A stretch of DNA of 64,000 nt. It comes from a virus. Lineage: Duplodnaviria; Heunggongvirae; Uroviricota; Caudoviricetes. Location of the stretch: IMG/VR virus record IMGVR_UViG_3300031555_004037. One strand, written 5' to 3'. Below the pieces are notes generated by a model, which was not told where the DNA came from, ran no database searches, and was given only the letters and a program-made list of their open reading frames with translations. Below are positions 1 through 64,000 of this stretch, piece after piece. The position numbers and the translations under genes were made by a program. Each line of letters starts with the position of its first letter. Positions within the stretch are counted from its first letter, which is position 1.

Positions 1-589
1 TAGCAATTCCCCTAATAGAAATAGATTTAGTACCATTAGGTAGAATTTCAATTTCATTTTTATGAATATGTCCGTGAATATGAATAGGAACTTTTTTATC
101 ACATAAATATTTAGAAATTCCTAATAAACCACAATGAGCATCATCTGAATTATCATTTAAAAATGCTCTATCGTGAGTAAATAATATATCAACAAAAGTT
201 TGATTATCTAATAATTCAATGCTTTCTTCGTGTGTATATAAAGGACTTCGAGTATTTTTATATTTAATACTTCCCTCAAATCCAGCAAATCGAACTTTAT
301 GAAAGTAGTATTTATTATGTAAATTAGTTCCTTTTGTATATTGATTGTAATTATCGTGATTTCCGTGTAAATAATATGCTTTTTCTAGTGGAATACAAGT
401 ATCTAATATTCTTAAATCAGAAGAAGATAAATCTCCTAAAATAAAATAATCGTCTATATCTGATACTGTAAAAGTTTTATCTAATAATCCGTGTAAATCA
501 GATATAACTAATATTCTATAATGTGTTGTAATTTTTCTAACTTGTTTAGAACGCTTAAATAATCTTTTCACATATTTAATATAATTCAT
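1..589 (-). CDS. Calcineurin-like metallophosphoesterase (runs off window start)
   Basis: Manual translation from ATG 589: SDLHG, LGD, GNHD, THD, HGHIH motifs. Confidence 0.8.
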   Translation of the reverse strand, partial: MNYIKYVKRLFKRSKQVRKITTHYRILVISDLHGLLDKTFTVSDIDDYFILGDLSSSDLRILDTCIPLEKAYYLHGNHDNYNQYTKGTNLHNKYYFHKVRFAGFEGSIKYKNTRSPLYTHEESIELLDNQTFVDILFTHDRAFLNDNSDDAHCGLLGISKYLCDKKVPIHIHGHIHKNEIEILPNGTKSISIRGIA

Positions 590-590
590 T

Positions 591-773
591 TTATTTATAT
601 CTTTCTTGATATTCACTTTCAATTTTATCTACTTCATCATCAGATAATTTATTTACTACAAATTCTGCTAATTCTTCAAAGTCCTTTCCAAAAATAGGAC
701 AATATCCACCACACGAAATATATCTATCTTTTAATCGCTTACTTAAAACGCAATCATTACACCATTTAGCCAT
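591..773 (-). CDS. Hypothetical Cys-containing protein
   Basis: ORF track; start moved to the ATG following the AAGGAG SD. Confidence 0.6.
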   Translation of the reverse strand: MAKWCNDCVLSKRLKDRYISCGGYCPIFGKDFEELAEFVVNKLSDDEVDKIESEYQERYK

Positions 774-777
774 AATA

Positions 778-930
778 TTACTCCTTTTTATTGATAGGTT
801 CAAAATAATCGTGAGTTTTTACTCGTCTACTACAAGAATAGCATAAAACTCCTAATTCTCCACTACCATAATGTTTACATTGTTTACATACATTTACTTC
901 TTGTTCTTTTTTAATTTGTTTATTTTTCAT
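778..930 (-). CDS. Small Cys-rich protein (50 aa)
   Basis: Manual ORF MKNKQ..CKQC..CYSC; GGAGGG SD. Confidence 0.6.
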   Translation of the reverse strand: MKNKQIKKEQEVNVCKQCKHYGSGELGVLCYSCSRRVKTHDYFEPINKKE

Positions 931-1007
931 AATTCCCTCCATTTAATTATAAGACGCTATTTCAAATTCACAATCAGCGTCAATATAAACATTACCAACT
1001 TTCATAA

Positions 1008-1481
1008 TTATTCTTCCTTTACTATAATTTTATCGTCTTGAATATCATATATAATTTTATCAAATCCCTCATCTGACATAGGAATTGTAAAACAATTAGT
1101 CATTATATTATAATCTCTATCAGATACTTTTGAATAACCAACTCTTTTAGAATTTCTATCTTTACATACAGATAATGGAACTATAAATACATAACATTCT
1201 TTTTCATAATTATATAATTTTAATTCATTTAAAACTTTTCTTCTTCTTTGTTTTGTTAGATTAGTTGAATCATAGATTATATCATTTCCTAATTCTAAAT
1301 CTTTTTTCATTCTTGAATGTAATATATCTAATACTTCTTGAATTTGTTCTGTTTCGTGCATATTTAATTCATTACGAATTTTATCAGGAGAGTATATTTT
1401 ATAGCCTAATTGTTCAAATTCTAATGCTTTTGTACTTTTACCTGCTCCTGGTAGTCCAACAAACATAATAAATTTACTCAT
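1008..1481 (-). CDS. P-loop kinase, polynucleotide-kinase-like (AAA_33)
   Basis: GLPGAGKST, SPDKIR, YDSTNL..QRR. Confidence 0.8.
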   Translation of the reverse strand: MSKFIMFVGLPGAGKSTKALEFEQLGYKIYSPDKIRNELNMHETEQIQEVLDILHSRMKKDLELGNDIIYDSTNLTKQRRRKVLNELKLYNYEKECYVFIVPLSVCKDRNSKRVGYSKVSDRDYNIMTNCFTIPMSDEGFDKIIYDIQDDKIIVKEE

Positions 1482-1677
1482 TATTATTTTCTCCTTTCTT
1501 ATTTATATAATTAAATAGTGTTTTAGGCAAATATAATATTTATATTGTAGTATTTATTATATTTAATTATATATTTATTATCTAAATAAAGGTAACAATT
1601 TTTTATTTATGTTAAATATATACAAAATAAAATTATATTGATATAATAAGAATAAAAAAATTAAGGGATATTTAATT

Positions 1678-1977
1678 ATGACAAGAGATGAATGGTTAGA
1701 AAAATTAGAAAAAGACCAAACAAATAGATATGGTTTAGGAATGTATGTATTAGATACATTTAATGAAGATATTGCTGAATTATTAGAAGAACACGATAAC
1801 AAATTATTAAGTGGCGATAATAATATTCTAATTGAAAAAGCAAAGGCATTTGATAGTATTAAAAAATTATATGAAGAAAATATAGATGTTTTTAGTAATA
1901 CAAGTATTACTACTTATCATTTTATTAGAGAACTTTGTAATATTTTAGACAAATATGATTTAGAAAAAGGAGATTAA
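1678..1977 (+). CDS. Hypothetical protein
   Basis: ORF with SD; first gene after strand switch. Confidence 0.6.
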   Translation: MTRDEWLEKLEKDQTNRYGLGMYVLDTFNEDIAELLEEHDNKLLSGDNNILIEKAKAFDSIKKLYEENIDVFSNTSITTYHFIRELCNILDKYDLEKGD

Positions 1978-1983
1978 AGAATT

Positions 1984-3012
1984 ATGAAGATTATTAACGC
2001 AAGTACAAATTATTTAGATTCAAAAGGATTGACACCTTATCAGTTTATGGAAAGGGTTGGTCGTATTTGTTATAAATCGGAAGATAAAATTACAGATGAA
2101 AGTGCTGTTAAGTTCATTGGAGTATTAGCAAAAAATAAGCATACAGCAATGTTAGAACACTCACATATCTATCTCGATTTAGATGAGATGACAATATCTG
2201 AAATTGCTGCGTCACTATATTTAGATGCAATGAATATTAGTTTACATAATATTACACCTGTTAGTAATTATTTAAATTTTACAAATGACGGTATTGTACA
2301 TATTATGTCTGGTTCATTTAGGGCATTTATTACTTTATTTGAAACAGAAGAATTAAAGAATGTTCGTGCTGTTTTGTTTATTAGAAATAAATTACATAGT
2401 ATTTATCCAGAAGTATTTGAAGAATTATCAGAAGAAGAATTAGATATTCTTTCTGAAACTGATGAATTTACAAAGAATGAATATGTATCTGCTTATACAA
2501 GAGATGAGTTTATTGAGTTTGTTAATAGAACATTTGAAACTGATGTTGCAAATTTAATTTTCTATAAGCATTTAACTCATACAATTATTTTTACTTGTGA
2601 TAGGGGAGTAACTCACGAATTTGTTAGACATAGACCAGCATCATTTGCACAAGAAAGTACAAGATATTGTAACTACTCACATAATAAGTTTGATGGAGAA
2701 ATTACTTTTATTAAACCTTTATTCTTTGATGAAGATACAAAGGCTTATGAACTTTGGGAAGATGCAGTTAATTATGCTGAATCTAAATATTTTGATTTAT
2801 TGATTAGTGGTGCAAAGCCAGAACAGGCTCGTTCTGTATTGCCTAATTCTGTAAAGACAGAAATTGCAATTACAACAACAGAATCAGAATGGCAACATAT
2901 TATCAATTTAAGACTTCACGGAACAACTGGTTCTCCACATCCACAGATGGTTGAAGTGATGAATATGGCTATGCCTGATTTATTAAAAAATTCTAATAAT
3001 AGATTAAAGTAA
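1984..3012 (+). CDS. thyX: FAD-dependent thymidylate synthase
   Basis: HEFVRHRPASFAQESTRY signature; H..MLEH. Confidence 0.92.
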   Translation: MKIINASTNYLDSKGLTPYQFMERVGRICYKSEDKITDESAVKFIGVLAKNKHTAMLEHSHIYLDLDEMTISEIAASLYLDAMNISLHNITPVSNYLNFTNDGIVHIMSGSFRAFITLFETEELKNVRAVLFIRNKLHSIYPEVFEELSEEELDILSETDEFTKNEYVSAYTRDEFIEFVNRTFETDVANLIFYKHLTHTIIFTCDRGVTHEFVRHRPASFAQESTRYCNYSHNKFDGEITFIKPLFFDEDTKAYELWEDAVNYAESKYFDLLISGAKPEQARSVLPNSVKTEIAITTTESEWQHIINLRLHGTTGSPHPQMVEVMNMAMPDLLKNSNNRLK

Positions 3013-3024
3013 GGAATGAAATAA

Positions 3025-3315
3025 ATGAGTAAAGAATACGAACAGATTAGAGAAAAAGTAGCAAAACAATATAAAGAACAGATTAAAGATTTAACAGATA
3101 AAAATAAAACATTATCTAATAAAAATAAGTCACTTATTAAAGAAATTGAATCTTTAAAAAAGGAAATTGAATTACAAGAAAAGTTAATTCAACAACTTAT
3201 GGAATATAAAGATTTATCCAAAGAAGATATTGATAAATTACTTGTAATAAGTGAATCTAAACAACAAACACTTGAATTGTTTAAAATTTTTGAAAAATTT
3301 GGGGGTAATTTTTAA
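3025..3315 (+). CDS. Coiled-coil hypothetical protein
   Basis: ORF, SD, heptad-like composition. Confidence 0.6.
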   Translation: MSKEYEQIREKVAKQYKEQIKDLTDKNKTLSNKNKSLIKEIESLKKEIELQEKLIQQLMEYKDLSKEDIDKLLVISESKQQTLELFKIFEKFGGNF

Positions 3316-3560
3316 TGAAAGAACCTTGTTATATGTGTAATAATGCAAAAATTGATGAAGATTTAACTGATGATACTGATTTTTCTGCTTGTAGTATTGG
3401 AAAATGTGATATTGGTTTGAGATTAATGATTTGTTCTGGTGCTAAAAGACCTGTTCGCATCGAAGTTGAAAAATGGTATGAAACTTATGGTTGGGGAAGA
3501 GTAGGAATTTATTATCCTAATTATTGCCCTAATTGTGGAAGAAAAATTATTGAAAATTAA
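3315..3560 (+). CDS. Hypothetical Zn-binding protein
   Basis: CxxC ... CPNCG. Confidence 0.6.
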   Translation: MKEPCYMCNNAKIDEDLTDDTDFSACSIGKCDIGLRLMICSGAKRPVRIEVEKWYETYGWGRVGIYYPNYCPNCGRKIIEN

Positions 3561-3573
3561 GACGGAAAATTAT

Positions 3574-4101
3574 ATGAATATTGTATTTTTAGATGTAGAC
3601 GGAGAACTTACATATAGTGATTATTCTAATGAAGAAACAGCAGATATTGATGTTAATAAAGTAATACTACTTAAAGAACTTTGTGATATATGTAATGCAA
3701 AAGTTGTTATTAGTTCTTCTTGGCGAGGTTCGGAAAATTATACTCCTAAAATTTATTATGTTTTAATTGATATTTTAAGAAATTATAATATTGATGTTTT
3801 GGGAAATACTCCATATATCAATTTAGAATTTGAAGATATGGATAATTCAATTATTGCTGAAACCACATTAGAAGAATTACCTAATTTAAAAATTAAATAT
3901 GGAACTGGTAGAGCTGCTGAAATTCAGAAATGGATTAGTGAACATAATGTGGATAACTTTGTTATTTTAGATGACGAAGATTGGAATTGGTCTGATTATG
4001 GATTTGATAATCATTGGGTTCAACCTACTTGGTTTGGTAATGGTGGTTTAAAAAGAGAACATATAGATAAGGCGATTGATATATTATCAAAAGCATTTTA
4101 A
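3574..4101 (+). CDS. HAD-family phosphatase-like protein (Swiss-army-knife type)
   Basis: IVFLDVDGEL, ISSSWR, FVILDD. Confidence 0.75.
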   Translation: MNIVFLDVDGELTYSDYSNEETADIDVNKVILLKELCDICNAKVVISSSWRGSENYTPKIYYVLIDILRNYNIDVLGNTPYINLEFEDMDNSIIAETTLEELPNLKIKYGTGRAAEIQKWISEHNVDNFVILDDEDWNWSDYGFDNHWVQPTWFGNGGLKREHIDKAIDILSKAF

Positions 4102-4120
4102 TATAGGGGAGTTGTTTTTA

Positions 4121-4879
4121 ATGGAATTAAATAAAATATATAATGAAGATTGTCTAGTAGGAATGGACAAGATTGAAGATAAATCCGTAGATATGATTTT
4201 ATGTGATTTGCCTTATGAAACTACTAAAAATAAATGGGATATAGTTTTACCTTTTAAAGAATTATGGAAACAATATAATAGAATTATTAAAGATAATGGG
4301 GCTATTGTTTTATTTGCTGACGGTTTATTTATGGCTAATTTAATGAGAAGTAATCAAAAAATGTGGAGATATAACTTGGTTTGGGATAAAGTTTTAGCGT
4401 CTGGTTTTTTAAATGCTAATCGTATGCCATTAAGAGTTCACGAAAATATATGTGTATTTTATAAAAAATTACCTACATATAATCCACAATTTATGATGGG
4501 AAAACCTTTACACGGTAAGGGAAGTAGTTATATAGATAAAGATGTTAAAAATAATAATTATGGAAAATTTAATCAATTAGAAGATATTAGAAAGGGAAGT
4601 GTTGAAAAATATCCTAAAAGTATTTTAACATTTAGTAAACCACATCCTAGTAAAAGTATTCACCCTACTCAAAAGTCAGAAGAACTTTTTAAATGGTTAA
4701 TTAAAACTTATACAAATGAAGGAGATTTGGTTTTGGATAATTGTATAGGTTCTGGAACAACAGCAGTTGCTTGTATTAAAACAAATCGTAATTATATAGG
4801 TTTTGAAAAAGATAAAACATATTATGATATATGTATAGAAAGAATTGAAAATACATATAAGGAAATGAAAAATGAATAA
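4121..4879 (+). CDS. DNA methyltransferase, N4/N6 family
   Basis: DLPY, HPTQKS, VLDNCIGSGTT. Confidence 0.9.
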   Translation: MELNKIYNEDCLVGMDKIEDKSVDMILCDLPYETTKNKWDIVLPFKELWKQYNRIIKDNGAIVLFADGLFMANLMRSNQKMWRYNLVWDKVLASGFLNANRMPLRVHENICVFYKKLPTYNPQFMMGKPLHGKGSSYIDKDVKNNNYGKFNQLEDIRKGSVEKYPKSILTFSKPHPSKSIHPTQKSEELFKWLIKTYTNEGDLVLDNCIGSGTTAVACIKTNRNYIGFEKDKTYYDICIERIENTYKEMKNE

Positions 4880-5003
4880 GAATTTATTACAAGTGCCTTG
4901 TAGTTATCAAGGTGGTAAATAGATATTAGCAAAACAAATTGTAGATATATTCTTTGAAGAAAATATGATTGATGACGGTTTGTTTGGTAAAAGGGAAGTA
5001 TAA
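4872..5003 (+). pseudogene. Remnant of a Dam/D12-class methyltransferase N-terminus
   Basis: SYQGGK*ILAKQIVDIF with in-frame TAG at 4920-4922; truncated. Confidence 0.6.
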
Positions 5004-5045
5004 CAGAACCTATTATTAAATGGTTGTAATTAAAGGAGTATAATA

Positions 5046-5879
5046 ATGAGCAATTATATAAAAAGTCCACTTAATTATGTGGGGGGTAAGTTTAAATTAT
5101 TAAAAGAAATTTTACCACTATTTCCAAATAATATAAGTACCTTTGTAGATTTATTTGGTGGTGGTTTTAATGTTGGTATCAATGTAGACGCAGAAAACAT
5201 TATTTATAATGATATTTCTAAACCAGTAGTTGAATTATTAGAGTATCTTAAAAATAATAATATTGATAATTTACTTAAAGAAATTGACGGTTATATAGAA
5301 AAATATAATTTATCAAAAGAAAATGCTGAAGGATTTAATCAGTTAAGAAATTATTATAATGAAGAAAATAATAGTTCTATTGTTTTTTATACAATGCTTT
5401 GTTATGCGTTTAATTATCAAATTAGATTTAATCAAAATGGTAAATATAATATGCCATTTGGTAAAGATAGAAGTAGTTTTAATCCCACTTTAAGAAAAAA
5501 GTTTTTTGATTTTGTAAATGTATTACATAATAAGAATTGTTGTTTTGTAAATAACTCTTTTGATAAATTTGATTTTAATAAGTTAGATAGTAATTCGTTT
5601 GTATATTGCGACCCACCATATTTCAATAGTGTTGCGTCTTATAATGAACAGGGTGGTTGGACAAAAGAACACGAAAAAACTTTATTAGAATTATTAGATA
5701 CATTAAATGCAAATGGTGTAAAATTTGCACTTTCTAATAATCTTAAATATGATAATCCCCTATTAGATAAATGGAAAGATAAATATACAATACATTACTT
5801 AAATTGTGATTATAGTAATTGTAATTATCAAAAAATTGACAAAAGTAAAGATATAGAAGTGCTCATTACTAATTATTAA
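5046..5879 (+). CDS. dam: Dam-like DNA adenine methyltransferase (D12 class)
   Basis: NYVGGK, DLFGGG, YCDPPY. Confidence 0.9.
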   Translation: MSNYIKSPLNYVGGKFKLLKEILPLFPNNISTFVDLFGGGFNVGINVDAENIIYNDISKPVVELLEYLKNNNIDNLLKEIDGYIEKYNLSKENAEGFNQLRNYYNEENNSSIVFYTMLCYAFNYQIRFNQNGKYNMPFGKDRSSFNPTLRKKFFDFVNVLHNKNCCFVNNSFDKFDFNKLDSNSFVYCDPPYFNSVASYNEQGGWTKEHEKTLLELLDTLNANGVKFALSNNLKYDNPLLDKWKDKYTIHYLNCDYSNCNYQKIDKSKDIEVLITNY

Positions 5880-5894
5880 AGGTTATAAAATTTG

Positions 5895-5923
5895 TTTACA
5901 AATAACGAATAATGTAGTATAAT
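5895..5923 (+). promoter_or_regulatory. SigA-type promoter
   Basis: TTTACA-N17-TATAAT. Confidence 0.75.
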
Positions 5924-5935
5924 ATAATTATAGGG

Positions 5936-6691
5936 GTGGTATATTTGAAATATGTAGGAAGTAAAGCAAAATTAGTAAAAGAAATTGCACCAATATTACA
6001 AAAATGTATTGACGAAAATGATATAAAGACTTATTATGAACCATTTGTCGGTGGTGCTAATATGATAGTACATATTAAATGCGAACAAAAAATAGGTAAT
6101 GATATTGATAATTTACCTATTGATTTAATACAAGCAGGACTGTCTGAAAAGGACAAGTTATTTGATAGATTACCGAAACCTTATCCAACCAAAGAACATT
6201 ATTATGATGTTAGAGATAATGCTGATAAATATGATAAGGGTTATAGAGCTGCTATATTATTATTTGCGTCATATAATGCAAGAGTTTATGGTGGTTGTTA
6301 TGGGGCATTTGCTAATACCAAAGATGGTGGAGTGAGAAACTATTTTCAAGAAGCAATGCGAAATTTTAAGAAACAATTACCTACATTAAAGGGTATAGAG
6401 TTATATAATTCAAGTTATTTAAATTTAGATATTCCATTACATAATTCCGTAATTTATTGCGACCCACCTTATTCAGACGGTATTGGTTATAGTACAACTT
6501 TTAATTCTGACGAATTTTGGAATTGGGTTAGAAGAATGAGTAGAGATAATTATGTATTTGTTTCTGAATATAATGCACCTGATGATTTTGAGTGTGTATG
6601 GAGTAAAGATATAAAAACACATATGAATAATAGGGGTAAATTACCTAAAATTGAAAAATTATTTGTATATAAAGGAGATAATAAATATTAG
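5936..6691 (+). CDS. D12-class DNA adenine methyltransferase
   Basis: YVGSK, EPFVGG, YCDPPY. Confidence 0.88.
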   Translation: MVYLKYVGSKAKLVKEIAPILQKCIDENDIKTYYEPFVGGANMIVHIKCEQKIGNDIDNLPIDLIQAGLSEKDKLFDRLPKPYPTKEHYYDVRDNADKYDKGYRAAILLFASYNARVYGGCYGAFANTKDGGVRNYFQEAMRNFKKQLPTLKGIELYNSSYLNLDIPLHNSVIYCDPPYSDGIGYSTTFNSDEFWNWVRRMSRDNYVFVSEYNAPDDFECVWSKDIKTHMNNRGKLPKIEKLFVYKGDNKY

Positions 6692-6735
6692 AAACAACAT
6701 ACACACATAATGAAAATATTAAAGAGGATAAATAT

Positions 6736-7587
6736 ATGAGTAGTAATTATATAAAATCTCCAATTAATTATGCAGGAAGTAAATACCGATTATTAAAAGA
6801 TATTATTCCTATGTTTCCTAATAATATATATACATTTATAGATTTATTTGGGGGGGCATTTAATGTAGGAATTAATGTAAACGCAAAACACATTATTTAC
6901 AATGATATTATAAATTATCTTCCAGAACTTTTTGAATATTGGAGTAATACAGATTTAAAAGAAATTAATAATTATATTGATAAAACCATTGAAAAGAATG
7001 GTTTATCTTCAACAAATGCAAATACATTTTTAAAATTTAGAGAAAAATATAATAGAGAAAAAGATATTAGAGATTTATTTATTTTGGTATGTTATTCATT
7101 CAACTATCAAATGAGATTTAATAATAATCATCAGTACAATAGTAGCTTTGGTAAAGAAGCAAGTACGATGAATGACAGTATTAGAAATAATCTCAACAAA
7201 TTTGTAGAAAAATTACATAGTGGTGATTATATATTCTTAAATCATAATTTTGTAGATTTTGATTTTTCTAATCTTAATGAGAATGATTTTGTTTATTGTG
7301 ACTGTCCTTATTCACTTGGAACAGGAGTATATCAAGACGGTAAGCGTGGTTTTAATGGATGGTCAAAAGAAGACGATAAGAAATTATTTAAAATTCTTGA
7401 CGAATTAAATGAAAGACGTATTAGATTTGCATTAAGTAATGTATTTGAAAATAAAGGAATGAGAAATGAAGAACTTATAGAGTGGAGTAATAAATATAAA
7501 GTTTATCATTTTAATATTAACTACAATGGCTCAAATTATCAAAGAAAAAACGGAAAATCAGATGAGGTATTGATTATAAATTATTAA
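6736..7587 (+). CDS. Dam-like adenine methyltransferase, paralog of 5046 (DCPY variant)
   Basis: NYAGSK, DLFGGA, YCDCPY; aligns by eye with 5046. Confidence 0.85.
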   Translation: MSSNYIKSPINYAGSKYRLLKDIIPMFPNNIYTFIDLFGGAFNVGINVNAKHIIYNDIINYLPELFEYWSNTDLKEINNYIDKTIEKNGLSSTNANTFLKFREKYNREKDIRDLFILVCYSFNYQMRFNNNHQYNSSFGKEASTMNDSIRNNLNKFVEKLHSGDYIFLNHNFVDFDFSNLNENDFVYCDCPYSLGTGVYQDGKRGFNGWSKEDDKKLFKILDELNERRIRFALSNVFENKGMRNEELIEWSNKYKVYHFNINYNGSNYQRKNGKSDEVLIINY

Positions 7588-7603
7588 CTAAAGGAGTATT
7601 TTA

Positions 7604-7795
7604 ATGAAATTAAAAGTATGTAAACTTTGTAATGGAGAAGCAGAAATAATAGGTCATTACATTAAAGGAGTTGCTAATAATTATCAATATTTTGTTAGAT
7701 GTAGCAAATGTAAATCAAGACCAAGAGCATATCACACATTTAAAACAAAAGAAAAAGCCATTGAAATTTGGAATATAAATAATTCCCTTTTCTGA
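7604..7795 (+). CDS. Lar-like restriction alleviation protein
   Basis: CKLCNGEA..VRCSKC..AIEIWN pattern. Confidence 0.65.
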   Translation: MKLKVCKLCNGEAEIIGHYIKGVANNYQYFVRCSKCKSRPRAYHTFKTKEKAIEIWNINNSLF

Positions 7796-7832
7796 ATTGT
7801 GTGCCTATACAATTTATCACTACAAGGAGGAA

Positions 7833-8261
7833 ATGAAGATGGTAGGCATTTCAGAAAATAGAATGAAACATATTTTGGCAGTTGCAAGACAATCTTTTCA
7901 TATTGCGAAGACTAAATATAATCTAAGTGAAGATAATTGTAGAAAAGCATTTGTAATTGGATATTTGCACGATATAGGGTATGAGTTTAGTGAAAACAAT
8001 TTAGAACATCCAGAAAAAGGGTTTTCTTTAATAAAAGACGCATTAGGCATTGAAATACCAGAAATATTGAAACACGGGGACCCTTGTGCAGAACAAAATT
8101 TATTCTTATCAATATTAAATGAAGCAGATTTAACTGTAGATTCTAAAGGAAATATAGTAACAGTAGAAGAAAGATTAAATGACATTAAGGATAGATATTC
8201 TGCAAATGCACTTGAATATCTAAATCCATTAAGTGTAGCAAGAAATCTTGACTTGGTGTAA
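7833..8261 (+). CDS. HD-domain hydrolase
   Basis: RMKH..YLHDIG..H..EAD. Confidence 0.75.
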   Translation: MKMVGISENRMKHILAVARQSFHIAKTKYNLSEDNCRKAFVIGYLHDIGYEFSENNLEHPEKGFSLIKDALGIEIPEILKHGDPCAEQNLFLSILNEADLTVDSKGNIVTVEERLNDIKDRYSANALEYLNPLSVARNLDLV

Positions 8262-8334
8262 TAAAAGTATAGTTTTGGATAACAAACATTAGGTACACTT
8301 TTACGAAAAGGGAGTAAATAATTAAGGAGTTAAT

Positions 8335-8985
8335 ATGAAGTTTAAAATTAAATCATTAAGAATTGAAAAAACAATGACATATAATGACCGAGATGATAGA
8401 TATGAAGATAATAATATATACATATTAAACTGTATTTCAAATATAGGTAAAAAATATGAATTAAGATTATGGACTATTTATGGAGATTGTTATAGTGGTT
8501 GGTGTGGCTCTTCTTGGGGAAATAATATTCTTAAAGAGGTAGATACTTTTGTTGGTATGACACATAAACCTATTAAGGAATTAGAATTTGATTTAGATAT
8601 TGACACTAATGTTAAAGAAATTGAATTACCTGATATGGATAATGATATTTTTAGTATTAGTTATGATGGAAATGATTTTTATTATCCAAATGGTTATGCA
8701 CACTTAAATGAAAATTTATTTATAGAAATAAATCGTAATAAAGAAAAAAGACCTGTTTGGATTTTTAAAGGAGATAGTGCATTAGGTAAAAGTTATCTTG
8801 CAGGAATTATTGCAAATAGTGATAGAATGAAAACTGTTTATGAAACAGATGCACACGAAACATTAGATAAAATTCACGAAGATATTATAGTTATTGGAAA
8901 TAAGTATTCTTATACAGTTGAAGAAATAAAAGAATATATTGAGGGGGATTTTGAAATTATTTTAGTAGATTTTTCAAAATTATAA
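8335..8985 (+). CDS. Hypothetical protein with C-terminal P-loop-like motif
   Basis: GDSALGKS. Confidence 0.55.
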   Translation: MKFKIKSLRIEKTMTYNDRDDRYEDNNIYILNCISNIGKKYELRLWTIYGDCYSGWCGSSWGNNILKEVDTFVGMTHKPIKELEFDLDIDTNVKEIELPDMDNDIFSISYDGNDFYYPNGYAHLNENLFIEINRNKEKRPVWIFKGDSALGKSYLAGIIANSDRMKTVYETDAHETLDKIHEDIIVIGNKYSYTVEEIKEYIEGDFEIILVDFSKL

Positions 8986-8994
8986 GGTGTAAAT

Positions 8995-9738
8995 ATGGAA
9001 TTAAATAAGATATACAATGGAGAATGTATAGAAATTCTAAAAACTTTTCCTGACGCAAGTGTGAATTGCATAATAACTTCGCCCCCTTATTGGAAAGGGT
9101 TTGAATATGAGGCATATTTTAATTCTTATAAACAATATCTTGATTGGACAAAAGAATGGTTAAAAGAATGTAAAAGAGTTTTAAAACCAAATGGAACTAT
9201 GTACTTAAATGTAAGTAATGATAGTGATATTACAATTAGAGCATTTGAAATTATGGAAATTGCAACAAGAGAATTGATGTATAAATTACACGATACAATT
9301 ATTTGGTATAGATATAACCAACAACCTGCAAATACACCAAGACAGTTGACTAATCAATGTGAATATATATTTATGTTAAGACATACATCTGCAAATGTGG
9401 AACTTGATAAACAATTAGCTTATGAGAAAAACCCACATATATTCAAAACAAAAAATGTAGGAAATGTATGGGAAATTCCTTTTAATAGTGGTAAAAAGAC
9501 AGTAAAATCTTTTGGTAGAAAAGAAACAAAATCTACTTGGGGTCATAGTGGTTTTCCATTAGAATTACCTGAAACTTGTATTTTACTTTCTACAAAGGAA
9601 AATGATGTTGTATTAGATTGTTTTATGGGTAGTGGTACAACAGCAGTTGCTTGTAAAAAACATAATAGAAATTATATTGGTATTGAATTAAATAAAGATT
9701 ATTGTGAACTTGCTGAAAATAGAATTGTAGAAAGTTAA
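8995..9738 (+). CDS. DNA methyltransferase, probably N4-cytosine
   Basis: TSPPY, VLDCFMGSGTT. Confidence 0.9.
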   Translation: MELNKIYNGECIEILKTFPDASVNCIITSPPYWKGFEYEAYFNSYKQYLDWTKEWLKECKRVLKPNGTMYLNVSNDSDITIRAFEIMEIATRELMYKLHDTIIWYRYNQQPANTPRQLTNQCEYIFMLRHTSANVELDKQLAYEKNPHIFKTKNVGNVWEIPFNSGKKTVKSFGRKETKSTWGHSGFPLELPETCILLSTKENDVVLDCFMGSGTTAVACKKHNRNYIGIELNKDYCELAENRIVES

Positions 9739-9743
9739 AATTA

Positions 9744-9778
9744 AAAGGTATTGCTTATATAGTAATACCTTTATTTTT
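9744..9778 (+). terminator. Intrinsic terminator
   Basis: AAAGGTATTGCT/AGTAATACCTTT + T tract. Confidence 0.75.
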
Positions 9779-9796
9779 ATATACTTAAAAAATTTG

Positions 9797-9825
9797 TTGA
9801 CAAATTGCGTATAATGTGTTATACT
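9797..9825 (+). promoter_or_regulatory. SigA-type promoter
   Basis: TTGACA-N17-TATACT, TG extension. Confidence 0.8.
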
Positions 9826-9863
9826 ATATACATAAATAATAAATTGTTTATATTTTTATTAGT

Positions 9864-10784
9864 ATGAAAGGAAAAACACTTATGAAATATATAATTATTG
9901 AAAAGAAAAATAGAGATTTATTTGTAATATATGATACAACAAATGGTGGAGTTTGTTGTTGTAGTTTATATACTATTAAACAGTTAGTTAATGATTATCA
10001 CGCTACTATTATTGGTTTTAATGGTAATAAGGTTGTGGAATGTGATTTAGACGGTAATGTGAGAAATAAGAAAGCCCCTAGTATGTGTGAAATTCTTACA
10101 AAAAGAAGTGCGTCCACTATCATTAAAGGTTTAGACGAAAAGCATTATCCAAGAACAAAAACTATTAGAAGATGTACAGGCTCTATTGTAGAGGTAGAAT
10201 TTAAAAATGAAACTTCTATTGGTATTCAGTCAAGTAATGGAAATGTTTGTTTAATAGATAATAGAATTGTATTTAAAAGTGATATTATTAAGATAAATGT
10301 CACTACAGTAGATAAAGAAACAGAAAAACTTTTAAAAACTTTAATGACTAATAAGGAAGAAATCGCAAAAATAAATAATAAGAAGAAAAAGATAGAAGAT
10401 GCTTATGATAAAAAAATTGAGAAACTTATGAAAGAAAGAAATGCTATTTTATATGAATTAAACACAGAAATTCGCAATAATGATGAAAATTCAAAAACAC
10501 TTTGTTTAGATTATAAGTATAAAGATGTTACTGGTAATGAACTTTGTAGATATTCATTTTGTTCAAAGAGTGATGTTTCTTTAGAATTTATGAAAGTTTT
10601 AATTAAAAGAACAACAAAGCCTATTGTATATACTTACGGGTTGGGATATAGAAACCCTACAACTTATAGAGTACCTATTACAAAGGAAAAGGCATTTGAA
10701 TATCTTGATAGATGTATGATTGATATTACTGCTGAAACAACTTGTATTCACATTAACGAGTTTTCTGGAAATGATATGTGGTAG
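9864..10784 (+). CDS. Hypothetical protein
   Basis: Long ORF after promoter. Confidence 0.65.
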   Translation: MKGKTLMKYIIIEKKNRDLFVIYDTTNGGVCCCSLYTIKQLVNDYHATIIGFNGNKVVECDLDGNVRNKKAPSMCEILTKRSASTIIKGLDEKHYPRTKTIRRCTGSIVEVEFKNETSIGIQSSNGNVCLIDNRIVFKSDIIKINVTTVDKETEKLLKTLMTNKEEIAKINNKKKKIEDAYDKKIEKLMKERNAILYELNTEIRNNDENSKTLCLDYKYKDVTGNELCRYSFCSKSDVSLEFMKVLIKRTTKPIVYTYGLGYRNPTTYRVPITKEKAFEYLDRCMIDITAETTCIHINEFSGNDMW

Positions 10785-10799
10785 AAAGGAGAGATACTT

Positions 10800-11156
10800 A
10801 TGTGTATGTTTTGTGGAAATACTAACCCAGTATTGAAAATTGAGATTACAGACAAGTATGGAACTATTGAATATTGTCCTAATTGTTTATGCTTATACGC
10901 ATATAATAATGGAATTGATTTTGTAGAAAGTCCATTTTTTAAAGACGATATTACAAATACTTATGGTGCGATTTGTTATCATAGTTTTGATGAAACATAT
11001 TTCTTATCTCTTGAAACATTAAAGAGATTAGTTTGTCATAATCTTACTAAAGAAGAATATCGTATTCTAGTAAATAAATATGGGGAACATAAATTTATGC
11101 TACACGATGATTTTTATTTAGAAGATGGAACACCAATTCAACCAATGGGGGTATAA
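10800..11156 (+). CDS. Hypothetical protein (CxxC pairs)
   Basis: ORF, SD. Confidence 0.6.
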   Translation: MCMFCGNTNPVLKIEITDKYGTIEYCPNCLCLYAYNNGIDFVESPFFKDDITNTYGAICYHSFDETYFLSLETLKRLVCHNLTKEEYRILVNKYGEHKFMLHDDFYLEDGTPIQPMGV

Positions 11157-11160
11157 GATT

Positions 11161-11328
11161 ATGTATATTGTTGGAGTAAAGAATAATAAATACCACAATT
11201 TTAAAATTGTATTTGAATCAAGATTTAAAAAAGTGGCAGAAGTTTATTCAATGTTATGTAAACCTTTCTTTAATTTTACAGAAGTAAAAAACACAAAAGA
11301 TATAAAAATTGTAGAAAAAGAATGTTAA
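11161..11328 (+). CDS. Small hypothetical protein
   Basis: ORF; start at internal ATG with SD. Confidence 0.5.
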   Translation: MYIVGVKNNKYHNFKIVFESRFKKVAEVYSMLCKPFFNFTEVKNTKDIKIVEKEC

Positions 11329-11331
11329 AAT

Positions 11332-11362
11332 AAAAAATACCCATTTAATTTGGGTATTTTTT
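11332..11362 (+). terminator. Intrinsic terminator
   Basis: AATACCC/GGGTATT + T tract. Confidence 0.75.
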
Positions 11363-11363
11363 G

Positions 11364-11392
11364 TTTACAAATTTATAAATCAATGATATAAT
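11364..11392 (+). promoter_or_regulatory. SigA-type promoter
   Basis: TTTACA-N17-TATAAT, TG extension. Confidence 0.8.
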
Positions 11393-11419
11393 AAAATAAA
11401 TTGAAAGGAGATTATAATT

Positions 11420-12283
11420 ATGCTTTATGGTGCAATTATAGGAGATATTGCAGGTAGTCGTTTTGAAAAAAAGAAAGCACCTGAATATAATTTTGATATA
11501 TTTAGTAAAAGTTCAAAAATTACAGACGATACTATTTTAACTTGTGCAATCGCAAAATCTGTTTTGGATTGTAAAGGAGATTATAGTGAATTAAGTAATC
11601 ATTGTATTACTAATATGAAAGAATTTGCTAATAAATATCCTAACGCAGGATATGGTTCTTCTTTTATAAATTGGGTTAAAGATACAACTTGCAAACCTTA
11701 TAATAGTTATGGAAATGGTGCTGCTATGAGAATTAGCCCTATTGCATATTTATTATATTGTTATCAAAAAGGTTCAAAAAAACAACTATTAGAATATGTA
11801 AAAATGGTAACAAATACAACACATAATCATACTGAAAGTATTATAGGGGCTTATGCTATTTCACTTACAATGTGTTTAGTAATGTCTAAAAAATATACAT
11901 TAGAAGAAATTAAAGACATACTTTTAAATAAAGAAAAACTGTATAATATAAATGTTACTTATAAAGATATTAAAACAGATAGACCCTTTAGTTTAAATTT
12001 TAATTATAAAGATATTAAAATAGATAGACCTTTTAGTTGTACTTGTGAACATACTGTACCTATTGCTTTAATTTGTGCATTAGAATCAACATCATTTGAA
12101 GACGCAATAAGAAAAGCAGTTTGTGTTGGGGGAGATACAGACACAATAGCAGCTATGACAGGTAGTATTGCTGAATGTATTTATGATATACCTAAAGAAT
12201 TTATTGATGGGGCAAATAGATATTTAACCAAAGATTTATTTAAAGTTGTTCAAGAGTTTAATGATTTTATTAAGAAAGGATAA
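11420..12283 (+). CDS. ADP-ribosylglycohydrolase (DraG/ARH family)
   Basis: GAIIGDIAG, TDDT, SYGNGAAMR, GGDTDT. Confidence 0.92.
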   Translation: MLYGAIIGDIAGSRFEKKKAPEYNFDIFSKSSKITDDTILTCAIAKSVLDCKGDYSELSNHCITNMKEFANKYPNAGYGSSFINWVKDTTCKPYNSYGNGAAMRISPIAYLLYCYQKGSKKQLLEYVKMVTNTTHNHTESIIGAYAISLTMCLVMSKKYTLEEIKDILLNKEKLYNINVTYKDIKTDRPFSLNFNYKDIKIDRPFSCTCEHTVPIALICALESTSFEDAIRKAVCVGGDTDTIAAMTGSIAECIYDIPKEFIDGANRYLTKDLFKVVQEFNDFIKKG

Positions 12284-12289
12284 GAGATT

Positions 12290-13222
12290 ATGGATATGAT
12301 GAAATTAAAACAGAGATTTTGTAAAGATAATAAAGTACCATTACAGTTATTTGTATCTCCTTATTTTGAAGAGAGATTAAAATTATTTGGTTTTTCAGAT
12401 AAGTGGGAAGAGTTTTTAACTGTTTTAGAAGATTTTGAAAGTGTTGATGCGTATTTAGAGTATTATAATCAAGTAAAGGATAATATTATTGATTATATTA
12501 AAAATTCAGGGGCTTATCAGAAACTTAATTCTGATGATATGAATAATTACTCTAAATTTCAGATTAGGCAGTCTGATGTTTATAAAGAATCTAATATCGG
12601 TAAGAAATTCATTAGTATTGATATGAAAAAGGCTAATTTTAGTGCATTAGTTAAGTATGCAAAAGATACAGGAACTAAATTCTTTGATAGTTTTAATTAT
12701 GATGAATTTATGAAACAGTTTACTAAATATGATTATATTTCAAATTCAAAATATATTAGACAGGTTGTATTTGGTAATTGTAATCCAAAAAGACAAATTA
12801 TTTATGAATCGTACCTTATGAGTGACTTATTGCATAAGTTAATTGATATGAATTTGGTATTAGAAAGTGACATTTACAGTATGTGTTCAGATGAGATTGT
12901 TATTTCTGTATCTGATGAATTAAATGTTTCAGAAATTAAGCGTTTTTGTGATGAGTTTAATGAATTTCCTATTAGTTTTGAGTATTTTACTTTATTTAAG
13001 TTAGTTAATACTCAAGCATATATTAAGCAACCATTGACTGTTGATAAAAATTCTATTGTTGTTTCTATGCCTATTTTAAAATGTGTAAATCCTTATGATG
13101 CACCTTTTATTTATAGGTTTATGAATAATGAACCATATCAACCTAATGATTGTGTATTTATGTTTGAAAATAAATTAGCAAAACTTATGGAAACACCTAA
13201 TATTACTATTAAAACTAGATAA
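12290..13222 (+). CDS. Hypothetical protein
   Basis: Long ORF; SIDMKKANF and SDE motifs. Confidence 0.65.
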   Translation: MDMMKLKQRFCKDNKVPLQLFVSPYFEERLKLFGFSDKWEEFLTVLEDFESVDAYLEYYNQVKDNIIDYIKNSGAYQKLNSDDMNNYSKFQIRQSDVYKESNIGKKFISIDMKKANFSALVKYAKDTGTKFFDSFNYDEFMKQFTKYDYISNSKYIRQVVFGNCNPKRQIIYESYLMSDLLHKLIDMNLVLESDIYSMCSDEIVISVSDELNVSEIKRFCDEFNEFPISFEYFTLFKLVNTQAYIKQPLTVDKNSIVVSMPILKCVNPYDAPFIYRFMNNEPYQPNDCVFMFENKLAKLMETPNITIKTR

Positions 13223-13256
13223 AATACTATTTATTTATATAAAGGGGGCTTAAATT

Positions 13257-13412
13257 ATGAAAGTTAAAACTGATAAATTTAAAATTGACGAATTATTTAA
13301 GCCTTTTGTAAACTTAAATAATAATCAAAATAAACAACAAAATCATAATAACGAAAATAAACAATCTTTTCAAGATTTGTTAGATGAGATTATGAATAAT
13401 AGTAAGGAGTGA
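13257..13412 (+). CDS. Small Asn-rich protein
   Basis: Manual ORF, SD, TGA overlaps next GTG. Confidence 0.5.
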   Translation: MKVKTDKFKIDELFKPFVNLNNNQNKQQNHNNENKQSFQDLLDEIMNNSKE

Positions 13413-13726
13413 TAGTATTGAGATTATCAGATTGGACAGTAATAAAATATGTTGATGAAGATTTCCATAGATATATTTATGGCGATTTATGTGAATATAT
13501 GATAGAATGTGGTAATTCAACTGATTTTAAAATTATACCATTTGATAAATTGACAAATGATGATTGTATTGCTTTAATGACAAATTTGTTTCAAGACATA
13601 AATAGACACGCTTTGATTAAACATTTAGAATATGTTGTTGAAACAATGAAAGATTTAGATATGTGTGACATAAATAACTTTTTAAGATTTCATACAATTA
13701 AAGTGTTTGATATGTACGGTTATTAA
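13409..13726 (+). CDS. Hypothetical protein
   Basis: ORF, SD. Confidence 0.6.
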   Translation: MIVLRLSDWTVIKYVDEDFHRYIYGDLCEYMIECGNSTDFKIIPFDKLTNDDCIALMTNLFQDINRHALIKHLEYVVETMKDLDMCDINNFLRFHTIKVFDMYGY

Positions 13727-13776
13727 AATTACTTATATGAAATATAGGGGAAAATTTTTATAGAGGGGAAATTATT

Positions 13777-14628
13777 ATGAAAAATGATATAGAAGAAAGA
13801 TTTAAGAAATTTTATGAAATGCGTTCTAGGGTTTATCTATATAGAAGAACACCTGTAATTATTAGATTAGATGGTAAAGCATTTCACACATTTACAAGAA
13901 ATTTTGTAAAACCATTTGATGATATTTTAATATCAACAATGCAAAAAACTATGAAATATCTATGTGAGAATATTCAAGGCTGTGTATTAGGTTATACTCA
14001 ATCAGATGAAATTTCTCTATTACTAATTGATTATCAAGAATTAGACTCTAGTGCTTGGTTTGATTATAGAATGGATAAATTAGTTAGTGTGAGTGCGAGT
14101 ATGGCAACTTTTGCATTTAATAGATATTTTTCAGACGCTATTAAAAGTTTTGAAATTGCTTTAGCCTATAATGATAGTATTGAAGATAATGAAGAAAATA
14201 GAAAACTTTTAAAAGTTTATCAAACTGCTTGTGAAAATGGTGCATTATTTGACGCTAGAGCATTTAATCTTCCTAAAGAAGAGGTAACTAATTATTTCTT
14301 TTGTAGACAAAATGACGCAACTAAAAATTCTATTCAAATGGTTGGTCAAAAATATTTTTCTCAAAAGGAATTAAATAAAAAGAATACAAATGATATTCAA
14401 GATATGCTTTTAACTCAAAAAGATGTTAATTGGAATAATTTTAGTATTCCTCAAAAGCGTGGTACTTGTGCTGTAAAAAATAAAATTATTATTGAAAAGA
14501 ATGATAATACTATAACAGCACAATTAAGAGATACTACTAAATCTGAAAATGCGTGGATTATTGATACTAATATTCCTATTTTTAAACAAGATGGTAGGGA
14601 TTATATTGAGAAACTTGTAAACATTTAA
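13777..14628 (+). CDS. thg1: Thg1-like tRNA-His guanylyltransferase / 3'-5' polymerase
   Basis: IIRLDGKAFHTFT, YTQSDEISL, FDARAF, RQNDA.KNSI. Confidence 0.92.
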   Translation: MKNDIEERFKKFYEMRSRVYLYRRTPVIIRLDGKAFHTFTRNFVKPFDDILISTMQKTMKYLCENIQGCVLGYTQSDEISLLLIDYQELDSSAWFDYRMDKLVSVSASMATFAFNRYFSDAIKSFEIALAYNDSIEDNEENRKLLKVYQTACENGALFDARAFNLPKEEVTNYFFCRQNDATKNSIQMVGQKYFSQKELNKKNTNDIQDMLLTQKDVNWNNFSIPQKRGTCAVKNKIIIEKNDNTITAQLRDTTKSENAWIIDTNIPIFKQDGRDYIEKLVNI

Positions 14629-14678
14629 TTAAATTATTGATATAATAATAAAAAATATTTTATTCTTGGAGGAAAATT

Positions 14679-15602
14679 ATGAAAAAAATTATTATCACAT
14701 TGTTGTGTGGAACACTTATTGCTTTGTCACTCGTTGGTTGTTCAAAGGATAGCAAAGAAAAGACCGATGTATCAGAAATTGCTAGTGAAACAGACGCTAG
14801 TGAAATCGAAACAAGTGAAGAAAGTAATGTAGTAGATTACACAAATGCAACTTATGAAAATTCTTCTTGGGTATCAAGAATTGATTGGTCTAATTTAGAA
14901 GATTTAAACGAACTTGTAGTATATGAAGAAAGTGGTATTTCATTTCCTATGGGGGAAGATGATACAACTAAATTATATAATATGACATCTGAAATGAATT
15001 GTGGTTATCCAGTTGTATATACTTATGGAAATGCACCAGATGAAACAACTATTGGTACATATTGTGCTGAACTTGAAAATATTTCAACACTTAATTCATT
15101 TGATTGTATTATAGAAGATAAAATGGAATATGAAGAAGACGGAACAACTGTAAAGAATGAGTATCTTCATAATATGACACCTACAATTTGGGTACATTCA
15201 GATTATCAAACATTATATATTCTTGATTTCTTTGATGGTATATATAAACCATTAGATAAAGATAATGTAGAAATAAATACAAGAAATGTTATGGTATTGA
15301 ATGATTTAATCAAGAATAATTTAGGTAAGCCTGATTATGTATATTGTTCTACGGATAAATTAGATGAGGTAGATAAGTATATTAGTTATGAGGGAGATAC
15401 GGTTGTTCGTACTTGTGTAATTTGGTCATTTGAAGACGGTTCAACTGTTGTTATAAATGGTACAGAGTTAGCATATGATGATGGTATTCATTTGTCTATT
15501 CAGAATATTACATATAGCAAGGACACTTATTATTTAGATAGTATTTTAACAGAAATGTTAAATAATAATCTTATTGATGTAAAGCCTTTGCTTATGAACT
15601 AA
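14679..15602 (+). CDS. Acidic lipoprotein
   Basis: Signal peptide with LVGC lipobox. Confidence 0.75.
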   Translation: MKKIIITLLCGTLIALSLVGCSKDSKEKTDVSEIASETDASEIETSEESNVVDYTNATYENSSWVSRIDWSNLEDLNELVVYEESGISFPMGEDDTTKLYNMTSEMNCGYPVVYTYGNAPDETTIGTYCAELENISTLNSFDCIIEDKMEYEEDGTTVKNEYLHNMTPTIWVHSDYQTLYILDFFDGIYKPLDKDNVEINTRNVMVLNDLIKNNLGKPDYVYCSTDKLDEVDKYISYEGDTVVRTCVIWSFEDGSTVVINGTELAYDDGIHLSIQNITYSKDTYYLDSILTEMLNNNLIDVKPLLMN

Positions 15603-15617
15603 TAGGAGAGTGATTTA

Positions 15618-16988
15618 ATGTTTGGATTAAAAAAGAAGAAAATTTCATTAACAAAAGACGAAATTGCAAAATTATTAAATACTAATCCAAAAGCATTAGA
15701 AGAATTTGAAAAAGCATATAATTCAGTTGCTATGGAAAGTGATAATTTTTTTGATATAAATTCTCGACAAGCAGTTGAAGAGCATAAAAATAATTTATCA
15801 CAAGTAAATATTTCAAATGATTTAGTAGAAAGAATTGTTGAAGAATTAGTAAATAAAACTGCAATTTGGAATTTTAATGGAACAGAAATTAATACAAATA
15901 TTCAATCATTAAATAAAGAAATATCTTATATTACTAATGAAGATTTAAAAGATATTCCATTAGAAGAAAGACCTATGTTGACAGGAAATCTAATGAAAAC
16001 TGATTTAGAACCTGGAACTACATCTAGTGCATTGTTATATAATTATAAACAATATTTAGATACAAATAATAAACAGTTTTATCATATGTTTAGACAAGGT
16101 TTAGATATATTAGATTTAGACGCACTAACTTATGAAATTTTAGGTACAAATCCTAATGCAATGGGTTATTGGTTGCCTAATATTATTGATACTGTATTAC
16201 AGAATGGATTTTTTAAAGTACCAAAAACAACAATTATTAAAGTACCTTTAACCTTATTACAATTAACTAGATTAGAATATAATTCATTAAATGCAATTAC
16301 TTTAAAAATTGTAGATGAATATTGTAAAAAAGTATTTGATTTACAATTAGATGGAGATTATTTTATCAAAACAGGTACATATAGTTCTAAATTTGATTTT
16401 AGAAATGTTAGAGTAACTACACCAAAAGAAGTAAATGAACTTGGGGAATATTTATTATTCATTCATTTTCAAGCAAATATGATGGCAGGTCCTTTATCAA
16501 GACCTAGTATTTATGGTGTTAGTACAACAAATGAATGGGTTGTTCGAGATTTTATTGAAGATAAAGAAAATAATGGTTGTATTTATCACGGACTACCTTT
16601 ACATACAGAATATAGAGTATTTGTTGATTTTGATACAAATGAAGTATTAGGAATTAGTCCATATTGGAAACCTGATGTTATGAAAAAGAAATTTGATGAG
16701 GGTTTTGAAAATGGAAATGCTGATTTAATGCACGATGCTATTATATATAGAAGTATGGAAGAAACTCTAATGCGTAGATATGAAGAAAATAAAGATTTAA
16801 TTGTATCTAAAGTATTAGAATTATTACCTAATGCGAATTTATGTGGTCAATGGTCTATTGATATAATGCAAAATGGTAATGATTTTTGGCTAATTGATAT
16901 GGCACTTGCTGTAAATTCAGCGTTAAATGAATGTGTTCCTACAAATAAATTAAAGCCGATTAAAGAAAATTGGCTACCAAAAATATAA
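15618..16988 (+). CDS. ATP-grasp-like protein
   Basis: FIKTG, EYRVFV, WSIDIM..WLIDMA pattern. Confidence 0.55.
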   Translation: MFGLKKKKISLTKDEIAKLLNTNPKALEEFEKAYNSVAMESDNFFDINSRQAVEEHKNNLSQVNISNDLVERIVEELVNKTAIWNFNGTEINTNIQSLNKEISYITNEDLKDIPLEERPMLTGNLMKTDLEPGTTSSALLYNYKQYLDTNNKQFYHMFRQGLDILDLDALTYEILGTNPNAMGYWLPNIIDTVLQNGFFKVPKTTIIKVPLTLLQLTRLEYNSLNAITLKIVDEYCKKVFDLQLDGDYFIKTGTYSSKFDFRNVRVTTPKEVNELGEYLLFIHFQANMMAGPLSRPSIYGVSTTNEWVVRDFIEDKENNGCIYHGLPLHTEYRVFVDFDTNEVLGISPYWKPDVMKKKFDEGFENGNADLMHDAIIYRSMEETLMRRYEENKDLIVSKVLELLPNANLCGQWSIDIMQNGNDFWLIDMALAVNSALNECVPTNKLKPIKENWLPKI

Positions 16989-17003
16989 AGGAGAAGTGAT
17001 AAT

Positions 17004-17453
17004 ATGACAAATATTTCAAATGAGGATATAATAATTCCTGTTGAAGACGAAATTTCAGAAAATACAAAAGAAGAAACAAATGATACTGTGGAAACAGTAG
17101 TAGAAAAATCAAAAGATACTGATGTAGAAAATAAAATTAAATATATTGATAAAACAAATTATAAGACTTTGATTTTAGATTTACTTATTGGTATATTTTT
17201 AGCATTTATTTCTTATGCACCTACTGTTTCAGATATAACAGTAAATATTAAACATATTGGTTTTAACATTGGACTTGGTGTGGTATCTATATTTTATTTA
17301 TTTTTATCTACTGATTGTATTATGAGATTATTACTATCTTTTAAGATAAAAATTAAATCTCTTAATTATGCAACTATTTTAACAACTATATCCACAATTT
17401 TAGTATTAATTTCAAGTATTCTTATGTGGATAAGTTCATTTAGTATTATTTAG
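17004..17453 (+). CDS. Membrane protein
   Basis: Acidic N-terminus plus about 3 hydrophobic segments. Confidence 0.6.
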   Translation: MTNISNEDIIIPVEDEISENTKEETNDTVETVVEKSKDTDVENKIKYIDKTNYKTLILDLLIGIFLAFISYAPTVSDITVNIKHIGFNIGLGVVSIFYLFLSTDCIMRLLLSFKIKIKSLNYATILTTISTILVLISSILMWISSFSII

Positions 17454-17462
17454 GAGATAATT

Positions 17463-17657
17463 ATGTATAATATTGACTTAACTCTATATACAAAAAATGA
17501 TGTTATAAAAATTAGATATATAGATAAATTACCACATTGTAAATTAACACCATTAGTAAAGGATAAAATTGATAAGTGGATTAGTGATAATTTAAAAATG
17601 AAAGTTTATTATTATGATGTGTGTATTACACCATATCGTCAAAAAATCGCTATTTAA
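17463..17657 (+). CDS. Hypothetical protein
   Basis: ORF, SD. Confidence 0.55.
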   Translation: MYNIDLTLYTKNDVIKIRYIDKLPHCKLTPLVKDKIDKWISDNLKMKVYYYDVCITPYRQKIAI

Positions 17658-17714
17658 AAATTAAATAAGTGTCGATTTTTAATAAGTCGGCACTTTAAAT
17701 AAAGGGGAATAAAT

Positions 17715-17984
17715 ATGAATACTTTATTAGTAACTAGAATTATGAATTTTGTAGATTATACAAATAAAAATTGTAATTGTAGAGATACCATTAGTAAAAT
17801 TAAAGATAATAATAATGGAACAATTACAGTTGTATTTAAAGGACATTATGGGGAGAATTTTCCTTTGATTTTTTCATTGAATGAAAATGAATTAGTTATT
17901 ACAAATGAAAATGGACAATCTATTTTTGACTTTTTAGGTCATTTAGATGAAGATACTATTAAATTGTTAAAATTCGGAGAGTAG
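17715..17984 (+). CDS. Hypothetical protein
   Basis: ORF, SD. Confidence 0.55.
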   Translation: MNTLLVTRIMNFVDYTNKNCNCRDTISKIKDNNNGTITVVFKGHYGENFPLIFSLNENELVITNENGQSIFDFLGHLDEDTIKLLKFGE

Positions 17985-17992
17985 GTGTATAT

Positions 17993-18334
17993 ATGAAACC
18001 TTTACATTGTATGTCTTGTCATATAAGTACAAGTGAATTGGATAGACTTAAAAGATTAAAGGATGTTTTATATCATATTGAGTCAACAAATAATTATTCA
18101 ATTAGATTTAATTGGTATCTTAATCCTAGATGTAAATTTGGTGTAAGTTGTAATGAAATTACTAAATTAAAAAGACAATTAGAAAGATATGCAGAAGAAA
18201 TTGAACCTAAATTAGTAACTGTTGGTTTATCAGATGATGATAATTTGTATCATCAAGTATTAAGATTATTACAAGGTTATTTTCCGTCTGTTTATAAACA
18301 ATTAGAAATTATATATCACACTAAAAGAATATAA
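17993..18334 (+). CDS. Hypothetical protein
   Basis: ORF, SD. Confidence 0.55.
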   Translation: MKPLHCMSCHISTSELDRLKRLKDVLYHIESTNNYSIRFNWYLNPRCKFGVSCNEITKLKRQLERYAEEIEPKLVTVGLSDDDNLYHQVLRLLQGYFPSVYKQLEIIYHTKRI

Positions 18335-18390
18335 AATAAAAGCCTTATCTATTATATAGATGTGGCTTTTTAATTTATTTAAAATTATTG

Positions 18391-18419
18391 TTTACAAACT
18401 GAATAATTTGTGCTACAAT
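18391..18419 (+). promoter_or_regulatory. SigA-type promoter
   Basis: TTTACA-N17-TACAAT, TG extension. Confidence 0.75.
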
Positions 18420-18444
18420 AACCACATAAACATAAGTTAAGGAG

Positions 18445-19455
18445 ATGTTACAAATGGATAAAATTAAAGAATTATTAAAAACAGACGATTATAAATTTTT
18501 ATATGATGATGTATTAAATGATAATATCTGTCTATTAACTTTAGGTGGAAGTCACGCTTATGGAACAAATATTGAGGGTTCTGATGTAGATGTGCGTGGG
18601 ATTTTTGTTCCGTCTAAAAAGGATATTATTTTAGGTATTCATAATAAACAGTATATCAATACTGAAACTGATACAGTTATTTATGAATTAGATAAAATTA
18701 TCAATTATTTATCTGAATGTAATCCTAATACCATTGAAATGTTAGGATGTAAACCTGAACAGTATTTATATGTAAATGATTATGGTAAAATGATTTTAGA
18801 TAATAAAGAAATCTTTTTAAGTAAGAAAGCAATTCCTAGATTTACTGGATATGCTAATCAGCAGTTATATAGATTAAAGCAGAAATCTTTATGTGCTCTG
18901 TCAAATGAAGAATATAATGACCATATTGCAAAGGTTATTATTGGAATGAAAGAACATCTTACAAGAGCATTTGGATTTGATGTGTCTAATTGTATCAATT
19001 CTTATGAAAAAGACGGACATCTTATGTTTGATTTACAGTTTAATGAAATTGAAGATGAGAAACTAATTGGTTTAGTAGATGAAATTAAAAATACTGTAAA
19101 TAACTATAAGAAGAAATCAAATAGAAATAATAAGGCAATTAAGCACGAAAAGTTAAATAAACACGCTATGCACCTTATTAGATTATATATGATGGGTATT
19201 GATTTACTTGAAAAGAAAGAAATCATCACATATCGTTCTGGTGCTGACCACGAATTACTTATGGACATTAGAAATAAAAAGTATTTTAATGAAAATGATA
19301 TGCCAAATGACGCATTTTTTGATATTCTTAATGAGTATGAAAAGAGATTTGAGTATGCAAAAAAGAACACAGAGTTACCAGATGAACCTAATTATAAGGA
19401 AATCAATGAATTAGTTTATGATATTAAAAGTCATATTTTATATGGGGGTATTTAA
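18445..19455 (+). CDS. Pol-beta-superfamily nucleotidyltransferase (RlaP/YcgL-like)
   Basis: GGSHAYG..GSDVDVRG, NPNTIE, H..RL..MG. Confidence 0.82.
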   Translation: MLQMDKIKELLKTDDYKFLYDDVLNDNICLLTLGGSHAYGTNIEGSDVDVRGIFVPSKKDIILGIHNKQYINTETDTVIYELDKIINYLSECNPNTIEMLGCKPEQYLYVNDYGKMILDNKEIFLSKKAIPRFTGYANQQLYRLKQKSLCALSNEEYNDHIAKVIIGMKEHLTRAFGFDVSNCINSYEKDGHLMFDLQFNEIEDEKLIGLVDEIKNTVNNYKKKSNRNNKAIKHEKLNKHAMHLIRLYMMGIDLLEKKEIITYRSGADHELLMDIRNKKYFNENDMPNDAFFDILNEYEKRFEYAKKNTELPDEPNYKEINELVYDIKSHILYGGI

Positions 19456-19457
19456 TT

Positions 19458-20402
19458 ATGGTATTTATTAAAGATTTAGTTGAAAATGGAAATGTATCAG
19501 AAGTTTATTTATGTAAGGGCAAACAGTTGGGAACTGCAAAGAATGGTTCTAATTATTTAACATTTACATTTATGGACAAAACAGGCACTATTGACGGAAA
19601 GATTTGGGATGTATCAGAAGATACTATGTCAGATTTAGAAGAGATTACTGTTGGTAGTTTTGTAAATGTTCGTGGTGCTATCACATCATTTAATGGTAAG
19701 TTACAGATTAACATTTCTGGTATTAGTATGGCTGATGATTATGACGAGAGTAATTATTATCCTATTACTGATAAGAATATTGAAGAAATGTGGAATAAGA
19801 CCACAGAACTTGTAAATTCTGTAGAAAATGAGTTCTTAAATGCTTTATTAAAGGAGTTTTTTGATAATGATAAGATTAAGAGTGGATATGTGAAATCATC
19901 TGCTGCTAAATCTATTCATCACGCATTTATTGGTGGACTTTTAGAACACTCCCTTAATGTTGCTTTACATTGTAAAAATTATTGTGAATTATATCATAAC
20001 ACATTCAATTATGATTTACTTATTACTGCTGCCTTATTACACGATATTGGTAAGATTAGAGAATTATCTGCATTTCCAGAAAATGATTATACTGACGAGG
20101 GTAACTTATTAGGACACGTTTATATGGGTGCTGAAATGATTACAATTAAAGCAAAAAATATTCCTAATTTCCCTAGAGTATTATTAACAGAATTAAAGCA
20201 TTGTATTTTAGCACATCACGGAGAGTTAGAATATGGTTCTCCTAAAAAGCCTGCGTTAATTGAGGCACTTGCTTTATCTTATGCTGACGGTACAGACGCA
20301 AAAATTCAGACTTTTAAAGAGAAAATTGCTAGTGCTAATGAGTATGAATATGTTTCAGACAGATTTTTAGGACTTAATGTGAGAAAAACATATGGACAGT
20401 AA
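19458..20402 (+). CDS. yhaM: 3'-5' exoribonuclease YhaM family (OB + HD)
   Basis: OB fold; HHAFIGGLLEH, LLHDIGK, HHG.LEYGSP. Confidence 0.88.
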   Translation: MVFIKDLVENGNVSEVYLCKGKQLGTAKNGSNYLTFTFMDKTGTIDGKIWDVSEDTMSDLEEITVGSFVNVRGAITSFNGKLQINISGISMADDYDESNYYPITDKNIEEMWNKTTELVNSVENEFLNALLKEFFDNDKIKSGYVKSSAAKSIHHAFIGGLLEHSLNVALHCKNYCELYHNTFNYDLLITAALLHDIGKIRELSAFPENDYTDEGNLLGHVYMGAEMITIKAKNIPNFPRVLLTELKHCILAHHGELEYGSPKKPALIEALALSYADGTDAKIQTFKEKIASANEYEYVSDRFLGLNVRKTYGQ

Positions 20403-20406
20403 TAAT

Positions 20407-20444
20407 AAAAACCGTATAATTTTTTATAGATTGTACGGTTTTTT
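20407..20444 (+). terminator. Intrinsic terminator
   Basis: AACCGTATAAT/ATTGTACGGTT + T tract. Confidence 0.75.
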
Positions 20445-20445
20445 G

Positions 20446-20475
20446 TTTACAAATAAATTAAGGTTGTGGTATCAT
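20446..20475 (+). promoter_or_regulatory. SigA-type promoter
   Basis: TTTACA-N18-TATCAT. Confidence 0.6.
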
Positions 20476-20596
20476 TTAAGTATGAATAAAAAAGTTACCT
20501 TTATATAGAATATCTATAATAATATAAATAACATAATTACTACAACATAAATAATATGTTTGTGATTTTTTAAAAATAATAGAATGGGGTATTAAA

Positions 20597-21319
20597 ATGA
20601 ATGAATTAACAGACGCAATAAAAAGTATAGAAGAAGAAATTGAAGAATTAACTAAAAGAAAAGAATTTTTAGAAAATATAAATATAACCAAAGTTCCAAA
20701 TGAAGATGAATGGCACGAAATGTGTTTATCTAATTTAAGACATAGTGATTTATTAGGACGATTTATTACTAATATTTTTCCTAATGCTACTGATGTAAAA
20801 ATTGGTTGTAATTATGCTCAATTTTCTTTATATGATTTTATTTGTTATATACCTACATCTGCAATTACTGGTATTGAAATTGATACAAAATGGTTTATTA
20901 AAACACAACCACCTATATATATGGATAATAAAACTACATATATACCACCTGTATTAAGAGATTTAATAAAATATGTTAATGCTAAAAATTGGGATGAAAA
21001 ATCTAAGGCGATTCTTGGGTCTAATTATAGAAAATGGTATAGATTTATATTATGGAATTTTAAATATAGATTTAACCACAACAAATATATTGAACAATAT
21101 AATTCACAAAAGGCTGATTATGATGAGAGATTTAATAAATCAGTAGCAGATTATACTGAAACAGTTCGTAAACAAAAAGAGTTAATCAATAAAATGGAAA
21201 ATGTACTTATTCCTGAATTATCAAAATTTACAGATAGAATTAGAATTTATAGACCAACTATATCTTATTCTAGTATTGATAGTTTAGAGAAGATATTAAA
21301 TTATTATAAGGAGAATTAA
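20597..21319 (+). CDS. Hypothetical protein
   Basis: ORF, SD. Confidence 0.6.
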   Translation: MNELTDAIKSIEEEIEELTKRKEFLENINITKVPNEDEWHEMCLSNLRHSDLLGRFITNIFPNATDVKIGCNYAQFSLYDFICYIPTSAITGIEIDTKWFIKTQPPIYMDNKTTYIPPVLRDLIKYVNAKNWDEKSKAILGSNYRKWYRFILWNFKYRFNHNKYIEQYNSQKADYDERFNKSVADYTETVRKQKELINKMENVLIPELSKFTDRIRIYRPTISYSSIDSLEKILNYYKEN

Positions 21320-21322
21320 ATT

Positions 21323-21622
21323 ATGACAAATCCAAAATTAAAAAATTTAATAATGACACTATATAAGAAATGTTTACCTAAACGAAATATTATTTGTTCT
21401 TTATATACACCATTAAGGACAATTTCATTATTTGATGTAGAATCAGAAGAAGAACTTAATAATTTATTGAATTTATCTATTGATATGGTATATGTAAAAT
21501 CATTATTAACAGATATGGAAGTTGAGGCTTATGAATTTAATTTTAAGAATTTTGTTCTTAAAGAGGGAAAATCTACAATTTATATTTTAACAAATAATAA
21601 AGAAGTACCTATTATGTATTAA
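21323..21622 (+). CDS. Hypothetical protein
   Basis: ORF, SD. Confidence 0.55.
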   Translation: MTNPKLKNLIMTLYKKCLPKRNIICSLYTPLRTISLFDVESEEELNNLLNLSIDMVYVKSLLTDMEVEAYEFNFKNFVLKEGKSTIYILTNNKEVPIMY

Positions 21623-21811
21623 ATGAGGGGGATGTTTACAATGAATAAATTAAAAAGATGGATTTTAAGACAATTAGGCATAATACATAAAGTTGACATA
21701 GCCGAACAAGAAATTCTTGATAATATCAGTAAACTTGGGATTGACCAATGTTGGGATGATGAAATTACTGATATAGTTATGTCTGCTCTATCAAAATTAA
21801 GATATAATTAA
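21623..21811 (+). CDS. Hypothetical protein
   Basis: ORF; start may be the second Met. Confidence 0.5.
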   Translation: MRGMFTMNKLKRWILRQLGIIHKVDIAEQEILDNISKLGIDQCWDDEITDIVMSALSKLRYN

Positions 21812-21828
21812 ATAGAAAGGAATTTTTT

Positions 21829-22023
21829 ATGAGTAATGCATATATTTTTGTAAAGGGTGGTTATGAGGGTTGTTCTTTTGGAGAAACTGTATATTTATCT
21901 AAAACAATAGCAGAAGAAGAATTAGAAAAGGAACAAGAAAATCCTAAATCACAATATTATAATCATCCAATGGACGACTTTGGGTGGTATGTGGACGAGT
22001 TAGAACTTGACGAAAGGAAATAA
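21829..22023 (+). CDS. Hypothetical protein
   Basis: ORF, SD. Confidence 0.55.
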   Translation: MSNAYIFVKGGYEGCSFGETVYLSKTIAEEELEKEQENPKSQYYNHPMDDFGWYVDELELDERK

Positions 22024-22028
22024 TAATT

Positions 22029-22421
22029 ATGAAATATGTTATTGCACAATTAGATTTTTATGGAAAACATAATGGTTATTGGACAGAAATCTACAATAAA
22101 GATAATGGAACTTTGCAAGGAAAGATTTTAACTGATATTAAAGAATGTGACGCAAAGATTTATCATAATTATGAAGACGCAATTTCTAATTGTAAGACTA
22201 TTAGTAATAATTGTGATTTATTGTTAGAAGTAATTCCATATTATGATGAAACATCAATATATAATAATAAAAATGATTATCGTGACTTACAAAGAATTGT
22301 ATCAAAATATTCTGTTGAAGATATTGCAAAAGTAATACATTATTCTTTAATGTTAAAAGAGTCAGTAAAATTAACAAATGAATTAAATTATCTTAATTCA
22401 GGTAGTATTAGACCTGAATAA
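22029..22421 (+). CDS. Hypothetical protein
   Basis: ORF. Confidence 0.55.
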   Translation: MKYVIAQLDFYGKHNGYWTEIYNKDNGTLQGKILTDIKECDAKIYHNYEDAISNCKTISNNCDLLLEVIPYYDETSIYNNKNDYRDLQRIVSKYSVEDIAKVIHYSLMLKESVKLTNELNYLNSGSIRPE

Positions 22422-22439
22422 TAATATGGGGGTTATATT

Positions 22440-22739
22440 ATGTTTAAAGTTGATTATTGTTCTTATTGTTATCCATTTGAATCAGATAGAACAGTTGATT
22501 TTTCTAAATTATTTCCTAATATAGATGTTGAAAATATGACAGAAACAGAAATTGATGATTGGATTTGTTCTTTAATTAAACAACATCCATATATAGACGG
22601 ATGTATGAGAATAGAATTTACAATTAGAAGATTTAATGGTTTAGGTTGGGCTGTTTATCATTCTTTAACATTTAGAAATACTAAATATGATAAGCAAAAA
22701 AGAACAGATTTAACTGTTAAATATAGGGAAATGGAGTGA
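22440..22739 (+). CDS. Hypothetical protein
   Basis: ORF, SD. Confidence 0.55.
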   Translation: MFKVDYCSYCYPFESDRTVDFSKLFPNIDVENMTETEIDDWICSLIKQHPYIDGCMRIEFTIRRFNGLGWAVYHSLTFRNTKYDKQKRTDLTVKYREME

Positions 22740-22745
22740 TATAAT

Positions 22746-22943
22746 ATGGTATGCAATAATGATTGTAAAAATTGTTATCGTTATATAAATGCAATAAATG
22801 TCATAAATAAGAAAGCAGATGATATGGATTTAACATATTTTATAGATTCAGACGGAAAATATTGTGTATGTGATATTGATTGGATTGGTAGATTTGATAC
22901 AATTTGTAACTTATTAGATTATTTAGGAATAGAAATAAAATAG
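22746..22943 (+). CDS. Hypothetical protein
   Basis: ORF, SD. Confidence 0.5.
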   Translation: MVCNNDCKNCYRYINAINVINKKADDMDLTYFIDSDGKYCVCDIDWIGRFDTICNLLDYLGIEIK

Positions 22944-22957
22944 AAAGGAAATCACAA

Positions 22958-23209
22958 ATGTTTAATATGATATATCCAACATATATTATTGCTTATTGTA
23001 TAGATACCGACACATTTTTTGTTACTAATCAAAGGAATTTTTTCTATCAGCATAATATAGAATTTAAAGACGAAACTAAAGCAATAAACTTTTTTGAAAA
23101 GAGTATTCCACATTTTATAAATGTTAGAAATGATTTAATGAAATCTGCTGGACAAAAATCTAGTAATTCTATTTATTTGGAAAATACTAAAAAACATTAT
23201 ACCGAATAA
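22958..23209 (+). CDS. Hypothetical protein
   Basis: ORF, SD. Confidence 0.55.
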   Translation: MFNMIYPTYIIAYCIDTDTFFVTNQRNFFYQHNIEFKDETKAINFFEKSIPHFINVRNDLMKSAGQKSSNSIYLENTKKHYTE

Positions 23210-23233
23210 TTTTAATTCCCTTGTAATTTTTTG

Positions 23234-23262
23234 TTTACAAGGGAGTTTTTATGTGTTATACT
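23234..23262 (+). promoter_or_regulatory. SigA-type promoter (cca)
   Basis: TTTACA-N17-TATACT, TG extension. Confidence 0.8.
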
Positions 23263-23299
23263 ATCAATAGTTGATAAAGAAATTAAAGGAGTTGATATT

Positions 23300-24640
23300 A
23301 TGAAAAATATAGAAATGGCAAAGAAAATTGCAGAGAGAGTACATAATCACGGTGGACAGACTTATTTTGTTGGTGGATATGTTAGAGATAAAATTCTCGG
23401 AAAGGAAAACAAGGATATAGATATTGAGGTACATAATATTATTCCAAAGGTACTTAAATCTATTCTCTCCGAACTTGGAGAGATTAAGACTCAAGGTGCT
23501 TCTTTTGGTGTATACAATATTAAGGGATATGATATTGATATTGCACAGCCAAGAAGTGAAATAGCAACAGGTAGGGGTCATAAAGACTTTGAAGTATCTG
23601 TTGACCCTTTTATTGGAACTGAAAAGGCATCAATGAGAAGAGATTTCACTATAAACGCACTTATGGAAGATGTTATTACTGGTGAAATAGTAGACCATTT
23701 TAACGGAGTGCAAGATATTGAAAATGGTATTATTAGACATATTAACGATACTACTTTTAAGGAAGACGCTCTTCGTGTTTTTCGTGCAGCACAATTTGCA
23801 GCAAGATTTGGTTTTGATATTGCTGACGAAACTATTGATATTATGTCAACTATGGATGTATCAACACTTTCAAGAGAAAGAGTATATGAAGAAATGAAAA
23901 AGGCAATGATTAAAGCACCTATGCCATCAACTTTCTTTAATGTACTTAAAATGGCTAATCAACTTGATGTATGGTTTCCAGAAGTAAAGGCACTTATTGG
24001 TTGTCCACAAAATCCAAAATATCATCCAGAGGGAGATGTTTGGAATCATACAATGATGGTTATTGATAATGCTGCTACTATGAGAGATAGTGTTTCTAAT
24101 GCAGAGTTTTTTATGATTGCTGCACTTTGTCACGATTTTGGTAAGCCAGTTGCTACTTGTATTACTGAAAAGGGTGTACAGAGTATTAAGCACGATATTA
24201 TGGGTGTACCTATTGCTAAAGAATTTATGGCTAGAATTAACAATAATGTAGACCTTAATAAGTATGTACTTAATATGGTAGAAAATCATATGGCTCTTCA
24301 TCAGTCTTTCAATAATAAGTCTAAAATTAAGTCTACAAATGCTAAATTTGATATTAGTATTTGTCCTAGTGATATGGTAATGCTTACTATTGCTGATTCT
24401 ATGGGTAAAACTAATACTGAAAATGAAGAGGCAGAATGGATTACTGAAAGATTTAATATTTATAAGGAAACTATAAGTAAACCAGAAGTAATGGGTAAAG
24501 ACCTTATGGCTATGGGTATTATGCCTGGTCCAATTTATAGTGAAATTCTTAAAAATACACATAAGCAACATCTTTCAGGTAGAGATAAGGAATCGGTACT
24601 TAAAGATATTGCTACTAGATATGGTAAAAAGGGGGTATAA
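23300..24640 (+). CDS. cca: CCA-adding tRNA nucleotidyltransferase with HD domain
   Basis: VGGYVRD, KDIDIE, RRDFTINAL, EDALRVFRA, HPEGDVWNHT, HDFGK. Confidence 0.92.
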   Translation: MKNIEMAKKIAERVHNHGGQTYFVGGYVRDKILGKENKDIDIEVHNIIPKVLKSILSELGEIKTQGASFGVYNIKGYDIDIAQPRSEIATGRGHKDFEVSVDPFIGTEKASMRRDFTINALMEDVITGEIVDHFNGVQDIENGIIRHINDTTFKEDALRVFRAAQFAARFGFDIADETIDIMSTMDVSTLSRERVYEEMKKAMIKAPMPSTFFNVLKMANQLDVWFPEVKALIGCPQNPKYHPEGDVWNHTMMVIDNAATMRDSVSNAEFFMIAALCHDFGKPVATCITEKGVQSIKHDIMGVPIAKEFMARINNNVDLNKYVLNMVENHMALHQSFNNKSKIKSTNAKFDISICPSDMVMLTIADSMGKTNTENEEAEWITERFNIYKETISKPEVMGKDLMAMGIMPGPIYSEILKNTHKQHLSGRDKESVLKDIATRYGKKGV

Positions 24641-24642
24641 TT

Positions 24643-25020
24643 ATGAACGCAAATTTACCAAATTTAGAATTATTAGCGTATCAAACAAAGATGATTTTAA
24701 AGGAAGACACTAATTGGTTAGCTTTATGGAATAAATTAAAAGAAGAAAAAATTAAAAAGGGAACTACACCTATTTTTGAATTAACTTGTGAAGTTTTTTC
24801 ACAAATTTGGGGAAGTACATCAACTGCTTTTGGTGGATTTGGTGGTTGTGCTATGACAAAAGCATATACTACCATTTTCCACGAAATAAATACAGATGTA
24901 TATGTTGTTTTTATTGATAATAGACCTGCTTATATGGTTTTAAATGCTACAAAAGAGTTTTTTGAAGATTTAAAAAATCATAATATGGCTAGTGTTGAAG
25001 ATGGTAAAAATAGATATTAA
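24643..25020 (+). CDS. Hypothetical protein
   Basis: ORF, SD. Confidence 0.6.
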   Translation: MNANLPNLELLAYQTKMILKEDTNWLALWNKLKEEKIKKGTTPIFELTCEVFSQIWGSTSTAFGGFGGCAMTKAYTTIFHEINTDVYVVFIDNRPAYMVLNATKEFFEDLKNHNMASVEDGKNRY

Positions 25021-25051
25021 CTTATAAAATAAATATTTTTAATAATAGGGA

Positions 25052-25243
25052 GTGAATAATTATATGGAAACATTTAATATTATATGTTTAATTATTGTTT
25101 GTGCGATTGAGATTGATTATTTTTTATTAAAATATTTTAGAATTAAATATCATTGTATTTTTCCAAAGTGGAAAACTAAATTTGTAATTTTATTGGCTTT
25201 TATATGTCCTTTATTCAATGTATTAAGTTATTATATAACCTAA
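25052..25243 (+). CDS. Small membrane protein
   Basis: Two hydrophobic segments. Confidence 0.5.
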   Translation: MNNYMETFNIICLIIVCAIEIDYFLLKYFRIKYHCIFPKWKTKFVILLAFICPLFNVLSYYIT

Positions 25244-25281
25244 TAAAATACAATAATTTCTTTAATTCCTTATAAAATTTG

Positions 25282-25310
25282 TTGACAAATTAATAAAAAT
25301 CTGCTATAAT
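25282..25310 (+). promoter_or_regulatory. SigA-type promoter
   Basis: TTGACA-N17-TATAAT, TG extension. Confidence 0.85.
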
Positions 25311-25343
25311 AAATACAGTTAAGGAATTAGGGAGGAAATTACT

Positions 25344-27080
25344 ATGATTACATATGCAAAGGTTAATGAAATTTTTAAGACTTTACCTGTTGGTTATTAT
25401 TTAGGTAGAAAGATTAATTGTGTGTTAGACGAAAATTCTAATACTTCATATTTTTCACCTTTTGAAGATAAAATTATTATTGGTTATCCTATGATTGCAA
25501 AGGCTTGTGAAATTATGGAAGATACTGACGATGTAGAAAGTATTGTTCGTGGTTTGTTATATCACGAAATTTCACACGCAATTCTCACACCTAGTTATTT
25601 AAAGGATAGACCTACTAAAAAATATCCTAGTGGTTTAACCAATAATGATATTATCAATATTGTTGAGGACGAGAGAATTGAAACTATTTGTCGTTCTTTG
25701 TATATGAATACAAATTTCCGTAGAAATATTATTCTTCTCAATAATTATAAAGGAGAAGAACCTACTAATGCAAGTGAGGCTTTCTATAGTTTTATTCGTT
25801 TCCATAGTGTAGCAAATAATAAGGACTATTGGCTTAATAGACTTTCTATGCTTATTAGAAACTATAGAAAGATTAATGCGTCCTATACAAAATCATATAA
25901 ATATGAAGACTTTGTTGAACAATATATTTCTGCTTTACTTACTCTTTATGTTGATTTTGTAAAAGAATGGGAAACTGAAAATAAAGAAGAAGAAAAGCAT
26001 AGTAAGGATAGTAAGGATAGTAAGGATAGTAAGGATAGTAAGGATAGTAAGGATAGTAAGGATAGTAAGGAAAATACTGACGATACTACTGATACTGATA
26101 CTGATACTGATACTGATGATACTGATATTGACGATACAGAAAGTGTTTCTTCTAATAGTGAAGAAGAATGTGACGAAAATGAAGAAGAAAACACTAGCAC
26201 ATCTTCAAAATCTACAACTGACGAAACAGATGAAACTGATACTGAAAGTGCGTCTAATTCTATGGATAGTGAAGAAGATAGTTTTAATGAAGAAAATAGT
26301 TTTAATGAAGAAGATATTGAATCTTTATTAGAGGCAATAACCGAATTTAATGATTTAGAAATTGATAATGATGTGTTTAAGTCTATTGCTAATAATGTAA
26401 CTAATAGGTATTATGACGGAGAATTAGAAAGCAAGTTAAATAACATTATTGCAACAAAGTTAAAGAAAAATAAGAATAATGGTAGTGCGATTAATGCTTA
26501 TTCAGGTAGACTTAATGTTCGTTCTATTACTAGAGAAGATTATCGTTGGTGGACACAGAGAAATAGAGAAGGACATATTAAACAGTTCTCTAAAGTACAT
26601 TTTAATCTGTTTATTGATAATTCTGGTTCATTTTATTCAAATGACGAGAGAATGAATACTTTTATTAGAACACTTGATAGAATTAACAATAGTGATTTTA
26701 CTTTTGATGTCATTACTATAAATACTAGAGTGGTTGAATGGACAGACCATAAGAGAGAGTTTATATCTAATGGTGGTAATTGTCTTACTGATACTATCGC
26801 TGATGTAATTCGTAGACATACAAAGCCTGCAACTAACAATTACAATATCGTTTTATTTGACGGAGATGCACATTCCGATGACGGACTTTATCGTTTATCA
26901 AGTGGTAAAATTGAGCCTTTTAAACACTTTGATAATCTCAATACAATTATTATTACCGACCACAGTAATTCAAGATATATTGATAGAGCAGATATGACAA
27001 AAGCAACTGTTAAGTATTGTAGTAATTATTGTGAAGAATTTATCGACACAATTTGTAACTTGTTGGAAAAAGCAATTTAA
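25344..27080 (+). CDS. HEXXH metallopeptidase-like + acidic linker + VWA (CobT/MoxR-partner type)
   Basis: YHEISH, IVEDERIE, FIDNSGS MIDAS, FDGDA. Confidence 0.78.
   Translation: MITYAKVNEIFKTLPVGYYLGRKINCVLDENSNTSYFSPFEDKIIIGYPMIAKACEIMEDTDDVESIVRGLLYHEISHAILTPSYLKDRPTKKYPSGLTNNDIINIVEDERIETICRSLYMNTNFRRNIILLNNYKGEEPTNASEAFYSFIRFHSVANNKDYWLNRLSMLIRNYRKINASYTKSYKYEDFVEQYISALLTLYVDFVKEWETENKEEEKHSKDSKDSKDSKDSKDSKDSKDSKENTDDTTDTDTDTDTDDTDIDDTESVSSNSEEECDENEEENTSTSSKSTTDETDETDTESASNSMDSEEDSFNEENSFNEEDIESLLEAITEFNDLEIDNDVFKSIANNVTNRYYDGELESKLNNIIATKLKKNKNNGSAINAYSGRLNVRSITREDYRWWTQRNREGHIKQFSKVHFNLFIDNSGSFYSNDERMNTFIRTLDRINNSDFTFDVITINTRVVEWTDHKREFISNGGNCLTDTIADVIRRHTKPATNNYNIVLFDGDAHSDDGLYRLSSGKIEPFKHFDNLNTIIITDHSNSRYIDRADMTKATVKYCSNYCEEFIDTICNLLEKAI
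26001..26071 (+). repeat. Perfect 9-bp tandem repeat AGTAAGGAT x7 plus partial (SKD repeats)
   Basis: Read directly; followed by GATACT repeats. Confidence 0.95.
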
Positions 27081-27087
27081 GTATTAT

Positions 27088-27120
27088 AAAAACCACTTGG
27101 ATATATTCTAGGTGGTTTTT
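27088..27120 (+). terminator. Intrinsic terminator
   Basis: AACCACTTGGA/TCTAGGTGGTT + T tract. Confidence 0.75.
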
Positions 27121-27196
27121 ATATTTAAAAAGATGTTGCAATTTAAAAATTTCATTACTATTATAACTATATGAAGATAAGAATTATATATATACT

Positions 27197-27577
27197 ATGG
27201 GGGAATTTATTATGAGTGAGATTATTAAGTTTAGGAACAAATCAGCAAAAACAATGGATAATAATTATAATAAAGGTTTATCGTATTTAAGTTCTTTAAT
27301 GGAATTAGGACTATGTAGTGATTTTGATATTGAAAATGGTATTAGATGGTTACAGTCTAAAAAGAAATATAATATTGAATCTAAAAAACAAGACGAGATG
27401 ATAGACGAACTTATTAAACAGTTACATTATAGAAATAGTATGATTATACCAAAACATTTAATAGAAGAAACAAATAATGGTATTCTTGCAAAATGTCCTA
27501 TTTGTTCTACTCTAATTAAATTTGATAAACATTATAGAATTTTTTGTTATAATTGTGGACAAAAATTGGAAATCTAA
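27197..27577 (+). CDS. Hypothetical protein with Zn ribbon
   Basis: CPIC..CYNCG. Confidence 0.6.
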   Translation: MGEFIMSEIIKFRNKSAKTMDNNYNKGLSYLSSLMELGLCSDFDIENGIRWLQSKKKYNIESKKQDEMIDELIKQLHYRNSMIIPKHLIEETNNGILAKCPICSTLIKFDKHYRIFCYNCGQKLEI

Positions 27578-27637
27578 TAACTTTATATAAAGTTTTTGAT
27601 ATAATGATTATTAAATACATATAATGGAGGTTTTATT

Positions 27638-28210
27638 ATGAATTTTGATTATGTTACAGGTGCAATAGATTATGCGATTATTGCACATAAAGAACAGACT
27701 AGAAAAGGTACAGATATACCTTATATAACCCATCCTGTTAATGTTGGTATATTTTTAAGTCAATTAACAACCGATGAAGATGTAATTGTTTCTGGATTTT
27801 TACACGATGTAATTGAAGATACACCTATAACAGAAGAAGATATTAAAACAAATTTTAATGTAAATGTTTTAAGACTTGTTTTATCTAATTCAGAAGATAA
27901 ATCAAAGTCTTGGGAAGAAAGAAAATCACATACTATAAATTCTATTCAAAATTGTTTTGAAGACGAATTGTTGTTATTATTTGCTGATAAATTTTGTAAT
28001 TTAAAAGATATTTATAATACATATCAAACTATTGGTGACGCTATTTGGTCAAGATTTAATCGTGGACAAGATAAACAAAAATGGTATTATGTAAACCTTT
28101 ATAGAGAATTTAATAAGAGAAAGGATATAATTCCTGAATTATATTTAATGCAATTTAAGATTTTCTTATTAGAGGTATTTGGAAAGGAATGTAAATGGGA
28201 TGAAAATTGA
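27638..28210 (+). CDS. SpoT/Mesh1-like HD hydrolase, candidate (p)ppGpp hydrolase
   Basis: AH..QTRKG..PYITHP, LHDVIEDT, ADK..NL. Confidence 0.82.
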   Translation: MNFDYVTGAIDYAIIAHKEQTRKGTDIPYITHPVNVGIFLSQLTTDEDVIVSGFLHDVIEDTPITEEDIKTNFNVNVLRLVLSNSEDKSKSWEERKSHTINSIQNCFEDELLLLFADKFCNLKDIYNTYQTIGDAIWSRFNRGQDKQKWYYVNLYREFNKRKDIIPELYLMQFKIFLLEVFGKECKWDEN

Positions 28211-28589
28211 TATGAGTTTAATTAAAGAATATCCTAATAAATATAAGTTAAAACCTAGTAATATAAAAAAATTAAAGATATTAGATTGGGATAAATTAAA
28301 AGAACACACTTGGCATAATAATGCTATGTTAAGGGGAGATTGGTATTGTCATCTTGAGGGTTGTAATATCGGTGGAAAATATTTAGATTATGATGAATTT
28401 TGGATAGGTTTTAATCAAGAAAACAATAAAATTGATTTTCATTTTTCAAGTTATGACGGAATGTGTAATTATAAATTTAAAACATTCTATGATAAATCTG
28501 AAATTGAAAATAAATGGGATTTAAATGTTCAAATCAATGCAATTAAATATTTGAATATGCTTATAGATAATGGAATTTTAGGAGTATAA
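28200..28589 (+). CDS. Hypothetical protein
   Basis: ORF. Confidence 0.6.
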   Translation: MKIDMSLIKEYPNKYKLKPSNIKKLKILDWDKLKEHTWHNNAMLRGDWYCHLEGCNIGGKYLDYDEFWIGFNQENNKIDFHFSSYDGMCNYKFKTFYDKSEIENKWDLNVQINAIKYLNMLIDNGILGV

Positions 28590-28590
28590 T

Positions 28591-29268
28591 ATGGTCGGTA
28601 AAATTATATATCCTACAAGACAAGAAGCAATAGATTTCATAATGGAACGACATTATGCAGGTAGAGTACCACAGATAACAAAAGCATTTGGTTGGGAAAT
28701 TGATGGGAGATTGGTGGCAGTTTGTACTTTTGGTAAACCTGCGTCCAATTCTCTTTGTTTTGGTGTTTGTGGGGAAAAACATTCTTCTAATGTTTATGAA
28801 TTAAACAGATTAGTTAGAGTGGAAGATTTAACTTTACAATTAAGTCAATTTGTTTCTGCTTGTTTAAAGGAGTTAAAAAAAGAAAATTGGATTGTTATTA
28901 GTTATTCTGATACTGGAATGTCACATCACGGATATATTTATCAAGCGTGTAATTTTATCTATACAGGTTGTACAAAGCAAAGAACTGATAGATTTGCAGA
29001 GGGTAAACATAGTAGACACGCAACAGAAGATAATGAAAAAGGTATTAGAGTAGTTAGAACTGCTAAACACAGATATATTTATTTCTGTACTAATGATAAA
29101 AAACTTAAAAAAGAATGGATAAATGATTTAAATTATCCTATTATGAACTATCCAAAAGGGGATAATGAAAATTATGAATTAGGACAAGTTTATACACAAG
29201 TCCTTATTGATAAAGATAAAAATGTAATTAAAACAAGTGATTATCAGATGAAAATTAAGGAGAAGTAA
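28591..29268 (+). CDS. Mom-like GNAT-fold DNA modification protein
   Basis: RHYAG, CTFGKP, YELNRL, ISYSD, HHGYIYQACNFIYTG. Confidence 0.7.
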   Translation: MVGKIIYPTRQEAIDFIMERHYAGRVPQITKAFGWEIDGRLVAVCTFGKPASNSLCFGVCGEKHSSNVYELNRLVRVEDLTLQLSQFVSACLKELKKENWIVISYSDTGMSHHGYIYQACNFIYTGCTKQRTDRFAEGKHSRHATEDNEKGIRVVRTAKHRYIYFCTNDKKLKKEWINDLNYPIMNYPKGDNENYELGQVYTQVLIDKDKNVIKTSDYQMKIKEK

Positions 29269-29270
29269 AT

Positions 29271-29552
29271 ATGAGAAATTTTAAAGTTGGCGATATTGTA
29301 AAACATTTTAAAAGAGAATTATTATATCCTCTTGGAAGTGACGGAACTGATTATTTATATAAAATTATTGGTATTGCAAATCACACAGAAACAGGAGAAA
29401 AACTTGTCATATATCAAGCATTATATCAGAATGATAAGGTAAGTTTTGATATTTATGCTAGACCTTATGATATGTTTATGAGTAAGGTAGATAGAGAAAA
29501 ATATCCAACTGTAAAACAGCAATATAGATTTAGTTTATATAAGGGGGCTTAA
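29271..29552 (+). CDS. DUF1653-like protein
   Basis: VKHFK, A.HTETGE.LVIYQALY, YARP..MF.S.VD. Confidence 0.8.
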   Translation: MRNFKVGDIVKHFKRELLYPLGSDGTDYLYKIIGIANHTETGEKLVIYQALYQNDKVSFDIYARPYDMFMSKVDREKYPTVKQQYRFSLYKGA

Positions 29553-29554
29553 TT

Positions 29555-29926
29555 ATGAAATATGCAGAAAAAATTGATATGTGTATGGGTACTGATGAAT
29601 TAAGAACTGCTATTTTAAATAATCCAACATTACCTATTGTAGTATTAACTGATGCAGAAGTTATTGCTGACTCTGACGGTTATTGGTATGGTTCTAATAT
29701 TTCATTTTGTATTAAGGATTTATTAGAATTAAAGGGTGGTTATTATAATGACGGTCAAATTATTGATGATAAAAGTGATTTAGAATATTATTTAAGTGAC
29801 CATTTATGTGAAGAAGAATGGACTAAAGGTTTAACAGATGAAGAATATAATAAAATGATAAAAGAAGAAGTTAAAAAATATGATAATCTTTGGACAAGAT
29901 GTATTGTAATTTACTCATCTACATAA
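29555..29926 (+). CDS. Hypothetical protein
   Basis: ORF, SD. Confidence 0.6.
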   Translation: MKYAEKIDMCMGTDELRTAILNNPTLPIVVLTDAEVIADSDGYWYGSNISFCIKDLLELKGGYYNDGQIIDDKSDLEYYLSDHLCEEEWTKGLTDEEYNKMIKEEVKKYDNLWTRCIVIYSST

Positions 29927-29929
29927 GAA

Positions 29930-29942
29930 CTATTTAATTATA
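29930..29942 (+). promoter_or_regulatory. CTATTTAATTATA motif upstream of the replication operon
   Basis: Exact 13-mer, 5 intergenic copies. Confidence 0.6.
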
Positions 29943-29970
29943 GAGAGAATGAATAGAAAGGGTATGTATT

Positions 29971-30870
29971 ATGACATTAGCAAATAAGTATAGACCTACC
30001 GATTTGAAAACAGTAGTAGGACAAGAAGTTGTATGTAAAGTATTAAACAAACAAGTTGAAAATAATTCATATAGCCACGCAATTTTATTTTCTGGTAATG
30101 CAGGTTGTGGTAAAACCACTTGTGCTAGAATTTTTGCAAATGAAATTAATGGGGATATAATTGAATTAGATTGTGCTACACATAATGGTGTTGCTGAAAT
30201 TAAGGATATTGTAGATAATGCTAGAAATAAATCTTTAATTCATAATTATAAGGTTTTTATATTAGATGAGTGTCAATGTTTAACATCTCAAGCGTGGTCA
30301 TCTTTACTAATTGTATTAGAAGAAAATATTGAACATTCTATATTCATCTTTTGTACTACTGACGCACAGAAAATTCCTAATACTATTATTAGTAGAGTAC
30401 AAAGATTTAATTTCTTACCTATTAGAGAAAATGTTATTATAGATAGATTAAAGTATGTATGTAATAATGAACATATTACTTTTGATGAAGAGGGATTAAA
30501 ATATATTGCAAATTCTGCTAATGGAAATTTAAGACAAGCATTAACTAATTTAGATAAATGTATTTTATATGATGAAAATATCAATAGAGAGAATGTTTGT
30601 AAAGCACTTAATATAGTCACTTATGATGTATTATCAAATTTATATAATGCGTTTTCTTTAAATGATAGAGTTGGTATTATTGATACGATTGAAAATGTTT
30701 ATAGAAATGGATATAACTTACATCAATTTGTCAGACAATTTTTAGATTATGCTTTAAAGCACGATAATTTAGATTTAATTGAAAGATTACTTGTTATTTT
30801 ACAAGATATTAGATATGATGATATGCCTAAAAATATCATTATTGCTAGACTTATTATTGGGGGAAAGTAA
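29971..30870 (+). CDS. dnaX: Clamp-loader ATPase subunit, DnaX gamma-like
   Basis: KYRP, G.AGCGKTT, FILDEC, TIISRVQRF. Confidence 0.88.
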   Translation: MTLANKYRPTDLKTVVGQEVVCKVLNKQVENNSYSHAILFSGNAGCGKTTCARIFANEINGDIIELDCATHNGVAEIKDIVDNARNKSLIHNYKVFILDECQCLTSQAWSSLLIVLEENIEHSIFIFCTTDAQKIPNTIISRVQRFNFLPIRENVIIDRLKYVCNNEHITFDEEGLKYIANSANGNLRQALTNLDKCILYDENINRENVCKALNIVTYDVLSNLYNAFSLNDRVGIIDTIENVYRNGYNLHQFVRQFLDYALKHDNLDLIERLLVILQDIRYDDMPKNIIIARLIIGGK

Positions 30871-30871
30871 A

Positions 30872-31501
30872 ATGGAACAACAGACTAATTTAATTGCTAA
30901 ATTAAAAAGTCACTTACCTAATAATTTAATAATAGTTGGACCTAAATATAGTGGTAAAAAAACATTAGTGTCAGAATTATTTCCTGATTTTTATTTTGTG
31001 GACGGTAAAGTTGAAAATATTCGTAATTTATCACAAGGAGATTATGTTTTTGCAGATATAGATGATTGGTCACAAGCAAGTTATAGTGCTATGTTGAAAT
31101 TATTAGAAGAAAATGAAGACCATATTATTATTACTTGCAAAAATATTATGAATTTACCTCGTTCTATTCAATCAAGATGTATTATAGAACATATGGAAAA
31201 TTATAAAGATATTGCAGATTATTGTGATAGTATAGGTCAACATTTATTATTTACAAAGGAAATGCTAACTGATATTGATAAATTTATATATAAAGAAGAA
31301 TATGATTTTGATGTTTATTTTTCTGTATTATGTAATAGACTTTTAGATAGAATTAAAAATGGAGAAGATTTATATAGAGAATATTTAATTTCTAGTAAAT
31401 ATAATTCTCAAAAAAATTTAAAATCACTTAATAAGAAACAATTTGTTGTGAATTGGCAATTCGATTTAAAAAGTTTAAGTAATGAATGGGAGAGATTATA
31501 A
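30872..31501 (+). CDS. Clamp-loader delta-prime-like subunit
   Basis: GPKYSGKKT, MLKLLEE, SIQSRC; adjacent to dnaX. Confidence 0.7.
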   Translation: MEQQTNLIAKLKSHLPNNLIIVGPKYSGKKTLVSELFPDFYFVDGKVENIRNLSQGDYVFADIDDWSQASYSAMLKLLEENEDHIIITCKNIMNLPRSIQSRCIIEHMENYKDIADYCDSIGQHLLFTKEMLTDIDKFIYKEEYDFDVYFSVLCNRLLDRIKNGEDLYREYLISSKYNSQKNLKSLNKKQFVVNWQFDLKSLSNEWERL

Positions 31502-32302
31502 ATGACAGGACAAGAATTTAAAGCAATATTAGATAGTAAAACTAATATACAAAATGTGTATATAATAGAAACTATTGATAGTGCTATGATAGATTTATAT
31601 ATACATAGATATAAATTGTCTTTGGACGCAAATAAAGTAGTTTTTGGACAATTTGTACCTGATATGAAATTACTTAAACAGACAGTTGTAAGTGTTAATA
31701 ACTATAAGAATTTAAAAGATATACCTACTAATATATTTGAGTATGATAATCGTTATCATATTTTATGTTTTGTAGAGAATGTAGATAAAAGAGCGTCTTT
31801 ATATAAACAATATAAAGATAGATTTATTGAAATTTCAAATGATTATACAAAATATATTATGGATAATAGTAATTTATCAAAGGAAGAGGCTATTGTATTT
31901 GCAAAGGCAAGTAATAATGATTTTGGTATTATAAAAAGTCGTTTAGATACTTACAAATTATCAAATTATTCGTATAATAGATTTACAAACTATCATTCAG
32001 ATATATATGAATGGGTAGAAAATTTTATAAAAAAGCAACCATTACCTAAAGTAGTTGATTCTCCTATTAGTGTAATGGCATTATTGTCTACAAATTGTCA
32101 AAATATATTAAAAGTAAAACAGAATGATATAAAAGGAATGAACCCTTATGTTATAAAATGCTTACAACCATTATTAAATTGTAGAACTGAAAGTGAGTTG
32201 GTACATATAATAAATGATTGTTTTTATTTAGATTGTAATATAAAAAAGGGTTTAATTGATGTTGATGATACATTAAAAATATTGATTAGAAAATATAAAT
32301 AG
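31502..32302 (+). CDS. Putative clamp-loader delta-like subunit
   Basis: Position and size; weak motif evidence. Confidence 0.4.
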   Translation: MTGQEFKAILDSKTNIQNVYIIETIDSAMIDLYIHRYKLSLDANKVVFGQFVPDMKLLKQTVVSVNNYKNLKDIPTNIFEYDNRYHILCFVENVDKRASLYKQYKDRFIEISNDYTKYIMDNSNLSKEEAIVFAKASNNDFGIIKSRLDTYKLSNYSYNRFTNYHSDIYEWVENFIKKQPLPKVVDSPISVMALLSTNCQNILKVKQNDIKGMNPYVIKCLQPLLNCRTESELVHIINDCFYLDCNIKKGLIDVDDTLKILIRKYK

Positions 32303-32311
32303 GAGGGAATT

Positions 32312-33820
32312 ATGTTACCTATTCGATTTTTACCATCAGTTAGTGATAAGATAAAAGATAAAGAATTGGCTGATAAATTAAAAGCAGATAAGAAAAAGAC
32401 TAGATTAAGTAAAAGTAATGTTGTTGATATGATTGAGTTAATTCGTCAAGATGTAGAAAAGTCATTGGGAAAATATGCAGACCAATATCGTTGTATTACT
32501 ACTGTAGAAGAATTACAAGAATATATCAATAAAGCAAATGAACACGGATATATTGCTATTGATACAGAAACAACAGGACTTAATCCTATGGTTGATAAAA
32601 TTGTAGGACTTTGTTTGTATTTTCCTGGTGAAAAGGGTGTATATGTACCTATCAATCATTTAGATTATTTTACAGGTATTAGATTAGATAATCAGTTATC
32701 CGAAGAAGATATTAAACCTATTTTAGAACAGTTGACAGCAAGAATTATTATGCACAATGCACAGTTTGATATTAGAGTTATAAAACATACTATAAAGGTT
32801 AAATTAAAGTGTTGGTGGGATACGCAGATTGCGTCAACTTTATTAGACGAAAATGAATCACATAGACTTAAAGATTTACATAGTAAATATGTGAGTGGGG
32901 AAGAAGAAAAATCATTTAGTGATTTATTTGGTAATACAACATTTACAGATATTCCTATTGAATATGCTTATTTATATGCAGTTCACGATGCAGTTGATAC
33001 TTTTGATTTATTTATGTATCAAAGACCTTTATTAAACAATAAGAGAGAACAAGAAGACGATAGAGATATGTATTGGTTATTTACTAATGTTGAAATGCCT
33101 ATGGTTGATGTTATTGTAGCATTAGAAGATGTTGGTGTTTCTGTAGATGTTGAATATCTTGATACATTAAAAGAGAAATATCATAATAATTTAAAAGTAG
33201 CATTAGATAAATGTTATTCAGAATTAGAATTATATAAAGATAAAATTGATAAGTATAATGCTACTCATTATGAAAAGCCACTTAAAACACCATTAAATAT
33301 TGGTTCTCCGTCACAATTAGCAATTTTATTCTATGATATTCTTAAAGCAAAAGAATTAAAGGGTAAAGGTGCTAGAAGTACCGATGTTGATATGATGAAT
33401 TATTGGAAAGAAAAATATCCTATTGCAAAGGCTATTTTGGAATATAGAGCAGCACAGAAAATTGCATCTACTTATATAGATAATATTTATGATATTATTC
33501 ATACTGACGGTAGAGTACATACACATTTTCATTCTAATGGTGCTAAAACAGGTCGTATGAGTTCTAGTGACCCATTAAATTTACAGAATATTCCGTCACA
33601 TAATGAAGATATTCGTAAAATGTTTGTTGGACAAACTACTTATAGAGATGTAGATAAGCGTGACGATGGTGCTTATATTTTCGATAGACAAGAAGAAATT
33701 GAATTATCAGACGGAACTTGGCAATGGGTTGAATTGATTAAAGTTGGAGATAAATTGTCTAGTGGGGAAATTGTTAAAGCAGTTAAAATTAAAGACTTTA
33801 AAGTATTATTAGGTGTTTAA
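32312..33820 (+). CDS. polA: Split family-A DNA polymerase, N-terminal part (3'-5' exonuclease, thumb)
   Basis: IDTETTGL, MHNAQFD, YAVHDA, NIGSPSQL, TGRMSSSDPLNLQNIP. Confidence 0.92.
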   Translation: MLPIRFLPSVSDKIKDKELADKLKADKKKTRLSKSNVVDMIELIRQDVEKSLGKYADQYRCITTVEELQEYINKANEHGYIAIDTETTGLNPMVDKIVGLCLYFPGEKGVYVPINHLDYFTGIRLDNQLSEEDIKPILEQLTARIIMHNAQFDIRVIKHTIKVKLKCWWDTQIASTLLDENESHRLKDLHSKYVSGEEEKSFSDLFGNTTFTDIPIEYAYLYAVHDAVDTFDLFMYQRPLLNNKREQEDDRDMYWLFTNVEMPMVDVIVALEDVGVSVDVEYLDTLKEKYHNNLKVALDKCYSELELYKDKIDKYNATHYEKPLKTPLNIGSPSQLAILFYDILKAKELKGKGARSTDVDMMNYWKEKYPIAKAILEYRAAQKIASTYIDNIYDIIHTDGRVHTHFHSNGAKTGRMSSSDPLNLQNIPSHNEDIRKMFVGQTTYRDVDKRDDGAYIFDRQEEIELSDGTWQWVELIKVGDKLSSGEIVKAVKIKDFKVLLGV

Positions 33821-33838
33821 ATTTAGGGGGTAATAAAA

Positions 33839-34114
33839 ATGTTTGATAATGATTTAATTAAAACTGATGAACAACCTGATTGGGATGAATATGATATTGA
33901 TTGGAAAGAAATGGATTGGGATAAATATGAAGTAAAATCAAGAAATAAAAATATCAAATTATCCATAATTATTGCTTTAATAATTTGTAATATCTTATTA
34001 CTTTGTCAGTTATTATTTTATGTATCTACACAAAATAACTTAAATTCAGAAAATTATATCATAGATGATACTTATTCTGTAAGTTATATTGAAAAGAATG
34101 TGAAGAATAATTAA
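33839..34114 (+). CDS. Small membrane protein between the polymerase halves
   Basis: DW-rich acidic N-terminus, one TM segment. Confidence 0.6.
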   Translation: MFDNDLIKTDEQPDWDEYDIDWKEMDWDKYEVKSRNKNIKLSIIIALIICNILLLCQLLFYVSTQNNLNSENYIIDDTYSVSYIEKNVKNN

Positions 34115-34128
34115 GAAAGGAGATATAT

Positions 34129-35226
34129 ATGATTAAGGCAAGAACACGAAGAATTATACAAGGTGCTGACTATAGTGCCCAAGAGCCTAGAGTGTTATCA
34201 ATGCTTTGTGGTGACGAGGGTATGTTACAAGCATATAGAGATGGAAAAGATTTATATGTAGAAATTGCTGCTATTGCTATGCACTTAAATTATAATGAAT
34301 GTTTAGAGCATTTTCCAAAGGGAACACCTATTAAAAATGTAGATGGCAAATGGTATTATGCTTTACATAAAGAAACAAATATGGTTGCCCCTAAATGTGA
34401 TTATAGTGATGTAAATGTTGAAGATTATGATTATGATAAATTAGCAGATGGAGAAACTGATACTTTTAAAGACGGAAAAGAGCGTAGAGGACAAGCAAAG
34501 AAAATTCTGCTTGGTATTATGTATGGTCGTGGGGAAAATTCTATTGCAGAACAATTAGGTTGTGATGTAGAAGAGGCAAGAGATATTAAAAATAATGTTT
34601 ATGACGCATTTCCAAAGATTAAGGTATTTGAAAGAGATTCTCAACTTATGGTTAAAAATTTAGGATATGTAACTACTTTATGGGGTAGAAAAAGAAGATT
34701 ACCTAATTATAATTTACCACCATTTACATTCTACTATTTAGACAACTATGGAAATATTAGAAGAGATACCTCTGTACCTAATGATATTAAAGAAAAATTA
34801 ACAAATAAATTAAATACAATGTTTTGGAAATCTCGACTTAATTTTATTGAAGAACTTAAAATTAAAGAAAAGATTTTAGTTATTGATAATGGAAATAAGA
34901 TTGCTGATGCTAGTAGACAGATTATCAATTCAAGAGTACAAGGTAGTTCTGCTGATATGAGTAAATTAGCACTTATTAAAATTCATAATGACGAAGAATT
35001 AAGTAATCGTGGTGTAAGAACAATTATTCCTGTTCACGATGAAATTCTTATTGAAACACCATTAAGATATGCTAGATATGTTAAAAAGAGATTTGCCGAA
35101 GATATGGAAACTGCTGCCAAGCCTAAATTAACTATTCCTGTATGTTGTGATGTTGTTTCAGCAGAAAGATGGTATGGAGAAGAACTTGAATTGAATGAAA
35201 TTTTAAGTGATTTGCCAGAGGTATAA
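34129..35226 (+). CDS. polA: Split family-A DNA polymerase, C-terminal part (motifs A, B, C)
   Basis: ADYSAQEPR, KKILLGIMYG, VQGSSAD, VHDEIL; own AAGGAG SD. Confidence 0.92.
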   Translation: MIKARTRRIIQGADYSAQEPRVLSMLCGDEGMLQAYRDGKDLYVEIAAIAMHLNYNECLEHFPKGTPIKNVDGKWYYALHKETNMVAPKCDYSDVNVEDYDYDKLADGETDTFKDGKERRGQAKKILLGIMYGRGENSIAEQLGCDVEEARDIKNNVYDAFPKIKVFERDSQLMVKNLGYVTTLWGRKRRLPNYNLPPFTFYYLDNYGNIRRDTSVPNDIKEKLTNKLNTMFWKSRLNFIEELKIKEKILVIDNGNKIADASRQIINSRVQGSSADMSKLALIKIHNDEELSNRGVRTIIPVHDEILIETPLRYARYVKKRFAEDMETAAKPKLTIPVCCDVVSAERWYGEELELNEILSDLPEV

Positions 35227-35236
35227 AGGGGATGAT

Positions 35237-35893
35237 TTGTTGGAAATTGCAGTTGTAATTCCCTGTTATAATGAAGAACAAACAATTTCAAATGTAATTA
35301 AAGATTATCAACAATATTTTAATACTATATATGTAATTGATAATAATAGTATAGATAAAACTTATGAAATTGCAAAGAATTGTGGTGCTATTGTATTGAA
35401 AGAGAATATTCAAGGCAAAGGTGCTACAATTCGTTCTGCCTTTAATAAAATAAATGCAGACATTATTGTTTTAACAGACGGAGATAGTACATATTTAGCA
35501 AAAGATAGTAATATATTATGTAATTATTTAATAGAAAATGATTTAGATATGGTTATAGGAAATAGATTAAATTCTGGTTATTTTAAGAAACATCAAATTA
35601 TACACGGAATAGGAAATAGTTTATTAAGTAAATTAGCCACTAAAAAATTAAATGTATCTATTAAGGATTTATTATCAGGAAGTAGAGTTCTAAAGAGAAC
35701 ATTTTACCAAAATATTGATATAATAGATAATGGATTTGAAATTGAAACAGAATTAACTAAACATTGTGTATTAAATAATTATAAATTAGAATTTATAGAT
35801 ATTGATTATTTAAAAAGACCTAAAAATAGTAAATCGTCTATAAATACATTTAAAGACGGTTTTAAAATATTAAAAGTTTTATTAAGGGGATAA
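35237..35893 (+). CDS. Family-2 glycosyltransferase
   Basis: VIPCYNEE, IDNNSID, GKG, TDGD, GFEIETE. Confidence 0.88.
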   Translation: MLEIAVVIPCYNEEQTISNVIKDYQQYFNTIYVIDNNSIDKTYEIAKNCGAIVLKENIQGKGATIRSAFNKINADIIVLTDGDSTYLAKDSNILCNYLIENDLDMVIGNRLNSGYFKKHQIIHGIGNSLLSKLATKKLNVSIKDLLSGSRVLKRTFYQNIDIIDNGFEIETELTKHCVLNNYKLEFIDIDYLKRPKNSKSSINTFKDGFKILKVLLRG

Positions 35894-35913
35894 GGGATTG
35901 AGAGGAACATAAA

Positions 35914-36141
35914 ATGAAAGAAAGAATTAAATTACAACCTACGGTTCGTTTAACTAATGTAAACGGACACTATTTTATTGAACAAATACCTATTCAAATT
36001 GAATGTGATAGTAATGTTTGTGGTTATAGAATTATAAATTTCATATCTACAACAGGTAAAAGGCGTTCATTTAGAGTAAATTGGTATTCAAAACATAGAC
36101 CTATTAAAATGGGTTTATATGGAATAATTTTAAGAAAGTGA
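35914..36141 (+). CDS. Hypothetical protein
   Basis: ORF, SD. Confidence 0.55.
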   Translation: MKERIKLQPTVRLTNVNGHYFIEQIPIQIECDSNVCGYRIINFISTTGKRRSFRVNWYSKHRPIKMGLYGIILRK

Positions 36142-36152
36142 GATTAAAAAGA

Positions 36153-36653
36153 ATGATTGAATTTATTAAAACAAGAAATGTAAAACTTCCTATTAGAAAT
36201 GAACTTGAAAATGCAGGTATTGATGTATTTATTCCAGAAAAGGATAGTTATACCGAAGAAGAATTAAAGAAATTTGGAGAGAATGTAATTATTGACGGAA
36301 ATACAATTACTGTAGCACCTTATTCGGATGTACTAATTCCTGGTGGTATTAAGAGTAAATTCCCTAACAATATGGCTTTAATTGCACATAACAAATCAGG
36401 AATTGCTACAAAGAAGAAACTTATTGTTGGTGCTTGTGTTATTGATAGTTCTTATCAAGGAGAATGGTTTTATAATTTAATTAACACTTCTAATGAACCA
36501 CAGACTATTGAATTTGGACAGAAAATTGTTCAGTATGTACCACAGATGATTTATTTTGACAAGATTGTAGTACATTCAAATATGACAGAAGAAGAGTTTT
36601 ATACAAATACAACATCTCGTGGAGATGGTGCTTTTGGTAGTACAGGAGTATAA
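36153..36653 (+). CDS. dut: Trimeric dUTPase
   Basis: AGIDV, KSG, IDSSYQGE, RGDGAFGSTG. Confidence 0.92.
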   Translation: MIEFIKTRNVKLPIRNELENAGIDVFIPEKDSYTEEELKKFGENVIIDGNTITVAPYSDVLIPGGIKSKFPNNMALIAHNKSGIATKKKLIVGACVIDSSYQGEWFYNLINTSNEPQTIEFGQKIVQYVPQMIYFDKIVVHSNMTEEEFYTNTTSRGDGAFGSTGV

Positions 36654-36671
36654 ATATTAAGGGGGAAATTT

Positions 36672-37748
36672 ATGAAAATAGACGCTAATAAATTTAAAGA
36701 GTGTTTATCTATTTTAGGATTAGCAGTATCAAAAAATATTTCAGATAGACCTATTACAAGAACTGTTGAATTATCAGTTACCGATAATGTTTTATGGGGA
36801 TATTCTTGTGATAAATTGAATAATATTCAATTAAAGATTTGTGATACAACAGAAGATTTTTCTATTGTAGTAGATTATGCAACCTTATATGATGTTGTGA
36901 AGAATTGTGAGGGCGATATTGAAATTAAGACAAAGAAAGATGTTTTATCTGTTAAAACTGCTACAATGTCTTGTAAATTACCTAGTCGTGCTTCAAATGA
37001 TACTACCAAAATGCCTAGACCTGTTTGGGAAGAAGATAAAGCAACAGATATTGATTTTTCAGATATTGAAAATGTATTACCATTAAGTAAAACTATTATT
37101 GACCCTAATTTTACAGTTAATGCTTATAGAAATATTTGTTTTAATGAGAATGTTATGGTATCAGATACAAGTAATGCAGCAATTCTGAAAAAGAACATTT
37201 TTGGAATGGAAAATGGGGAATATGTTCAGTTTATATTAAGACAAGAAAGTGTGGATATATTAAACATATTAGGAGAATGTAAATATCACACAACAGAACA
37301 TCAAATGCCATCATCAAATAGAAAAGTTAAGTTTTTACATATTAGAAATAATGATGAAACAATGTTTATCAATATTATTCCAGATACAATGTCTAGTGAA
37401 TATCAATATAATGATATTATGGACTTATTTGATATTGATATGAAATATAGTGTTGTTATTGACCACGATATTTTAGCAAAGGCATATACTTTAAGTAAAT
37501 TATTTTTAGGTAATACAATTTTAGTATTTAATAATGATGGTGTAACACTTAAAGTAGAAGAATCAGATTTTAGTTATAATATTACAGATGCCCCTTGTGA
37601 TTCATATACTTATAAGATTACTGAAAGTGTAATGAAGAAATTATTATCAATTAAGGGAGATATTAAACTCTATTTTGACGAAAATCCATTCTTTAAATGT
37701 GTTTTTAATGATAGTGAAATGATTATTGGGGTTGATTTGGTAGAATAG
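36672..37748 (+). CDS. Putative beta-type sliding clamp (DnaN-like)
   Basis: 358 aa, DnaN-like N-terminus, in clamp-loader operon. Confidence 0.6.
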   Translation: MKIDANKFKECLSILGLAVSKNISDRPITRTVELSVTDNVLWGYSCDKLNNIQLKICDTTEDFSIVVDYATLYDVVKNCEGDIEIKTKKDVLSVKTATMSCKLPSRASNDTTKMPRPVWEEDKATDIDFSDIENVLPLSKTIIDPNFTVNAYRNICFNENVMVSDTSNAAILKKNIFGMENGEYVQFILRQESVDILNILGECKYHTTEHQMPSSNRKVKFLHIRNNDETMFINIIPDTMSSEYQYNDIMDLFDIDMKYSVVIDHDILAKAYTLSKLFLGNTILVFNNDGVTLKVEESDFSYNITDAPCDSYTYKITESVMKKLLSIKGDIKLYFDENPFFKCVFNDSEMIIGVDLVE

Positions 37749-37752
37749 GAGA

Positions 37753-38310
37753 GTGATTATAATGTTAAAGTTTTTTCAAAACAAATGGGTTAGAAAATGT
37801 TTAATATTAGTGATTATTTTATCCTTTATTGGTTCTGCTTATATGTATATTTATATAAGTAGAACTAATATGCAAACTTCACAAGTATTTGTTTGTGATA
37901 ATCCAAAACATCATTCTGATTTTGATAATTGGATATTAAATGATTGTAATGTAAAATGGGTTCCTTCCTATATTATTATTTATAATGATACTGTAATTGG
38001 TACTATTGATGGTAATATTGAAGAAGAAGATTTTACAAGTAAATTAGGAACAATAATCATAAATGGTTTTGAATTGTGTAAAGTACCTAATTATGAAATT
38101 ACTAATTTAGACGGTAATTCTTATACTTTATCAGAACTAACACCTAAAAAAGATGAAATTTATATATTAGAAATTAGTTGGGCTAATTGTGAAGACTGTG
38201 AGTTACAAGATGAATTATATACAAACTCAATTTATTGGAAATACTCAACTAATAATATTATTAGATATTATATAAATTCAGAAAAATATGATGTTAAAGA
38301 ATTATATTAA
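37753..38310 (+). CDS. Membrane-anchored thioredoxin-like protein
   Basis: TM segment, WVPS cis-Pro-like, SWANCEDC. Confidence 0.6.
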   Translation: MIIMLKFFQNKWVRKCLILVIILSFIGSAYMYIYISRTNMQTSQVFVCDNPKHHSDFDNWILNDCNVKWVPSYIIIYNDTVIGTIDGNIEEEDFTSKLGTIIINGFELCKVPNYEITNLDGNSYTLSELTPKKDEIYILEISWANCEDCELQDELYTNSIYWKYSTNNIIRYYINSEKYDVKELY

Positions 38311-38324
38311 GGGGGTAATTTATT

Positions 38325-38498
38325 ATGAAAAAGGAAAGATTAGAGTTTATTAAATCTACAAAAAATACAGTTGTTTATGGAAATGATACAATTCCTACTG
38401 TTTATTTACCTAAAGAATTTTTAGAGAAATCAGGTATAGATACGGTTTTAGATGAATTTCCAAAGGCAATTTTGCTTAATATTGAATTTGAAAATTAA
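38325..38498 (+). CDS. Small hypothetical protein (57 aa)
   Basis: Manual ORF, SD. Confidence 0.55.
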   Translation: MKKERLEFIKSTKNTVVYGNDTIPTVYLPKEFLEKSGIDTVLDEFPKAILLNIEFEN

Positions 38499-38669
38499 AA
38501 ATTTTTAAAAAATTTTATAAAAAGTGTAAACATTTAGAAAAAATGTTGTTATAATGGTAAATATAAAGAATATCTCAATTCTTTGATTTATTTGTTTTTT
38601 GCATAATTGAGTTCTTCCTTAAAACTTTAGAATTACAAGTTTTCTCGTTTTTAGCGTAATTCAAAATAT

Positions 38670-38742
38670 TCTCGTTTAGCCCAGTTGGTAGGGCACTTGA
38701 CTTTTAATCAAGGTGTCACGGGTTCAAGTCCCGTAACGGGAA
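38670..38742 (+). tRNA. tRNA-Lys(TTT)
   Basis: Cloverleaf, CTTGA-CT TTT AA-TCAAG. Confidence 0.93.
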
Positions 38743-38888
38743 CTTACCATAAGTGATTATAACTTATTGGTATTTTGCTATGTAGAAAGAATAAAATAGT
38801 AGTTTATTTCTTTCGTCCTCCCTTTATATGCCCACTTAATTGTGGGCATAACCCTTGTGTTATCGTCTTTATAGACTTAACAATATAT

Positions 38889-38959
38889 TGGGGTATGGTG
38901 TAAAGGTAACACATCAGACTTTGACTCTGACATTGTAGGTTCGATTCCTACTACCCTAG
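38889..38959 (+). tRNA. tRNA-Gln(TTG)
   Basis: TCAGA-CT TTG AC-TCTGA. Confidence 0.93.
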
Positions 38960-38984
38960 TTTTATAAAAATTAAATATTTTTTG

Positions 38985-39013
38985 TTTACAAATTAAAAAT
39001 TGTGTGTTATAAT
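38985..39013 (+). promoter_or_regulatory. SigA-type promoter
   Basis: TTTACA-N17-TATAAT, TG extension. Confidence 0.8.
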
Positions 39014-39059
39014 AAATTCAACTTAATCGGAAAAGATAAAGAAAGGTAGGGAATTTATT

Positions 39060-39233
39060 ATGAACAACAAATTTATTGAAACATTGAAAAATTTAGGTAT
39101 TATTTTACTCGTGATGTTAGTTCTTATCGGACTTTACTTCTTGGGTGGTTATGGTAAATCAAATGGTTATTATGCAGCTGACCCTAATGATGTAAATGGA
39201 GATGGTTTCTATTACATTTGGGTAGAAGAATAA
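39060..39233 (+). CDS. Small membrane protein (57 aa)
   Basis: Manual ORF after promoter, SD, one TM. Confidence 0.6.
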   Translation: MNNKFIETLKNLGIILLVMLVLIGLYFLGGYGKSNGYYAADPNDVNGDGFYYIWVEE

Positions 39234-39423
39234 TACATAAATACATAAATGGAGATATACTACTTGGTAGTTGAGTTAATTTCTTTATAGAAATAACTTA
39301 TGAACTCATAATTCATTATCTCTACTAGGGATAGTATAAACTTTAGACCTATTAGTAATCCCAAAAAATATACAAGTGGAATAGGCACACAAAATAAATT
39401 CATAATTATGGAGGAAATTTTTT

Positions 39424-39717
39424 ATGAACAAGACAGAGTTAGTTGCAGCAATGGCAGCAAAGACAGGAGCAACAAAGACAAGCACAGAGCAGGCACTTAA
39501 CGCATTTATGGATGTAGTTAAGGAAACTTGTCAGAGTGGCGATTCAGTAGCCCTCATTGGGTTTGGTACATTCTCTGTTGCAGAGAGAGCAGCACGAAAG
39601 GGTAAGAATCCACAGACAGGCGAGATTATTAAAATAAAGGCTTGTAAAGCACCGAAGTTTAAGGCTGGTAAGGCTTTCAAGGAGCAGGTTAATACAAAGC
39701 CTAAGAAGAAGAAGTAA
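39424..39717 (+). CDS. hup: DNA-binding protein HU
   Basis: MNKTELV, GFGTF, RKGKNPQTG, PKFKAGK. Confidence 0.95.
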   Translation: MNKTELVAAMAAKTGATKTSTEQALNAFMDVVKETCQSGDSVALIGFGTFSVAERAARKGKNPQTGEIIKIKACKAPKFKAGKAFKEQVNTKPKKKK

Positions 39718-39732
39718 TCATTTTATTCTCTT

Positions 39733-39773
39733 AAATTAGTCTGTGTGAATTATTTTGCACAGGCTAATTTTTT
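39733..39773 (+). terminator. Intrinsic terminator after hup
   Basis: AATTAGTCTGTGTG/TGCACAGGCTAATT + T tract. Confidence 0.8.
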
Positions 39774-39804
39774 GGAAAAAATTTGTATTTTTTAGAAAAA
39801 ATTG

Positions 39805-39833
39805 TTGACAAATGAAAAAAATTGTATTATAAT
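39805..39833 (+). promoter_or_regulatory. SigA-type promoter (sigma factor gene)
   Basis: TTGACA-N17-TATAAT. Confidence 0.85.
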
Positions 39834-39885
39834 GTTTATATAGAATGTGAGAAGATTAAAAGATATACAAAGGGAGGCAATTTAT

Positions 39886-40803
39886 ATGGAAAATACAATG
39901 ATTACAATGGAAGAGTATAATGAAACAGAGTATAAGGCATTTGAAATGTCTTTGTTGAATAATGAATTAGTTGGGTTTAATCATTTTATCAATGAAATTA
40001 AAAAATACCCAATACTTTCATCAGAAGAAACTCGAACATTAGGTTTTCTTGCAAGTTGTGGAGATAAAGATGCTAGAGAAAAGTTAATTCTCCACAATAT
40101 TAGACTTGTTTTATTTATTGCAAACAAATTCAAATGGTCATCTCTTGACTTTGAAGATTTAGTATCTTTGGGCAACCAGGGATTACTCATTGCTATTAAC
40201 AAGTTTGACCCTAACAGAAATGTTTTGTTCCATACATACGCATATTCTTGGATTCATCAAAGTATACAGCGTGGCATTGAAGAAATTGGTGAAACCATTA
40301 GAGTATCTGTTTCTGCCAATAATTTATTGGTTAATATTAAGAAAACAGAGCAGAGATTAAGAGAAGAATTTAGAGAAGAGCCTACAATCGAGCAGATTGC
40401 AGAAGAGTTAAATATTCCTGTGGCAAAGGTTAAGAAAACTCTTTCTTATGATACTAAAATCTTATCGTTATCTATGCCTGTGAATACTGATGATAGTGGT
40501 AATAGCACACTTGGAGATTTCCTTGAAATTGATAACAAGTTGTGTCCAGAAGAAGTAGCCACTAGAAATTCAATGCGTGAGGATATTTTAAATATTTTAC
40601 ATAAAAACTTAACTGATAGAGAGGTAAATATTCTTTGTATGAGGAATGGTTGGGATGACGAAAATCCTATGACATTTGAGGCTATTGGACAAGTTTATAA
40701 TATTACAAAAACCAGAGTAAAAACTATCTATGATGGTGCTTTACAGAAATTGGCTAATTGTAATGACGCATCAAATCTCTATGATATGATGTTAGCATCA
40801 TAA
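39886..40803 (+). CDS. Sigma70-family sigma factor
   Basis: HNIRLV, DLVSLGNQGL..A..KFDP, region 3 and 4 HTH. Confidence 0.9.
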   Translation: MENTMITMEEYNETEYKAFEMSLLNNELVGFNHFINEIKKYPILSSEETRTLGFLASCGDKDAREKLILHNIRLVLFIANKFKWSSLDFEDLVSLGNQGLLIAINKFDPNRNVLFHTYAYSWIHQSIQRGIEEIGETIRVSVSANNLLVNIKKTEQRLREEFREEPTIEQIAEELNIPVAKVKKTLSYDTKILSLSMPVNTDDSGNSTLGDFLEIDNKLCPEEVATRNSMREDILNILHKNLTDREVNILCMRNGWDDENPMTFEAIGQVYNITKTRVKTIYDGALQKLANCNDASNLYDMMLAS

Positions 40804-40807
40804 AGTG

Positions 40808-40820
40808 CTATTTAATTATA
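40808..40820 (+). promoter_or_regulatory. CTATTTAATTATA motif
   Basis: Exact copy after sigma gene. Confidence 0.6.
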
Positions 40821-40922
40821 TATATGAAGTTCTCTGTAAACAAATAGGAACAGAGTGGTGGAGTAGTACGGAAGAAACCAGTACGAAGACGAAACAGACT
40901 ATCTTTTGAGATAGTCTAATGT

Positions 40923-41006
40923 GGGGATATGGTGGAACTGACAGACACACAGGACTTAAAATCCTGTGGTAGCAATACCGTGTGGGTTCAAATCCCACTA
41001 TCCCTA
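40923..41006 (+). tRNA. tRNA-Leu(TAA)
   Basis: CAGGA-CT TAA AA-TCCTG, variable arm. Confidence 0.93.
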
Positions 41007-41316
41007 CTCCACTTGTTTGAATTAGTCACTAGGAGAACAAGATACTTGGGTAAAGACTAATACCACGAAGTAAAGACCTATAAGATACTTGGTCAAGTTG
41101 CGTGTCTAGTATATGCACAAGAGAAATGGTAGAATTAATATTCTTCGGAATATCTACTAATATACTATTTTTAAAACTTTATAACTTCTTTGGTATGATT
41201 AGTTTTTCCTTAATCATAGGTTTTTGTTGTTGCAATTTTGAATTGAGATTTTATATAGGTAATTACCTTGAAGTTTTGCTCAATTTAAATAAATAATAAG
41301 GGGAAAATATAAGTAT

Positions 41317-42084
41317 ATGGTAGAAGAACTAAAAGATATTTTTATAAAAGATTTAGATAATTTTAAAGAAAGAAAGTGTAAAGCAAAAGATATTTTCACA
41401 ATAAGAGAAATTCCTAAAAATATTGCTTATGAATTTGTTAGAAAATATCATTATTTAAAAGACGCTAAATTTTTCTGTGTTTATGGTTATGGTCTTTTTT
41501 ATAAGGACGAATTAGTAGGATGTGCTACATATTCTAATCCTCAAGGTGCTGTTGCTTTAAAAGGTTGGTTTGGAGTAGATAATGACTGTCAAACTATTTT
41601 AGAGTTATCAAGATTATGTATGTTACCTATTTTAAATGGTACAAATGCTACAAGTTATCTTTTAGGTAATAGTATGAAAAGATTAAAGGAACATAATATT
41701 CAAGCAGTAATCACACTTGCTGATAGTAATAGACATATAGGTTCAATTTATCAAGTGTGTAATTTTAAGTATTATGGTCTTACAAATAAGAAAACTGATT
41801 TCTGTACTATTGTAAATGGTAAATTAAAGATAAATCCAAGAATGGCAACAAAGGATAAAAAGGGAGTATGGTTGCCTAGAACACAGAAACATAGATATTG
41901 CTATTTGTTGGACAAGTCTTTAAAAATTTTATATGATGAACAACCACATCCAACAGTAAAAGAAACAATAAAATTAGAGTGTTGTGGTGGTACTCATATT
42001 GTTTATGATTATAGATATGATACATATTATACTTGTCCTAGATGTACAGGTAAATTAGAAGAAATAAATATGGAAACAAATTAA
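41317..42084 (+). CDS. Second Mom-like GNAT-fold DNA modification protein with C-terminal Cys motif
   Basis: KYHYL, ELSRL, ITLAD, HIGSIYQVCNFKYYG. Confidence 0.7.
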   Translation: MVEELKDIFIKDLDNFKERKCKAKDIFTIREIPKNIAYEFVRKYHYLKDAKFFCVYGYGLFYKDELVGCATYSNPQGAVALKGWFGVDNDCQTILELSRLCMLPILNGTNATSYLLGNSMKRLKEHNIQAVITLADSNRHIGSIYQVCNFKYYGLTNKKTDFCTIVNGKLKINPRMATKDKKGVWLPRTQKHRYCYLLDKSLKILYDEQPHPTVKETIKLECCGGTHIVYDYRYDTYYTCPRCTGKLEEINMETN

Positions 42085-42101
42085 CTTTATGTTAATTTAT
42101 T

Positions 42102-42175
42102 GTACCCATAGTTCAGTTGGTTAGAACATCTGGCTCATAACCAGACGGTCATAGGTTCGAGTCCTATTGGGTACA
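42102..42175 (+). tRNA. tRNA-CAT (Ile2 or elongator Met)
   Basis: TCTGG-CT CAT AA-CCAGA. Confidence 0.88.
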
Positions 42176-42278
42176 TTCAAGTCTATGTGTTTGAAAAAAC
42201 TAACTAGATTATTTAAACATCAATACGCAACGAAACTGCAAATTTTGATTCCCCACATTGTCTAGGCATAGACTTGAA
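42176..42278 (+). ncRNA. Candidate structured spacer RNA
   Basis: 12-bp perfect closing helix TTCAAGTCTATG/CATAGACTTGAA directly after tRNA. Confidence 0.5.
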
Positions 42279-42311
42279 ATGAAAAAAATTTACAATTTTT
42301 TCAAAAAAGTG

Positions 42312-42340
42312 TTTACAAATTATAAATACTTTGATATAAT
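42312..42340 (+). promoter_or_regulatory. SigA-type promoter
   Basis: TTTACA-N17-TATAAT, TG extension. Confidence 0.8.
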
Positions 42341-42361
42341 AGTTTTTGTTGAGAGAGATAT

Positions 42362-42434
42362 GGTCTGCTGGACGAATGGTTTAAGTTGACACCCTTTCAC
42401 GGTGTAGATACGGGTTCGATTCCCGTGCAGACTA
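42362..42434 (+). tRNA. tRNA-Glu(TTC)
   Basis: ACACC-CT TTC AC-GGTGT. Confidence 0.93.
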
Positions 42435-42465
42435 CTTAAAGTGTATAATAATTAGGAGAAAAGTA

Positions 42466-42678
42466 TTGCGACCAAAACACGAATTAGAGCGAGGAATTAT
42501 TTGTGAAAAATGTCTTAAACATTCATATAAAGGACATTACAAACGAATAAAAACTGAAACTGCGAAGATTGAAAGCACAACAGGAGAATATTATATTATA
42601 CATAGAATGAATTTGTGCAATAAGTGTTTTGAAGAATATACTAATCTAATAAATAAGTTTTTAGATAGTGAAAAATAA
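42466..42678 (+). CDS. Small Zn-finger-like protein
   Basis: CEKC..CNKC, SD. Confidence 0.55.
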   Translation: MRPKHELERGIICEKCLKHSYKGHYKRIKTETAKIESTTGEYYIIHRMNLCNKCFEEYTNLINKFLDSEK

Positions 42679-42682
42679 AGCA

Positions 42683-42695
42683 CTATTTAATTATA
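42683..42695 (+). promoter_or_regulatory. CTATTTAATTATA motif upstream of the giant RNA
   Basis: Exact copy 17 nt before the RNA terminal helix. Confidence 0.6.
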
Positions 42696-42712
42696 TAAGA
42701 AAATACAACTAA

Positions 42713-43432
42713 ATATTGTGTGCCAAATTAAATGTTTAGTGAACCCTAGTGAATGAAGAACTAACCACTCTGCTAGGACAGTAATAAGGCTCAAAAGGTT
42801 GAATAACTCGTTGAAACTCGAATGATAGTTTGAGTGTATGCGAAACTCTTAATATATATTGAAGTTTAAGAGTTGGAGAGCGAATGTTCAAGTTATGTGT
42901 TACTGGTGCTAATCATATTGGTAGGTGTAGTGTGACCTGCTTGTGGGCATCGTAATAGACGCTACCTCGAAAGGGTAGAAGAATCCTGGGAACTCGGTAG
43001 TCTGGTAAACTATTTGAGATAGCAGGAAATACCAAAACAAGATGCTTTGCCTTGATAGTCTAGTGATAGACAGTATAACACAAGCATAAGTCGAAAGGCT
43101 GGATAAGCCAAGTAGCCCAATGGCAATAAAAACATTCTAATTTTGAGTTAATAATTCAAGGAATAAAACAGTCGATAGATATTCTTTACTAACTACATAA
43201 ATTATCTGAATGGTTAGGGTGAAATCTGGGAGTGTCGTTCTCTCACGAGTTTTATAAATACACCAAGTAATAATCCGTGTGTTAAACATCGTGTTTATTC
43301 TATGTATTTTAGCCTAAAAAGCGTGGACTTGCTACCCATTGCTCAGATTTAGGTTCTCGTTAGCATAATAACACCGAGATACGATTAGTAAGTCGAAGGA
43401 CTTCAATAAGCATTTAATTTAGTACACAATAT
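42713..43432 (+). ncRNA. Giant ornate ncRNA (~720 nt), GOLLD/ROOL-class candidate
   Basis: About 25-bp terminal helix, long-range helices, GNRA hairpins, no ORF, in tRNA cluster. Confidence 0.8.
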
Positions 43433-43463
43433 AACGAATTATAAAAGAAAGGGGATAACACTT

Positions 43464-43679
43464 ATGTATAATGATTTTAATATACAGCCAACGATGTGTA
43501 AAATCTGTAAGAGGCAGGCATCCAAAATTGAAGAGTATATTCAGTTAGCCAAAGAATGTGGCTATACAACTGTTGACGAGTGTGTTGAAAACGAAGAAGG
43601 TACATTTAATCCTGATACACGAAAATTTTATTGTACAGAGTGTTATATCAAAATCGGTCAACCTTTGGGAACAGCATAA
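43464..43679 (+). CDS. Small Cys-motif protein
   Basis: CKIC..CTEC, SD. Confidence 0.6.
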   Translation: MYNDFNIQPTMCKICKRQASKIEEYIQLAKECGYTTVDECVENEEGTFNPDTRKFYCTECYIKIGQPLGTA

Positions 43680-43710
43680 GATTTACAAATATATTCTTAT
43701 TAACTATGGA

Positions 43711-43755
43711 AAAGCCTCCTAGATTTTATAATCGTATAAAATTTGGGGGGTTTTT
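43711..43755 (+). terminator. Intrinsic terminator before the tmRNA promoter
   Basis: GCCTCCTAGATTTTATA/TATAAAATTTGGGGGGT + T tract. Confidence 0.75.
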
Positions 43756-43783
43756 ATTTTTCTAAATAATTTAATAAAAATTA

Positions 43784-43812
43784 TTTACAAATTAAAAACA
43801 ATGTGCTATAAT
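43784..43812 (+). promoter_or_regulatory. SigA-type promoter (tmRNA)
   Basis: TTTACA-N17-TATAAT, TG extension. Confidence 0.8.
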
Positions 43813-43837
43813 AATTAAAGTAAAATAAATAAAACTT

Positions 43838-44192
43838 GGGCTTGTCAGGTTTCGACAGGGCAAATGAAGTCAAATAAGGTAGGTAGAGCAGTCGAGTAAC
43901 TCTTAAAACTGTTTCGGTTAAACATAGTCGCAAGACCTTGTATGTGCGCAGCCTAAGCCGATAATTAGGTACTAATATGATATATGATTTGTCTGTTAAT
44001 CAGTTGTATTAGTTCATCATATAACAGAATATCCGAAGATTGCAAGGAGAAATAATATTAAAAACGCAATACATCTTGTTGTGGCTAATATCGTTTAAGG
44101 TGTAAAGAAAAAGAATCAATTAGCAAAAGTGCCTATGAATAACTTGTTTGGTGGAAATGTTTTGGACAGGGGTTCGACTCCCCTCAAGTCCA
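43838..44192 (+). ncRNA. ssrA: tmRNA, tag (A)ARPCMCAA
   Basis: GGGCTTG/CAAGTCC acceptor with G3-U70, T-arm, UAGUC-GCA resume site, tag 43930-43956. Confidence 0.93.
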
Positions 44193-44195
44193 CTA

Positions 44196-44302
44196 AAAAT
44201 CGGTAATTTATATGTACGCAAACATTAATTATCGGTAAATGAACCTAACAAAAGTGGAAACAAAAATGGTTCAAACTTCTAGGGATTCCACCCCTAGATT
44301 TT
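44196..44302 (+). ncRNA. Candidate multi-stem spacer RNA
   Basis: GGTAATT/AATTATC, TGAACC/GGTTCA, TCTAGGG/CCCTAGA helices. Confidence 0.35.
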
Positions 44303-44304
44303 AT

Positions 44305-44390
44305 GGAGTGTTGGCTCAACTGGTAAAGCATCGGTCTTGAAAATCGACATCCGTTAATTCGGTATCTGGGTTCGACTCCCAGGCACTCCG
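44305..44390 (+). tRNA. tRNA-Ser(TGA)
   Basis: TCGGT-CT TGA AA-ATCGA, variable arm, G73. Confidence 0.92.
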
Positions 44391-44392
44391 TT

Positions 44393-44470
44393 ATATGAGT
44401 TATTGTTAATGCACAATATTAAATAAGGTTATCTCACGATTGATATTAAATGGTCAGCCTTAACTCATAT
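44393..44470 (+). ncRNA. Candidate structured spacer RNA
   Basis: 10-bp closing helix ATATGAGTTA/TAACTCATAT. Confidence 0.45.
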
Positions 44471-44474
44471 TTAT

Positions 44475-44547
44475 GCACAGTAGGTGATGCGGTTCGTTGC
44501 ACCTGGCTTATATCCAGCGATTCTGGGTTCGACTCCTAGACTGTGTA
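44475..44547 (+). tRNA. tRNA-Ile(TAT)
   Basis: GCACAGT/ACTGTGT acceptor, CTGG-CT TAT AT-CCAG. Confidence 0.75.
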
Positions 44548-44550
44548 CTA

Positions 44551-44621
44551 GCAATGTAGGGTATAGGCAATCTTGTAGTATAACTGTTGCCTATTACAGA
44601 CTATAAGATTCCTTACATTGT
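44551..44621 (+). ncRNA. Pseudoknotted hairpin upstream of smpB
   Basis: Two 11-bp helices plus TAGGC bulge pairing with loop GCCTA. Confidence 0.55.
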
Positions 44622-44650
44622 TGTGAATTTATATTTGGAGGATTTCTAAA

Positions 44651-45100
44651 ATGAAGAAAAATATAACTATTGAAAATAGAAAAGCAAAATATGATTACTT
44701 TATTGAAGAAACCCTTGAATGTGGTATAGAATTAATAGGTAATGAAGTAAAGTCTATCAAAAATGGTAATTGTTCAATAGTGGACGCTTATTGTAAAGTT
44801 GTAAATAGACAGTTATATATCTATAATATGTTTATTAAAAGATATGAAACAACAAATAAATTTGATACTCTTGAAGAAAATAGAGATAGAAAATTACTTG
44901 CACACAAAAAAGAAATTATTAAATTAGATAATACTACTAATTTAGACGGAATGACTTTAATTCCACTTAAAATCTATGATAATGGTAGTAAAATTAAAGT
45001 TTTAGTTGGTGTTTGTAAAGGAAAACATACTTATGATAAGAGAAATTCCTTAAAAGAAAAACAATTAAAACGAGAAATTGATAGAAATATGAAAGGATAA
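44651..45100 (+). CDS. smpB: SsrA-binding protein
   Basis: NRKAKYDYF, GIELIGNEVKS, GKHTYDKR. Confidence 0.95.
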   Translation: MKKNITIENRKAKYDYFIEETLECGIELIGNEVKSIKNGNCSIVDAYCKVVNRQLYIYNMFIKRYETTNKFDTLEENRDRKLLAHKKEIIKLDNTTNLDGMTLIPLKIYDNGSKIKVLVGVCKGKHTYDKRNSLKEKQLKREIDRNMKG

Positions 45101-45143
45101 GTATTAGAAAATTTTGAATTTATTCAAATTGATTAATTTTTTG

Positions 45144-45172
45144 TTTACAAACTGATTTAACTATGATATACT
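45144..45172 (+). promoter_or_regulatory. SigA-type promoter
   Basis: TTTACA-N17-TATACT, TG extension. Confidence 0.8.
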
Positions 45173-45201
45173 AATTATAATGAAAATTATATTTAAGTTA
45201 T

Positions 45202-45272
45202 GCCTCATTAGTTCAATGGTAGAACATCGGCTTTGTAACCCGAAAATATTGGTTCGATTCCAATATGAGGCT
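45202..45272 (+). tRNA. tRNA-Thr(TGT)
   Basis: Cloverleaf; C31-C39 mismatch. Confidence 0.85.
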
Positions 45273-45273
45273 T

Positions 45274-45347
45274 TGCGGGATGACGAGTAATGGATGCTCA
45301 CCAGGCTCATAACCTGGGATATGTGGGTTCGATTCCCACTCCCGCTA
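45274..45347 (+). tRNA. tRNA-fMet-like (CAT)
   Basis: Unpaired 1-72, GCGGGA/TCCCGC acceptor. Confidence 0.85.
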
Positions 45348-45376
45348 CTAAAAATTTTATAATTGGAGGTAATACT

Positions 45377-46222
45377 TTGAAATCAAAAAAAGAGTTTAAG
45401 AGTTTTTTCAAAACAGTTGGTGGAAATGAGGGTAATAAATGTCATTATCCTACAAGATTAGACACTTATGGTTGTGGTTGCAGTCACGATTGTTCATACT
45501 GTTATGCAAAATCACTTCTTGATTTTAGACATTTATGGAATCCAGAAGACCCTGCTATTGCTGATATTGAAAAAATTCGTAAAAAAATTTCCAAATTACC
45601 AAAAGATATGGTAGTTCGTTTAGGTGGAATGACAGATTGTTTTCAACCTATTGAAAAAACACATCGAGTTACATACGAAACCATTAAGGCATTGAATGAA
45701 AATGGTATTTCTTATTTAATTGTAACCAAGAGTGCTATTATTGCAGACGAAGAATATCTTGAAATTTTGGATAAGGATTTGGCACATATTCAGATTACAG
45801 TTACAACAACTGATGACGAATTATCAAAAACTTATGAAAAGGCAAGTGTTCCTAGTGAGCGTATTAAGGCTATTGAAAAACTTCAAGAAATGGGATTTGA
45901 TGTTACTTTAAGATTATCTCCATTTATTCCAGAATATGTAGACCTTTCCATTATAAATAATGTAAAGTGCGATAAGATTTTGGTAGAGTTTTTAAGAGTT
46001 AATACTTGGATTCAGAAATGGTTTAATATTGATTATTCTGATTATACAGTAAAGCAGAGTGGTTATAGACATTTACCATTAGAAAAGAAAAAGGAATACA
46101 TATCTAAAATTACAGGATATAAAGAAATGACGGTTTGTGAAGACGAAAGTGACGCTTATGAATATTGGAAAGAACACTTTAATCATAATCCTAATGATTG
46201 TTGTAATTTAAGAAAAGTATAA
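45377..46222 (+). CDS. Radical SAM protein (spore photoproduct lyase-like)
   Basis: CSHDCSYC, VRLGGMTD; TTG start after GGAGGT (the ORF-track start lies in a tRNA). Confidence 0.8.
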   Translation: MKSKKEFKSFFKTVGGNEGNKCHYPTRLDTYGCGCSHDCSYCYAKSLLDFRHLWNPEDPAIADIEKIRKKISKLPKDMVVRLGGMTDCFQPIEKTHRVTYETIKALNENGISYLIVTKSAIIADEEYLEILDKDLAHIQITVTTTDDELSKTYEKASVPSERIKAIEKLQEMGFDVTLRLSPFIPEYVDLSIINNVKCDKILVEFLRVNTWIQKWFNIDYSDYTVKQSGYRHLPLEKKKEYISKITGYKEMTVCEDESDAYEYWKEHFNHNPNDCCNLRKV

Positions 46223-46316
46223 ATTTACATAGACATAAATTAAAATGCTTATAATGTTTATGTCGATAAAATAGTTTACCAACATTCTATCTAAAAGTTG
46301 GTTAGCATATATTTAT

Positions 46317-46388
46317 TCTCATATAGCTCAATGGTAGAGCACACGACTGTTAATCGTGGGGTTGTAGGTTCGAGTCCTACTGTGAGAG
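46317..46388 (+). tRNA. tRNA-Asn(GTT)
   Basis: CACGA-CT GTT AA-TCGTG. Confidence 0.93.
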
Positions 46389-46430
46389 TTGAAACACTTA
46401 ATTAAATACCTTCATTAGTGTTTTTTAGTA

Positions 46431-46562
46431 TAAATACTTTAATATAAGATTAAGAATTTATATGACGTAGACCAACACGGACATATAAGTTACTTATATT
46501 AGAAGAAATTTAGCGATTTCAACATTCCAAGAGTAGAAGTTGGTAAGAGGAATGAGTATTTA
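46431..46562 (+). ncRNA. Candidate structured spacer RNA
   Basis: TAAATACTT/GAGTATTTA closing, AATATAAG/CTTATATT, CATTCC/GGAATG. Confidence 0.45.
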
Positions 46563-46573
46563 TACAAAATTTT

Positions 46574-46646
46574 GCACCGTTGGACGAATGGTTTAAGTTG
46601 CTACCCCCTCAAGGTAGAGATATGAGTTCAATTCTCATACGGTGTA
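46574..46646 (+). tRNA. tRNA-Glu(CTC), C33 variant
   Basis: CTACC-CC CTC AA-GGTAG. Confidence 0.8.
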
Positions 46647-46648
46647 CT

Positions 46649-46720
46649 GTGGCTGTAGTTTAATGGCTAGAACATCAGATTGTGGCTCTGAAAATGTGAG
46701 TTCAATTCTCATCGGTCACA
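46649..46720 (+). tRNA. tRNA-His(GTG), no encoded G-1, A73
   Basis: TCAGA-TT GTG GC-TCTGA. Confidence 0.9.
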
Positions 46721-46728
46721 TTCATAAT

Positions 46729-46799
46729 GACCCTATGTTCCAATGGTAAGAAGAAGGTCTGCAAAACCTTAAATATGGGTTCAACTCCCATTGGGGTCT
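46729..46799 (+). tRNA. tRNA-Cys(GCA)
   Basis: AAGGT-CT GCA AA-ACCTT, U73. Confidence 0.92.
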
Positions 46800-46804
46800 T
46801 TAGA

Positions 46805-46998
46805 GTTGAGTTACTCAAGTGGTTGAAGAGGCAAATATCCTTAAAAGGACTTTGTAGAAAGTTTAATACATATTTTTTGTTATATAGTAAAAATGATAAT
46901 TGACGAATTTGATTTTGGAACAGTAATAAAACTATAATGAAGTACAAATTATAGACAATATTATTAACTTTGCGAGGGTTCAAATCCCCCACTCAACT
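46805..46998 (+). ncRNA. Expanded tRNA-like RNA (Ser-type D-arm, 133-nt insert)
   Basis: GTTGAGT/ACTCAAC acceptor, D-arm, T-arm, GCAAA/TTTGC closing the insert. Confidence 0.75.
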
Positions 46999-47007
46999 TA
47001 TCAATAT

Positions 47008-47090
47008 CGGTAGGTATGCCTAGCGGCGAGGGCAGCAGACTGTAAATCTGTCACAAGGAAACACCGTTGGTTCGAGTCCAACTCTACCGA
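47008..47090 (+). tRNA. tRNA-Tyr(GTA)
   Basis: GCAGA-CT GTA AA-TCTGT, variable arm. Confidence 0.92.
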
Positions 47091-47139
47091 CTATGATACT
47101 GTCAAACTAATAGAATTTATTCAAGACTGTATCTAATAT

Positions 47140-47211
47140 GGCTGTATGGTCTAGTGGTTATGACGCTACCCTGTCACGGTAGAAACACGGGTTCGACTCC
47201 CGTTATGGTCG
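47140..47211 (+). tRNA. tRNA-Asp(GTC)
   Basis: CTACC-CT GTC AC-GGTAG. Confidence 0.93.
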
Positions 47212-47218
47212 CTTTTAT

Positions 47219-47333
47219 AACATAGAGCACACTATTAAAGCCAAGTAGTAGAAAGAACTCTAAAAAACTATAGATAATTAAGTTTATTATGGCTGAACAC
47301 TTAATAACTCTATACAAAAGAATGTGTTATGTT
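47219..47333 (+). ncRNA. Candidate structured spacer RNA
   Basis: AACATAGAGCACA/TGTGTTATGTT ends; internal TAGAG/CTCTA, GCCA/TGGC. Confidence 0.4.
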
Positions 47334-47371
47334 TGGTTCTTTAAATATTAGTTTAACAATAAATTACATTT

Positions 47372-47443
47372 GGGTTTATAACTTAATGGAAGAGTAGTTG
47401 TTTTGAAAGCAAATGGTTAGAGGTTCAAGTCCTCTTAAATCTA
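47372..47443 (+). tRNA. Atypical tRNA, TGA anticodon without variable arm
   Basis: TTGT-TT TGA AA-GCAA, 5-nt variable loop, A73. Confidence 0.6.
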
Positions 47444-47668
47444 TGCGTGGTTATCCGAACAAATAAGAGCAACCATAAAGGCAAAAAGGCTCGATGTGTG
47501 GTTGACTGACCGAAAGTTATTACATAGAATTAAGACGTTGAGTGAGATGGAGGGCACACTGTAGGCAATAGTCCAAGCATTGACAGGACAATGACGGATT
47601 GATTAATAGGGATTCCTGATTAACTATTATATCAGCTGGAGAAGATTGGTTCGATTCCAATAAGCGTT
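47444..47668 (+). ncRNA. GC-enriched ~225-nt RNA ending in a T-arm
   Basis: ATTGG-TTCGATT-CCAAT; hairpins; ATAGTCC motif. Confidence 0.45.
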
Positions 47669-47679
47669 TTAAGATATAT

Positions 47680-47752
47680 TCTCCTATAGCTCATTTGGTA
47701 GAGCGACTGGCTGTTAACCAGTATGTAACAGGTTCGAGTCCTGTTGGGAGAG
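47680..47752 (+). tRNA. tRNA-Asn(GTT), second copy
   Basis: ACTGG-CT GTT AA-CCAGT. Confidence 0.93.
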
Positions 47753-47819
47753 CGAGGTTCAATATTGAAAGTTTAACTTTTTGAACTATAAAGTAATTTA
47801 ATAAAGGAGATTAAATAAT

Positions 47820-47864
47820 ATGAAACGATTTAGTATGGGTAAAGATGAATATGACTTTACCTAG
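47820..47864 (+). CDS. 14-aa small ORF MKRFSMGKDEYDFT
   Basis: AAGGAG SD; stop overlaps tRNA-Phe G1. Confidence 0.35.
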   Translation: MKRFSMGKDEYDFT

Positions 47865-47936
47865 CCTTGTAAGCTAACTCGGTAGAAGCGTCTGTTTGAA
47901 GCACAGAAGGAGTTGGTTCGACACCAACACAAGGCA
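47864..47936 (+). tRNA. tRNA-Phe(GAA)
   Basis: TCTGT-TT GAA GC-ACAGA. Confidence 0.85.
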
Positions 47937-47939
47937 CTA

Positions 47940-48036
47940 TGTATGTAGAATATTGTAAAAATAGACTATATTCATCTGTATACAATGAATGAAATTAAAA
48001 TTAGAAATGTCTATATAATAATTTAGGAAACATACA
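47940..48036 (+). ncRNA. Candidate structured spacer RNA
   Basis: TGTATGT/ACATACA, ATAGAC/GTCTAT, ATTCAT/ATGAAT nested helices. Confidence 0.45.
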
Positions 48037-48067
48037 GAACATTTATAGGTGTACAATATAAATGTTT

Positions 48068-48140
48068 CGGTAAGTAGTTTAATGGATAGAACGCCCCCAA
48101 ACATACGGGGGGAAATAGTGGTTCGATTCCACTCTTATCA
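48068..48140 (+). tRNA. Atypical tRNA: C1-A72, 8-nt anticodon loop AAACATAC
   Basis: CCCCC/GGGGG stem, normal D- and T-arms. Confidence 0.65.
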
Positions 48141-48166
48141 ATATTATAGAAAGGAAAATAAATAAT

Positions 48167-48697
48167 ATGTTATTATATGGTATTCAAATTTTTTCCTTTT
48201 TAGCAGTTATATTAGCATCAATATGTAAAGATAAGAAAAATATATTACTTTGGGTATTTATAGCAAATTTATCAAATTTTCTTGTATTATTAGTTGCAAA
48301 AGAATTAGACGGTTGGGTAGGAAGTTTAATAACTGTTTTTAGGTCATTATTATTCTTGAATAGAGATAAAATACATAAAAATGAGTTAGGACAATTTTTC
48401 AAAAAGACAAATTTCATTTTGATTTTTTGCATTATGTTACATATAATAGCATTTATATTATCTTATCAAGATATATTTAGTATATGTATATTATTTGCTA
48501 CTATAACAGTATGTATTACACAATGGTTTGGTAATCCTATTCAAATTAAAATAGGTGCAATAATTAGTCTTATATTATGGATAATTTATACATTACATAT
48601 TGAATTATATATGGATTTACCAAAAAGATTTGTTGAATTATTATTTTTAACTATATCACTTATAAGTTTAATAAAGAAACCAAAAGATATTAAATAG
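48167..48697 (+). CDS. Polytopic membrane protein (YgjV-like)
   Basis: About 6 hydrophobic helices. Confidence 0.6.
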   Translation: MLLYGIQIFSFLAVILASICKDKKNILLWVFIANLSNFLVLLVAKELDGWVGSLITVFRSLLFLNRDKIHKNELGQFFKKTNFILIFCIMLHIIAFILSYQDIFSICILFATITVCITQWFGNPIQIKIGAIISLILWIIYTLHIELYMDLPKRFVELLFLTISLISLIKKPKDIK

Positions 48698-48809
48698 GTT
48701 CGTTAGCAGCAGGCTATTAGATAGCAAGGTTATATCGAAATAGTAAACTGAAACTGTAAAAAGTAACTGATGGAGTAGCTTACCATTGGCAGGACTTACC
48801 TTTAAATAT

Positions 48810-48881
48810 GGGGATGTAACTCAATGGGAGAGTGTTTGGTTTGCAACCAAAAGGTTGAGGGTTCAAATCCCTTCATCTCCA
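48810..48881 (+). tRNA. tRNA-Ala(TGC)
   Basis: G3-U70, TTTGG-TT TGC AA-CCAAA. Confidence 0.93.
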
Positions 48882-49041
48882 TTTCCTTATTATATAGAAA
48901 CATATATAATAGTGTACAATGTTATATATGTAATATATGTGATTTGAAAATAGCGTTTTTAGATTACATATTGGTAGGTTCAAATCCTTGTAGAGTTAAT
49001 CATACTTGAAGCATTGGTTGCCTATATAATAAGTTATTATT

Positions 49042-49110
49042 GAGGGTGTGGTGTAATGGTAGCATACGGAATTTGGGATTCTGTGGAGCAGTTCGAGTCT
49101 GACATCTTCA
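49042..49110 (+). tRNA. tRNA-Pro(TGG), weak T-stem
   Basis: CGGAA-TT TGG GA-TTCTG. Confidence 0.75.
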
Positions 49111-49147
49111 ACTTATTTTTCTTATATTTTGTAACTCCTTTCGTGCA

Positions 49148-49200
49148 GATGCGTCCACATTATTGCATCGAGTATATCAAAAGTGGACATAGATATACTC
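49148..49200 (+). ncRNA. Kissing-hairpin RNA element
   Basis: GATGC/GCATC and GAGTATATC/GATATACTC stems; loops GTCCAC/GTGGAC complementary. Confidence 0.6.
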
Positions 49201-49207
49201 AAACTTT

Positions 49208-49280
49208 GCCCTTGAGGACGAACAGCAGAGTCGCCATCCTGTCACGGTGGAGATAGCGGGGTCAGCACCCGTCTGGGGCG
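49208..49280 (+). tRNA. tRNA-Asp(GTC), second copy with non-canonical T-loop GTCAGCA
   Basis: CCATC-CT GTC AC-GGTGG. Confidence 0.8.
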
Positions 49281-49283
49281 TTC

Positions 49284-49377
49284 AGATACTAATAAAGCAA
49301 AAGTACCCTATACCACTCTAATGTAGTATACGACAGAACAAGAGATAAAAGATGTATAGGCTAGAAAATTAGTATCT
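49284..49377 (+). ncRNA. Candidate structured spacer RNA
   Basis: AGATACTAAT/ATTAGTATCT closing, CCTATAC/GTATAGG. Confidence 0.45.
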
Positions 49378-49598
49378 AACGATTTATAATCGTTAAGCAA
49401 ATATGAAAAAATTTATATTAAATGTTTATTATATGTTTGACCATCTAATGACTATAATATGATTTTAATATGAATATTGTGGTTGATGAAGCCGTGTAGG
49501 AGAAGTGATGACCCTCCGAAGAAATGACATTAAAAGGACAATATAAATTGGATGTCTGCCATAAGTTATTTGCTATAAATAAGGGGGAATTAATAAAT

Positions 49599-50354
49599 AT
49601 GGAACAATCAAAAGAAATTGAGGCATTTAGTTGGGAATTTTTCAAAATTATATTTGACTATATTATGACTGATGACGAAATGTTAATTGTCCGTATTTTA
49701 TTGATTATTTTAGTTGGTGTATTAGTATATGCAACTATTAGAAATACTAGATATGCTATTGCATTTATAAAAAATATTATTAAGATTAATAAACCTATTG
49801 ATAAAACCGTTAAGAAAAATAAAATTATTCTTAAACTTTCTAATGGTAAAGTTTATAAAGATTTAGATAAAGATAGTCAAAAACAATTATTACAACAAGG
49901 TTTATTATTAACACTACCTATATCAACAGGTTTGATAATTGTATTATTATTTTTTCCACTTATTATGAAAGATTTAATTATGGGAATTGATATAATACAG
50001 TCAGTTATAAATTTTATTGGACTTATTGGTATGACAGTTTTAATATATGTATTTTGTAATCATTATCAAGATTGGTTTTTACATCAACTAATTACAAATA
50101 AATGTAAAATATCTATTGAAACTGTAACTTATATTAAAGAAGATTATTCTAAAGATTTATATATAAAAGTAAAAAATAGATATTATAAAAAAGCATACAT
50201 ACAATATATTGATACTGAAAATAATAGCAGTATTCCTACATTATATAGGTCTGTTGATAAAGAATTATTAGTAGGTTCAAAAGTATTTATTATTGAGTTG
50301 GTAAATGGAAAAAAGTATGCTTTAACATACAAACAACAAGCACCTATCGCCTAG
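49599..50354 (+). CDS. Membrane protein
   Basis: Three TM segments; start moved to SD-preceded ATG; 3' end overlaps tRNA. Confidence 0.65.
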   Translation: MEQSKEIEAFSWEFFKIIFDYIMTDDEMLIVRILLIILVGVLVYATIRNTRYAIAFIKNIIKINKPIDKTVKKNKIILKLSNGKVYKDLDKDSQKQLLQQGLLLTLPISTGLIIVLLFFPLIMKDLIMGIDIIQSVINFIGLIGMTVLIYVFCNHYQDWFLHQLITNKCKISIETVTYIKEDYSKDLYIKVKNRYYKKAYIQYIDTENNSSIPTLYRSVDKELLVGSKVFIIELVNGKKYALTYKQQAPIA

Positions 50355-50421
50355 TGGTATGGCACACGACTTTTAATCGTGCGAGTTATTCTCATCGTAG
50401 GTTCGAGTCCTACTAGGTGCA
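50340..50421 (+). tRNA. Atypical tRNA: TTT anticodon on a long-variable-arm body
   Basis: CACGA-CT TTT AA-TCGTG; 15-nt variable region GAG/CTC; A73. Confidence 0.8.
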
Positions 50422-50442
50422 TTAAATTTTTTAAAAAAATTG

Positions 50443-50471
50443 TTTACAAAATTATAATTATTTGATAAAAT
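50443..50471 (+). promoter_or_regulatory. SigA-type promoter
   Basis: TTTACA-N17-TAAAAT, TG extension. Confidence 0.7.
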
Positions 50472-50504
50472 AAACATACAAAGTTAGAAAGGTAAGATAT
50501 AAAT

Positions 50505-50939
50505 ATGGAACAGAAGTTAAGAAATGCAATTAAGTCTGCTATGAAATTAAAGTCTGAAAATGGAACTAATGAAAATGTTGCTATTTATCAGACAAGAAAG
50601 AACATTCTCGAACAGGCACAAAAGATTGCAAAGGAAAAGAAAATAGAAATAACAGACTCTCTAATTTATGAATCTGCAAAGAAGGAAATTAAGCAGTTAA
50701 ATGACTTAATGGCATTTTGTACTGATAAACCTGAAAAGCAGAATATTATAAATATTAGTATAAATGAGGCAAATAATTGGCTACCGTCAATGACATCAGA
50801 AGACGATATTAAAACATTTGTTGAAACTCATAAGAGTGATGCAAATAATATTGGTGCAATGATGAAACTATTAAAGTCTGAATTTGGAGATAGTTTAGAC
50901 GGAAAATTAGCAAGTCAGATTGTTAAGTCACTTTTATAA
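50505..50939 (+). CDS. GatB/YqeY-domain protein
   Basis: L..AIK.AMK, WLPSMTSEDDI, IGAMMK, DGKLASQIVK. Confidence 0.8.
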   Translation: MEQKLRNAIKSAMKLKSENGTNENVAIYQTRKNILEQAQKIAKEKKIEITDSLIYESAKKEIKQLNDLMAFCTDKPEKQNIINISINEANNWLPSMTSEDDIKTFVETHKSDANNIGAMMKLLKSEFGDSLDGKLASQIVKSLL

Positions 50940-50956
50940 TATATTATGTGTGTTTA

Positions 50957-50990
50957 AATAGAGAGTATATTAAAAATACTCTCTATTTTT
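50957..50990 (+). terminator. Intrinsic terminator
   Basis: AATAGAGAGTAT/ATACTCTCTATT + T tract. Confidence 0.7.
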
Positions 50991-50994
50991 ATTT

Positions 50995-51066
50995 GTCCGT
51001 ATGGTGTAATGGCTAACATACTTGACTTCCAATCAAGTGCTGCGAGTTCGATTCTCGTTACGGGCT
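50995..51066 (+). tRNA. tRNA-Gly(TCC)
   Basis: CTTGA-CT TCC AA-TCAAG, U73. Confidence 0.93.
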
Positions 51067-51069
51067 TAT

Positions 51070-51218
51070 GGCTCATTTTCTCAATATATGTAATTGAAGC
51101 TAGAATAGATTATGTATGTTAAATAGGAACGAGATGGTAAATATTGAAAACTTATAGTTGTCTAGCCAACTATGACAGAGTATATATTTATTTGGTGGTT
51201 CAAATCCACAATGAGTCG
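51070..51218 (+). ncRNA. Expanded tRNA-like RNA with internal pseudoknot
   Basis: GGCTCAT/ATGAGTC acceptor, T-arm, GCTAGA pairs with loop TCTAGC. Confidence 0.65.
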
Positions 51219-51225
51219 CTTATAT

Positions 51226-51299
51226 GCCCTTATGATGGAACTGGAATACATACTAGATTTAGAATCTAGGTTTTGTGGGTTCGACCCCCACTAGGGGTA
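51226..51299 (+). tRNA. tRNA-Leu(TAG) with short variable loop
   Basis: CTAGA-TT TAG AA-TCTAG; Leu-type D-loop. Confidence 0.85.
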
Positions 51300-51318
51300 C
51301 TAAAAGGGGGAAATTATT

Positions 51319-52008
51319 ATGATTTTTATAACAGGAGATACACATAGAGATTTTAATAGGATATTTGATTTTAATGAAAGATTTGGTCTAACAGAAGATG
51401 ATATAATGATTATATTAGGAGATGTTGGAATAAATTATTTTGGAGATAAAAGAGATATTAAATTTAAAGAAATGCTTATATCTAAATTAAAATGTACCAT
51501 ATTTGCTATTCACGGTAATCACGAAATGAATCCAGAGAATATGAATATGCAAGAAAAAGTATGGAATAATGGAACTGTTTATTATGAAGAAGAATTTCCA
51601 ACTATTATATATGCAAAAGACGGAGAAATTTATAATCTAAATGGAAAAGAAACATTAGTATTAGGTGGTGCTTATTCTGTTGATAAATATTATAGATTAT
51701 CTCACGGACTTAAATGGTTTGAAGATGAACAAATATCAAATTCTGTAAAAGATAGGTGTATTGCTAATATAGAAAATAATAATTGGAAAGTGGATATTGT
51801 ATTATCACATACAGTACCATATAATTATAGACCTATTGATTTATTTTTAAGTTTTATTGACCAATTTACAGTTGACAATACAATGGAAAATTGGTTACAG
51901 TATATTGAAGATAATTTAACTTATGAAAAATGGTATTGTGGACATTATCATTGTGATAGAGTAGTAGATAAAATTGAAATGATGTTTGATACAATAAAAG
52001 AATTATAA
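51319..52008 (+). CDS. Calcineurin-like metallophosphoesterase
   Basis: GDTH, LGDVG, HGNHE, SHT, CGHYH. Confidence 0.88.
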   Translation: MIFITGDTHRDFNRIFDFNERFGLTEDDIMIILGDVGINYFGDKRDIKFKEMLISKLKCTIFAIHGNHEMNPENMNMQEKVWNNGTVYYEEEFPTIIYAKDGEIYNLNGKETLVLGGAYSVDKYYRLSHGLKWFEDEQISNSVKDRCIANIENNNWKVDIVLSHTVPYNYRPIDLFLSFIDQFTVDNTMENWLQYIEDNLTYEKWYCGHYHCDRVVDKIEMMFDTIKEL

Positions 52009-52074
52009 TTTATGCTAGTTTATGGCTAACTAGGATAAAAAAAGCCAAATTAAAAATTAGGGGAGTACAATGAA

Positions 52075-52551
52075 ATGGAATTTTTAATTCTAGGTCTTAT
52101 AAAAATATTAGATAATATAATATCAACTGCAAAGACCATTACTACATATCAAAATAAGAAAATTATGACTTCATTACTTGTAATAATAAGTCAGTTAATG
52201 TTTTATTATTTAATTGCGTCAGTAGTAGAGAAAAATGATACTATTACAACTTTAATGGTTTGTATTTGTTCAGGTATTGGAACATATATAGCAATGCTTA
52301 TCAATGATAAAACTAAAAGAGATATAACATATACAAATATTCTTACTTGTAGTAGAACAGAAAGTGTAGAAGATTTATGTGATTATCTTTTAGAACATAA
52401 AATTAAATATATTGCATTAGATAGTTATAATAGAAAAAAGGAAGATACACTTACAGTATTAGCCTTTGCACAGACTAAATATGAAAGTAGTTTAATTGAC
52501 CAATTTTTAGAAACATCTAATGTTAAATATTTAAGACAGATTATTAGATAA
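52075..52551 (+). CDS. Membrane protein (DUF5698/DUF2179-like)
   Basis: Three TM segments, GIGTYIAM. Confidence 0.6.
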   Translation: MEFLILGLIKILDNIISTAKTITTYQNKKIMTSLLVIISQLMFYYLIASVVEKNDTITTLMVCICSGIGTYIAMLINDKTKRDITYTNILTCSRTESVEDLCDYLLEHKIKYIALDSYNRKKEDTLTVLAFAQTKYESSLIDQFLETSNVKYLRQIIR

Positions 52552-52564
52552 GGGAGAATAAAAA

Positions 52565-52786
52565 ATGGAACTTATATTTAATAACAAAGATAATTTGGTA
52601 ACTAAAAATGATAGTGTTATAATTATGCAAGAACTTGATGGTCGTGATAGAGTTATATCTCACGGAATTGTGTCTTATATAGAGAATGACAAGGCTATTA
52701 TATATGTAGATAATGACGATTTTGTATCATTCTTTCCTTTTTATATTGTTAAGACATCAGAAATGATTAAGGTTTCTAACTTATAA
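52565..52786 (+). CDS. Hypothetical protein
   Basis: ORF, SD. Confidence 0.55.
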   Translation: MELIFNNKDNLVTKNDSVIIMQELDGRDRVISHGIVSYIENDKAIIYVDNDDFVSFFPFYIVKTSEMIKVSNL

Positions 52787-52789
52787 TAT

Positions 52790-52863
52790 TGGGTAGTAGT
52801 TCAGTTTGGTAGAACGCTAGTTTTGGGCACTAGAGGTCGCAGGTTCAAGTCCTGTCTATCCAA
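52790..52863 (+). tRNA. tRNA-Pro(TGG), second copy
   Basis: CTAGT-TT TGG GC-ACTAG. Confidence 0.92.
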
Positions 52864-52870
52864 CTTATAT

Positions 52871-52942
52871 AGCAGTATCGCCAAGTGGTAAGGCAACATC
52901 TTCATACGGTGTCCATCATCGGTTCAAATCCGATTACTGCTA
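52871..52942 (+). tRNA. tRNA-Met(CAT)
   Basis: ACATC-TT CAT AC-GGTGT. Confidence 0.82.
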
Positions 52943-52946
52943 TTAT

Positions 52947-53019
52947 ATTCCCATAGGCTAATGGATTAGACCTTTCGGCTACGAACCGAAAAATGCAAGT
53001 TCGACTCTTGCTGGGAATA
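52947..53019 (+). tRNA. tRNA-Arg(ACG)
   Basis: TTCGG-CT ACG AA-CCGAA. Confidence 0.92.
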
Positions 53020-53030
53020 CTAACGAAACA

Positions 53031-53043
53031 CTATTTAATTATA
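53031..53043 (+). promoter_or_regulatory. CTATTTAATTATA motif
   Basis: Exact copy after tRNA-Arg. Confidence 0.6.
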
Positions 53044-53127
53044 ATGTATCGTATACAAAAATTTAAAATATTAGTATAATAAATACATTGACAACTAAAT
53101 ATTGAAAATAAGGAAAAAGGGGTTTAA

Positions 53128-53457
53128 GTGAATATGGAAATTGTATCGACTTTTTTAGTAAAACATCCAAAAAAATTTCTATCAAAGAAATCTACTATTC
53201 AAGTATCTATTACAAAAGAAGATATTATATATTATTTTGAACACATTGCTACACCTTATGATTTGAAATATATTTATCAAAATAGAAATGATGATAATAA
53301 TTTAAAAAATTGTTTACAAAAAATTATAATAAGTAATACAAAATTCAATGAACTTAAATCTTTAAAAATATTAGAATTAATAGTTGACGAAAGTAATTTA
53401 GGGAAATTTGAAATAATTATTAAAGATATTGCTAATAAAAAAGGTTTAATTTATTAA
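53128..53457 (+). CDS. Hypothetical protein
   Basis: ORF. Confidence 0.5.
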   Translation: MNMEIVSTFLVKHPKKFLSKKSTIQVSITKEDIIYYFEHIATPYDLKYIYQNRNDDNNLKNCLQKIIISNTKFNELKSLKILELIVDESNLGKFEIIIKDIANKKGLIY

Positions 53458-53511
53458 AATCTTCTTATTAACTTTATTATACGGACATCATTTAGAAAGG
53501 AGAGAATAATA

Positions 53512-53706
53512 ATGGCAAACAATTATATTATCAAAACTTCTGATAATGAATCGTTTTGTGGTTGGAACTCATTAGGACAAATTGTTATGAATGGTGCTGA
53601 TAGAGATTTCTTAACCTATTCAATGTCAAGAACATTAGCAGAACGAACAATTCCTAAAATTGAAGCATTTACAGGAAAGAAATGTGTTGTTGTAAAAGTT
53701 TCATAA
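53512..53706 (+). CDS. Hypothetical protein
   Basis: ORF, strong SD. Confidence 0.6.
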   Translation: MANNYIIKTSDNESFCGWNSLGQIVMNGADRDFLTYSMSRTLAERTIPKIEAFTGKKCVVVKVS

Positions 53707-53732
53707 CTTGTGGATTATTTCCACATAAATAC

Positions 53733-53806
53733 ACTACCCTAGTTCAGTTGGTTAGAACATTCGTCTGATAAGCGAAAGGTCTTGAGTTCGATTCTCAAGG
53801 GTAGTA
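53733..53806 (+). tRNA. tRNA-Ile(GAT)
   Basis: TTCGT-CT GAT AA-GCGAA. Confidence 0.93.
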
Positions 53807-53822
53807 TTTATAGGTTAGATAT

Positions 53823-54023
53823 TTGGGGGTATTTTTTATGAGTATGACTGCAAATCGTAAAAAGGTTTATAAACGCTCTTGGTTTAATAGAGAAATTAAA
53901 ATTGATATGAGAAATCGTAGAAAAGAGTACAATCGTAAAGTGCGTTATGCTAAAATTACCGAAAATTCTAGTCCTAAAGAATACAAACAGTTAATGAAAC
54001 TGTGTTGGAATACAATGTCTTAA
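53823..54023 (+). CDS. Small basic protein
   Basis: Arg/Lys-rich ORF; probable start 53838. Confidence 0.55.
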   Translation: MGVFFMSMTANRKKVYKRSWFNREIKIDMRNRRKEYNRKVRYAKITENSSPKEYKQLMKLCWNTMS

Positions 54024-54035
54024 TTTTTGATTTAT

Positions 54036-54188
54036 AAATTGAGTGGAGTTCAGTTTAACATAAGAACCAAGAACGCAACAGCTAGAAAACTTAAATATCA
54101 ATGAAAGTTATGTTATATGACAAGATGACTTGCAAGAAACATTTGTAACGAACAGTACATAATGAGTAGCAGATTGATGGCTCAATTT
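54036..54188 (+). ncRNA. Candidate structured spacer RNA
   Basis: AAATTGAGT/GCTCAATTT closing, AACATAA/TTATGTT. Confidence 0.4.
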
Positions 54189-54197
54189 ATAATATAT

Positions 54198-54270
54198 GCC
54201 GATTTAACTCATCTGGGAGAGTGCCAACCTTACAAGTTGGAAGTGATAGGTTCAAGTCCTATAATCGGTA
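54198..54270 (+). tRNA. tRNA-Val(TAC)
   Basis: CCAAC-CT TAC AA-GTTGG. Confidence 0.93.
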
Positions 54271-54272
54271 CT

Positions 54273-54367
54273 ACCGAAATGATGGGGAATTGGAATACCC
54301 AAGAAGAAACTTTATTAGTTTTGGACGCACTTATATGTGTATGTAGGTTCAAGTCCTACTTTCGGTA
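54273..54367 (+). tRNA. Atypical Leu-type tRNA body with TAT-centred loop and extra linker
   Basis: ACCGAAA/TTTCGGT, GGG/CCC D-stem, GAAAC-TTTATTA-GTTTT, variable arm. Confidence 0.55.
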
Positions 54368-54368
54368 C

Positions 54369-54741
54369 TAGCGGGGAAAGTATGACTCGCTCTATAAAAA
54401 ATCAAACATCCTTTAAGGGTACTTGCCACTTAAAGTGAGTCCTAAAGCCCACGATACTAATGGACTATGCGTGAATGTCTTATTTCTATATTAGAAATAT
54501 TGCTAAAAAGTATCTGAAACGCTAGGCATCCAGTTGAGAGGATAAAAACCAACAAGTTCGGTTAAAAGGGAAAACACAACCATTAGATTGCCCTATACAC
54601 CACTTATACAAAGGTCGTTGTATTAAAATAAAAGACAACTTTAGAGTCATTTATCTTTAAACCAAGAAAAGTGTGAGAGAATAATTCTCAAGGATAGGTG
54701 TGTATTGGTTGCGATAAACCAATGGTTTAAAATTATCGCAA
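54369..54741 (+). ncRNA. Candidate ~370-nt structured RNA
   Basis: Long-range ATGACTC/GAGTCAT and TATACACC/GGTGTGTA, several hairpins, no plus-strand ORF. Confidence 0.55.
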
Positions 54742-54766
54742 ATTAAATAAGAAAGGTTGTATGAAT

Positions 54767-54937
54767 ATGGATAAAAACACTTGTTATAATTGTTGTTATT
54801 TTGATTTACAAGATAATCACAAAACACAAGATGAGAAACACCCAAATTCAATACAATGGAGTCATATTTGTACAGAAAAATATATTGAAAAATATGCAAG
54901 TGATAAGGCTTGTATAAAACATTTTATATCTAAATAG
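54767..54937 (+). CDS. Small Cys-containing protein
   Basis: Manual ORF MDKNTCYNCC, SD. Confidence 0.5.
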   Translation: MDKNTCYNCCYFDLQDNHKTQDEKHPNSIQWSHICTEKYIEKYASDKACIKHFISK

Positions 54938-54953
54938 GGGAGTGTAAATTAAA

Positions 54954-55184
54954 ATGACAGTAGAACAAGCAGTAAAGAAATATAAATTAGAGCCTTTAAA
55001 TGTTTATACAGCAAAAGCAAAGGCAAAAGAATTAAATGTTGATGAAGTTTTATATATGAATGTACAAAAGAATAAATATGCTTATGTTATTAAAAATGGT
55101 TCACAACATTTTCTCTATTCAGATGAAAAGAGTTTATATACTAAAATGTATAAAGGTTTAAAAATAGAACCATTACAATCTTAA
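54954..55184 (+). CDS. Hypothetical protein
   Basis: ORF, SD. Confidence 0.55.
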   Translation: MTVEQAVKKYKLEPLNVYTAKAKAKELNVDEVLYMNVQKNKYAYVIKNGSQHFLYSDEKSLYTKMYKGLKIEPLQS

Positions 55185-55211
55185 AAACTAAATAATTGGA
55201 GGGAATTTATT

Positions 55212-55604
55212 ATGTGGAATCTTAAAGACTTGGAAAAAGAAACAAGTAAACTTATCAATAAATATCCAAAAGAGAAAGAGAAAATTCTAAAATATAAGAA
55301 AGATTTTATAAATATGTATAATGACTATATAAATGTTAATGCTATTTATAAAATTATGGAAAATGAAATTGTACCGAATTTTAGAAATAAGATTGAGTAT
55401 TTTGATGAGGTTGATAGAATTATTGACCTTATGGAAAAGGTTACATATATTTTTGATAGTAGCATTGAAGAGTTTAAAGAACATATTTTTATTGAAGAGT
55501 ATTTTCCGTCTATGCGTAATTGGATTGACGGATTAGAATTAGATTCATTAGAAGACTTACATCATATTCAATTAGCGATTTTGGAGATTGATAATAAATG
55601 TTAA
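55212..55604 (+). CDS. Hypothetical protein
   Basis: ORF, SD. Confidence 0.6.
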   Translation: MWNLKDLEKETSKLINKYPKEKEKILKYKKDFINMYNDYINVNAIYKIMENEIVPNFRNKIEYFDEVDRIIDLMEKVTYIFDSSIEEFKEHIFIEEYFPSMRNWIDGLELDSLEDLHHIQLAILEIDNKC

Positions 55605-56122
55605 GAGAACACTTTGGAGAATTACCAACATTAAATACTAATGATATATTATGTTCTATAACAAAATGCTTTAATCAAGAAAGAGATTGGACTTGCTGTA
55701 TTGCTTGTTTAAGAACAATTAGTTCAAATACATTAGGAACAGAAAAAGAGTTAATTGATACATATAATTTTACACCAGGTCCTTATTATTCCAAAGATAT
55801 AAAAAATAAACACATATTAGATAATTATGATGTTATTTATGGGTGTGATATTGAAAATAAAACACCAAAGATGTTATGTAAACTACTTAATGACTATAAT
55901 ATAATGATAGAAACAATGTTAAATTATGACCATTGGTTAGTTGTATTAGGATATTTTACAAACAATACAAATGAGATAAATAAACATCAAATATTATTAT
56001 ATGACCCTTATTTTAATAATGTAAGATTAGAAAATGCCGAAGAAATTTTTAGTATGTGGGTAAGTGGAGAGCATACTATAAATAATATTAAATGTGATTT
56101 TATTGCAATTAGGAGAGATTAA
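55598..56122 (+). CDS. Papain-like C39-type cysteine peptidase
   Basis: NQ..WTCCIAC, DHWLVVLGY, LYDPY. Confidence 0.65.
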   Translation: MLREHFGELPTLNTNDILCSITKCFNQERDWTCCIACLRTISSNTLGTEKELIDTYNFTPGPYYSKDIKNKHILDNYDVIYGCDIENKTPKMLCKLLNDYNIMIETMLNYDHWLVVLGYFTNNTNEINKHQILLYDPYFNNVRLENAEEIFSMWVSGEHTINNIKCDFIAIRRD

Positions 56123-56124
56123 AT

Positions 56125-56286
56125 ATGAAGAAAGAATATATACTTATCCCATTAACAATAATTATTTCTTTTGTATTAGGATATATTATAGGAAGTGATT
56201 TTGGTTGGTCTAGTGCATATAGAGAATTAACAGATTCTTCTGCTTGTAGAATGACCAAACGAAATTATCATAAACAAATAGGTTAA
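56125..56286 (+). CDS. Small membrane protein
   Basis: Manual ORF, one TM, SD. Confidence 0.5.
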   Translation: MKKEYILIPLTIIISFVLGYIIGSDFGWSSAYRELTDSSACRMTKRNYHKQIG

Positions 56287-56375
56287 GAACAAATGATAAC
56301 CTCTTGATTATGGACGCATAATTGAGTAGTAAAATGTGTAGTGGGGCAGTACGACTTTAAATACTGTCAGATTAT

Positions 56376-56447
56376 TGCCCTATGTTGTAATGGTTAGCAA
56401 ACAAGTCTTTGACACTTGGGGTAAGAGTTCGATTCTCTTTGGGGCTG
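56376..56447 (+). tRNA. tRNA-Gln(TTG), second copy
   Basis: CAAGT-CT TTG AC-ACTTG. Confidence 0.9.
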
Positions 56448-56451
56448 CTAT

Positions 56452-56602
56452 GGGTATTAAGTGCAACGAAATATAGATAAATTCTAGGATAGTTTATAAA
56501 GTAGTATTTGGAACGCACAAGATATATAGCAAAGTAATAATTCTTCCTAGTAGATTATTATGATTATGATATATTGAGCAAGTTCAAATCTTGTAATACT
56601 CT
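56452..56602 (+). ncRNA. Expanded tRNA-like RNA with enlarged D- and anticodon arms
   Basis: GGGTATT/AATACTC, GTGC/GCAC, GATATAT/ATATATT, GCAAG-TTCAAAT-CTTGT; loops CTAGGA/TCCTAG. Confidence 0.75.
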
Positions 56603-56607
56603 CTTAT

Positions 56608-56681
56608 GGGTGTGTAAAGATAATTGGAAATCGCTCGGACTCCAAATCCGTAGTACGAGGGTTCGATTCCTTCCTCACCTG
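56608..56681 (+). tRNA. tRNA-Trp(CCA)
   Basis: CGGA-CT CCA AA-TCCG, G73. Confidence 0.9.
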
Positions 56682-56779
56682 TTATTAAACACACTAAATT
56701 AAATACATTAGCATCAAATCCTGCATATTATAGAAGAGTTTTTGATTATGCTTATTAGATTTGATAGAAAGGAATTTAT

Positions 56780-57214
56780 ATGAATTATATTGGAATTGAC
56801 CCTGGTAAAAATGGTGGAATTGCAGTTATATCTGATAATGGAGATATTATTAGTTTACATACTTTTTCAGAAGAAATTATAGTAGATGTATTACATAAAC
56901 ATAGAGATTGTAAGTGTGTTTTAGAAAAAGTAAATGCTATGCCAGGTCAGGGTGTGGTATCAATGTTTAATTTTGGAGTTAATTTTGGTTTTATTCAAGG
57001 TGTGTTAAAATCAAATGAAATTCCTTTTGAATTAACTCCCCCTCAAAAATGGAAGAAAGAATTTAGTGTTACAAAAGATAAAAATACATCTATTGAGGTA
57101 GCAAAAAGATTATTTCCTAATGTAAATCTAAAAGCAACTGATAGATGTAAAAAAGACCACGATGGTTTAGCAGAATCACTTTTAATGGCAGAATATGCTA
57201 GAAGAAAATTATAA
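56780..57214 (+). CDS. RuvC-like Holliday junction resolvase
   Basis: IGIDPG, VLEKV, MFNFG, P.KWK, DGLAESLL. Confidence 0.85.
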   Translation: MNYIGIDPGKNGGIAVISDNGDIISLHTFSEEIIVDVLHKHRDCKCVLEKVNAMPGQGVVSMFNFGVNFGFIQGVLKSNEIPFELTPPQKWKKEFSVTKDKNTSIEVAKRLFPNVNLKATDRCKKDHDGLAESLLMAEYARRKL

Positions 57215-57221
57215 TATATAT

Positions 57222-57254
57222 GTCCTCGTAGTCTAATGGATAGGCAACGGACTT
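57222..57254 (+). pseudogene. 5' half of a tRNA truncated in the anticodon loop
   Basis: GTCCTCG-TA-GTCT-AATGGAT-AGGC-A-ACGGA-CTT, no 3' half. Confidence 0.7.
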
Positions 57255-57258
57255 ATAA

Positions 57259-57331
57259 GCACCAATAGCTCAATGGAGAGAGCAATGGGTTTCTACCCCA
57301 TAGGTTGTGAGTTCAAATCTTACTTGGTGCA
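57259..57331 (+). tRNA. tRNA-Arg(TCT)
   Basis: ATGGG-TT TCT AC-CCCAT. Confidence 0.9.
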
Positions 57332-57349
57332 TTTTTAGGAGAGATTTAT

Positions 57350-57909
57350 ATGATTGCTTATTATGACGGAATGAAAATTTATTTTAATGGTCTTTATCCA
57401 GAAGTTAATTTTCCAACTCATCCAAAGGCTCGTTCTAATGGTCGAGTATATATTCATATATTACAAATGGAGAAAAAATTAAAAAGACCATTAACTAATG
57501 AAGAGGTTGTACACCACAAAGACCAAAATAGAGAAAATTTTGAATTTGATAATTTATGGTGTTTTGCAACAAGGGCAGACCACGCTCGTTTTCATAATGG
57601 TGGAATTGCTATTAAAAAGGAGATGTATACATAAGTATATATTCAAAAAATACACAAAAAACCTGTAAAAAATGTGGAAAATTTATAAATTACCAAAGTA
57701 AAAATTATTGTGTTTGTTGTTATCAAAATTCATTAAAAATTGATGGTGGATTACGAAAAGTAATTAAACCAACAAAAGAAGAATTAGAAAAACTAATATA
57801 TACTGATTCTTTTTTATCCATTGGTAAAAAATATGGTGTTAGTGATAATGCTGTAAGAAAATGGTGTAAATCTTATAATTTACCCTATCGTAAAAAAGAT
57901 TTGATATAG
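57350..57909 (+). pseudogene. Frameshifted HNH homing endonuclease (HNH + Zn finger + HTH)
   Basis: VHHKDQNRENF..NL; one extra A at 57614-57618 joins it to CKKCG..KKYGVSDNAVRKW. Confidence 0.8.
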
Positions 57910-57938
57910 ATTTTAAAATCTATTGATAATATATAATA

Positions 57939-58079
57939 ATTATAGTGATGGAATAAGTAGACATTAATAAATGAATAAGTTGTAGTAGGAGTCGTTAAAT
58001 ACCTTATGTCCTTTCCGTATAATATACGATACCCTTTCGGAATCTACAATATGTAAGGTGTAAATCCTTACCTATAATT
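57939..58079 (+). ncRNA. Expanded tRNA-like RNA (Leu-type D-arm)
   Basis: ATTATAG/CTATAAT, TGATG/CATTA, GTTGTAG/CTACAAT, GTAAGG-TGTAAAT-CCTTAC. Confidence 0.6.
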
Positions 58080-58087
58080 ATTATTTT

Positions 58088-58173
58088 GCTGTGTTCCCAT
58101 AATTGGTATTGGAGCAGATTGCTAATCTGTCGGTCATTTATTTGGCTTGTGGGTTCGAGTCCCTCACACAGCG
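58088..58173 (+). tRNA. tRNA-Ser(GCT)
   Basis: GCAGA-TT GCT AA-TCTGT, variable arm. Confidence 0.92.
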
Positions 58174-58200
58174 TTTATAAATTTAAAAAGGAGATTAAAT

Positions 58201-59187
58201 ATGTTTAAAAAATCACTTATAACAACACTATGTTTTATTACAATTATGGCTTGTATGACAGGTTGTAATAAAAAAACCACAACATCAGAAACAATAAATT
58301 CAGAAAATTCAAGTGTAATTGAAGAAACAACTGAAACAGTTGTTGAAGATGAAAACACAGACACAGAAGATGTAGTAACAAAATCTAAAATGCTTTATTT
58401 AAATAGTGATATGTTATCAACTGACGAATTTGTACCTAATAGACCAGAAAAGGTATTAAATACCGATATTACATTACCTATTTCAAAAGATTTTAGTGAG
58501 TTTAATGATTACCAAGTAAAAGAATATATGAATAAAGAATTTGAACAATGTACTTGGGAAGATATTTATGTAAATAATTATCCTGTATCAAGACTTGTAT
58601 TTGGGGATGAATATGGTGTAGAGGCAAGTGCTTATTTTGAACTTTATACACCTAATACTGTGGATGTACATAATGCTGATGAATATATAGCATTTCTACA
58701 ATTTGATTTTCCTGTAAGAGAAATTGATAGAATGACTTTAACATCAAATGCTGAATATATTGATAATAGTATTTATACACTTGCATTTATTAGTAATTCT
58801 GTATTAGGAAATGATGAAGAATGTGTAAGTGGTGTTGCTTTAACAGATATAATTGATTATTATGGAAAACCTAATTATATAAATTTTGATTATGATGAAG
58901 AAACACTAAAAGAAAAAATTAGTAATTTTACAAATGAAGATTATGTAATTGAAGATAAAAAAATTGAATTTACTTATACATTGGGTTGGATATATGAAGA
59001 TTGTTATATGGAGGTAGAAGTATCAGAAAGACAATATGGAGAAAAAATGAATACTGATATTCCATATCAAATTAGAGTAAATTCTATATCATTTTTAACT
59101 TATAATGATGATGTTGTTAATGCAGCAAATACAATAAATGATAGGGATTTATTTATTAAAGTATATGACGAAGTTGTAAATAATTAA
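58201..59187 (+). CDS. Acidic lipoprotein
   Basis: MTGC lipobox; start moved from ORF track. Confidence 0.75.
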   Translation: MFKKSLITTLCFITIMACMTGCNKKTTTSETINSENSSVIEETTETVVEDENTDTEDVVTKSKMLYLNSDMLSTDEFVPNRPEKVLNTDITLPISKDFSEFNDYQVKEYMNKEFEQCTWEDIYVNNYPVSRLVFGDEYGVEASAYFELYTPNTVDVHNADEYIAFLQFDFPVREIDRMTLTSNAEYIDNSIYTLAFISNSVLGNDEECVSGVALTDIIDYYGKPNYINFDYDEETLKEKISNFTNEDYVIEDKKIEFTYTLGWIYEDCYMEVEVSERQYGEKMNTDIPYQIRVNSISFLTYNDDVVNAANTINDRDLFIKVYDEVVNN

Positions 59188-59199
59188 ATATTATAATTT

Positions 59200-59232
59200 A
59201 TAAGGGCTTATAATTAGCCCTTATATTTTTTT
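59200..59232 (+). terminator. Intrinsic terminator
   Basis: TAAGGGCT/AGCCCTTA + T tract. Confidence 0.7.
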
Positions 59233-59303
59233 AGGGAATTGGTGTAATAGTAGCACGATAGACTCTGACTCTATAAATAGGGGTTCAACTCCCTTATTCC
59301 CTA
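59233..59303 (+). tRNA. tRNA-Gln(CTG)
   Basis: ATAGA-CT CTG AC-TCTAT. Confidence 0.92.
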
Positions 59304-59388
59304 CTATAAGAATACTAATGATAAATTAGATATGATTACTTTCAAAGAGTTAAAAAGTATTTAATAAATTTAAAGGAGAATTAAAAAT

Positions 59389-60207
59389 ATGAAATTTTTC
59401 TTGTTTAGAAATTTAATTTCAATTATATCATATATTATACTAGCAACAATTTTAAATTTATTAGGTTGTTATAATGTAATTACAGGTAGTTTATTATTTA
59501 TATTTGAAACCTTAATGTTAGTTAGGGGTGCTTATATACATATGATGAAACCTATGAAAGAAATGATACAATTAGTAGATGAAACCGATTGGGAATCAGA
59601 CGAAATAGATTTTGATAAATTTGATGAAATTCAAAGGGGTAGTTTTGCCTTTAATTTGAATATTTTAATTGAAAAATATAAGTTTTTAGTTAATATAATT
59701 GAAAAGAAACAAGGTGTAGTACACAACTTAAATTATTTAAGTGAACACGATGAATTAACTGGTTGTTATAATAGAGTTAAATTAGATAAGAGGAAACATA
59801 GATATGAAAATGCTTATACAACAACTGTTATTTATATTGATGTAAATAATTTAAAACTAATGAATGATACATTTGGTCACGAATCAGGAGATGCTATTTT
59901 AAAAAGAGCATCAAAACAATTAGGATATTGGTTAATATACGGAGATTTATATAGACTTGGTGGAGATGAATTTATGATAGTTATTCTTGATAAAGAAGAA
60001 GACGAAATTTCAACTCTATTAGATACTTGGTATAAAAATTTAAATATTTTAAATAGAGAGAAAGACGGATTTATTTGTAATTTATCTTATGGAACAGCAT
60101 CTAAAACAAAATCTCAAAAAATTAGTTTAGAAGAACTAATAGCAGACGCAGACAATAAAATGTATGAAATGAAGAAAAAACTAAAAGAGAATAATTATAT
60201 AGTTTAA
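59389..60207 (+). CDS. Membrane-anchored diguanylate cyclase (GGDEF)
   Basis: Two TM segments, HDELTGCYNR, IDVNNLKLMNDTFGHESGD, RLGGDEF, AD.KMY..K. Confidence 0.92.
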   Translation: MKFFLFRNLISIISYIILATILNLLGCYNVITGSLLFIFETLMLVRGAYIHMMKPMKEMIQLVDETDWESDEIDFDKFDEIQRGSFAFNLNILIEKYKFLVNIIEKKQGVVHNLNYLSEHDELTGCYNRVKLDKRKHRYENAYTTTVIYIDVNNLKLMNDTFGHESGDAILKRASKQLGYWLIYGDLYRLGGDEFMIVILDKEEDEISTLLDTWYKNLNILNREKDGFICNLSYGTASKTKSQKISLEELIADADNKMYEMKKKLKENNYIV

Positions 60208-60221
60208 GAAAGGAATTTATT

Positions 60222-61517
60222 ATGAAAAGAAAACTAATTATAACACTTTGTATTTTATCTATTTGTAGTTTGGTCGGTTGTAATAAAGAAGAAACTACTA
60301 CATCAGAAGTTACAACTGAAACAACTGAAATTGAAACAACTGAAACTACTACAGAAGAAGTAGAAGAAGAAACCGAAGAAATTTATGAGTATAATTTAAG
60401 AAAATATGATGTTAGAGCAGATAAAAATGCAGAAGAATGTAATAATTATGTAGCAGATTTTTTTGAGGGTAAATTAGTTGATACCAAAACTATTGATGGT
60501 ACTGATTATTATTTAGATGAAAATACAAATATTCATCGGTATGCAGAGGGTTGGGATGGTTCAGAAATGGACTTATTAGCCTTAACTTGTGAAAAAACAA
60601 ATATTACTGATTTTAATTATATGAAAATTGAAAACAATATTTTATTTGTTGTGGATAGTAATGGAAATTATTATATTAGCAAAATTGACGATATTTCTAA
60701 TTTAGAAACACCTTTTACTGAAATTGCAAAAGGTAAATTTACATTAAATGTTAGTGTTGCTAGTGTTTCTATTGCAGAAGATGAAACTATCACTATGACT
60801 TTAATTGATTTAGACAATAAGAAATATATTGATATTATCAATAAGGAAGTAGAAATTGTTGAAGAAAAAGACACAAAGAAATCTAATAAAGAAGAAACAG
60901 AAGAAACTACAGAAGAAATTGTTATTGAAAAAATAGATGATAATGAATATTGGCATTTAAACAATAAAACATCATTAGATGTGTCAGTTATGTCCCAAGT
61001 AAATACTTGGTTTTTAGACGGAGATAATTATTTGCATATTTTAAATGATGAAAATGTATTTATGGAATTAAAAAATATTAAAATGAAAGCCTTAATTGGA
61101 GAAAATGATAATGAAGAAGATTTATATTGTTATGCAATAGGAGAAGATAATACTATTTATGTGTTATCTAATACTGAAAAAGTGGTAGAAGAAATTGTTG
61201 ATGAAGAAAATATTGAAGAAGAAACTACTGAAAATGTAGAAGAAACTGATGTAGAAGAAGAAACAGTTGGAGAAATTCCTTTTGATATTTCAAATTCTAC
61301 TATTATTATAGGTACAATTAAAGGTATTGAGGGAGAAATTGAATTTTTCACTACATTTGAAGATAACATAATTATTAAAACAACTGAAAATTGTTATTCT
61401 ATTGATAAAGATTTGACTATTTCCTTTTATAAAAAATATAATGGTTATGATAACATCATTCAAATTTATCAAAATAGATTTATCACAGACACTAATTTAT
61501 ATAAAATTTTAAACTAA
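60222..61517 (+). CDS. Acidic Glu/Thr-rich lipoprotein
   Basis: LVGC lipobox. Confidence 0.75.
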   Translation: MKRKLIITLCILSICSLVGCNKEETTTSEVTTETTEIETTETTTEEVEEETEEIYEYNLRKYDVRADKNAEECNNYVADFFEGKLVDTKTIDGTDYYLDENTNIHRYAEGWDGSEMDLLALTCEKTNITDFNYMKIENNILFVVDSNGNYYISKIDDISNLETPFTEIAKGKFTLNVSVASVSIAEDETITMTLIDLDNKKYIDIINKEVEIVEEKDTKKSNKEETEETTEEIVIEKIDDNEYWHLNNKTSLDVSVMSQVNTWFLDGDNYLHILNDENVFMELKNIKMKALIGENDNEEDLYCYAIGEDNTIYVLSNTEKVVEEIVDEENIEEETTENVEETDVEEETVGEIPFDISNSTIIIGTIKGIEGEIEFFTTFEDNIIIKTTENCYSIDKDLTISFYKKYNGYDNIIQIYQNRFITDTNLYKILN

Positions 61518-61521
61518 AATG

Positions 61522-61615
61522 GTTTACATAATATTGAAAATAACCATAGGTTTACATAAGAAATTTACATAATTCTTATTCGTGTTTACATAATATTATG
61601 CGTTAGTTTACATAA
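61522..61615 (+). repeat. Five direct repeats (G)TTTACATAA, intergenic
   Basis: TTTACATAA at 61523, 61551, 61564, 61585, 61607; sixth at 63529. Confidence 0.9.
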
Positions 61616-61688
61616 TGCTAATTTCCCCAAAACGCCCTATTTTCAAGGGTTTTGAGCGAAAAAAATTTTTAAAATTTTCAAAAAATCG

Positions 61689-61717
61689 TTTACAAATATT
61701 GGTCTTTTTGCTATAAT
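61689..61717 (+). promoter_or_regulatory. SigA-type promoter
   Basis: TTTACA-N17-TATAAT, TG extension. Confidence 0.8.
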
Positions 61718-61812
61718 GATTAATGTAATCAATGAGTGAGATTACAAAAAATGTTTTGCAAAACACCACAGTAAAAGAAAAATGTATGAGCGTAATGGAG
61801 GAAAATTTTTTT

Positions 61813-62262
61813 ATGAAGAAGAATGTAATTTTAAATGTATCAAGTTTTGTAATGTTAATTATTAGTGTGGTGCTTTTTGCATTGTCGACAAGTACGATTG
61901 CACACGCAGAGATTGATAATGAACCGAAGTATGATGTAGTTGTAGATTTGGAATCTTTAGACGGAACTAATTTAGTTCAGTATTCAAATGAAAATAATGT
62001 TCCTATATATGACGGATATACAACTAGATGTGTTGTAAAGCATTATTCTAGTAATGGAAATGGATTTGAAGAGTTTCATTCAACAACAATGGATTATCAG
62101 TACATCGAAGAAATTAGTGAGAGTAAGTGTACTGTTGCTGGTGGAGTATTAGTACCAGAAGATTCAAAAGGTTATTATATGACCCTTGAATATACAGTTA
62201 TTGATGAAAATAACAACATTATCGAACAGAAAATTATTGGTTCGGACAAGGTAACACTTTAA
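61813..62262 (+). CDS. Secreted protein
   Basis: Signal peptide ending AHA; start uncertain. Confidence 0.6.
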   Translation: MKKNVILNVSSFVMLIISVVLFALSTSTIAHAEIDNEPKYDVVVDLESLDGTNLVQYSNENNVPIYDGYTTRCVVKHYSSNGNGFEEFHSTTMDYQYIEEISESKCTVAGGVLVPEDSKGYYMTLEYTVIDENNNIIEQKIIGSDKVTL

Positions 62263-62288
62263 AAAACACACATAAATACATATATTAT

Positions 62289-62315
62289 AAAAGGCACTTT
62301 ATAAGTGTCTTTTTT
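62289..62315 (+). terminator. Intrinsic terminator
   Basis: AAGGCACTT/AAGTGTCTT + T tract. Confidence 0.75.
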
Positions 62316-62330
62316 AATGGGGGAAATTAA

Positions 62331-62792
62331 ATGAATATATATGAAGATTTTAAAATTATTAAAGAAGAAAGACTAGAAGATAAAAGTCAATTTTATTTAT
62401 ATGTATTGGAAAATTCACAAGGCAATATAAAAATAGGAAAATCTTCTAATATAAAGGAAAGAATTAAAAGTTTATCTAATAGTAATAGTGGGGGCAATAA
62501 ATTGATTAGAGTTGCAATAAGTCCACCTACATATATTACATTTTTAGAAAGAACTTTACACGAACATTATCATACTTATAGATTAGATGGAGAATGGTTT
62601 GATGGACATAAAATATCCTTTGAAGATATAGTTGAATTTATTGATACAAAAATATTTAATGACGGTTTTCAAGCAAGAGATTTACGATATAAGAAAATTG
62701 TAGAAGATAAAATTAAAAAACAAAAGGCATTAAATGATAAAAGACAGAAATTATTAGAAGAACAAGAATTTATGGATAAATTCAAGGAATAA
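62331..62792 (+). CDS. GIY-YIG / T5orf172-like protein
   Basis: YLYV, IKIGKS..R..L, LE..LH, GEWF. Confidence 0.78.
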   Translation: MNIYEDFKIIKEERLEDKSQFYLYVLENSQGNIKIGKSSNIKERIKSLSNSNSGGNKLIRVAISPPTYITFLERTLHEHYHTYRLDGEWFDGHKISFEDIVEFIDTKIFNDGFQARDLRYKKIVEDKIKKQKALNDKRQKLLEEQEFMDKFKE

Positions 62793-62805
62793 CTATTTAA
62801 TTATA
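62793..62805 (+). promoter_or_regulatory. CTATTTAATTATA motif
   Basis: Exact copy right after a stop codon. Confidence 0.6.
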
Positions 62806-62934
62806 CGAAAAAGATAAAAATTTTTCACTTATAGTGTGAACAAATTTATAAAATTTAGATATAATACATATAGCAAAGTGAGAGATATATCTTATCTTTG
62901 TTTAGATATGAAATTATTTAAGGAGGAAATACAA

Positions 62935-63417
62935 ATGTTTAATACTTTTATTGAAGAACTTTTAAATCTTGAAAGAGCAAGAATTAAGCCAGTTATTACT
63001 GATGAAATTTGTATCATTGTAGATGATAGGGGTGCTAGAAGAGTTTGCAAGTGTGAGAAAAAGGCAGAACCTAATAAAGTAGAAAACAAGATACTTAAAA
63101 AGGTAGATAAGGTTATTTTCAAAGACCCTGTAACAGTAGTATTTTGGAAAGATGGTACAAGAACAACTGTTAAGTGTACTGGCGATGAAAAGTATGACCC
63201 AGAAAAGGGGTTTGCTATGGCAGTATTAAAGAAATTACTTGGTAATAAGTATGATTACTATGTAGATGTTCAGGAAGTAATTTCTATGTTCTCAAAGGTA
63301 GACGAGCCTACTACTGAAAAGGTAGAAACAAAGGCAGAAACAAAGTCTACTGAAAAGACAACAAAGAAAACTGCTACAAAGACAGCAACAAAGTCTTCAA
63401 CAACAAAGAAGAAGTAA
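62935..63417 (+). CDS. Hypothetical protein with Lys/Thr-rich tail
   Basis: KVIFKDPVTVVFWKDGT; AAGGAGG SD. Confidence 0.65.
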   Translation: MFNTFIEELLNLERARIKPVITDEICIIVDDRGARRVCKCEKKAEPNKVENKILKKVDKVIFKDPVTVVFWKDGTRTTVKCTGDEKYDPEKGFAMAVLKKLLGNKYDYYVDVQEVISMFSKVDEPTTEKVETKAETKSTEKTTKKTATKTATKSSTTKKK

Positions 63418-63422
63418 ATAAT

Positions 63423-63464
63423 AAAGAGTAATGTTTGCATTTTTTGGTGTGAACATTACTTTTT
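63423..63464 (+). terminator. Intrinsic terminator
   Basis: AGTAATGTTTGCA/TGTGAACATTACT + T tract. Confidence 0.75.
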
Positions 63465-63478
63465 ATACAATTTTTCTG

Positions 63479-63507
63479 TTTACAAAATGAATATTTCGTG
63501 TTATAAT
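63479..63507 (+). promoter_or_regulatory. SigA-type promoter
   Basis: TTTACA-N17-TATAAT, TG extension. Confidence 0.8.
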
Positions 63508-63561
63508 AAAAATATATTAAACGGACAGTTTACATAATATATTAACACGGAGGGAAATTAA

Positions 63562-63906
63562 ATGATGAACAGAATGATTAAATTAGGAAACAGAGTTAGA
63601 AATATTACATTTGGAATGGGTGTAGTTGGTATCTTTTTGTTTGGTATGTCATTAGACACAGAGGGCATTTTCTATAAATATATTATTGTTGGAATGATTA
63701 TTTCATTATTATTATTTATAGTTGCTTTTATTATTGATAGAGTGATTTATTGTATATCAAACAATTCATATGATTATGATACTACTGATTATAATAAATT
63801 GTGTATCGAAATGGATAATTTAGACGGATATTATAATTGGTTACATATAAATAATTATAGAGATACTGAAAAAGCCTATGATTTCTATTGTAATAACATA
63901 ATGTAA
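63562..63906 (+). CDS. Membrane protein
   Basis: Two TM segments, SD. Confidence 0.6.
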   Translation: MMNRMIKLGNRVRNITFGMGVVGIFLFGMSLDTEGIFYKYIIVGMIISLLLFIVAFIIDRVIYCISNNSYDYDTTDYNKLCIEMDNLDGYYNWLHINNYRDTEKAYDFYCNNIM

Positions 63907-63928
63907 GATATAAATAGGAGAAATAAAA

Positions 63929-64000
63929 ATGGATATTAAAGATGCAAAGCGAGAAGTAGCAGACTCTTATAAAATGCTACAACCAATTATTGATGAAATT
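63929..64000 (+). CDS. Partial ORF at window end
   Basis: AGGAG SD, open to the edge. Confidence 0.5.
   Translation, partial: MDIKDAKREVADSYKMLQPIIDEI

Follow-up and report, generated by a model that had tools for sequence, protein, structure and literature searches.

The tRNA-rich island described here, which lies in a 64,000-nt stretch of DNA (the window) from an uncultivated huge gut phage, is probably a cluster of RNA genes. In this interpretation, to which we assign a probability of about 60%, the tRNAs, a ROOL RNA, a tmRNA and some 18 further genes for small folded RNAs, packed among the tRNA genes, form interchangeable cassettes arranged in several sigma-70-type operons. The first-pass annotation had proposed an array of structured RNAs punctuated by tRNAs. 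The RNAs proved to be real, selected and encoded on the plus strand, as their covarying helices and G-U pairs indicate, and their spacing is tRNA-like. However, the island contains several strong sigma-70-type promoters and terminators together with about 25 protein genes, and therefore it is not a single polycistron. In addition, the two large RNAs of about 720 and 370 nt included in that array are known families, ROOL (RF03087) and tmRNA (RF00023).

Table 1. Features of the island, with positions in the window.
Feature	Position	Strand	Description
tRNA/RNA island	38670-59304	+	33 tRNAs called by ARAGORN and 1 by Rfam only, structured RNAs, ~25 ORFs
E1, closed RNA	42177-42277	+	11-12-bp closing helix; z = −5.5
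ROOL RNA	42721-43421	+	RF03087, 197.6 bits (gathering score 99.1), model positions 1-574 (full model)
tmRNA	43838-44195	+	RF00023, 101.5 bits (gathering score 47); also called by ARAGORN
E2, three-way-junction RNA	44393-44470	+	fills the tRNA-Ser/tRNA-Ile spacer
E3, long bulged hairpin	44549-44623	+	between tRNA-Ile and the SmpB ribosome-binding site; z = −4.6
SmpB gene, tmRNA partner	44651-45100	+	PF01668, E = 1e-50
E4, closed RNA	46428-46565	+	11-bp closing helix, 8 nt upstream of tRNA-Glu(ctc); z = −4.1
E13, tRNA-like RNA	46805-46999	+	7-bp acceptor, D-arm, T-arm
E5, conserved element	47219-47333	+	closing helix; z = −0.4
E14b, tRNA-like element	47530-47672	+	10-bp closing helix, T-arm adjoining its 3' strand
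E6, element	47940-48036	+	after tRNA-Phe; z = −1.1
E24, 103-nt element	48697-48800	+	directly upstream of tRNA-Ala
E7, 148-nt RNA	48886-49033	+	fills the tRNA-Ala/tRNA-Pro spacer; z = −5.0
E15a, pseudoknotted element	49140-49205	+	after tRNA-Pro
E8, closed RNA	49284-49377	+	core 87% identical to L223
E17, anticodon-less tRNA-like RNA	51068-51220	+	paralogue of E11; complementary loops GCTAGA and TCTAGC
E9, closed RNA	54032-54192	+	12-bp closing helix, 5 nt upstream of tRNA-Val; z = −0.3
E16a, aberrant tRNA-like RNA	54272-54368	+	abuts tRNA-Val; 8-bp acceptor, canonical T-arm
Abundant unclassified RNA	54376-54701	+	~270-330 nt; RNA contigs
E11, anticodon-less tRNA-like RNA	56452-56602	+	acceptor, T-arm, expanded D and anticodon domains
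Extra tRNA	56608-56681		found by Rfam alone, missed by ARAGORN
E10, tRNA-like element	57933-58084	+	13-bp closing helix and T-arm variant, 2 nt upstream of tRNA-Ser(gct); adjoined by a frameshifted HNH homing-endonuclease gene

All eight helices said to close the spacers were found in the sequence at the positions given for them. Two are longer than first read (46431-46562 extends to 46428-46565, with 11 bp, and 54036-54188 to 54032-54192, with 12 bp), and two more close E7 (12 bp) and E10 (13 bp). Five tRNA-like elements were also added to the initial list (E11, E13, E14b at ~47530-47672, E16a and E17). The spacer elements begin 0-8 nt from a tRNA end and, as counted from the gene and helix maps, of the 12 spacers that separate two tRNAs and measure 60 nt or more, 10 contain such an element, closed or tRNA-like, the exceptions being 38744-38887 and 47754-47863. 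The pairing of spacer ends near the flanking tRNAs was thus borne out. Some of the spacers that fold strongly consist only of a terminator and, after it, a promoter.

Folding energy was of little help in recognising these elements. At the eight spans initially proposed, z-scores against dinucleotide shuffles were −5.5, −1.9, −4.6, −4.1, −0.4, −1.1, −2.2 and −0.3, a mixed picture in which the values of E5, E6 and E9 are unremarkable. Since ordinary intergenic gaps elsewhere in the window fold as well (mean z = −2.8), because of their terminators, z-scores were dropped as a discriminator. The decisive support for structured RNAs is comparative. In alignments of two or three sequences each, E2, E7, E9, E10, E11, E13 and E15a keep their helices in related metagenomic phages through compensatory changes, and the sequences of E3, E5 and E8 are conserved and agree with the proposed folds. 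Altogether, at least nine of the small RNAs have conserved counterparts in such phages in which compensating mutations preserve helices. Moreover, G-U pairs are numerous in the covarying helices; on the other strand these would be A-C mismatches, which points to the plus-strand RNA. Homologues of E1, E4 and E14b were not found among the related phages and, as a consequence, each of these three elements rests on a single sequence. The Rfam comparison, also suggested at first pass, recovered ROOL and tmRNA and matched none of the small elements: across 38000-60500 no Rfam 15 family other than tRNA (self-cleaving ribozymes, drum, YrlA and RNase P RNA included) matched a spacer element at E ≤ 1, and no credible match appeared at E ≤ 10 in 49100-49600 and 54260-54770.

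A first class of elements, E1 to E9, consists of multi-helix RNAs closed by a terminal helix of 7-13 bp. E7 has a closing helix of 12 bp, a pair of long hairpins and, internally, a T-loop-like motif, and in three sequences, including that of the distant phage L163, 96.7% of the alignment cells are paired versus 33-49% in slid controls. In E7, 20 pairs are altered on both sides versus 0-5 in the controls, and 0 of 500 shuffles reached as high a value. E2 is 94% identical over 70 nt to its counterpart in L223, with 94% of cells paired (35-55% in slid controls) and both-side changes in seven pairs; its interior is nearly invariant and its closing helix covaries. E9, 74% identical to L223, shows 11 double and two single compensatory changes with no broken pair, and E3, also compared with L223, shows four one-sided changes that keep pairing, again with none broken. 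In E6, two pairs are changed on both sides with respect to L223, one in each of two inner helices, and its closing helix is not conserved there. The L223 counterpart of E8 is closed at the same outer position by another helix, of 10 bp. E5 is 91% identical to L223 and 71% to L228; its closing helix is invariant and so is not informative on pairing. The possibility that E5 encodes a small peptide was discarded, as no ribosome-binding site serves its 20-codon ORF, and in L228 this frame is cut short. E1 starts directly after tRNA-Met and is followed by a promoter (TTTACA-N17-TATAAT); the whole block of orf64, the Mom-like gene, tRNA-Met and E1 is missing from L223, as are E4 and its tRNA-Glu.

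Conservation extends to two further elements. In E15a, the crossing helix of the pseudoknot changes from GTCCAC/GTGGAC to GTCCAG/CTGGAC in L230, and E24 is 98% identical to L230 and 92% to L223, above the values of its flanking genes. Conservation with respect to L223 equals or exceeds that of the protein genes: E2, E3, E5, E7, E8 and E24 are 86-94% identical, versus 69-81% for SmpB, YqeY, Metallophos and others.

These data bear on the possibility that the spacer hairpins act only in cis, as processing or insulation elements (RNase III-type sites or insulators of pre-tRNA folding) that are degraded after cleavage and have no function in trans, which we consider unlikely. E3, with a stem of about 25 bp (13 + 11 + 4 pairs), is essentially a bulged hairpin and resembles the intercistronic RNase III sites of phage T7, close relatives differ through gain and loss of elements, and discrete small RNAs were not seen in the assembled RNA contigs, which under-sample molecules below 150 nt. 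Nevertheless, the unpaired interiors are highly conserved (E2 nearly invariant, E5 and E24 91-98% identical to their homologues), and the elements have three-way junctions, pseudoknots and loop-loop contacts that an insulator does not need.

The second class comprises six tRNA look-alikes, E10, E11, E13, E14b, E16a and E17, which have an acceptor stem and a T-arm and lack a 7-nt anticodon loop. A 7-bp acceptor stem followed directly by a 3' T-arm with a GTTCRANYC loop was recognised in all of them, that of E10 carrying the variant loop GTGTAAATC. Instead of a 5-bp anticodon stem with its 7-nt loop, E11, E17 and E13 contain domains of 40-130 nt; in E13 both the variable arm and the anticodon arm give way to an insert of ~130 nt, which is 53 nt shorter in L223. 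A 7-nt loop may exist in E16a, although its position 37 is a pyrimidine. None of the six reached 29 bits with RF00005 or was called by ARAGORN; E16a scored 19.7 bits, under the gathering score of 29, and the other five gave no match to this model at E ≤ 1. In E11, 96.3% of cells are paired (35-51% when slid) and 14 pairs are changed on both sides (0-4 in the controls). Its loop-loop contact also covaries, being CTAGGA/TCCTAG here, CTAGGA/TTCTAG in L220 and CTAGAA/TTCTAG in L228. E17, the only paralogue found among the elements, gave 46.4 bits over the full length of a covariance model built from E11. Compensatory changes without broken pairs were found as well in E10 with respect to L220 (five double and two single) and in E13 (three double and one single).

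It could be argued that these tRNA-like elements represent tRNA genes in decay or disrupted by insertions, and that the other closing helices are chance inverted repeats in AT-rich DNA. The presence of acceptor and T-arm remnants without anticodon loop agrees with decay, and at 26% GC a few inverted repeats of 10-12 bp within 150 nt are estimated per 20 kb; the weak z-scores of E5, E6 and E9 point in the same direction. However, the expanded domains show covariation and conservation among phages that share only 54-71% identity in SmpB, E11 and E17 retain the same architecture and loop complementarity, and long-range perfect inverted repeats (p ≤ 0.05) are enriched in the island, occurring in 7 of 34 gaps versus 1 of 13 control gaps. 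Decay or chance is consequently improbable as a general explanation and largely refuted for E2, E7, E9, E10, E11 and E13, while it may apply to E1, E4, E6 and E14b.

Comparison of the loci evidenced the cassette behaviour of these elements, which come and go and shift position between close relatives. They abut tRNAs by 0-8 nt here, and they do so too in relatives that have another tRNA beside them: E2 is followed by tRNA-Asn in L223, E5 comes after tRNA-Phe, E8 has tRNA-Tyr and tRNA-Asp on its two sides in L223, and E11 comes after tRNA-Glu in L228. E3 is missing in the close relatives L239 and L231 and is thus dispensable there. Among GenBank phages no relative was found, tRNAs alone being matched. 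Queries of IMG/VR with the radical-SAM and Mom-like proteins gave 136 loci that were not syntenic, indicating that these genes travel between unrelated phages, and only 1 of 80 radical-SAM loci had more than one tRNA. With SmpB only two distant IMG/VR loci were obtained, one of them from a phage with ROOL and tmRNA and scattered tRNAs, and among metagenome contigs the matches, at up to 62% identity, yielded L163, the carrier of the E7 homologue. Exact-pattern scans of IMG/VR for E1, E7, E2 and the 54.5-kb RNA gave nothing or one chance match, and an E11 15-mer found only chance matches in genome contigs, none of which scored with the E11 model.

The variable presence and shifting positions could also suggest remnants of mobile DNA, left either by miniature transposons, as their terminal inverted repeats, or by tRNA-shuffling homing cassettes, as their ends. 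The HNH gene beside E10 fits this idea, as does the fact that RNA contigs of a variant strain match the window only from 46428, exactly the start of E4. Against it, each element is single-copy and unique in sequence, apart from the E11/E17 pair, and no target-site duplications were seen; furthermore, terminal helices with compensatory changes and G-U pairs indicate selection on RNA pairing and not on a transposase-binding sequence. We consider such an origin decidedly improbable as the whole explanation, homing-driven mobility of cassettes being itself compatible with a cluster of RNA genes.

The expression of the large RNAs was observed in contigs assembled from total-RNA libraries, in which RNAs below 150 nt are under-sampled and RNA ends are invisible. 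Contigs of ROOL, tmRNA, 54376-54701 and 49214-49587, the latter including E8, were 10-1000 times deeper than coding bins, while a DNA run was flat at 6-9. ROOL reached depths of 88 and 717-1231. The tmRNA, which has its own promoter (43784) and terminator (44278-44298) and whose tag is ARPCMCAA* according to ARAGORN, gave a contig at 43828-44186 with a depth of 139. The unclassified RNA at 54376-54701 showed depths of 50, 6.7 and 43.5 in three runs from two studies, versus 0-7 for coding bins; it is 88% identical to L220 over 207 nt and has no Rfam match at E ≤ 10. Assignment of 54369-54741 to RNase P RNA or drum received no support from Rfam. At the tRNA-like inserts, where the RNA contigs give poor cover, neither spliced nor circular joints appeared. 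That some elements are cis-regulatory leaders (riboswitches or attenuators), E3 for SmpB and the 54530-54736 domain for orf58 and orf76, is highly improbable: E3 ends 27 nt upstream of the SmpB start codon, near its ribosome-binding site, and a covarying hairpin and then a ribosome-binding site come after the 54.5-kb domain, but L223 has a promoter between E3 and SmpB, the 54.4-54.7-kb region has its two halves swapped in L220, the depth of the 54376-54701 RNA far exceeds that of the ORFs downstream and most elements sit between two tRNAs.

Returning to the cluster of RNA genes, release of the spacer RNAs by tRNA processing is plausible because no island tRNA encodes CCA, the base following the discriminator being usually T. 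With RNase Z cutting behind the discriminator of the preceding tRNA and RNase P cutting where the following tRNA has its 5' end, only 0-8 nt of tail would remain on each spacer RNA outside a closing helix that could shield its ends from exonucleases. RNase P, RNase Z and the CCA-adding enzyme may also act on the tRNA look-alikes themselves. With low confidence, we infer that the products could be stable trans-acting RNAs that engage the host tRNA or translation machinery, or its tRNA-targeting defences; the decoy, antitoxin and scaffold roles suggested initially are pure speculation. A broader proposal, that in huge gut phages a dozen or more undescribed structured-RNA families, including anticodon-less tRNA mimics with kissing expanded D and anticodon domains, are placed like tRNAs, as cassettes next to ROOL and tmRNA, and constitute an RNA-based system of counter-defence or translation takeover, for instance by decoying the nucleases of tRNA-cleaving defences or by joining the ROOL cage as partners or cargo, is distinctly unlikely.

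The tRNA islands of phages are usually annotated as tRNAs separated by junk spacers, whereas the spacers of this island are selected as strongly as phage proteins and several have complex folds. If the RNAs are released and stable, the non-coding RNA arsenal of huge phages would be far larger than catalogued. In addition, ROOL, which is abundant and cage-forming, gains a set of co-encoded candidate partners, and the anticodon-less mimics are natural test cases for recognition by RNase P, RNase Z, the CCA-adding enzyme and tRNA-targeting immune nucleases.

Punctuation by tRNAs is known from the polycistronic transcripts of mitochondria, in which RNase P and RNase Z cuts set the ends of the neighbouring RNAs, and the 3'ETS and ITS spacers of E. 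coli tRNA operons are functional sponge RNAs. Those systems release mRNAs or short unstructured sponges, whereas the pieces that would be released from the island are elaborately folded, covarying RNAs. The RNAC and RNAD RNAs of phage T4 are matured from tRNA precursor transcripts. They are small stable non-tRNA RNAs of the T4 tRNA cluster (species 1 and 2), whose function is still unknown (PMC9697503). The spacer RNAs, known here from their sequence, resemble them by description as small non-tRNA RNAs among phage tRNA genes, but they number about 18 instead of two and have several unrelated architectures, including the anticodon-less look-alikes. ROOL and GOLLD, whose function is also unknown, are encoded by phages and prophages, in many cases close to tRNA islands (PMC5737381, PMC12286853). 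This setting is reproduced here with a genuine ROOL inside the island; however, the spacer RNAs measure 65-160 nt, unlike the 580-800 nt of ROOL and GOLLD, and none matches either model. Finally, the Y RNA-like YrlA RNAs contain a module made of acceptor stem and T-arm that has no decoding anticodon (PMC4201824). The look-alikes share this module with YrlA and with the tRNA-like domain of tmRNA, but they have neither an mRNA-like domain nor a Ro-binding helix and gave no Rfam match at E ≤ 1, and their expanded D and anticodon domains kiss each other, a contact not described for tmRNA or YrlA.

The plus strand of the window, which has a G+C content of about 26%, carries nearly all of its genes. 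ARAGORN identified 33 tRNAs and a tmRNA within the island (38670-59304, plus strand) and one extra tRNA (56608-56681) came from Rfam, whose search at 38000-60500 (E <= 1) gave nothing beyond tRNA, ROOL and tmRNA. The RNAs of ~720 and ~370 nt that the first-pass annotation placed in a candidate undescribed system are the already described ROOL and tmRNA, respectively. The phage has its own tmRNA and SmpB (43838-45100), and the tmRNA tag read by ARAGORN is ARPCMCAA*; in the distant relative L001 it is ARPVAVAA*. Further island genes encode HU, a sigma-70 factor, Mom-like, radical-SAM, YgjV-like, YqeY-like, metallophosphoesterase, RuvC-like and HNH proteins. Homologues of the Mom-like and radical-SAM genes (41317-42084 and 45377-46222), 60–84% identical, occur in many IMG/VR contigs of unrelated phages that have no tRNA array; both genes look like mobile accessories that were inserted into the island.

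The same annotation had described eight spacers whose two ends pair in a closing helix (E1–E6, E8 and E9), and all eight helices were found in the sequence. Two of them are longer than described, those at 46431-46562 and 54036-54188 extending to the E4 and E9 limits (11 and 12 bp, respectively). When all 34 non-coding island gaps of at least 60 nt were scanned without bias, closing helices also emerged in E7 (12-bp) and E10 (13-bp), and a T-loop motif scan revealed unannotated tRNA-like elements. Of the 12 spacers that lie between two tRNAs and measure at least 60 nt, 10 contain a closed or tRNA-like element, at 0–8 nt from the tRNA borders. The elements fall into two classes: one has a tRNA acceptor stem and T-arm without the 7-nt anticodon loop, and the other comprises closed multi-helix RNAs. 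E17 is a full-length paralogue of E11 (46.4 bits with an E11-built model) and carries the complementary loops GCTAGA and TCTAGC. The spacer between tRNA-Lys and tRNA-Gln (38744-38887) forms three local hairpins (z = -5.8); a closing helix was absent from it and no homologue was found in the relatives.

Spacer elements and known RNAs of the island. Paired cells and pair changes on both sides are given with control values (pairing partners slid) in brackets; compensatory changes are pairwise counts (double + single). Every alignment comprises only 2–3 sequences.
Feature	Coordinates	Kind	Identity to L223	Other data
E1	42177-42277	closed
E2	44393-44470	closed	94%	paired 94.1% (35–55%); both-side changes 7 (0–2)
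E3	44549-44623	closed	86%	compensatory 0 + 4
E4	46428-46565	closed
E5	47219-47333	closed	91%
E6	47940-48036	closed
E7	48886-49033	closed; T-loop scan	89%	3 sequences including L163; paired 96.7% (33–49%); both-side changes 20 (0–5)
E8	49284-49377	closed	87%
E9	54032-54192	closed		compensatory 11 + 2
E10	57933-58084	tRNA-like		compensatory 5 + 2
E11	56452-56602	tRNA-like; T-loop scan		paired 96.3% (35–51%); both-side changes 14 (0–4)
E13	46805-46999	tRNA-like; T-loop scan		compensatory 3 + 1
E14b	~47530-47672	tRNA-like; T-loop scan
E15a	49140-49205	pseudoknot
E16a	54272-54368	tRNA-like; T-loop scan
E17	51068-51220	tRNA-like; T-loop scan
E24	48697-48800		92%
ROOL	42721-43421	Rfam		197.6 bits (gathering score 99.1)
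tmRNA	43838-44195	Rfam		101.5 bits
SmpB gene	44651-45100	protein gene		downstream of tmRNA

Whether these spacers fold more than expected by chance is a question that a single sequence answers only in part. The shuffle test proposed in the first-pass annotation gave z-scores from -5.5 to -0.3 for its spacers. The mean z was -1.7 for the island gaps and -2.8 for 13 ordinary gaps between genes in other parts of the window, the latter being so low because of the terminators inside them (coding windows, -0.6), and therefore this test cannot discriminate. A terminator followed by a promoter also explains several strongly folding island gaps (39718-39846, 43680-43837 and 44196-44303). Long-range closure is a better statistic for these spacers: 7 of 34 island gaps, versus 1 of 13 control gaps, contained a perfect inverted repeat whose loop measured at least 30 nt (p <= 0.05).

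No close relative was found among GenBank phages or in IMG/VR. Relatives with the gene order of the window were reached through the SmpB protein in metagenome and Logan contigs: L223/L224 (SmpB 69% identical, 38 tRNAs), L220, L228, L230, L231, L233, L237 and L227, which is 99.95% identical to the window. The more distant L163, with a 36-tRNA array, came from a metagenome scan. Protein genes are 69–81% identical to those of L223, and the spacer elements are conserved among relatives, in many cases more so than genes. Homologues of E1, E4 and E14b were not found in the relatives. The 103-nt E24, before tRNA-Ala, is 98% identical to its L230 counterpart, yet the SmpB proteins are only 68% identical; the element has thus either been under very strong constraint or been transferred recently. 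L228 also contains an ochre-suppressor-like tRNA (anticodon TTA, 8149-8221), and L230 has a tRNA-like element (5340-5450) in which two T-arms stand in tandem.

The covariation evidence from these alignments is good but not at R-scape grade. None of 500 shuffles equalled the E7 result, and no pair was broken in E3, E9, E10 or E13. In E2 the closing helix covaries and the interior is almost invariant; in E6 the inner helices persist, two of their pairs having changed on both sides, and the closing helix is not conserved. The closing helix of E5 shows no variation, and L223 has a different 10-bp closing helix at the same outer position of E8. The pseudoknot helix of E15a changes from GTCCAC/GTGGAC to GTCCAG/CTGGAC in L230. 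In E11, covariation of the previously proposed loop-loop contact passes through a G-U intermediate (CTAGGA/TCCTAG, CTAGGA/TTCTAG, CTAGAA/TTCTAG). The many G-U pairs in the covarying helices indicate that selection acts on the plus-strand RNA.

Elements are gained and lost together with adjoining tRNAs. L223 lacks the block of E1, orf64, the Mom-like gene and tRNA-Met, as well as E4 with tRNA-Glu(ctc), and E3 is missing from L239 and L231; in relatives, elements still adjoin tRNAs despite changes of the neighbouring tRNA. In variant-strain RNA contigs (metatranscriptome runs X17 and X18), E4 and tRNA-Glu match with 8 differences and the match ends exactly at 46428, a position that would mark a cassette boundary. 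A frameshifted HNH endonuclease gene adjoins E10. This HNH_3 homing-endonuclease gene (57350-57909) has a stop after 94 codons, and continues in another frame to ~57909. Its C-terminal part resembles a helix-turn-helix, and either the gene is a pseudogene created by a frameshift or its expression involves programmed frameshifting.

Expression was assessed in assembled contigs from three metatranscriptome runs of two studies, in which RNA ends are invisible and RNAs below 150 nt under-sampled: depth was 88 to ~1200 for ROOL, 139–225 for tmRNA, 11–285 for 49214-49587 and 50, 6.7 and 43.5 for 54376-54701, versus 0–7 for coding bins, a DNA run being flat (6–9). Transcription of the phage is evident from runs X17-X20. 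The 54376-54701 region corresponds to an unclassified RNA of ~270–330 nt, among the island's deepest in the three metatranscriptomes, that is 88% conserved in L220 with its two halves in swapped order. It had no Rfam match, and an RNase P RNA identity, suggested by a slightly similar opening motif, was supported by no model. Because several strong promoters (38985, 39805, 42312, 43784 and 45144) and terminators (43710-43755, 44278-44298 and 50956-50988) lie inside it, the island is more than one transcript. An intergenic promoter module (TTTACA, 17 nt, TATAAT, extended -10 TG) is repeated across the window and in relatives, with sites at 38985, 42312, 43784, 45144, 50443 and at least 7 outside the island.

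None of the island tRNAs has an encoded CCA, and the base after the discriminator is usually T. Such tRNAs are matured by RNase Z at the 3' end and by RNase P at the 5' end. These cuts would leave spacer RNAs with short tails beyond the closing helix, which would protect the RNA so released. For the tRNA-like RNAs, the guess that comes most readily is that they mimic substrates of the tRNA machinery.

The spacer RNA families of the island are absent from Rfam 15. ROOL beside tRNA islands is already known (PMC5737381, PMC12286853), and the T4 tRNA cluster contains the small stable RNAs RNAC and RNAD, of unknown function (PMC9697503). Relative to these precedents, the scale of the island, with ~18 cassettes, is a new variation, as are its kissing tRNA mimics that lack an anticodon.

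Follow-up and report, generated by a model that had tools for sequence, protein, structure and literature searches.

What kind of RNA is encoded around positions 42713-43432 of the 64,000-nt phage sequence analysed here (the window)? The earlier note on this DNA had described a non-coding RNA of about 720 nt and proposed that it was either a divergent member of the GOLLD or ROOL families or a new class. We find that the RNA is very probably a divergent, long-form subtype of ROOL RNA carried by a jumbo phage, and not a new class. It extends from 42716 to 43429 (714 nt, including both strands of the closing helix P1) on the plus strand, which also carries the flanking features from ORF70 to SmpB. 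The assignment draws on a match to the Rfam ROOL family (RF03087), on covariation with relatives and on RNA contigs.

A full-length match to ROOL

Scanning of the whole window with cmscan against Rfam 15 identified ROOL (RF03087) at 42721-43421 of the plus strand, with 197.6 bits (gathering threshold, 99.1) and an E-value of 5e-43. The score is thus twice the gathering value, and the match spans positions 1 to 574 of the 574-position model without truncation. The GOLLD, OLE, RNase P and group I models gave no match at gathering in the whole window, nor even at E up to 10 in a permissive scan of 42600-43550. Besides ROOL, the latter scan lists two sub-threshold snoRNA noise matches and nothing else. 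In the cmscan alignment, the ROOL core words AAUAGACGC, GGAAAU.CCAA, UUUGCCUUGA, GUAUAACACAAG, AGUAGCCC, UCUGAAUG, GGGUGAAA and CUCAGA are all kept at high posterior probability; they are identical in L119, the relative used below for comparison, apart from single covarying positions.

The view that this is a class unrelated to ROOL, or else a GOLLD, OLE, RNase P or group I RNA, could appeal to the scant likeness in primary sequence to 115 IMG/VR viral loci carrying the ROOL core motif. No BLAST alignment with these loci is better than E 0.015 (the best is 50 nt long), and it is mostly the core motif that aligns. However, the full-length covariance-model match, together with the absence of any further family at E 10 or better save the two snoRNA noise matches, leaves this view next to no chance of being correct. 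Hence, of the options offered in the earlier note, the divergent ROOL stands, GOLLD is discarded and the new class falls because of the strong Rfam match. The word "divergent" is apt: the score is about half of the 358 bits reached by a canonical ROOL (that of genome G001, see below), the insertions amount to about 127 nt and the BLAST similarity is as poor as just described. GOLLD is also a large ornate RNA of phages found near tRNA genes and forms an RNA-only nanocage, a 14-mer (PMC12286853), but its sequence and fold are unrelated to those of the RNA studied here.

Compensatory changes across the ROOL fold

Because the 115 IMG/VR loci were too dissimilar for covariation to be assessed within the subtype, relatives were reached via the downstream gene, ORF71. 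Seven relatives from ruminant assemblies carry five full-length and two partial ROOLs (115-198 bits), all of them directly upstream of an ORF71 homologue. Four of the full-length copies are approximately 95% identical to the window copy, and L119 is 80% identical.

The Rfam alignment was converted to 27 helices in window coordinates, with three slips of register by one base put right, and scored on a MAFFT alignment against L119. Of the 168 modelled pairs, 162 are canonical in the window and 164 in L119. Comparison of the two RNAs revealed 18 double-compensatory changes, 12 one-sided changes with pairing retained, 4 repaired mismatches and a single break. When the 3' partners were shifted by 1-3 columns, the number of canonical pairs fell to about 60-68 and 0-1 compensatory changes were counted; with random partners, canonical pairs changed on both sides averaged 2.1, with a maximum of 7. 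The 18 compensatory changes are distributed over 13 helices, including P1, P3a, both long-range helices, the pseudoknot at 42938-42945/43079-43086, five core hairpins, P17 and P19. The plus-strand minimum free energy lies at z = -3.97 relative to dinucleotide shuffles, and P1 is present in the corresponding structure. By either measure, the z-score or the count of 18 compensatory pairs against 0-1 in the shifted alignments, the structure is far beyond chance. The comparison shows that the whole secondary structure predicted by the ROOL model, long-range helices and pseudoknot included, has been kept by compensatory evolution. Sequence identity to L119 ranges from 87 to 91% in the core, and falls to 55% in the linker and 44% in a 51-nt segment, both described below.

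Every string quoted in the earlier note was found where it had been placed, and the claim that the RNA holds no ORF was borne out, the longest one being 51 aa on the minus strand. The proposed 25-bp pairing of the two ends (42713-42737/43408-43432) comprises 22 Watson-Crick pairs, 2 G-U pairs and 1 mismatch. It is real as P1, but its outer 3 bp break in L119; with the extent defined by the relatives, P1 spans 42716-42742/43403-43429 and has 27 bp, with 2 mismatches and 2 G-U pairs. Of these, 11 bp exceed the Rfam model; relative to L119, this portion shows two compensatory and two one-sided changes as well as one repaired mismatch. The hairpin formed by AACTCTTAA and TTAAGAGTT (42844-42852/42866-42874) aligns to ROOL P3b (42844-42874), with a perfect 9-bp stem and an enlarged 13-nt loop, UAUAUAUUGAAGU, where the consensus loop is GUGA. 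In L119 the stem is invariant and the loop identical at 12 of 13 positions. The long-range pairing TGCTAATC/GATTAGTA, which occurs once in the region, belongs to a long-range ROOL helix of 13 bp (42907-42919/43378-43390) that shows 1 compensatory change, 2 one-sided changes, 1 repair and no breaks. The pseudoknot UGCUUGUG/CACAAGCA (42938-42945/43079-43086), marked by square brackets in the Rfam consensus, forms eight perfect pairs, one of which (42943/43081) has undergone a compensatory change from G-C to A-U.

Both GNRA hairpins named in the earlier note are also genuine. The one at 43058-43071 (GUGA) is conserved and contains two compensatory pairs, 43058/43071 and 43062/43067, which are seen in all relatives and, as linked variants, in RNA and DNA sequencing runs. 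The second (43089-43100) is an extra hairpin specific to the subtype; it has 4 bp and sits within 16 nt that the Rfam model lacks (an insertion state in the cmscan alignment). Its loop is GAAA here and GUGA in L119 and L120, so that the GNRA character is kept. The pair TCTGA/TCAGA, present once in the region, turned out to be the ROOL consensus UCUGA/UCAGA (within the words UCUGAAUG and CUCAGA): UCUGA lies at the flank of the linker (43205-43209) and is complementary to UCAGA at 43343-43347, in the internal loop of P17/P18. Both strands are invariant in the relatives, on which covariation is silent. The P17/P18 arm (43311-43355) shows three compensatory changes in P17 and ends in the L18 loop, which keeps a central GC and in L119 is the 6-nt palindrome UAGCUA. 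Hairpin P19 (AGUC-GAAG-GACU; 43391-43402) adjoins the 3' strand of P1 and has a compensatory change from C-G to U-A at 43394/43399. One proposed helix was rejected: CTCGGT/ACCGAG also occurs once in the region but suffers three breaks relative to L119, and its strands belong to a local CUCG/UGAG hairpin and to the covarying pairing GGUGU/ACACC.

Complementarity between the L3b loop and the 3' junction

The earlier note had further proposed a pseudoknot between the loop of P3b and the 3' part of the molecule. The complementarity exists: ATTGAAGT (at 42858) can pair with ACTTCAAT (at 43400), and the full match covers 9 nt (42857-42865/43400-43408). The comparison with L119, however, offers no compensatory change and one break (42859, T to C), and in the RNA of runs X8 and X12 a change of A to G at 42858 leaves only a wobble pair. 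In random sequences, this one loop would find a complement of at least 8 nt in 12% of cases and of at least 9 nt in 2.4%.

The pairing might still be real, either as a conformer competing with P19 and the inner part of P1, or as a subtype-specific bridge between molecules. Nine contiguous Watson-Crick pairs have a probability of about 0.024 when this loop alone is considered, and the loop is conserved at 12 of 13 positions in a relative with 80% overall identity. Moreover, P3b of the env-120 ROOL packs against P1 and P2, which it contacts via non-canonical pairs (PMC12286853); this makes it plausible that the two regions are neighbours. Set against this are the substitutions just described and the overlap of the target with the inner part of P1 and with P19, whose own pairing is marked by a compensatory change. 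One match of this kind is unsurprising in a molecule with about 15 loops; similarly, self-complementary 8-mer pairs number 8, compared with 5.6 +/- 3.3 in random sequence. We therefore regard this pairing as doubtful, and give it a low probability in either form.

Departures from the ROOL consensus

Relative to the 574-position model, the RNA has about 127 extra nucleotides, found in five segments: a 16-nt insertion before P3a, the 13-nt L3b loop in place of the consensus tetraloop, the 16-nt insertion after the pseudoknot strand, a linker longer by 37 nt, and 51 nt where the model has 7. The A/U-rich linker (43121-43204) is hypervariable. It corresponds in the alignment to the disordered linker in the interior of the ROOL cage, suffers insertions and deletions even among relatives with 95% identity, and is where variants cluster in the DNA sequencing run X16. 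Its 55% identity to L119 fits the published description of this linker as having little or no conservation (PMC12286853). The 51-nt segment (43257-43307) is the second variable stretch, and its equivalent in L119 carries an 8-nt deletion. A further departure concerns the GGGAG/CUCUC hairpin at 43228-43244, whose loop differs from the 9-nt consensus loop in both length and sequence.

Set beside the ROOLs of RF03087, the RNA thus has the same helices, pseudoknot and conserved words, the same hypervariable internal linker, and the same kind of setting, namely a phage genome, a tRNA island and a ruminant habitat; the covariance model is matched over its full length. RNA contigs were obtained from it and not from the flanking ORFs. 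It differs by a P1 of 27 rather than 16 bp, by the L3b loop of 13 nt instead of GUGA, by the extra GNRA hairpin after the pseudoknot strand, by the insertion before P3a and by the variable 51-nt segment. A further difference from the solved ROOLs is the genome that carries it, that of a jumbo phage whose own tmRNA and SmpB genes follow directly after the RNA. A pattern search of IMG/VR for ROOL cores with the extra hairpin found none. The single match to the pattern in JGI metagenomes (L128) was dismissed as chance, as it has neither an Rfam match nor BLAST similarity.

Position upstream of the tmRNA and smpB genes

The gene order at the locus is tRNA-Glu (ending at 42435, 281 nt upstream of P1), ORF70, ROOL, ORF71, a terminator-like hairpin, tmRNA and SmpB. 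ORF70 (42466-42678) encodes a 70-aa Cys-rich protein, also present in L124 and L125, and ORF71 (43464-43679) a 71-aa CxxC protein; the two are not paralogues. ORF71 begins 35 nt past P1 and is possibly co-transcribed with ROOL. The phage tmRNA (43838-44195) scores 101.5 bits and has a short predicted tag, ARPCMCAA. SmpB (44651-45100) was identified by Pfam PF01668 (E 1.2e-50) and by a PHROG match. Altogether, 33 tRNA genes and the tmRNA gene are found between 38.6 and 59.3 kb (38670-59304), covering nearly all amino acids.

This arrangement is conserved among the relatives reached via ORF71. tmRNA lies downstream in all five full-length loci, as does SmpB in the four loci long enough to reach it. 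By its relationships the window belongs to a jumbo phage, one of the 300-kb class, since a near-identical ORF71 occurs in one relative on an ENA contig of 317,515 bp and relatives of SmpB are found on IMG/VR contigs of 250 kb and 163 kb. ROOL adjoins SmpB in neither of these two IMG/VR jumbo contigs. One of them (G001, locus L118; IMGVR_UViG_3300045988_184922), a 250-kb jumbo provirus with a tmRNA and a SmpB 59% identical to that of the window, has a canonical ROOL near a tRNA. This ROOL (G001:C1:13651-14220, minus strand) is 570 nt long, is near consensus and scores 358 bits, but it is separated from the SmpB/tmRNA locus by more than 120 kb, whereas the window copy adjoins that locus. ROOL and tmRNA/SmpB thus recur together in jumbo phages, as in G001, whereas their adjacency does not. 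DNA searches with the RNA and with 12 kb around it against 50,697 GenBank phages gave no match, and a pattern drawn from the window itself had no match in IMG/VR.

Presence of the RNA in gut metatranscriptomes

Three metatranscriptome runs from two studies (X4, X8 and X12) and a sheep-gut DNA run (X16) were compared over 41800-45200. The data are assembled Logan contigs rather than raw reads and serve as a weak hint only; RNA ends, strand and level cannot be read from them. Depths and contig ends are unreliable in such assemblies, which the P1 inverted repeat could itself break, so expression was not ranked by depth and no contig end was taken as an RNA end. All three RNA runs yielded contigs lying wholly inside ROOL: 638 nt in X4 (42739-43375), 667 nt in X8 (42746-43412) and 619 nt in X12 (42758-43376). 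Depth was zero in each of them over 42484-42711 (ORF70) and 43510-43737 (ORF71). In the DNA run, ORF70 is covered, continuously into ROOL, and the same two flanks are partly covered. Cover is confined to ROOL in the RNA runs and includes ORF70 in the DNA run, which argues that the signal represents RNA rather than contaminating DNA, and that ROOL far outlasts the neighbouring mRNAs. The gut metatranscriptomes thus contain ROOL as RNA, with the protein genes on either side undetected. The k-mers of the RNA are found in 20 runs (13 studies), most of which carry the labels bovine, sheep, gut or faeces; these labels fit the term "rumen-originating" in the ROOL name.

The earlier note had placed a motif promoter just upstream of the RNA. 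The motif, CTATTTAATTATATAA (42683-42698), is real; it occupies the 37-nt gap between the stop codon of ORF70 and P1, and is conserved upstream of ROOL in L119 (two copies), L123 and L126. Allowing at most two mismatches, the window contains eight copies, at 1503-1518(-), 1559-1574(+), 13227, 21800(-), 29930, 40808, 42683 and 62793, against 1.9 expected, and none of 100 shuffles reaches eight. The outward-facing pair at 1503(-) and 1559(+) sits in a divergent intergenic region. This recurrent intergenic motif is probably a phage promoter. No sigma-70-type promoter was found directly upstream of ROOL and no terminator directly downstream of P1, the next one being a hairpin followed by a T-run, resembling an intrinsic terminator, after ORF71 (43710-43755). 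Because no terminator follows P1, the 3' end of ROOL is probably generated by processing or differential stability. Transcription would start from the motif at 42683-42698, and the RNA would build up as a discrete, stable species of about 715 nt closed by the 27-bp P1.

Could the structure instead be a 5' leader or cis-acting regulator of ORF71 rather than a free-standing RNA? The short distance to ORF71, the placement of the terminator after this gene and not before it, and the conservation of the ROOL-ORF71 adjacency in the relatives are all in line with such a role. Against it, the RNA contigs of the three runs cover ROOL and not ORF71, more distant homologues of ORF71 (L121 and L122) have no ROOL upstream, and ROOLs elsewhere are not accompanied by a conserved downstream gene (PMC12286853, which identified no protein binding partners). 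On this evidence the leader interpretation appears very improbable. The same two homologues, each 57% identical, led us to reject the idea that the ORF71 product is a dedicated partner of ROOL.

Predicted assembly into a cage

Two cryo-EM studies have described ROOL RNAs as protein-free, homo-octameric hollow cages about 28 nm across (PMC12286853, and Ling et al. as outlined in PMC12515178). The former solved the env-120 ROOL (659 nt, from cow rumen) as an RNA-only octameric cage of D4 symmetry with a disordered internal linker (PMC12286853); the latter solved the ROOLs of E. faecalis and Firmicutes CAG:227, according to the summary in PMC12515178. The cages are joined by kissing loops and A-minor contacts and are stable at nanomolar concentration (PMC12286853; PMC12515178). 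According to PMC12515178, the cage tolerates 3' fusions and deletion of the disordered internal loops, and assembly depends on a strand-swap rearrangement which mutations can disable; a buffer with 240 mM K+ and 20 mM Mg2+ is reported there to promote the octamer.

By analogy with these structures, the RNA studied here most likely forms a ROOL-type, RNA-only homo-octameric nanocage, and we hold this with good, if not full, confidence. The analogy is drawn because the whole core is kept and the two largest insertions fall in poorly conserved stretches; with a score half the canonical one and about 127 nt of insertions, the octamer is an extrapolation for this subtype. As in the three ROOLs solved by cryo-EM, self-assembly into the hollow octamer would take place without protein, the hypervariable linker (43121-43204) would lie inside the cage and the extended P1 would probably project outward. 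In env-120, L18 forms a symmetric kissing contact between chains (PMC12286853). The self-complementary centre of L18 in this RNA (the central GC, and the palindrome in L119) hints at a similar contact, but is suggestive only.

The insertions could also have led a ROOL-derived RNA away from the octamer, so that it would exist as a monomer, in another stoichiometry or as a particle with bound protein. Besides the insertions and the half-maximal score, the unusual loop of the 43228-43244 hairpin speaks for such an outcome, as does the mutation-sensitive strand-swap rearrangement that assembly needs (PMC12515178). Yet all core helices and conserved words are kept, the two largest of the five extra segments are in the linker and in the second poorly conserved stretch, the cage withstands the alterations mentioned above (PMC12515178), and L18 preserves its self-complementary centre. 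We consider a non-octameric form unlikely and favour the octameric cage.

A possible link to translation

ROOL genes occur in phages and prophages, in many cases close to tRNA islands (PMC12286853; PMC12515178), and the published suggestions for the RNA are that it encapsulates tRNAs, ribosomes or other cargo. The placement of the RNA upstream of tmRNA and SmpB, in a tRNA island, is compatible with a role linked to translation; it fits the published idea that the cages relate to tRNAs or ribosomes, without testing it. It is speculation that, during infection, the octameric cage might serve as an RNA container or scaffold tied to a translation-support module made up of the tRNAs, tmRNA-SmpB and the CCA-adding enzyme. 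A stronger version, in which ROOL would, in this jumbo-phage lineage, be a fixed part of a translation-takeover cassette (tRNA island, ROOL, the CxxC protein, tmRNA and SmpB), with the 27-bp P1, the 13-nt L3b loop and its complementarity to the 3' junction, and the extra GNRA hairpin as adaptations of the cage, seems to us quite improbable. These additions would then let the cage hold or present tRNAs, tmRNA-SmpB or ribosomal subunits, and a first functional handle on ROOL would be gained if this were true. Our search of the literature found no report joining ROOL RNA, tmRNA and phage.

Few natural RNAs are known to assemble into a cage without protein, and ROOL is one of them. Knowledge of the family itself is unchanged by the present copy; what it contributes is a divergent and longer natural variant with a fold backed by 18 compensatory changes, evidence that this RNA exists in ruminant gut communities, and a conserved position, in a 300-kb-class phage, with a tmRNA/SmpB pair directly downstream. 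Its natural insertions also reveal where the scaffold can accept extra sequence, a help to those who engineer ROOL cages.

Other features of the locus and its surroundings

All large ORFs from position 1984 onward are on the plus strand, and the G+C content of the window is 27%. PHROG matches identify a sigma factor (39847-40803), a Mom-like protein, a clamp-like protein, a CCA-adding enzyme and a family-A DNA polymerase (PolA) among the products encoded. The CCA-adding enzyme combines a PolyA_pol head with an HD domain, and the polymerase appears to be split, one 502-aa ORF containing its exonuclease domain together with the N-terminal portion of the polymerase domain (the two enzymes occupy 23231-24640 and 32312-35226). 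The tmRNA gene is closely preceded by a strong sigma-70-like promoter (43784-43812), with 11 of 12 matches and an extended -10 TG. In the tRNA island, tRNA-Lys(UUU) (50340-50421) is 82 nt long, and tRNA-Ile(UAU) (44475-44548) is barely above the Rfam threshold, with 31.2 bits. A radical-SAM ORF (45290-46222), recognised by a Pfam match and with a best PHROG family that carries no assigned function, overlaps a predicted tRNA-Met (45274-45348); its true start is probably further downstream.

Two of the relatives differ upstream of ROOL. L125, which is 95% identical, carries an IS605 OrfB/TnpB (Cas12f-like) gene (L125:3-1118) about 200 nt upstream of the tRNA-ORF70-ROOL block, where the other relatives have different genes. 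In L126, a called gene of 71 aa (L126:965-1180) takes the position of the 70-aa ORF70, suggesting that the upstream neighbour of ROOL may be replaceable.

Follow-up and report, generated by a model that had tools for sequence, protein, structure and literature searches.

A tRNA-Ser-derived element with a 133-nt insert in the tRNA array of a huge phage is a candidate gene for a non-decoding RNA

The window, that is the whole 64-kb stretch of DNA analysed here, has a G+C content of about 26% and a strong, constant GC skew. Its genes include a split family A DNA polymerase, a CCA-adding enzyme (23231-24640), a sigma-70 factor, Mom, SmpB, a YqeY-like protein, a metallophosphatase and a GGDEF protein. 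Downstream of the CCA-adding enzyme gene, between about 38.6 and 59.3 kb, lies an array of 33 tRNA genes and a tmRNA called by ARAGORN, each of them on the plus strand, to which Rfam adds one tRNA (56608-56681) and a ROOL RNA; an encoded CCA is absent from those phage tRNA genes that were inspected. Proteins identical or near-identical to those of the window are carried by contigs of 317-324 kb from ENA, JGI and Logan assemblies, and the next-best protein relatives belong to Clostridia and Lachnospiraceae, so that the source is a huge phage of about 320 kb whose host is probably a gut or rumen Firmicute.

Within the array, the tRNA-Cys (46729-46799) and tRNA-Tyr (47008-47091) genes are separated by a 208-nt gap, which is filled almost wholly by the element at 46805-46998, hereafter E1. 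It begins 5 nt after tRNA-Cys, ends 9 nt before tRNA-Tyr and displays the following features:

46805-46811, plus strand: 5' strand of the acceptor, GTTGAGT, with 7 of 7 Watson-Crick pairs to 46991-46997; invariant in five sequences.
46814-46830, plus strand: class II, serine-type D arm CTC-AAGTGGTTGAA-GAG, identical in word to tRNA-Ser and invariant in relatives.
46831-46835, plus strand: GCAAA, 5' strand of a helix opening the insert, the partner being either the distal TTTGC (46969-46973) or a local TTTGT (46851-46855).
46836-46968, plus strand: AT-rich insert of 133 nt (20% G+C) replacing the anticodon and variable arms.
46838-46849, plus strand: small hairpin TCCT-TAAA-AGGA inside the insert.
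46909-46938, plus strand: sigma-70-like promoter match TTGATT-18-TATAAT inside the insert (10 of 12 matches; a lead only).
46932-46954, plus strand: 7-bp hairpin CTATAAT-GAAGTACAA-ATTATAG with the palindrome GTAC in its loop.
46969-46973, plus strand: TTTGC, possible 3' strand of a closing helix, abutting the T stem directly without a variable loop.
46974-46990, plus strand: T arm GAGGG-TTCAAAT-CCCCC with an A.C mismatch at the second pair.
46991-46998, plus strand: 3' strand of the acceptor, ACTCAAC, followed by discriminator T; no encoded CCA.

The upper body of a tRNA is therefore present in E1 as an acceptor, a D arm and a T arm with the conserved elbow nucleotides. The D arm consists of a 3-bp stem (CTC 46814-46816, GAG 46828-46830) and an 11-nt loop (AAGTGGTTGAA, 46817-46827), and the T arm of GAGGG (46974-46978), TTCAAAT (46979-46985) and CCCCC (46986-46990). 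A previous reading made from the sequence only had described the perfect acceptor, this D arm, and an AT-rich insert of 133 nt with two hairpins, all of which we located as described; it had also described the T arm, which is indeed present, but had passed over the A.C mismatch at its second pair. Such an arrangement is above chance, since a strict scan of both strands of the 64 kb, which required the T loop TTCRANY, a T stem of 5 bp with no more than one mismatch and, within 40-400 nt, a perfect acceptor of 7 bp, matched nothing besides the annotated tRNAs and tmRNA and four units of the array that carry no annotation; the minus strand had zero matches.

E1 with the same 133-nt insert was found in four ENA/Logan records from other samples (L091-L094), and these together with the window make up three haplotypes that are about 96-97% identical over E1. 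The earlier reading had considered that relatives might turn out to hold a normal tRNA with a recent random insertion; every relative covering the locus keeps the 133-nt insert.

The origin of the frame was traced through its D arm. The 21-nt word at 46812-46832, TACTCAAGTGGTTGAAGAGGC, occurs exactly in at least 120 representative bacterial genomes, mostly of Clostridia, Bacilli, Erysipelotrichaceae and Mollicutes with some candidate-phyla bacteria, and all 106 ARAGORN calls that fall on it are tRNA-Ser (GCT in 65, GGA in 28, CGA in 11 and TGA in 2), which bears out the proposal of a Ser-type body in a Firmicute-rich set of genomes. On the T-arm side, GCGAGGGTTCAAATCCC is common to E1 and tRNA-Ser(GCT), and the closest bacterial sequences read GCGAGGGTTCAAATCCCTC where E1 has GCGAGGGTTCAAATCCCCC; the T arm itself matches the GAGGG-TTCAAAT-CCCTC of bacterial tRNA-Ser(GCT) at 16 of its 17 bases. 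What E1 retains corresponds to tRNA-Ser positions 8-27 and to the whole 3' part beginning with the final two bases of the variable region, while the long variable arm, a serine-like acceptor and G73 are missing. Four pairs of the acceptor GTTGAGT/ACTCAAC are changed relative to the usual serine GGAGAAG/CTTCTCC, with all seven still pairing, and the discriminator is T in E1 and G in most bacterial tRNA-Ser sharing the D arm. Judged by these identities, E1 is shown to derive from a Firmicute-type tRNA-Ser. Charging with serine would nevertheless not be expected, because the variable arm is gone and both the acceptor and the discriminator T are unlike those of tRNA-Ser.

We then considered decoding. 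A canonical anticodon arm (5-bp stem, 7-nt loop, U33, purine at 37) is found in no 17-nt stretch of E1; when one mismatch was allowed, five stretches of the insert qualified against 2.8 by chance, none of them convincing. The loop of one insert hairpin faintly resembles the Leu(UAA) anticodon loop, with G at the would-be U33 in every relative. As 133 AT-rich bases replace the decoding arm, codon reading by E1 is almost certainly excluded.

The sequence-only reading had left two options, a non-decoding tRNA mimic, which fits these observations, and a tRNA with an insert that does not splice itself. The second would make E1 an intron-bearing tRNA gene relying on another mode of removal, and ARAGORN does offer one such model, Ser(AGA) with a 112-nt intron, the sole model of E1 that it returned. 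This model appeared at an 80% threshold, whereas ARAGORN with introns allowed makes no call on E1 at its default threshold. The model has A34, C37 and an unpaired variable region of 11 nt instead of a long arm, and in L091 positions 37-38 read TG instead of CA, which places T at 37. Intron-bearing tRNA genes do exist in phage arrays: the 270-nt tRNA gene of another large phage (L082:3002-3272), which we used as a positive control, has a clear anticodon stem on both sides of its insert and matches Rfam Intron_gpI (RF00028) at 60 bits (E=5e-15). Like this gene and bacterial tRNA-Leu(UAA), E1 is a tRNA frame interrupted by a long insert, but group I intron genes keep the flanking anticodon stem and the Rfam signal and E1 has neither; searched against Rfam at E<=10, it gave only noise, with no tRNA, group I or II intron, ribozyme or Y-RNA-like match, and the claim that no group I/II core is visible stands. 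We know of no group I intron as short as 112-133 nt. Bacterial tRNA introns are group I introns located in the anticodon loop (bioRxiv 10.1101/2020.01.27.920355). In view of these data, we regard a spliced tRNA as very improbable.

Several further candidates were tried and rejected. Like tmRNA, E1 has an acceptor and T arm at its ends and a long internal domain, and the phage encodes its own tmRNA and SmpB; however, the third pair of E1 is T-A and not the G3.U70 of tmRNA, ARAGORN makes no tmRNA call, and the Rfam tmRNA model reaches 6.1 bits on the T arm only. A Y-RNA-like RNA and a self-cleaving ribozyme were both set aside for want of an Rfam match at E<=10. As for a coding insert, the sole small frame (14 codons, 46893-46937) gains a stop in L092 and L093, and a 96-codon frame on the minus strand (46702-46992) overlaps tRNA-Cys and is frameshifted by an extra C in the same two records. 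Finally, the insert has no second copy in the window, as a repeat or mobile element might.

The structure of the insert was examined by folding and by comparison of the relatives. GCAAA and TTTGC do flank the insert, as had been proposed, but the helix that they were said to close is not established: RNAfold pairs GCAAA with the local TTTGT at 46851-46855 rather than with the distal TTTGC, and both pairings are invariant in relatives, so that conservation does not discriminate between them. Compared with shuffled sequences, the fold energy gives z=-1.0 for the whole of E1 and z=-0.9 for the insert, and no compensatory change was observed in the insert helices across the three haplotypes. Within the hairpin at 46838-46849, a T-to-G change has removed the inner pair in all relatives and one C-G becomes U.G in L091 and L094; among the insert pairings in relatives, one A.C also becomes A-U. 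The hairpin at 46932-46954 is invariant in five of five sequences, which is neutral as to pairing.

Conservation was then quantified in an alignment of window positions 46300-47215 with L091 and L092, the sample comprising three haplotypes that share 93-99% DNA identity over the aligned segments:

E1 frame: 0 of 61 sites variable; one extra C in the C run of the T stem (L092, L093).
E1 insert: 9 of 133 sites variable; no indels.
Two flanking spacers: 30 of 232 sites variable; 13 gapped columns.
Flanking tRNAs Glu, His, Cys, Tyr and Asp: 3 of 376 sites variable; no indels.

By one-sided Fisher tests, the frame is less variable than the spacers (p=0.0006) and than the insert (p=0.03), and the insert is less variable than the spacers (p=0.046) and more variable than the tRNAs (p=0.0005). 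The homolog alignment that had been called for earlier thus yields a frame that is invariant but for the extra C, and an insert that varies at nine sites and lacks compensatory change. Because none of its 61 sites varies, against 30 of 232 in the spacers, the frame is shown by this comparison to be conserved like a true tRNA and under selection; the insert may be constrained weakly at best, and possibly in length mainly.

These figures bear directly on a second explanation, according to which E1 would be a disabled tRNA-Ser whose middle was swapped for intergenic-type phage DNA by illegitimate recombination or insertion. Its RNA would be functionless, and its frame either young or kept since cutting at this unit by RNase P and at the 3' end is needed to release tRNA-Cys and tRNA-Tyr. 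Consistent with this, the insert is spacer-like in composition (20% versus 25% G+C) and carries neither a fold signal nor covariation, and it diverges as much as the array-wide non-coding average or more (5.3% versus 5.2% in L091, 3.8% versus 2.6% in L092). The T-stem mismatch and indel polymorphism, the restriction of E1 to one lineage and the turnover of array units, of which one described below is absent from L091-L095, point in the same direction. On the other hand, the invariant frame is embedded in local spacers of which 13% of sites vary, the insert is free of indels next to indel-rich spacers, and none of the four acceptor pairs that diverged from the serine consensus has become unpaired. 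The rate of change is no sign of decay in itself, since the ROOL RNA of the same array, which is structured, diverges by 3-4% too, and divergence therefore cannot separate function from decay. We consider a disabled tRNA-Ser plausible, if short of probable.

A third explanation takes the insert as a regulatory module. In one version, it would be a promoter within a dead tRNA gene, serving tRNA-Tyr, tRNA-Asp and genes beyond; the sigma-70-like site matches at 10 of 12 positions and both of its hexamers are unchanged in all haplotypes, but promoter-like sites in the region occur at chance level (5 observed versus 6.6 expected). In the other version, E1 would produce a decoy or sponge RNA that binds a host factor or a defence nuclease with specificity for class II tRNAs. 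Cleavage of class II tRNA-Tyr in its variable loop by defence systems has been reported, as has the use of phage tRNAs against it (PMC13096335). E1 is a class II frame adjoining the phage tRNA-Tyr, which agrees with such a role, but it lacks the variable arm that is reported to be cut. Overall, a regulatory module appears improbable.

Homologues were sought well beyond the strain-level relatives. In IMG/VR, an exact search had 0 matches for the 5' half of E1 (27 nt) and likewise for the 3' half (24 nt), and near and distant DNA searches of the INPHARED phages returned generic tRNA matches, none of them on E1. Anchoring on individual proteins was equally negative: 80 IMG/VR loci anchored on the radical SAM protein are non-syntenic and almost free of tRNAs and hold no E1; the YgjV-like protein anchored no IMG/VR loci, its homologue P0126 (L106) is accompanied by no tRNAs, and short contigs around the YgjV-like gene end before E1; and the SmpB loci L081 and L082 are not syntenic with the window. 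Homologues of the metallophosphatase comprised the strain-level relatives L091-L095 and more distant loci (L096-L105) that are non-syntenic or bacterial. In metagenomes, the pattern CTCAAGTGGTTGAAGAGGCAAA had a single match, in unrelated coding sequence. We also looked for a second serine-type frame with an insert, using a pattern of serine D arm, gap and T loop with gaps of 86-150 nt in IMG/VR and 56-86 nt in GTDB representative genomes. None was found in either set at those gaps: each match proved to be a chance one, an assembly gap, or a tRNA-Ser together with the tRNA next to it. When SPP1 was scanned quickly for a tRNA-frame RNA with our own motif, none was found.

Besides E1, the array holds at least three more long units with a tRNA-like outline:

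51070-51218, plus strand: E2, with an intact 7-bp acceptor and T arm.
54273-54367, plus strand: E4, with an intact 7-bp acceptor and T arm.
56452-56602, plus strand: E3, with an intact 7-bp acceptor and T arm.

All four lie on the same strand of the same array and share a perfect 7-bp acceptor and the T loop TTCAA(A/G)T, and E1, E2 and E3 have in common a long inner arm that stands 0-2 nt from the T stem without a variable loop. E2 and E3 follow a layout in which the D stem encloses about 50 nt ending in GGAAC and the long arm abuts the T stem. They differ from E1, whose D arm is normal, in that the extra sequence lies partly within the D stem, and they carry four apical loops with CTAG at near-identical spacings, while E1 has no CTAG. 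Homology between the inserts of E1, E2 and E3 was rejected, as local alignments were not significant against shuffles. A pattern for E2/E3-like units had 0 matches in IMG/VR. Conservation of E3 and E4 exceeds that of the E1 insert, and no complete E2 unit occurs in L091-L095, so that units of the array are evidently gained and lost. A comparable unit of 124 nt (L098:251-374) is located in another large phage, between tRNA-Gly and tRNA-Ile. The case for E1 is weaker than that for E3, because its insert structure is unproven and no homologue is known outside the lineage. Separately, a relaxed acceptor/T-arm scan, which otherwise returned mostly noise, picked out a possible fifth unit at 47534-47669.

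Among known systems, the closest analogue of E1 is T4 rnaC, also called species 1 RNA (139 nt, NC_000866 70908-71046). T4 rnaC and rnaD, whose biological roles are unknown (PMC3014915), resemble E1 in being longer than a tRNA and lying inside a phage tRNA cluster. The T arm of rnaC is canonical (CCGGG-UUCGAAU-CCCGG), its ends pair with each other in the manner of an acceptor, and its type of layout, namely a place in a tRNA cluster, tRNA-like termini with a T arm, extra length and no anticodon, is found in E1 as well. The likeness is one of layout only, without sequence similarity. With two U.U in its acceptor-like stem, rnaC lacks perfect pairing there, and no D arm of any isotype can be recognised in it, whereas E1 has both intact; conversely, rnaC folds far better than shuffled sequences (z=-4.6) and E1 does not (z=-1.0). 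By this analogy, E1 would be a new serine-type variant of the stable RNAs of tRNA clusters known since T4, its own stability being predicted.

Firmicutes also offer a precedent for a tRNA-derived RNA outside translation, the non-translating pseudo-tRNA tRNA-Other of Bacillus cereus (PMC3399842). E1 shares with it the derivation from a tRNA, the position outside translation and the relation to Firmicutes. tRNA-Other is of tRNA size and has a cloverleaf, unlike E1 with its 133-nt replacement of two arms.

Taken together, we favour, with a probability of about 0.5, the reading that E1 is a gene for a non-decoding, tRNA-framed RNA that would be excised by tRNA-processing enzymes. The array is presumably transcribed as precursors, in which E1 would be co-transcribed with its neighbours, tRNA-Cys and tRNA-Tyr. 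Substrates of RNase P and CCA-adding enzymes are recognised by their intact acceptor/T minihelix and elbow, both of which E1 preserves, so that it should be excised as a unit of about 194 nt with CCA. RNase P would cut at the 5' end and the 3'-end tRNA-processing nucleases at the 3' end, both directed by the tRNA frame, and CCA would be added by a CCA-adding enzyme, of which the phage has its own. The predicted product is a stable RNA of about 194 nt plus CCA, in which the frame would act as a scaffold for processing and stability of the insert.

In favour of such a non-decoding RNA, we count the perfect acceptor and the D and T arms near-identical to those of a working tRNA-Ser, the change of four acceptor pairs on both strands with pairing intact, the conserved frame around an insert that is free of indels and slightly less variable than the spacers, and the missing anticodon arm, with G at the would-be U33 and a pyrimidine at 37. 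We also count the genomic setting, an array with three more units, tmRNA, SmpB, ROOL and a CCA-adding enzyme, as well as the comparable unit at L098:251-374 and the T arm and acceptor-like stem of T4 rnaC. Against it stand the insert, which lacks a fold signal and compensatory change and is far more variable than true tRNAs, the T-stem A.C mismatch with the extra C of L092 and L093, and the sample of three close haplotypes, no homologue having been found outside this phage lineage. Furthermore, conservation of the frame could reflect nothing but a processing signal for the neighbouring tRNAs.

A broader version of the non-decoding reading, which we put forward tentatively and hold to be doubtful as it stands, is that E1 would belong, as a functional representative, to a wide and so far undescribed group of phage RNAs whose tRNA frame is a chassis for non-tRNA cargo. 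There, the frame would recruit RNase P, the 3'-end nucleases and the CCA-adding enzyme and so stabilise the cargo, and the AT-rich cargo of E1 might act in infection, for example as a sponge, decoy or antisense RNA. The other units of the array and T4 rnaC would then be examples of one strategy.

Phage tRNA clusters are usually read only as a help with codon usage or as a means of countering tRNA-cutting defences, and for decades T4 rnaC and rnaD have stood in the catalogues with no role assigned. E1 is also a warning to annotators, since the 208-bp "gap" that separates tRNA-Cys from tRNA-Tyr is not empty. E1 and its neighbouring units suggest that large phages use the tRNA shape beyond decoding; if this is true, such genes would systematically escape tRNA finders.

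Besides E1 (46805-46998), the serine-type tRNA-framed unit, the plus-strand tRNA array contains three further long tRNA-shaped units:

E2, 51070-51218, a 149-nt unit with an acceptor and a T arm
E3, 56452-56602, 151 nt long and sharing its layout with E2
E4, 54273-54367, a 95-nt class-II-like tRNA-shaped unit directly 3' of tRNA-Val

The E2 acceptor is formed by 7 bp including one G.U (GGCTCAT/ATGAGTC) and its T arm reads GGTGG-TTCAAAT-CCACA; 49 nt lie inside a TCTC/GAGA D stem, a long arm follows, CTAG is present in both apical loops, and the fold z is -2.7. The internal spacings of E3 are close to those of E2, in the order CTAG, 22 nt, GGAAC, 31-32 nt, CTAG, 31-32 nt and GTTCAAATC. Among the strain-level relatives (L091-L095) E2 is missing in its entirety, the distance from tRNA-Gly to tRNA-Leu being about 5 nt there. 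E3 is 98.7-100% conserved among relatives, and the G.U at its acceptor pair 2 is replaced by A-U in L091. E4 displays a perfect acceptor (ACCGAAA/TTTCGGT), a perfect T arm and a loop, TTTATTA, that places a pyrimidine at position 37; it is 97-100% conserved among the relatives, and it was called neither by ARAGORN nor by Rfam at gathering score.

Long units whose acceptor and T arm are perfect also occur on two other large phage contigs, at L098:251-374 (124 nt) and at L106:17770-17977 (minus strand, 208 nt), neither of which received an ARAGORN call. L106 yielded zero tRNA calls and has several gaps of 2.6-3.2 kb without genes. As a positive control we used a 270-nt tRNA gene whose anticodon loop is interrupted by a group I intron (L082:3002-3272, IMGVR_UViG_3300010352_001405). 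Rfam gives this gene 60 bits when it is searched alone, while the whole-locus search at gathering score returned no match and ARAGORN made no call.

Bacterial Ser and Leu tRNAs have a long variable arm. ARAGORN called tRNA-Ser(tga) at 47371-47444 and tRNA-Leu(tag) at 51226-51300, both of which, at only 74-75 nt, lack such an arm, and this casts doubt on their amino-acid identity. The 33 tRNAs called in the array (38670-59304) include none for Trp, and one additional tRNA (56608-56681) was called by Rfam and missed by ARAGORN. The 235-nt spacer at 47445-47679 has a G+C content above that of its surroundings. It ends with the T arm ATTGG-TTCGATT-CCAAT, which pairs perfectly, and contains an acceptor candidate with 6 of 7 pairs at 47534-47669. 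L091 and L092 seem to lack this spacer together with the segment around it, which comprises the 74-nt Ser(tga) gene and tRNA-Asn.

Two protein-coding loci of the window were also noted:

32312-35226, a split family A DNA polymerase in two reading frames (32312-33820 and 34129-35226)
45290-46222, a radical SAM gene that separates SmpB from the tRNA block in the window haplotype

The polymerase frames are separated by a gap of 300 nt, in which Rfam found no intron at gathering score. An IS605 OrfB / Cas12f-like (TnpB-type) gene borders the array on its upstream side in L092 (193-1308) and L093 (95-1210); neither the window nor L091 has an equivalent. L091 and L092 lack the radical SAM gene. Relatives of this gene (best 80 of 195 confirmed) are found on IMG/VR contigs that have hardly any tRNAs in the vicinity, including one contig of 504 kb. 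The radical SAM gene looks like a mobile cassette.

What the first reader, a model, noticed from the sequence alone, without database searches (positions are those of the whole stretch)
56452..56602. Expanded tRNA-like RNA whose enlarged D- and anticodon loops can kiss
Seen: 7-bp acceptor, D-stem GTGC/GCAC enclosing about 50 nt, anticodon-position stem GATATAT/ATATATT enclosing about 41 nt, and a canonical T-arm. The D-domain loop has CTAGGA (56484-89) and the anticodon-domain loop has TCCTAG (56545-50), perfectly complementary. There is no 7-nt anticodon loop, so it cannot decode. Inference: a tRNA mimic that keeps the elbow and acceptor end (RNase P, CCA enzyme, EF-Tu or synthetase substrate) while swapping decoding for a new tertiary module, comparable in concept to tmRNA or YrlA Y RNAs.
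Basis: partly seen in the sequence, partly recalled or inferred. Interest (0 to 1): 0.8.

Follow-up and report, generated by a model that had tools for sequence, protein, structure and literature searches.

The report
Phage tRNA-shaped RNA with pairing loops
Among the tRNA genes of a giant gut phage lies a conserved 150-base RNA that keeps the top half of a tRNA but replaces the decoding arm with two long hairpins whose tips match each other, a layout that RNAC of phage T4 (function unknown) also appears to have; what it does is not known.

Summary
56452-56602 folds as a cloverleaf: a 7-bp acceptor stem, D stem GUGC/GCAC around a 50-nt insert, a 7-bp stem carrying an extended hairpin, and a canonical T arm. 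CUAGGA (56484-89) and UCCUAG (56545-50) each lie in a 7-nt apical loop.

It is not a one-off. A covariance model found a paralog in the same window (51070-51218) and members in four other contigs. These include a second jumbo-phage lineage with no detectable protein similarity. Every copy abuts tRNA genes on the tRNA strand.

Across 8 sequences, 90% of cells pair and 24 of 47 pairs show compensatory changes (0/500 shuffles). The loop complementarity is kept in all of them: X type CUAGGA/UCCUAG, Y type GCUAGA/UCUAGC. There is one G-C to A-U double change around an invariant palindromic CUAG core. That supports pairing but does not prove it.

ARAGORN and Rfam do not recognise it, and the arm is too long to decode. 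Expression and processing could not be tested.

The closest known analogue is T4 RNAC, not tmRNA or YrlA. RNAC has the same layout, including conserved complementary loops, but shows no detectable homology.

This scan has noted similar kissing-loop tRNA look-alikes in other phages (unchecked AI notes).

Verdict: a real, selected, non-decoding tRNA-shaped RNA family of unknown function.

The parts
56452..56602 (+). X: the whole 151-nt tRNA-shaped RNA gene (acceptor 5' strand to discriminator U)
   Evidence: MFE cloverleaf. Covariance models R1 and R2 score 179.7 and 149.4 bits. Starts 3 nt after tRNA-Gln and ends 5 nt before tRNA-Trp.
56452..56458 (+). Acceptor stem, 5' strand (pairs with 56595-56601)
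   Evidence: 100% paired in 8 sequences; 4 of 7 pairs have changes on both sides.
56461..56464 (+). D stem, 5' strand GUGC (pairs with 56515-56518 GCAC)
   Evidence: 100% paired; 3 of 4 pairs compensatory (GUGC/GCAC versus UCUC/GAGA or UUUC/GAAA).
56469..56509 (+). Hairpin inserted in the D loop: lower stem 56469-74/56504-09, upper stem 56477-83/56491-97, 7-nt loop 56484-90
   Evidence: MFE fold. The Y-type members have a hairpin at the same place with a 12-nt loop.
56484..56489 (+). Loop hexamer CUAGGA (D-domain partner of the proposed kissing pair)
56510..56514 (+). GGAAC, invariant in all 8 members; G18/G19-like bases that could dock on the T loop
   Evidence: Invariant columns in alignments A6 and A8. 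The docking role is inferred from tRNA structure.
56521..56575 (+). Extended 'anticodon' arm: lower stem 56521-27/56569-75, internal loop, upper stem 56534-44/56552-61, 7-nt loop 56545-51
   Evidence: Lower stem 100% paired with 6 of 7 pairs compensatory; upper stem 92% paired with 4 compensatory pairs. RNAalifold predicts both stems independently.
56545..56550 (+). Loop hexamer UCCUAG (anticodon-domain partner of the proposed kissing pair)
56578..56594 (+). T arm GCAAG / UUCAAAU / CUUGU
   Evidence: GUUCAAAUC is invariant in all members.
56595..56601 (+). Acceptor stem, 3' strand; no CCA is encoded after discriminator U56602
51070..51218 (+). Yw: a 149-nt paralog of the same family, between tRNA-Gly(UCC) and tRNA-Leu(UAG). 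Loop hexamers GCUAGA (51099-51104) and UCUAGC (51161-51166).
   Evidence: R1 36.4 bits, E = 2.5e-6; R2 135 bits (but Yw is one of the three R2 training sequences). Own fold z = -2.71. 100% identical in two JGI contigs.
56376..56448 (+). tRNA-Gln(UUG), the upstream neighbour
56608..56681 (+). tRNA-Trp(CCA), the downstream neighbour (found by Rfam only)
23231..24640 (+). Phage tRNA nucleotidyltransferase (CCA-adding enzyme); could supply the 3' CCA that no gene of the array encodes
   Evidence: Pfam PolyA_pol + HD and PHROG 2244. Its link to X is inferred.

Best explanation
X is a gene for a ~150-nt non-decoding RNA built on a tRNA frame. It belongs to a small, undescribed family carried in the tRNA arrays of at least two unrelated lineages of AT-rich jumbo gut phages.

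Shown:
- A cloverleaf-like four-way junction is conserved: 7-bp (possibly 8-bp) acceptor stem, 4-bp D stem, invariant GGAAC in the D loop, invariant GUUCAAAUC T loop.
- A hairpin is inserted in the D loop, and the anticodon arm is lengthened to two stacked stems.
- Many compensatory substitutions occur in every core helix.
- The apical loops of the two added hairpins always carry mutually complementary hexamers around a CUAG core.

Inferred:
- The RNA is co-transcribed with its tRNA neighbours.
- It is cut out by RNase P and the 3' tRNA-processing nucleases.
- It receives CCA, possibly from the phage's own CCA-adding enzyme.
- The two loops form a 6-bp kissing complex. This ties the D-side hairpin to the tip of the long arm, buries the anticodon-like loop and makes a rigid closed body under a normal tRNA elbow and acceptor end.

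Function is the least certain part. I take it to be a stable tRNA mimic that engages a protein recognising the tRNA top half without entering decoding, for example as a decoy or sponge in the phage-host contest over tRNAs. T4 RNAC may be the same kind of thing.
For: Structure and position:
- The sequence and its unconstrained fold give the cloverleaf with both hexamers in 7-nt loops.
- X sits 3 nt after tRNA-Gln and 5 nt before tRNA-Trp on the tRNA strand. It is one of only two orphan perfect T arms among + strand candidates.

Family:
- Models R1 and R2 find Yw in the window, Y91 in L091 (E = 9.5e-9 with the X-only model), and Y205, Y223 and Y224 in a second lineage.
- The second lineage has no tblastx similarity to the window.
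- All copies lie 2-12 nt from flanking tRNAs.

Covariation:
- 90.1% of cells pair and 24 of 47 pairs change on both sides (0/500 shuffles). Slid controls pair in at most 47% of cells.
- RNAalifold predicts the same core on its own, with 21 of 33 pairs compensatory.

Loops:
- 6 bp are kept in all 8 sequences: X CUAGGA/UCCUAG, Y GCUAGA/UCUAGC, with a G-C to A-U double change.
- Duplex energies are -6.6 and -6.7 kcal/mol. The chance of a 6-nt match between two random 7-mers is 0.0027.
- No phage tRNA anticodon loop matches the loops better than they match each other.

Transcription context:
- In L205 the member sits inside an operon with a 12/12 sigma-70 promoter and flanking terminators.
- The phage encodes a CCA-adding enzyme.

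Precedent:
- T4 RNAC is a stable RNA from the T4 tRNA cluster (PMC3014915, PMC9697503).
- It folds as an acceptor-like stem, two long hairpins and a T arm, with conserved complementary loops UUGACG/CGUCAA.
Against: - No expression or end-mapping data exist.
- X alone folds no better than shuffled sequence (z = -0.74).
- The kissing helix rests on an invariant palindromic core plus a single compensatory event that separates the two subtypes. The shuffle control reaches the observed score in 33 of 500 trials. Inside the Y subtype the loops never vary, so they say nothing about pairing.
- X is absent from the nearest distinct relative, where tRNA-Gln and tRNA-Trp abut. X itself is therefore dispensable or recent.
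- Near-identity of X among close strains is uninformative. The whole block downstream of tRNA-Gln is about 98% identical.
- The junction differs from a real tRNA: a 1-2 nt variable region, and A8 in X. The L-shape is therefore assumed.
- The covariation alignment was fitted to the model's structure.
- Whether the two loops can reach each other within one molecule was not modelled.
- The decoy function has no direct evidence.
Confidence: 0.6

Rival explanations
1. The loops pair between molecules, not within one. The D-side loop of one RNA kisses the long-arm loop of the next, giving head-to-tail dimers, rings or cages. Phi29 pRNA does this with two complementary loops, and ROOL RNA, encoded 13 kb upstream in this same array, forms cages.
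For: - Two complementary loops sit on arms that leave the junction in different directions.
- The two paralogs in one genome carry different 'addresses': cognate pairs give 6 Watson-Crick bp, cross pairs give 4 plus a G-U. Selection against mixed assemblies would produce this.
- ROOL is present at 42721-43421.
Against: - Nothing here separates intra- from intermolecular pairing.
- The linear spacing of the loops relative to the core is very constant (26-27, 36-37 and 35-36 nt). That suits a fixed intramolecular geometry at least as well.
- No assembly data exist.
Confidence: 0.18
2. The loops do not pair at all. Each presents the same CUAG-centred motif to a protein, for example a dimer, or to another ligand. 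The complementarity is then a by-product of CUAG being a palindrome.
For: - The four core pairs never vary in 8 sequences.
- The whole 12-nt D-side loop (GAAGCUAGAAUA) is invariant in all five Y-type sequences, which is more conservation than a 6-bp helix needs.
- Statistical support for pairing is modest (33/500).
Against: - Complementarity extends two pairs beyond the palindrome in both subtypes, using different flanking positions, with one G-C to A-U double change.
- By my estimate, two extra contiguous pairs in each of two independent subtypes occur by chance a few percent of the time.
- The T4 RNAC loops UUGACG/CGUCAA are complementary but not palindromic. In phage KaAlpha the complementarity extends to 12 or more bp.
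Confidence: 0.15
3. It is a decaying tRNA gene (pseudogene) that picked up AT-rich insertions, or a chance tRNA-like fold.
For: - X alone has z = -0.74.
- X is missing in L091.
- tRNA finders reject it.
Against: - The architecture and insert lengths are kept in two phage lineages with no detectable protein similarity.
- Members are 61-81% identical pairwise between distinct types, with 24 compensatory pairs including pairs inside the inserts.
Confidence: 0.03
4. It is a working tRNA after all: an amber (CUA) suppressor or similar with an exotic long arm, or a tRNA whose inserts are removed by splicing.
For: - Both subtypes show N-CUA-G in the long-arm loop.
Against: - The loop is about 17 bp plus an internal loop from the junction. 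It has 6 nt in three of the four Y-type sequences folded here (9 nt in Y91) and C33 in X.
- No group I intron or other Rfam match.
- TAG closes 8 of 58 long frames in the window.
Confidence: 0.03

Closest known systems
Phage T4 RNAC (species 1 RNA, 139 nt; NC_000866 70908-71046) and its Tevenvirinae homologs
   Same: - Encoded in the phage tRNA cluster on the tRNA strand, next to a tRNA.
- About 140 nt.
- Acceptor-like terminal stem and canonical T arm, with two long hairpins in between.
- The hairpin loops carry conserved complementary hexamers, UUGACG and CGUCAA. They are invariant across T4, IME523, KM16 and KaAlpha while the stems change, and the complementarity extends to 12 or more bp in KaAlpha.
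- Function unknown (PMC3014915, PMC9697503).
   Different: - No detectable homology. Model R2 scores it 15.6 bits, no better than ordinary T4 tRNAs.
- No separate D stem with a GG loop.
- GC-rich.
- RNAC is experimentally known to be a stable late RNA; X is not.
- That the RNAC loops can pair is my own reading of the sequences. I did not find it in the papers I read.
Canonical tRNA (Rfam RF00005) and 8/4 'allo-tRNAs' (Mukai et al. 2017, PMC5389517)
   Same: - Acceptor stem, D stem, GG in the D loop, UUCAAAU T loop, tight spacing in a tRNA array.
- Position 8 covaries with the first T-stem partner (A-U in X, U-A in Y). The branch may therefore be 8/4 as in allo-tRNAs.
   Different: - About 40 nt hairpin in the D loop.
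- Anticodon arm of two stems (17-19 bp plus an internal loop).
- Variable region of 1-2 nt.
- Not found by ARAGORN or RF00005 even at E = 10.
YrlA / bacterial Y RNAs (Rfam RF02553)
   Same: A concept only: a tRNA-like module joined to another structured module. Some are phage-encoded.
   Different: - RF02553 does not match X, Yw or Y205.
- No Ro-binding stem.
- In YrlA the acceptor end continues into the Y stem, whereas here the acceptor end is free.
tmRNA (Rfam RF00023)
   Same: A tRNA-like acceptor and T arm without a decoding anticodon. A true tmRNA lies in the same array (43838-44195).
   Different: No tag reading frame, no pseudoknot ring, has a D stem, and no RF00023 match.
Phi29 pRNA
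   Same: A small phage RNA with two mutually complementary loops (from my own knowledge).
   Different: pRNA is not tRNA-like, is not in a tRNA array, and its loops are known to pair between molecules on the prohead. Nothing of that is known here.

Membership tests
Canonical tRNA (RF00005) | 7-bp acceptor stem, and a T arm with a 5-bp stem and U-U-C-R-A-N-Y loop | tested here: met
Canonical tRNA (RF00005) | 5-bp anticodon stem with a 7-nt loop (U33, purine 37) at a fixed distance from the junction | tested here: not met
   7-10 bp lower stem, internal loop, then 8-10 bp upper stem. The loop has C33 (X), 6 nt (Yw, Y205, Y223) or 9 nt (Y91).
Canonical tRNA (RF00005) | Recognised by the tRNA covariance model or ARAGORN | tested here: not met
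   No hit at E up to 10. Not in the ARAGORN list.
T4 RNAC-type stable RNA of phage tRNA clusters | Encoded inside a phage tRNA cluster on the same strand, 120-150 nt, terminal acceptor-like stem plus T arm | tested here: met
T4 RNAC-type stable RNA of phage tRNA clusters | Sequence or structure-profile homology to RNAC | tested here: not met
   R2 scores rnaC 15.6 bits, within the range of ordinary tRNAs. Blastn searches with three queries covering or belonging to the family found no rnaC-like hit.
T4 RNAC-type stable RNA of phage tRNA clusters | Accumulates as a stable, end-processed RNA during infection | not testable with these tools
   No RNA run holds the stretch.
YrlA / Y RNA (RF02553) | Match to the YrlA model (tRNA-like domain plus Ro-binding stem) | tested here: not met
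   In L205 the only weak YrlA match (23 bits against a gathering score of 69) lies on ordinary tRNAs, not on Y205.
YrlA / Y RNA (RF02553) | A Ro60/Rsr gene nearby | not tested
   Only about 20 of the window's ORFs were scanned against Pfam; none was TROVE.
tmRNA (RF00023) | Tag reading frame and pseudoknots between the halves of the tRNA-like domain | tested here: not met
   ARAGORN and Rfam call a tmRNA only at 43838-44195.
allo-tRNA (8/4 acceptor/T branch) | 8-bp acceptor stem with a 4-bp T stem | tested here: inconclusive
   RNAalifold pairs column 8 with the first T-stem 3' base: A-U in 3 sequences and U-A in 5. In X a 7/5 arrangement with G-U is equally possible.
tRNA interrupted by a group I intron | Intron core recognisable; insert of 200 nt or more in the anticodon loop | tested here: not met
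   The inserts are about 40 and 34 nt. No intron family appears in Rfam searches.

The most novel reading that the evidence does not exclude
Phages of very different lineages share a functional design. The lineages are these AT-rich gut jumbo phages, T4-like phages (RNAC) and, if the scan's earlier unchecked notes hold, marine, Caulobacter and Streptomyces phages. The design is a tRNA top half carrying two arms whose loops pair. The paired loops either lock the RNA into a closed body that traps a host tRNA-targeting defence or processing enzyme, or link copies head to tail into rings. This would give a first mechanistic handle on T4 RNAC, whose role is still listed as unknown.
Probability: 0.2. 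Interest if true: 0.85.

Novelty: new variant of a known kind. Interest (0 to 1): 0.68.

Why it matters
Phage tRNA arrays are usually read as codon-supply or defence-evasion kits. This finding shows that the arrays also carry conserved passengers that use the tRNA shape but cannot decode.

The family is absent from Rfam and from tRNA finders, so it goes unannotated in jumbo-phage genomes.

Its layout matches that of T4 RNAC, an abundant RNA whose role is still listed as unknown (PMC3014915, PMC9697503). Comparative data from unrelated phages now point to one specific, testable feature, the loop-loop complementarity. The L205 operon, with its consensus sigma-70 promoter, offers a construct that should express in ordinary laboratory bacteria.

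Tried and rejected
**Expression**
- No listed RNA run holds the X stretch.
- Contigs of two metatranscriptome runs laid on 55500-57500 cover only short conserved tRNA pieces and do not cover X.
- This is no evidence either way.

**Homolog hunts that found nothing**
- GenBank phages by blastn or megablast.
- IMG/VR by exact T-arm/acceptor word, by the X loop pattern, by a loop-free pattern and by the family pattern. All matches were chance matches rejected by the model.
- 80 IMG/VR loci around RuvC-like homologs. They have no member, and only one of them has any tRNA genes.
- 80 IMG/VR loci around radical-SAM homologs. These are unrelated phages with almost no tRNAs.
- The neighbouring 174-aa and 328-aa proteins have no IMG/VR relatives.
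- More distant homologs of the 174-aa protein (L093-L095) and of the Metallophos proteins (L118, L119) are not in tRNA arrays. L225/L226 lie in a tRNA array but have no member.
- RuvC homologs at about 78% identity sit in small phages.
- The GTDB genome pattern scan gave only chance matches.

The metagenome pattern scan clearly misses contigs that do hold the family. Yw is 100% identical in two JGI contigs reached another way, so absence from these scans is weak evidence.

The genome search holds neither this genome nor the records behind L086 and L205.

**Ideas dropped**
- X descends from one identifiable tRNA. The best candidate, a tRNA-Leu with a near-identical T arm, is unconvincing elsewhere.
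- CTAGGA is enriched in the window: 14 found against 15 expected.
- The loops target a phage tRNA anticodon loop: no match of 6 nt or more.
- High conservation of X among strains shows selection: the whole downstream block is about 98% identical.

Full report
**Setting**

The window is 25% GC. It carries phage genes, including a split family-A DNA polymerase, a RuvC-like resolvase, a sigma factor and a CCA-adding enzyme.

Between 38.6 and 59.3 kb it holds 34 tRNA genes, a tmRNA and a ROOL RNA, all on the + strand. A near-identical contig is 317.5 kb long, so this is a jumbo phage. The DNA runs that hold it are animal faecal and gut samples, bovine and sheep among them.

**Checking the observation**

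The unconstrained minimum-free-energy fold of 56452-56602 is exactly the proposed four-way junction:
- a 7-bp acceptor stem;
- a 4-bp D stem around a 50-nt insert that forms its own hairpin with the 7-nt loop CUAGGAU;
- a 7-bp stem, an internal loop and a 10-bp hairpin with the 7-nt loop UCCUAGU;
- the T arm GCAAG/UUCAAAU/CUUGU.

X starts 3 nt after tRNA-Gln(UUG) and ends 5 nt before tRNA-Trp(CCA). Neither ARAGORN nor any Rfam model reports it, even at E = 10.

A scan for perfect T arms followed by a 7-bp acceptor pairing found only two orphan T arms on the + strand, X and 54273-54366.

Taken alone, X is weak evidence. Its fold energy has z = -0.74, and a 6-nt complement between two random 7-mers of this window has P = 0.0027.

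**Close relatives**

Contigs carrying the neighbouring RuvC-like gene at 94-99% identity also carry X, with five substitutions in all.
- The four in predicted pairs keep pairing: G-U to A-U, A-U to G-U twice, and C-G to U-G.
- The fifth lies in an internal loop.

This is only weak support. In L081 the whole block from X onward is about 98% identical, while the block upstream, including tRNA-Gln, is about 87% identical. The pattern therefore looks like a recombination boundary, not selection on X.

In the next relative (L091, neighbouring protein 76% identical), tRNA-Gln and tRNA-Trp abut and X is absent from that place.

**A family**

A covariance model of X alone (R1) found two full-length matches:
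- window 51070-51218 (Yw, E = 2.5e-6), between tRNA-Gly and tRNA-Leu;
- L091 9039-9190 (Y91, E = 9.5e-9), directly after tRNA-Val.

I derived a pattern from blocks shared by these three sequences. It left the long-arm loop unconstrained. In a metagenome scan it found Y205 in a 66.7-kb contig.
- That contig has no tblastx similarity to the window or to L091.
- A sister contig reaches 243.6 kb.

Relatives of that phage, reached through its Metallophos protein, carry Y223 and Y224 at the syntenic place between tRNA-Met and tRNA-Arg(ACG).

In L205 the member lies inside a compact unit. A 12/12 consensus sigma-70 promoter is followed by eight tRNAs plus Y205 and then a terminator-like hairpin. This is the best available, though indirect, argument for co-transcription with tRNAs.

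Pairwise identity between distinct members is 61-81%. Yw and Y91 fold well on their own, with z = -2.7 and -3.4.

No member was found in IMG/VR or in GenBank phages. These scans demonstrably miss true copies.

**Covariation**

I counted pairs on the 8-sequence alignment A8.
- 90.1% of cells form standard pairs, against 68.6% in shuffles.
- 24 of 47 pairs change on both sides, a count that 0 of 500 shuffles reached.
- Sliding the partners by 1-3 columns drops pairing to 36-47%.

The acceptor stem, the D stem and the lower long-arm stem are 100% paired, with 4/7, 3/4 and 6/7 compensatory pairs respectively.

This alignment was fitted to the model, which favours the structure. RNAalifold, folding freely on the same alignment, recovers the same core, with 21 of 33 pairs compensatory. 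It also pairs position 8 with the first T-stem partner (A-U in X, U-A in Y), which hints at an 8/4 acceptor/T branch.

GGAAC before the 3' D strand and GUUCAAAUC in the T arm are invariant. That is what the G18/G19 to T-loop elbow contact of tRNA would require; the contact itself is inferred.

The distances between the first CUAG, GGAACG, the second CUAG and the T loop are constant to within 1 nt across the X, Yw and Y91 copies measured.

**The loops**

All members keep 6 bp of loop-loop complementarity:
- X type: CUAGGA with UCCUAG;
- Y type: GCUAGA with UCUAGC, extended to 7 nt in the L205 group.

The four central pairs are the palindrome CUAG and never vary.
- The pair 3' of the core in the D-side loop switches G-C to A-U between the types.
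- One further pair exists only in X and another only in Y.

So each subtype reaches 6 bp by different flanking pairs. The shuffle control reaches the observed score in 33 of 500 trials. That favours real pairing but does not settle it.

The five Y-type sequences have identical loops. Indeed the whole 12-nt D-side loop is identical, so something more than a 6-bp helix may be constrained there.

The predicted duplexes are worth -6.6 and -6.7 kcal/mol. No tRNA of the array has an anticodon loop with 6 nt or more of complementarity to either loop.

**What it cannot be**

- A decoding tRNA. The anticodon-like loop is far too distant from the junction and is irregular. TAG is still used as a stop, closing 8 of 58 long frames.
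- An intron-bearing tRNA. The inserts are 34-40 nt and no intron model matches.
- A tmRNA or a YrlA.
- A pseudogene, given the compensatory changes across unrelated phages.

**Closest precedent**

- rnaC is annotated in the T4 tRNA cluster just downstream of tRNA-Arg and rnaD.
- It folds as an acceptor-like stem, two long hairpins and a T arm (z = -4.6).
- It has UUGACG at the tip of the first hairpin and CGUCAA as the loop of the second.
- Both hexamers are invariant in T4, IME523, KM16 and the divergent KaAlpha, while the stems differ.
- In KaAlpha the complementarity extends to 12 or more bp.

Reviews state that the roles of RNAC and RNAD are unknown (PMC3014915, PMC9697503). R2 does not recognise rnaC above ordinary tRNAs. 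This is therefore the same layout, not demonstrable common descent.

**Interpretation**

I read X as a non-decoding tRNA-shaped RNA. Its tRNA top half should make it a substrate or ligand of proteins that recognise the acceptor/T-arm/elbow. Its two added arms are tied together, within or between molecules, by a loop-loop helix.

Steps shown:
- gene position;
- conserved secondary structure;
- conserved loop complementarity.

Steps inferred:
- transcription and processing;
- CCA addition;
- the L-shape;
- the kiss;
- any function.

A decoy or sponge role in the tRNA-centred phage-host conflict is my preferred guess. It has no direct evidence.

The scan's notebook lists similar 'tRNA-shaped RNA with kissing loops' findings in other phage groups. 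These are AI notes that I did not verify. I treat them as a hint that the design is widespread, not as support.

Noticed in passing
window 54273-54366: A second orphan T arm. This 94-nt tRNA-like gene lies directly after tRNA-Val. It has acceptor ACCGAAA/UUUCGGU, a D arm, an anticodon-like hairpin with loop UUUAUUA and a long extra arm (fold z = -2.2). ARAGORN and Rfam both miss it.
   Followed up: partly
window 46805-46998 and L091:17-155: Another expanded tRNA-like element: a Ser-type acceptor and D arm, a large insert, then a T arm. It is conserved between the window and L091 but about 55 nt shorter in L091. It scores weakly with model R2 (28.7 bits) and belongs to a different family from X and Y.
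   Followed up: partly
L222:2909-3047 (T4 rnaC, NC_000866 70908-71046), L227-L229: The two hairpins of T4 RNAC carry complementary hexamers, UUGACG and CGUCAA. They are invariant in four Tevenvirinae genera while the stems vary. In Klebsiella phage KaAlpha the complementary stretch is 12 or more bp. I did not see this stated in the papers I read.
   Followed up: partly
window 56608-56681: tRNA-Trp(CCA) is found by Rfam (41.4 bits) but not by ARAGORN. Its D stem has mismatches.
   Followed up: no
window 56682-56767; L081:4521-4988: Relatives have a 155-aa ORF between tRNA-Trp and the RuvC-like gene. The window keeps only its last ~86 nt, so about 400 bp have been deleted here or inserted there.
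   Followed up: no
L081:4181-4262 versus window 56370-56451: A sharp change in divergence falls at the tRNA-Gln/X border. Identity is about 87% upstream, with a dozen mostly compensatory changes in tRNA-Gln, and about 98% downstream. This suggests recombination between array modules at tRNA boundaries.
   Followed up: partly
L205:5700-6740: A complete tRNA operon: an upstream terminator, a perfect TTGACA-17-TATAAT promoter, eight tRNAs plus Y205, then a terminator-like hairpin. A Metallophos phosphoesterase gene lies just upstream, as one lies next to Yw in the window (51319-52008). The two proteins are not close relatives.
   Followed up: partly
window, + strand frames: TGA closes only 1 of 58 open frames of 120 codons or more (TAA 49, TAG 8). 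This may simply reflect 25% GC, but it could be checked against TGA recoding.
   Followed up: no
L225:7498-7685: In a 672-kb contig, the place between tRNA-Met and tRNA-Gln holds a different 188-nt structured spacer (fold -34.6 kcal/mol). It has no T arm and no match to the family.
   Followed up: no
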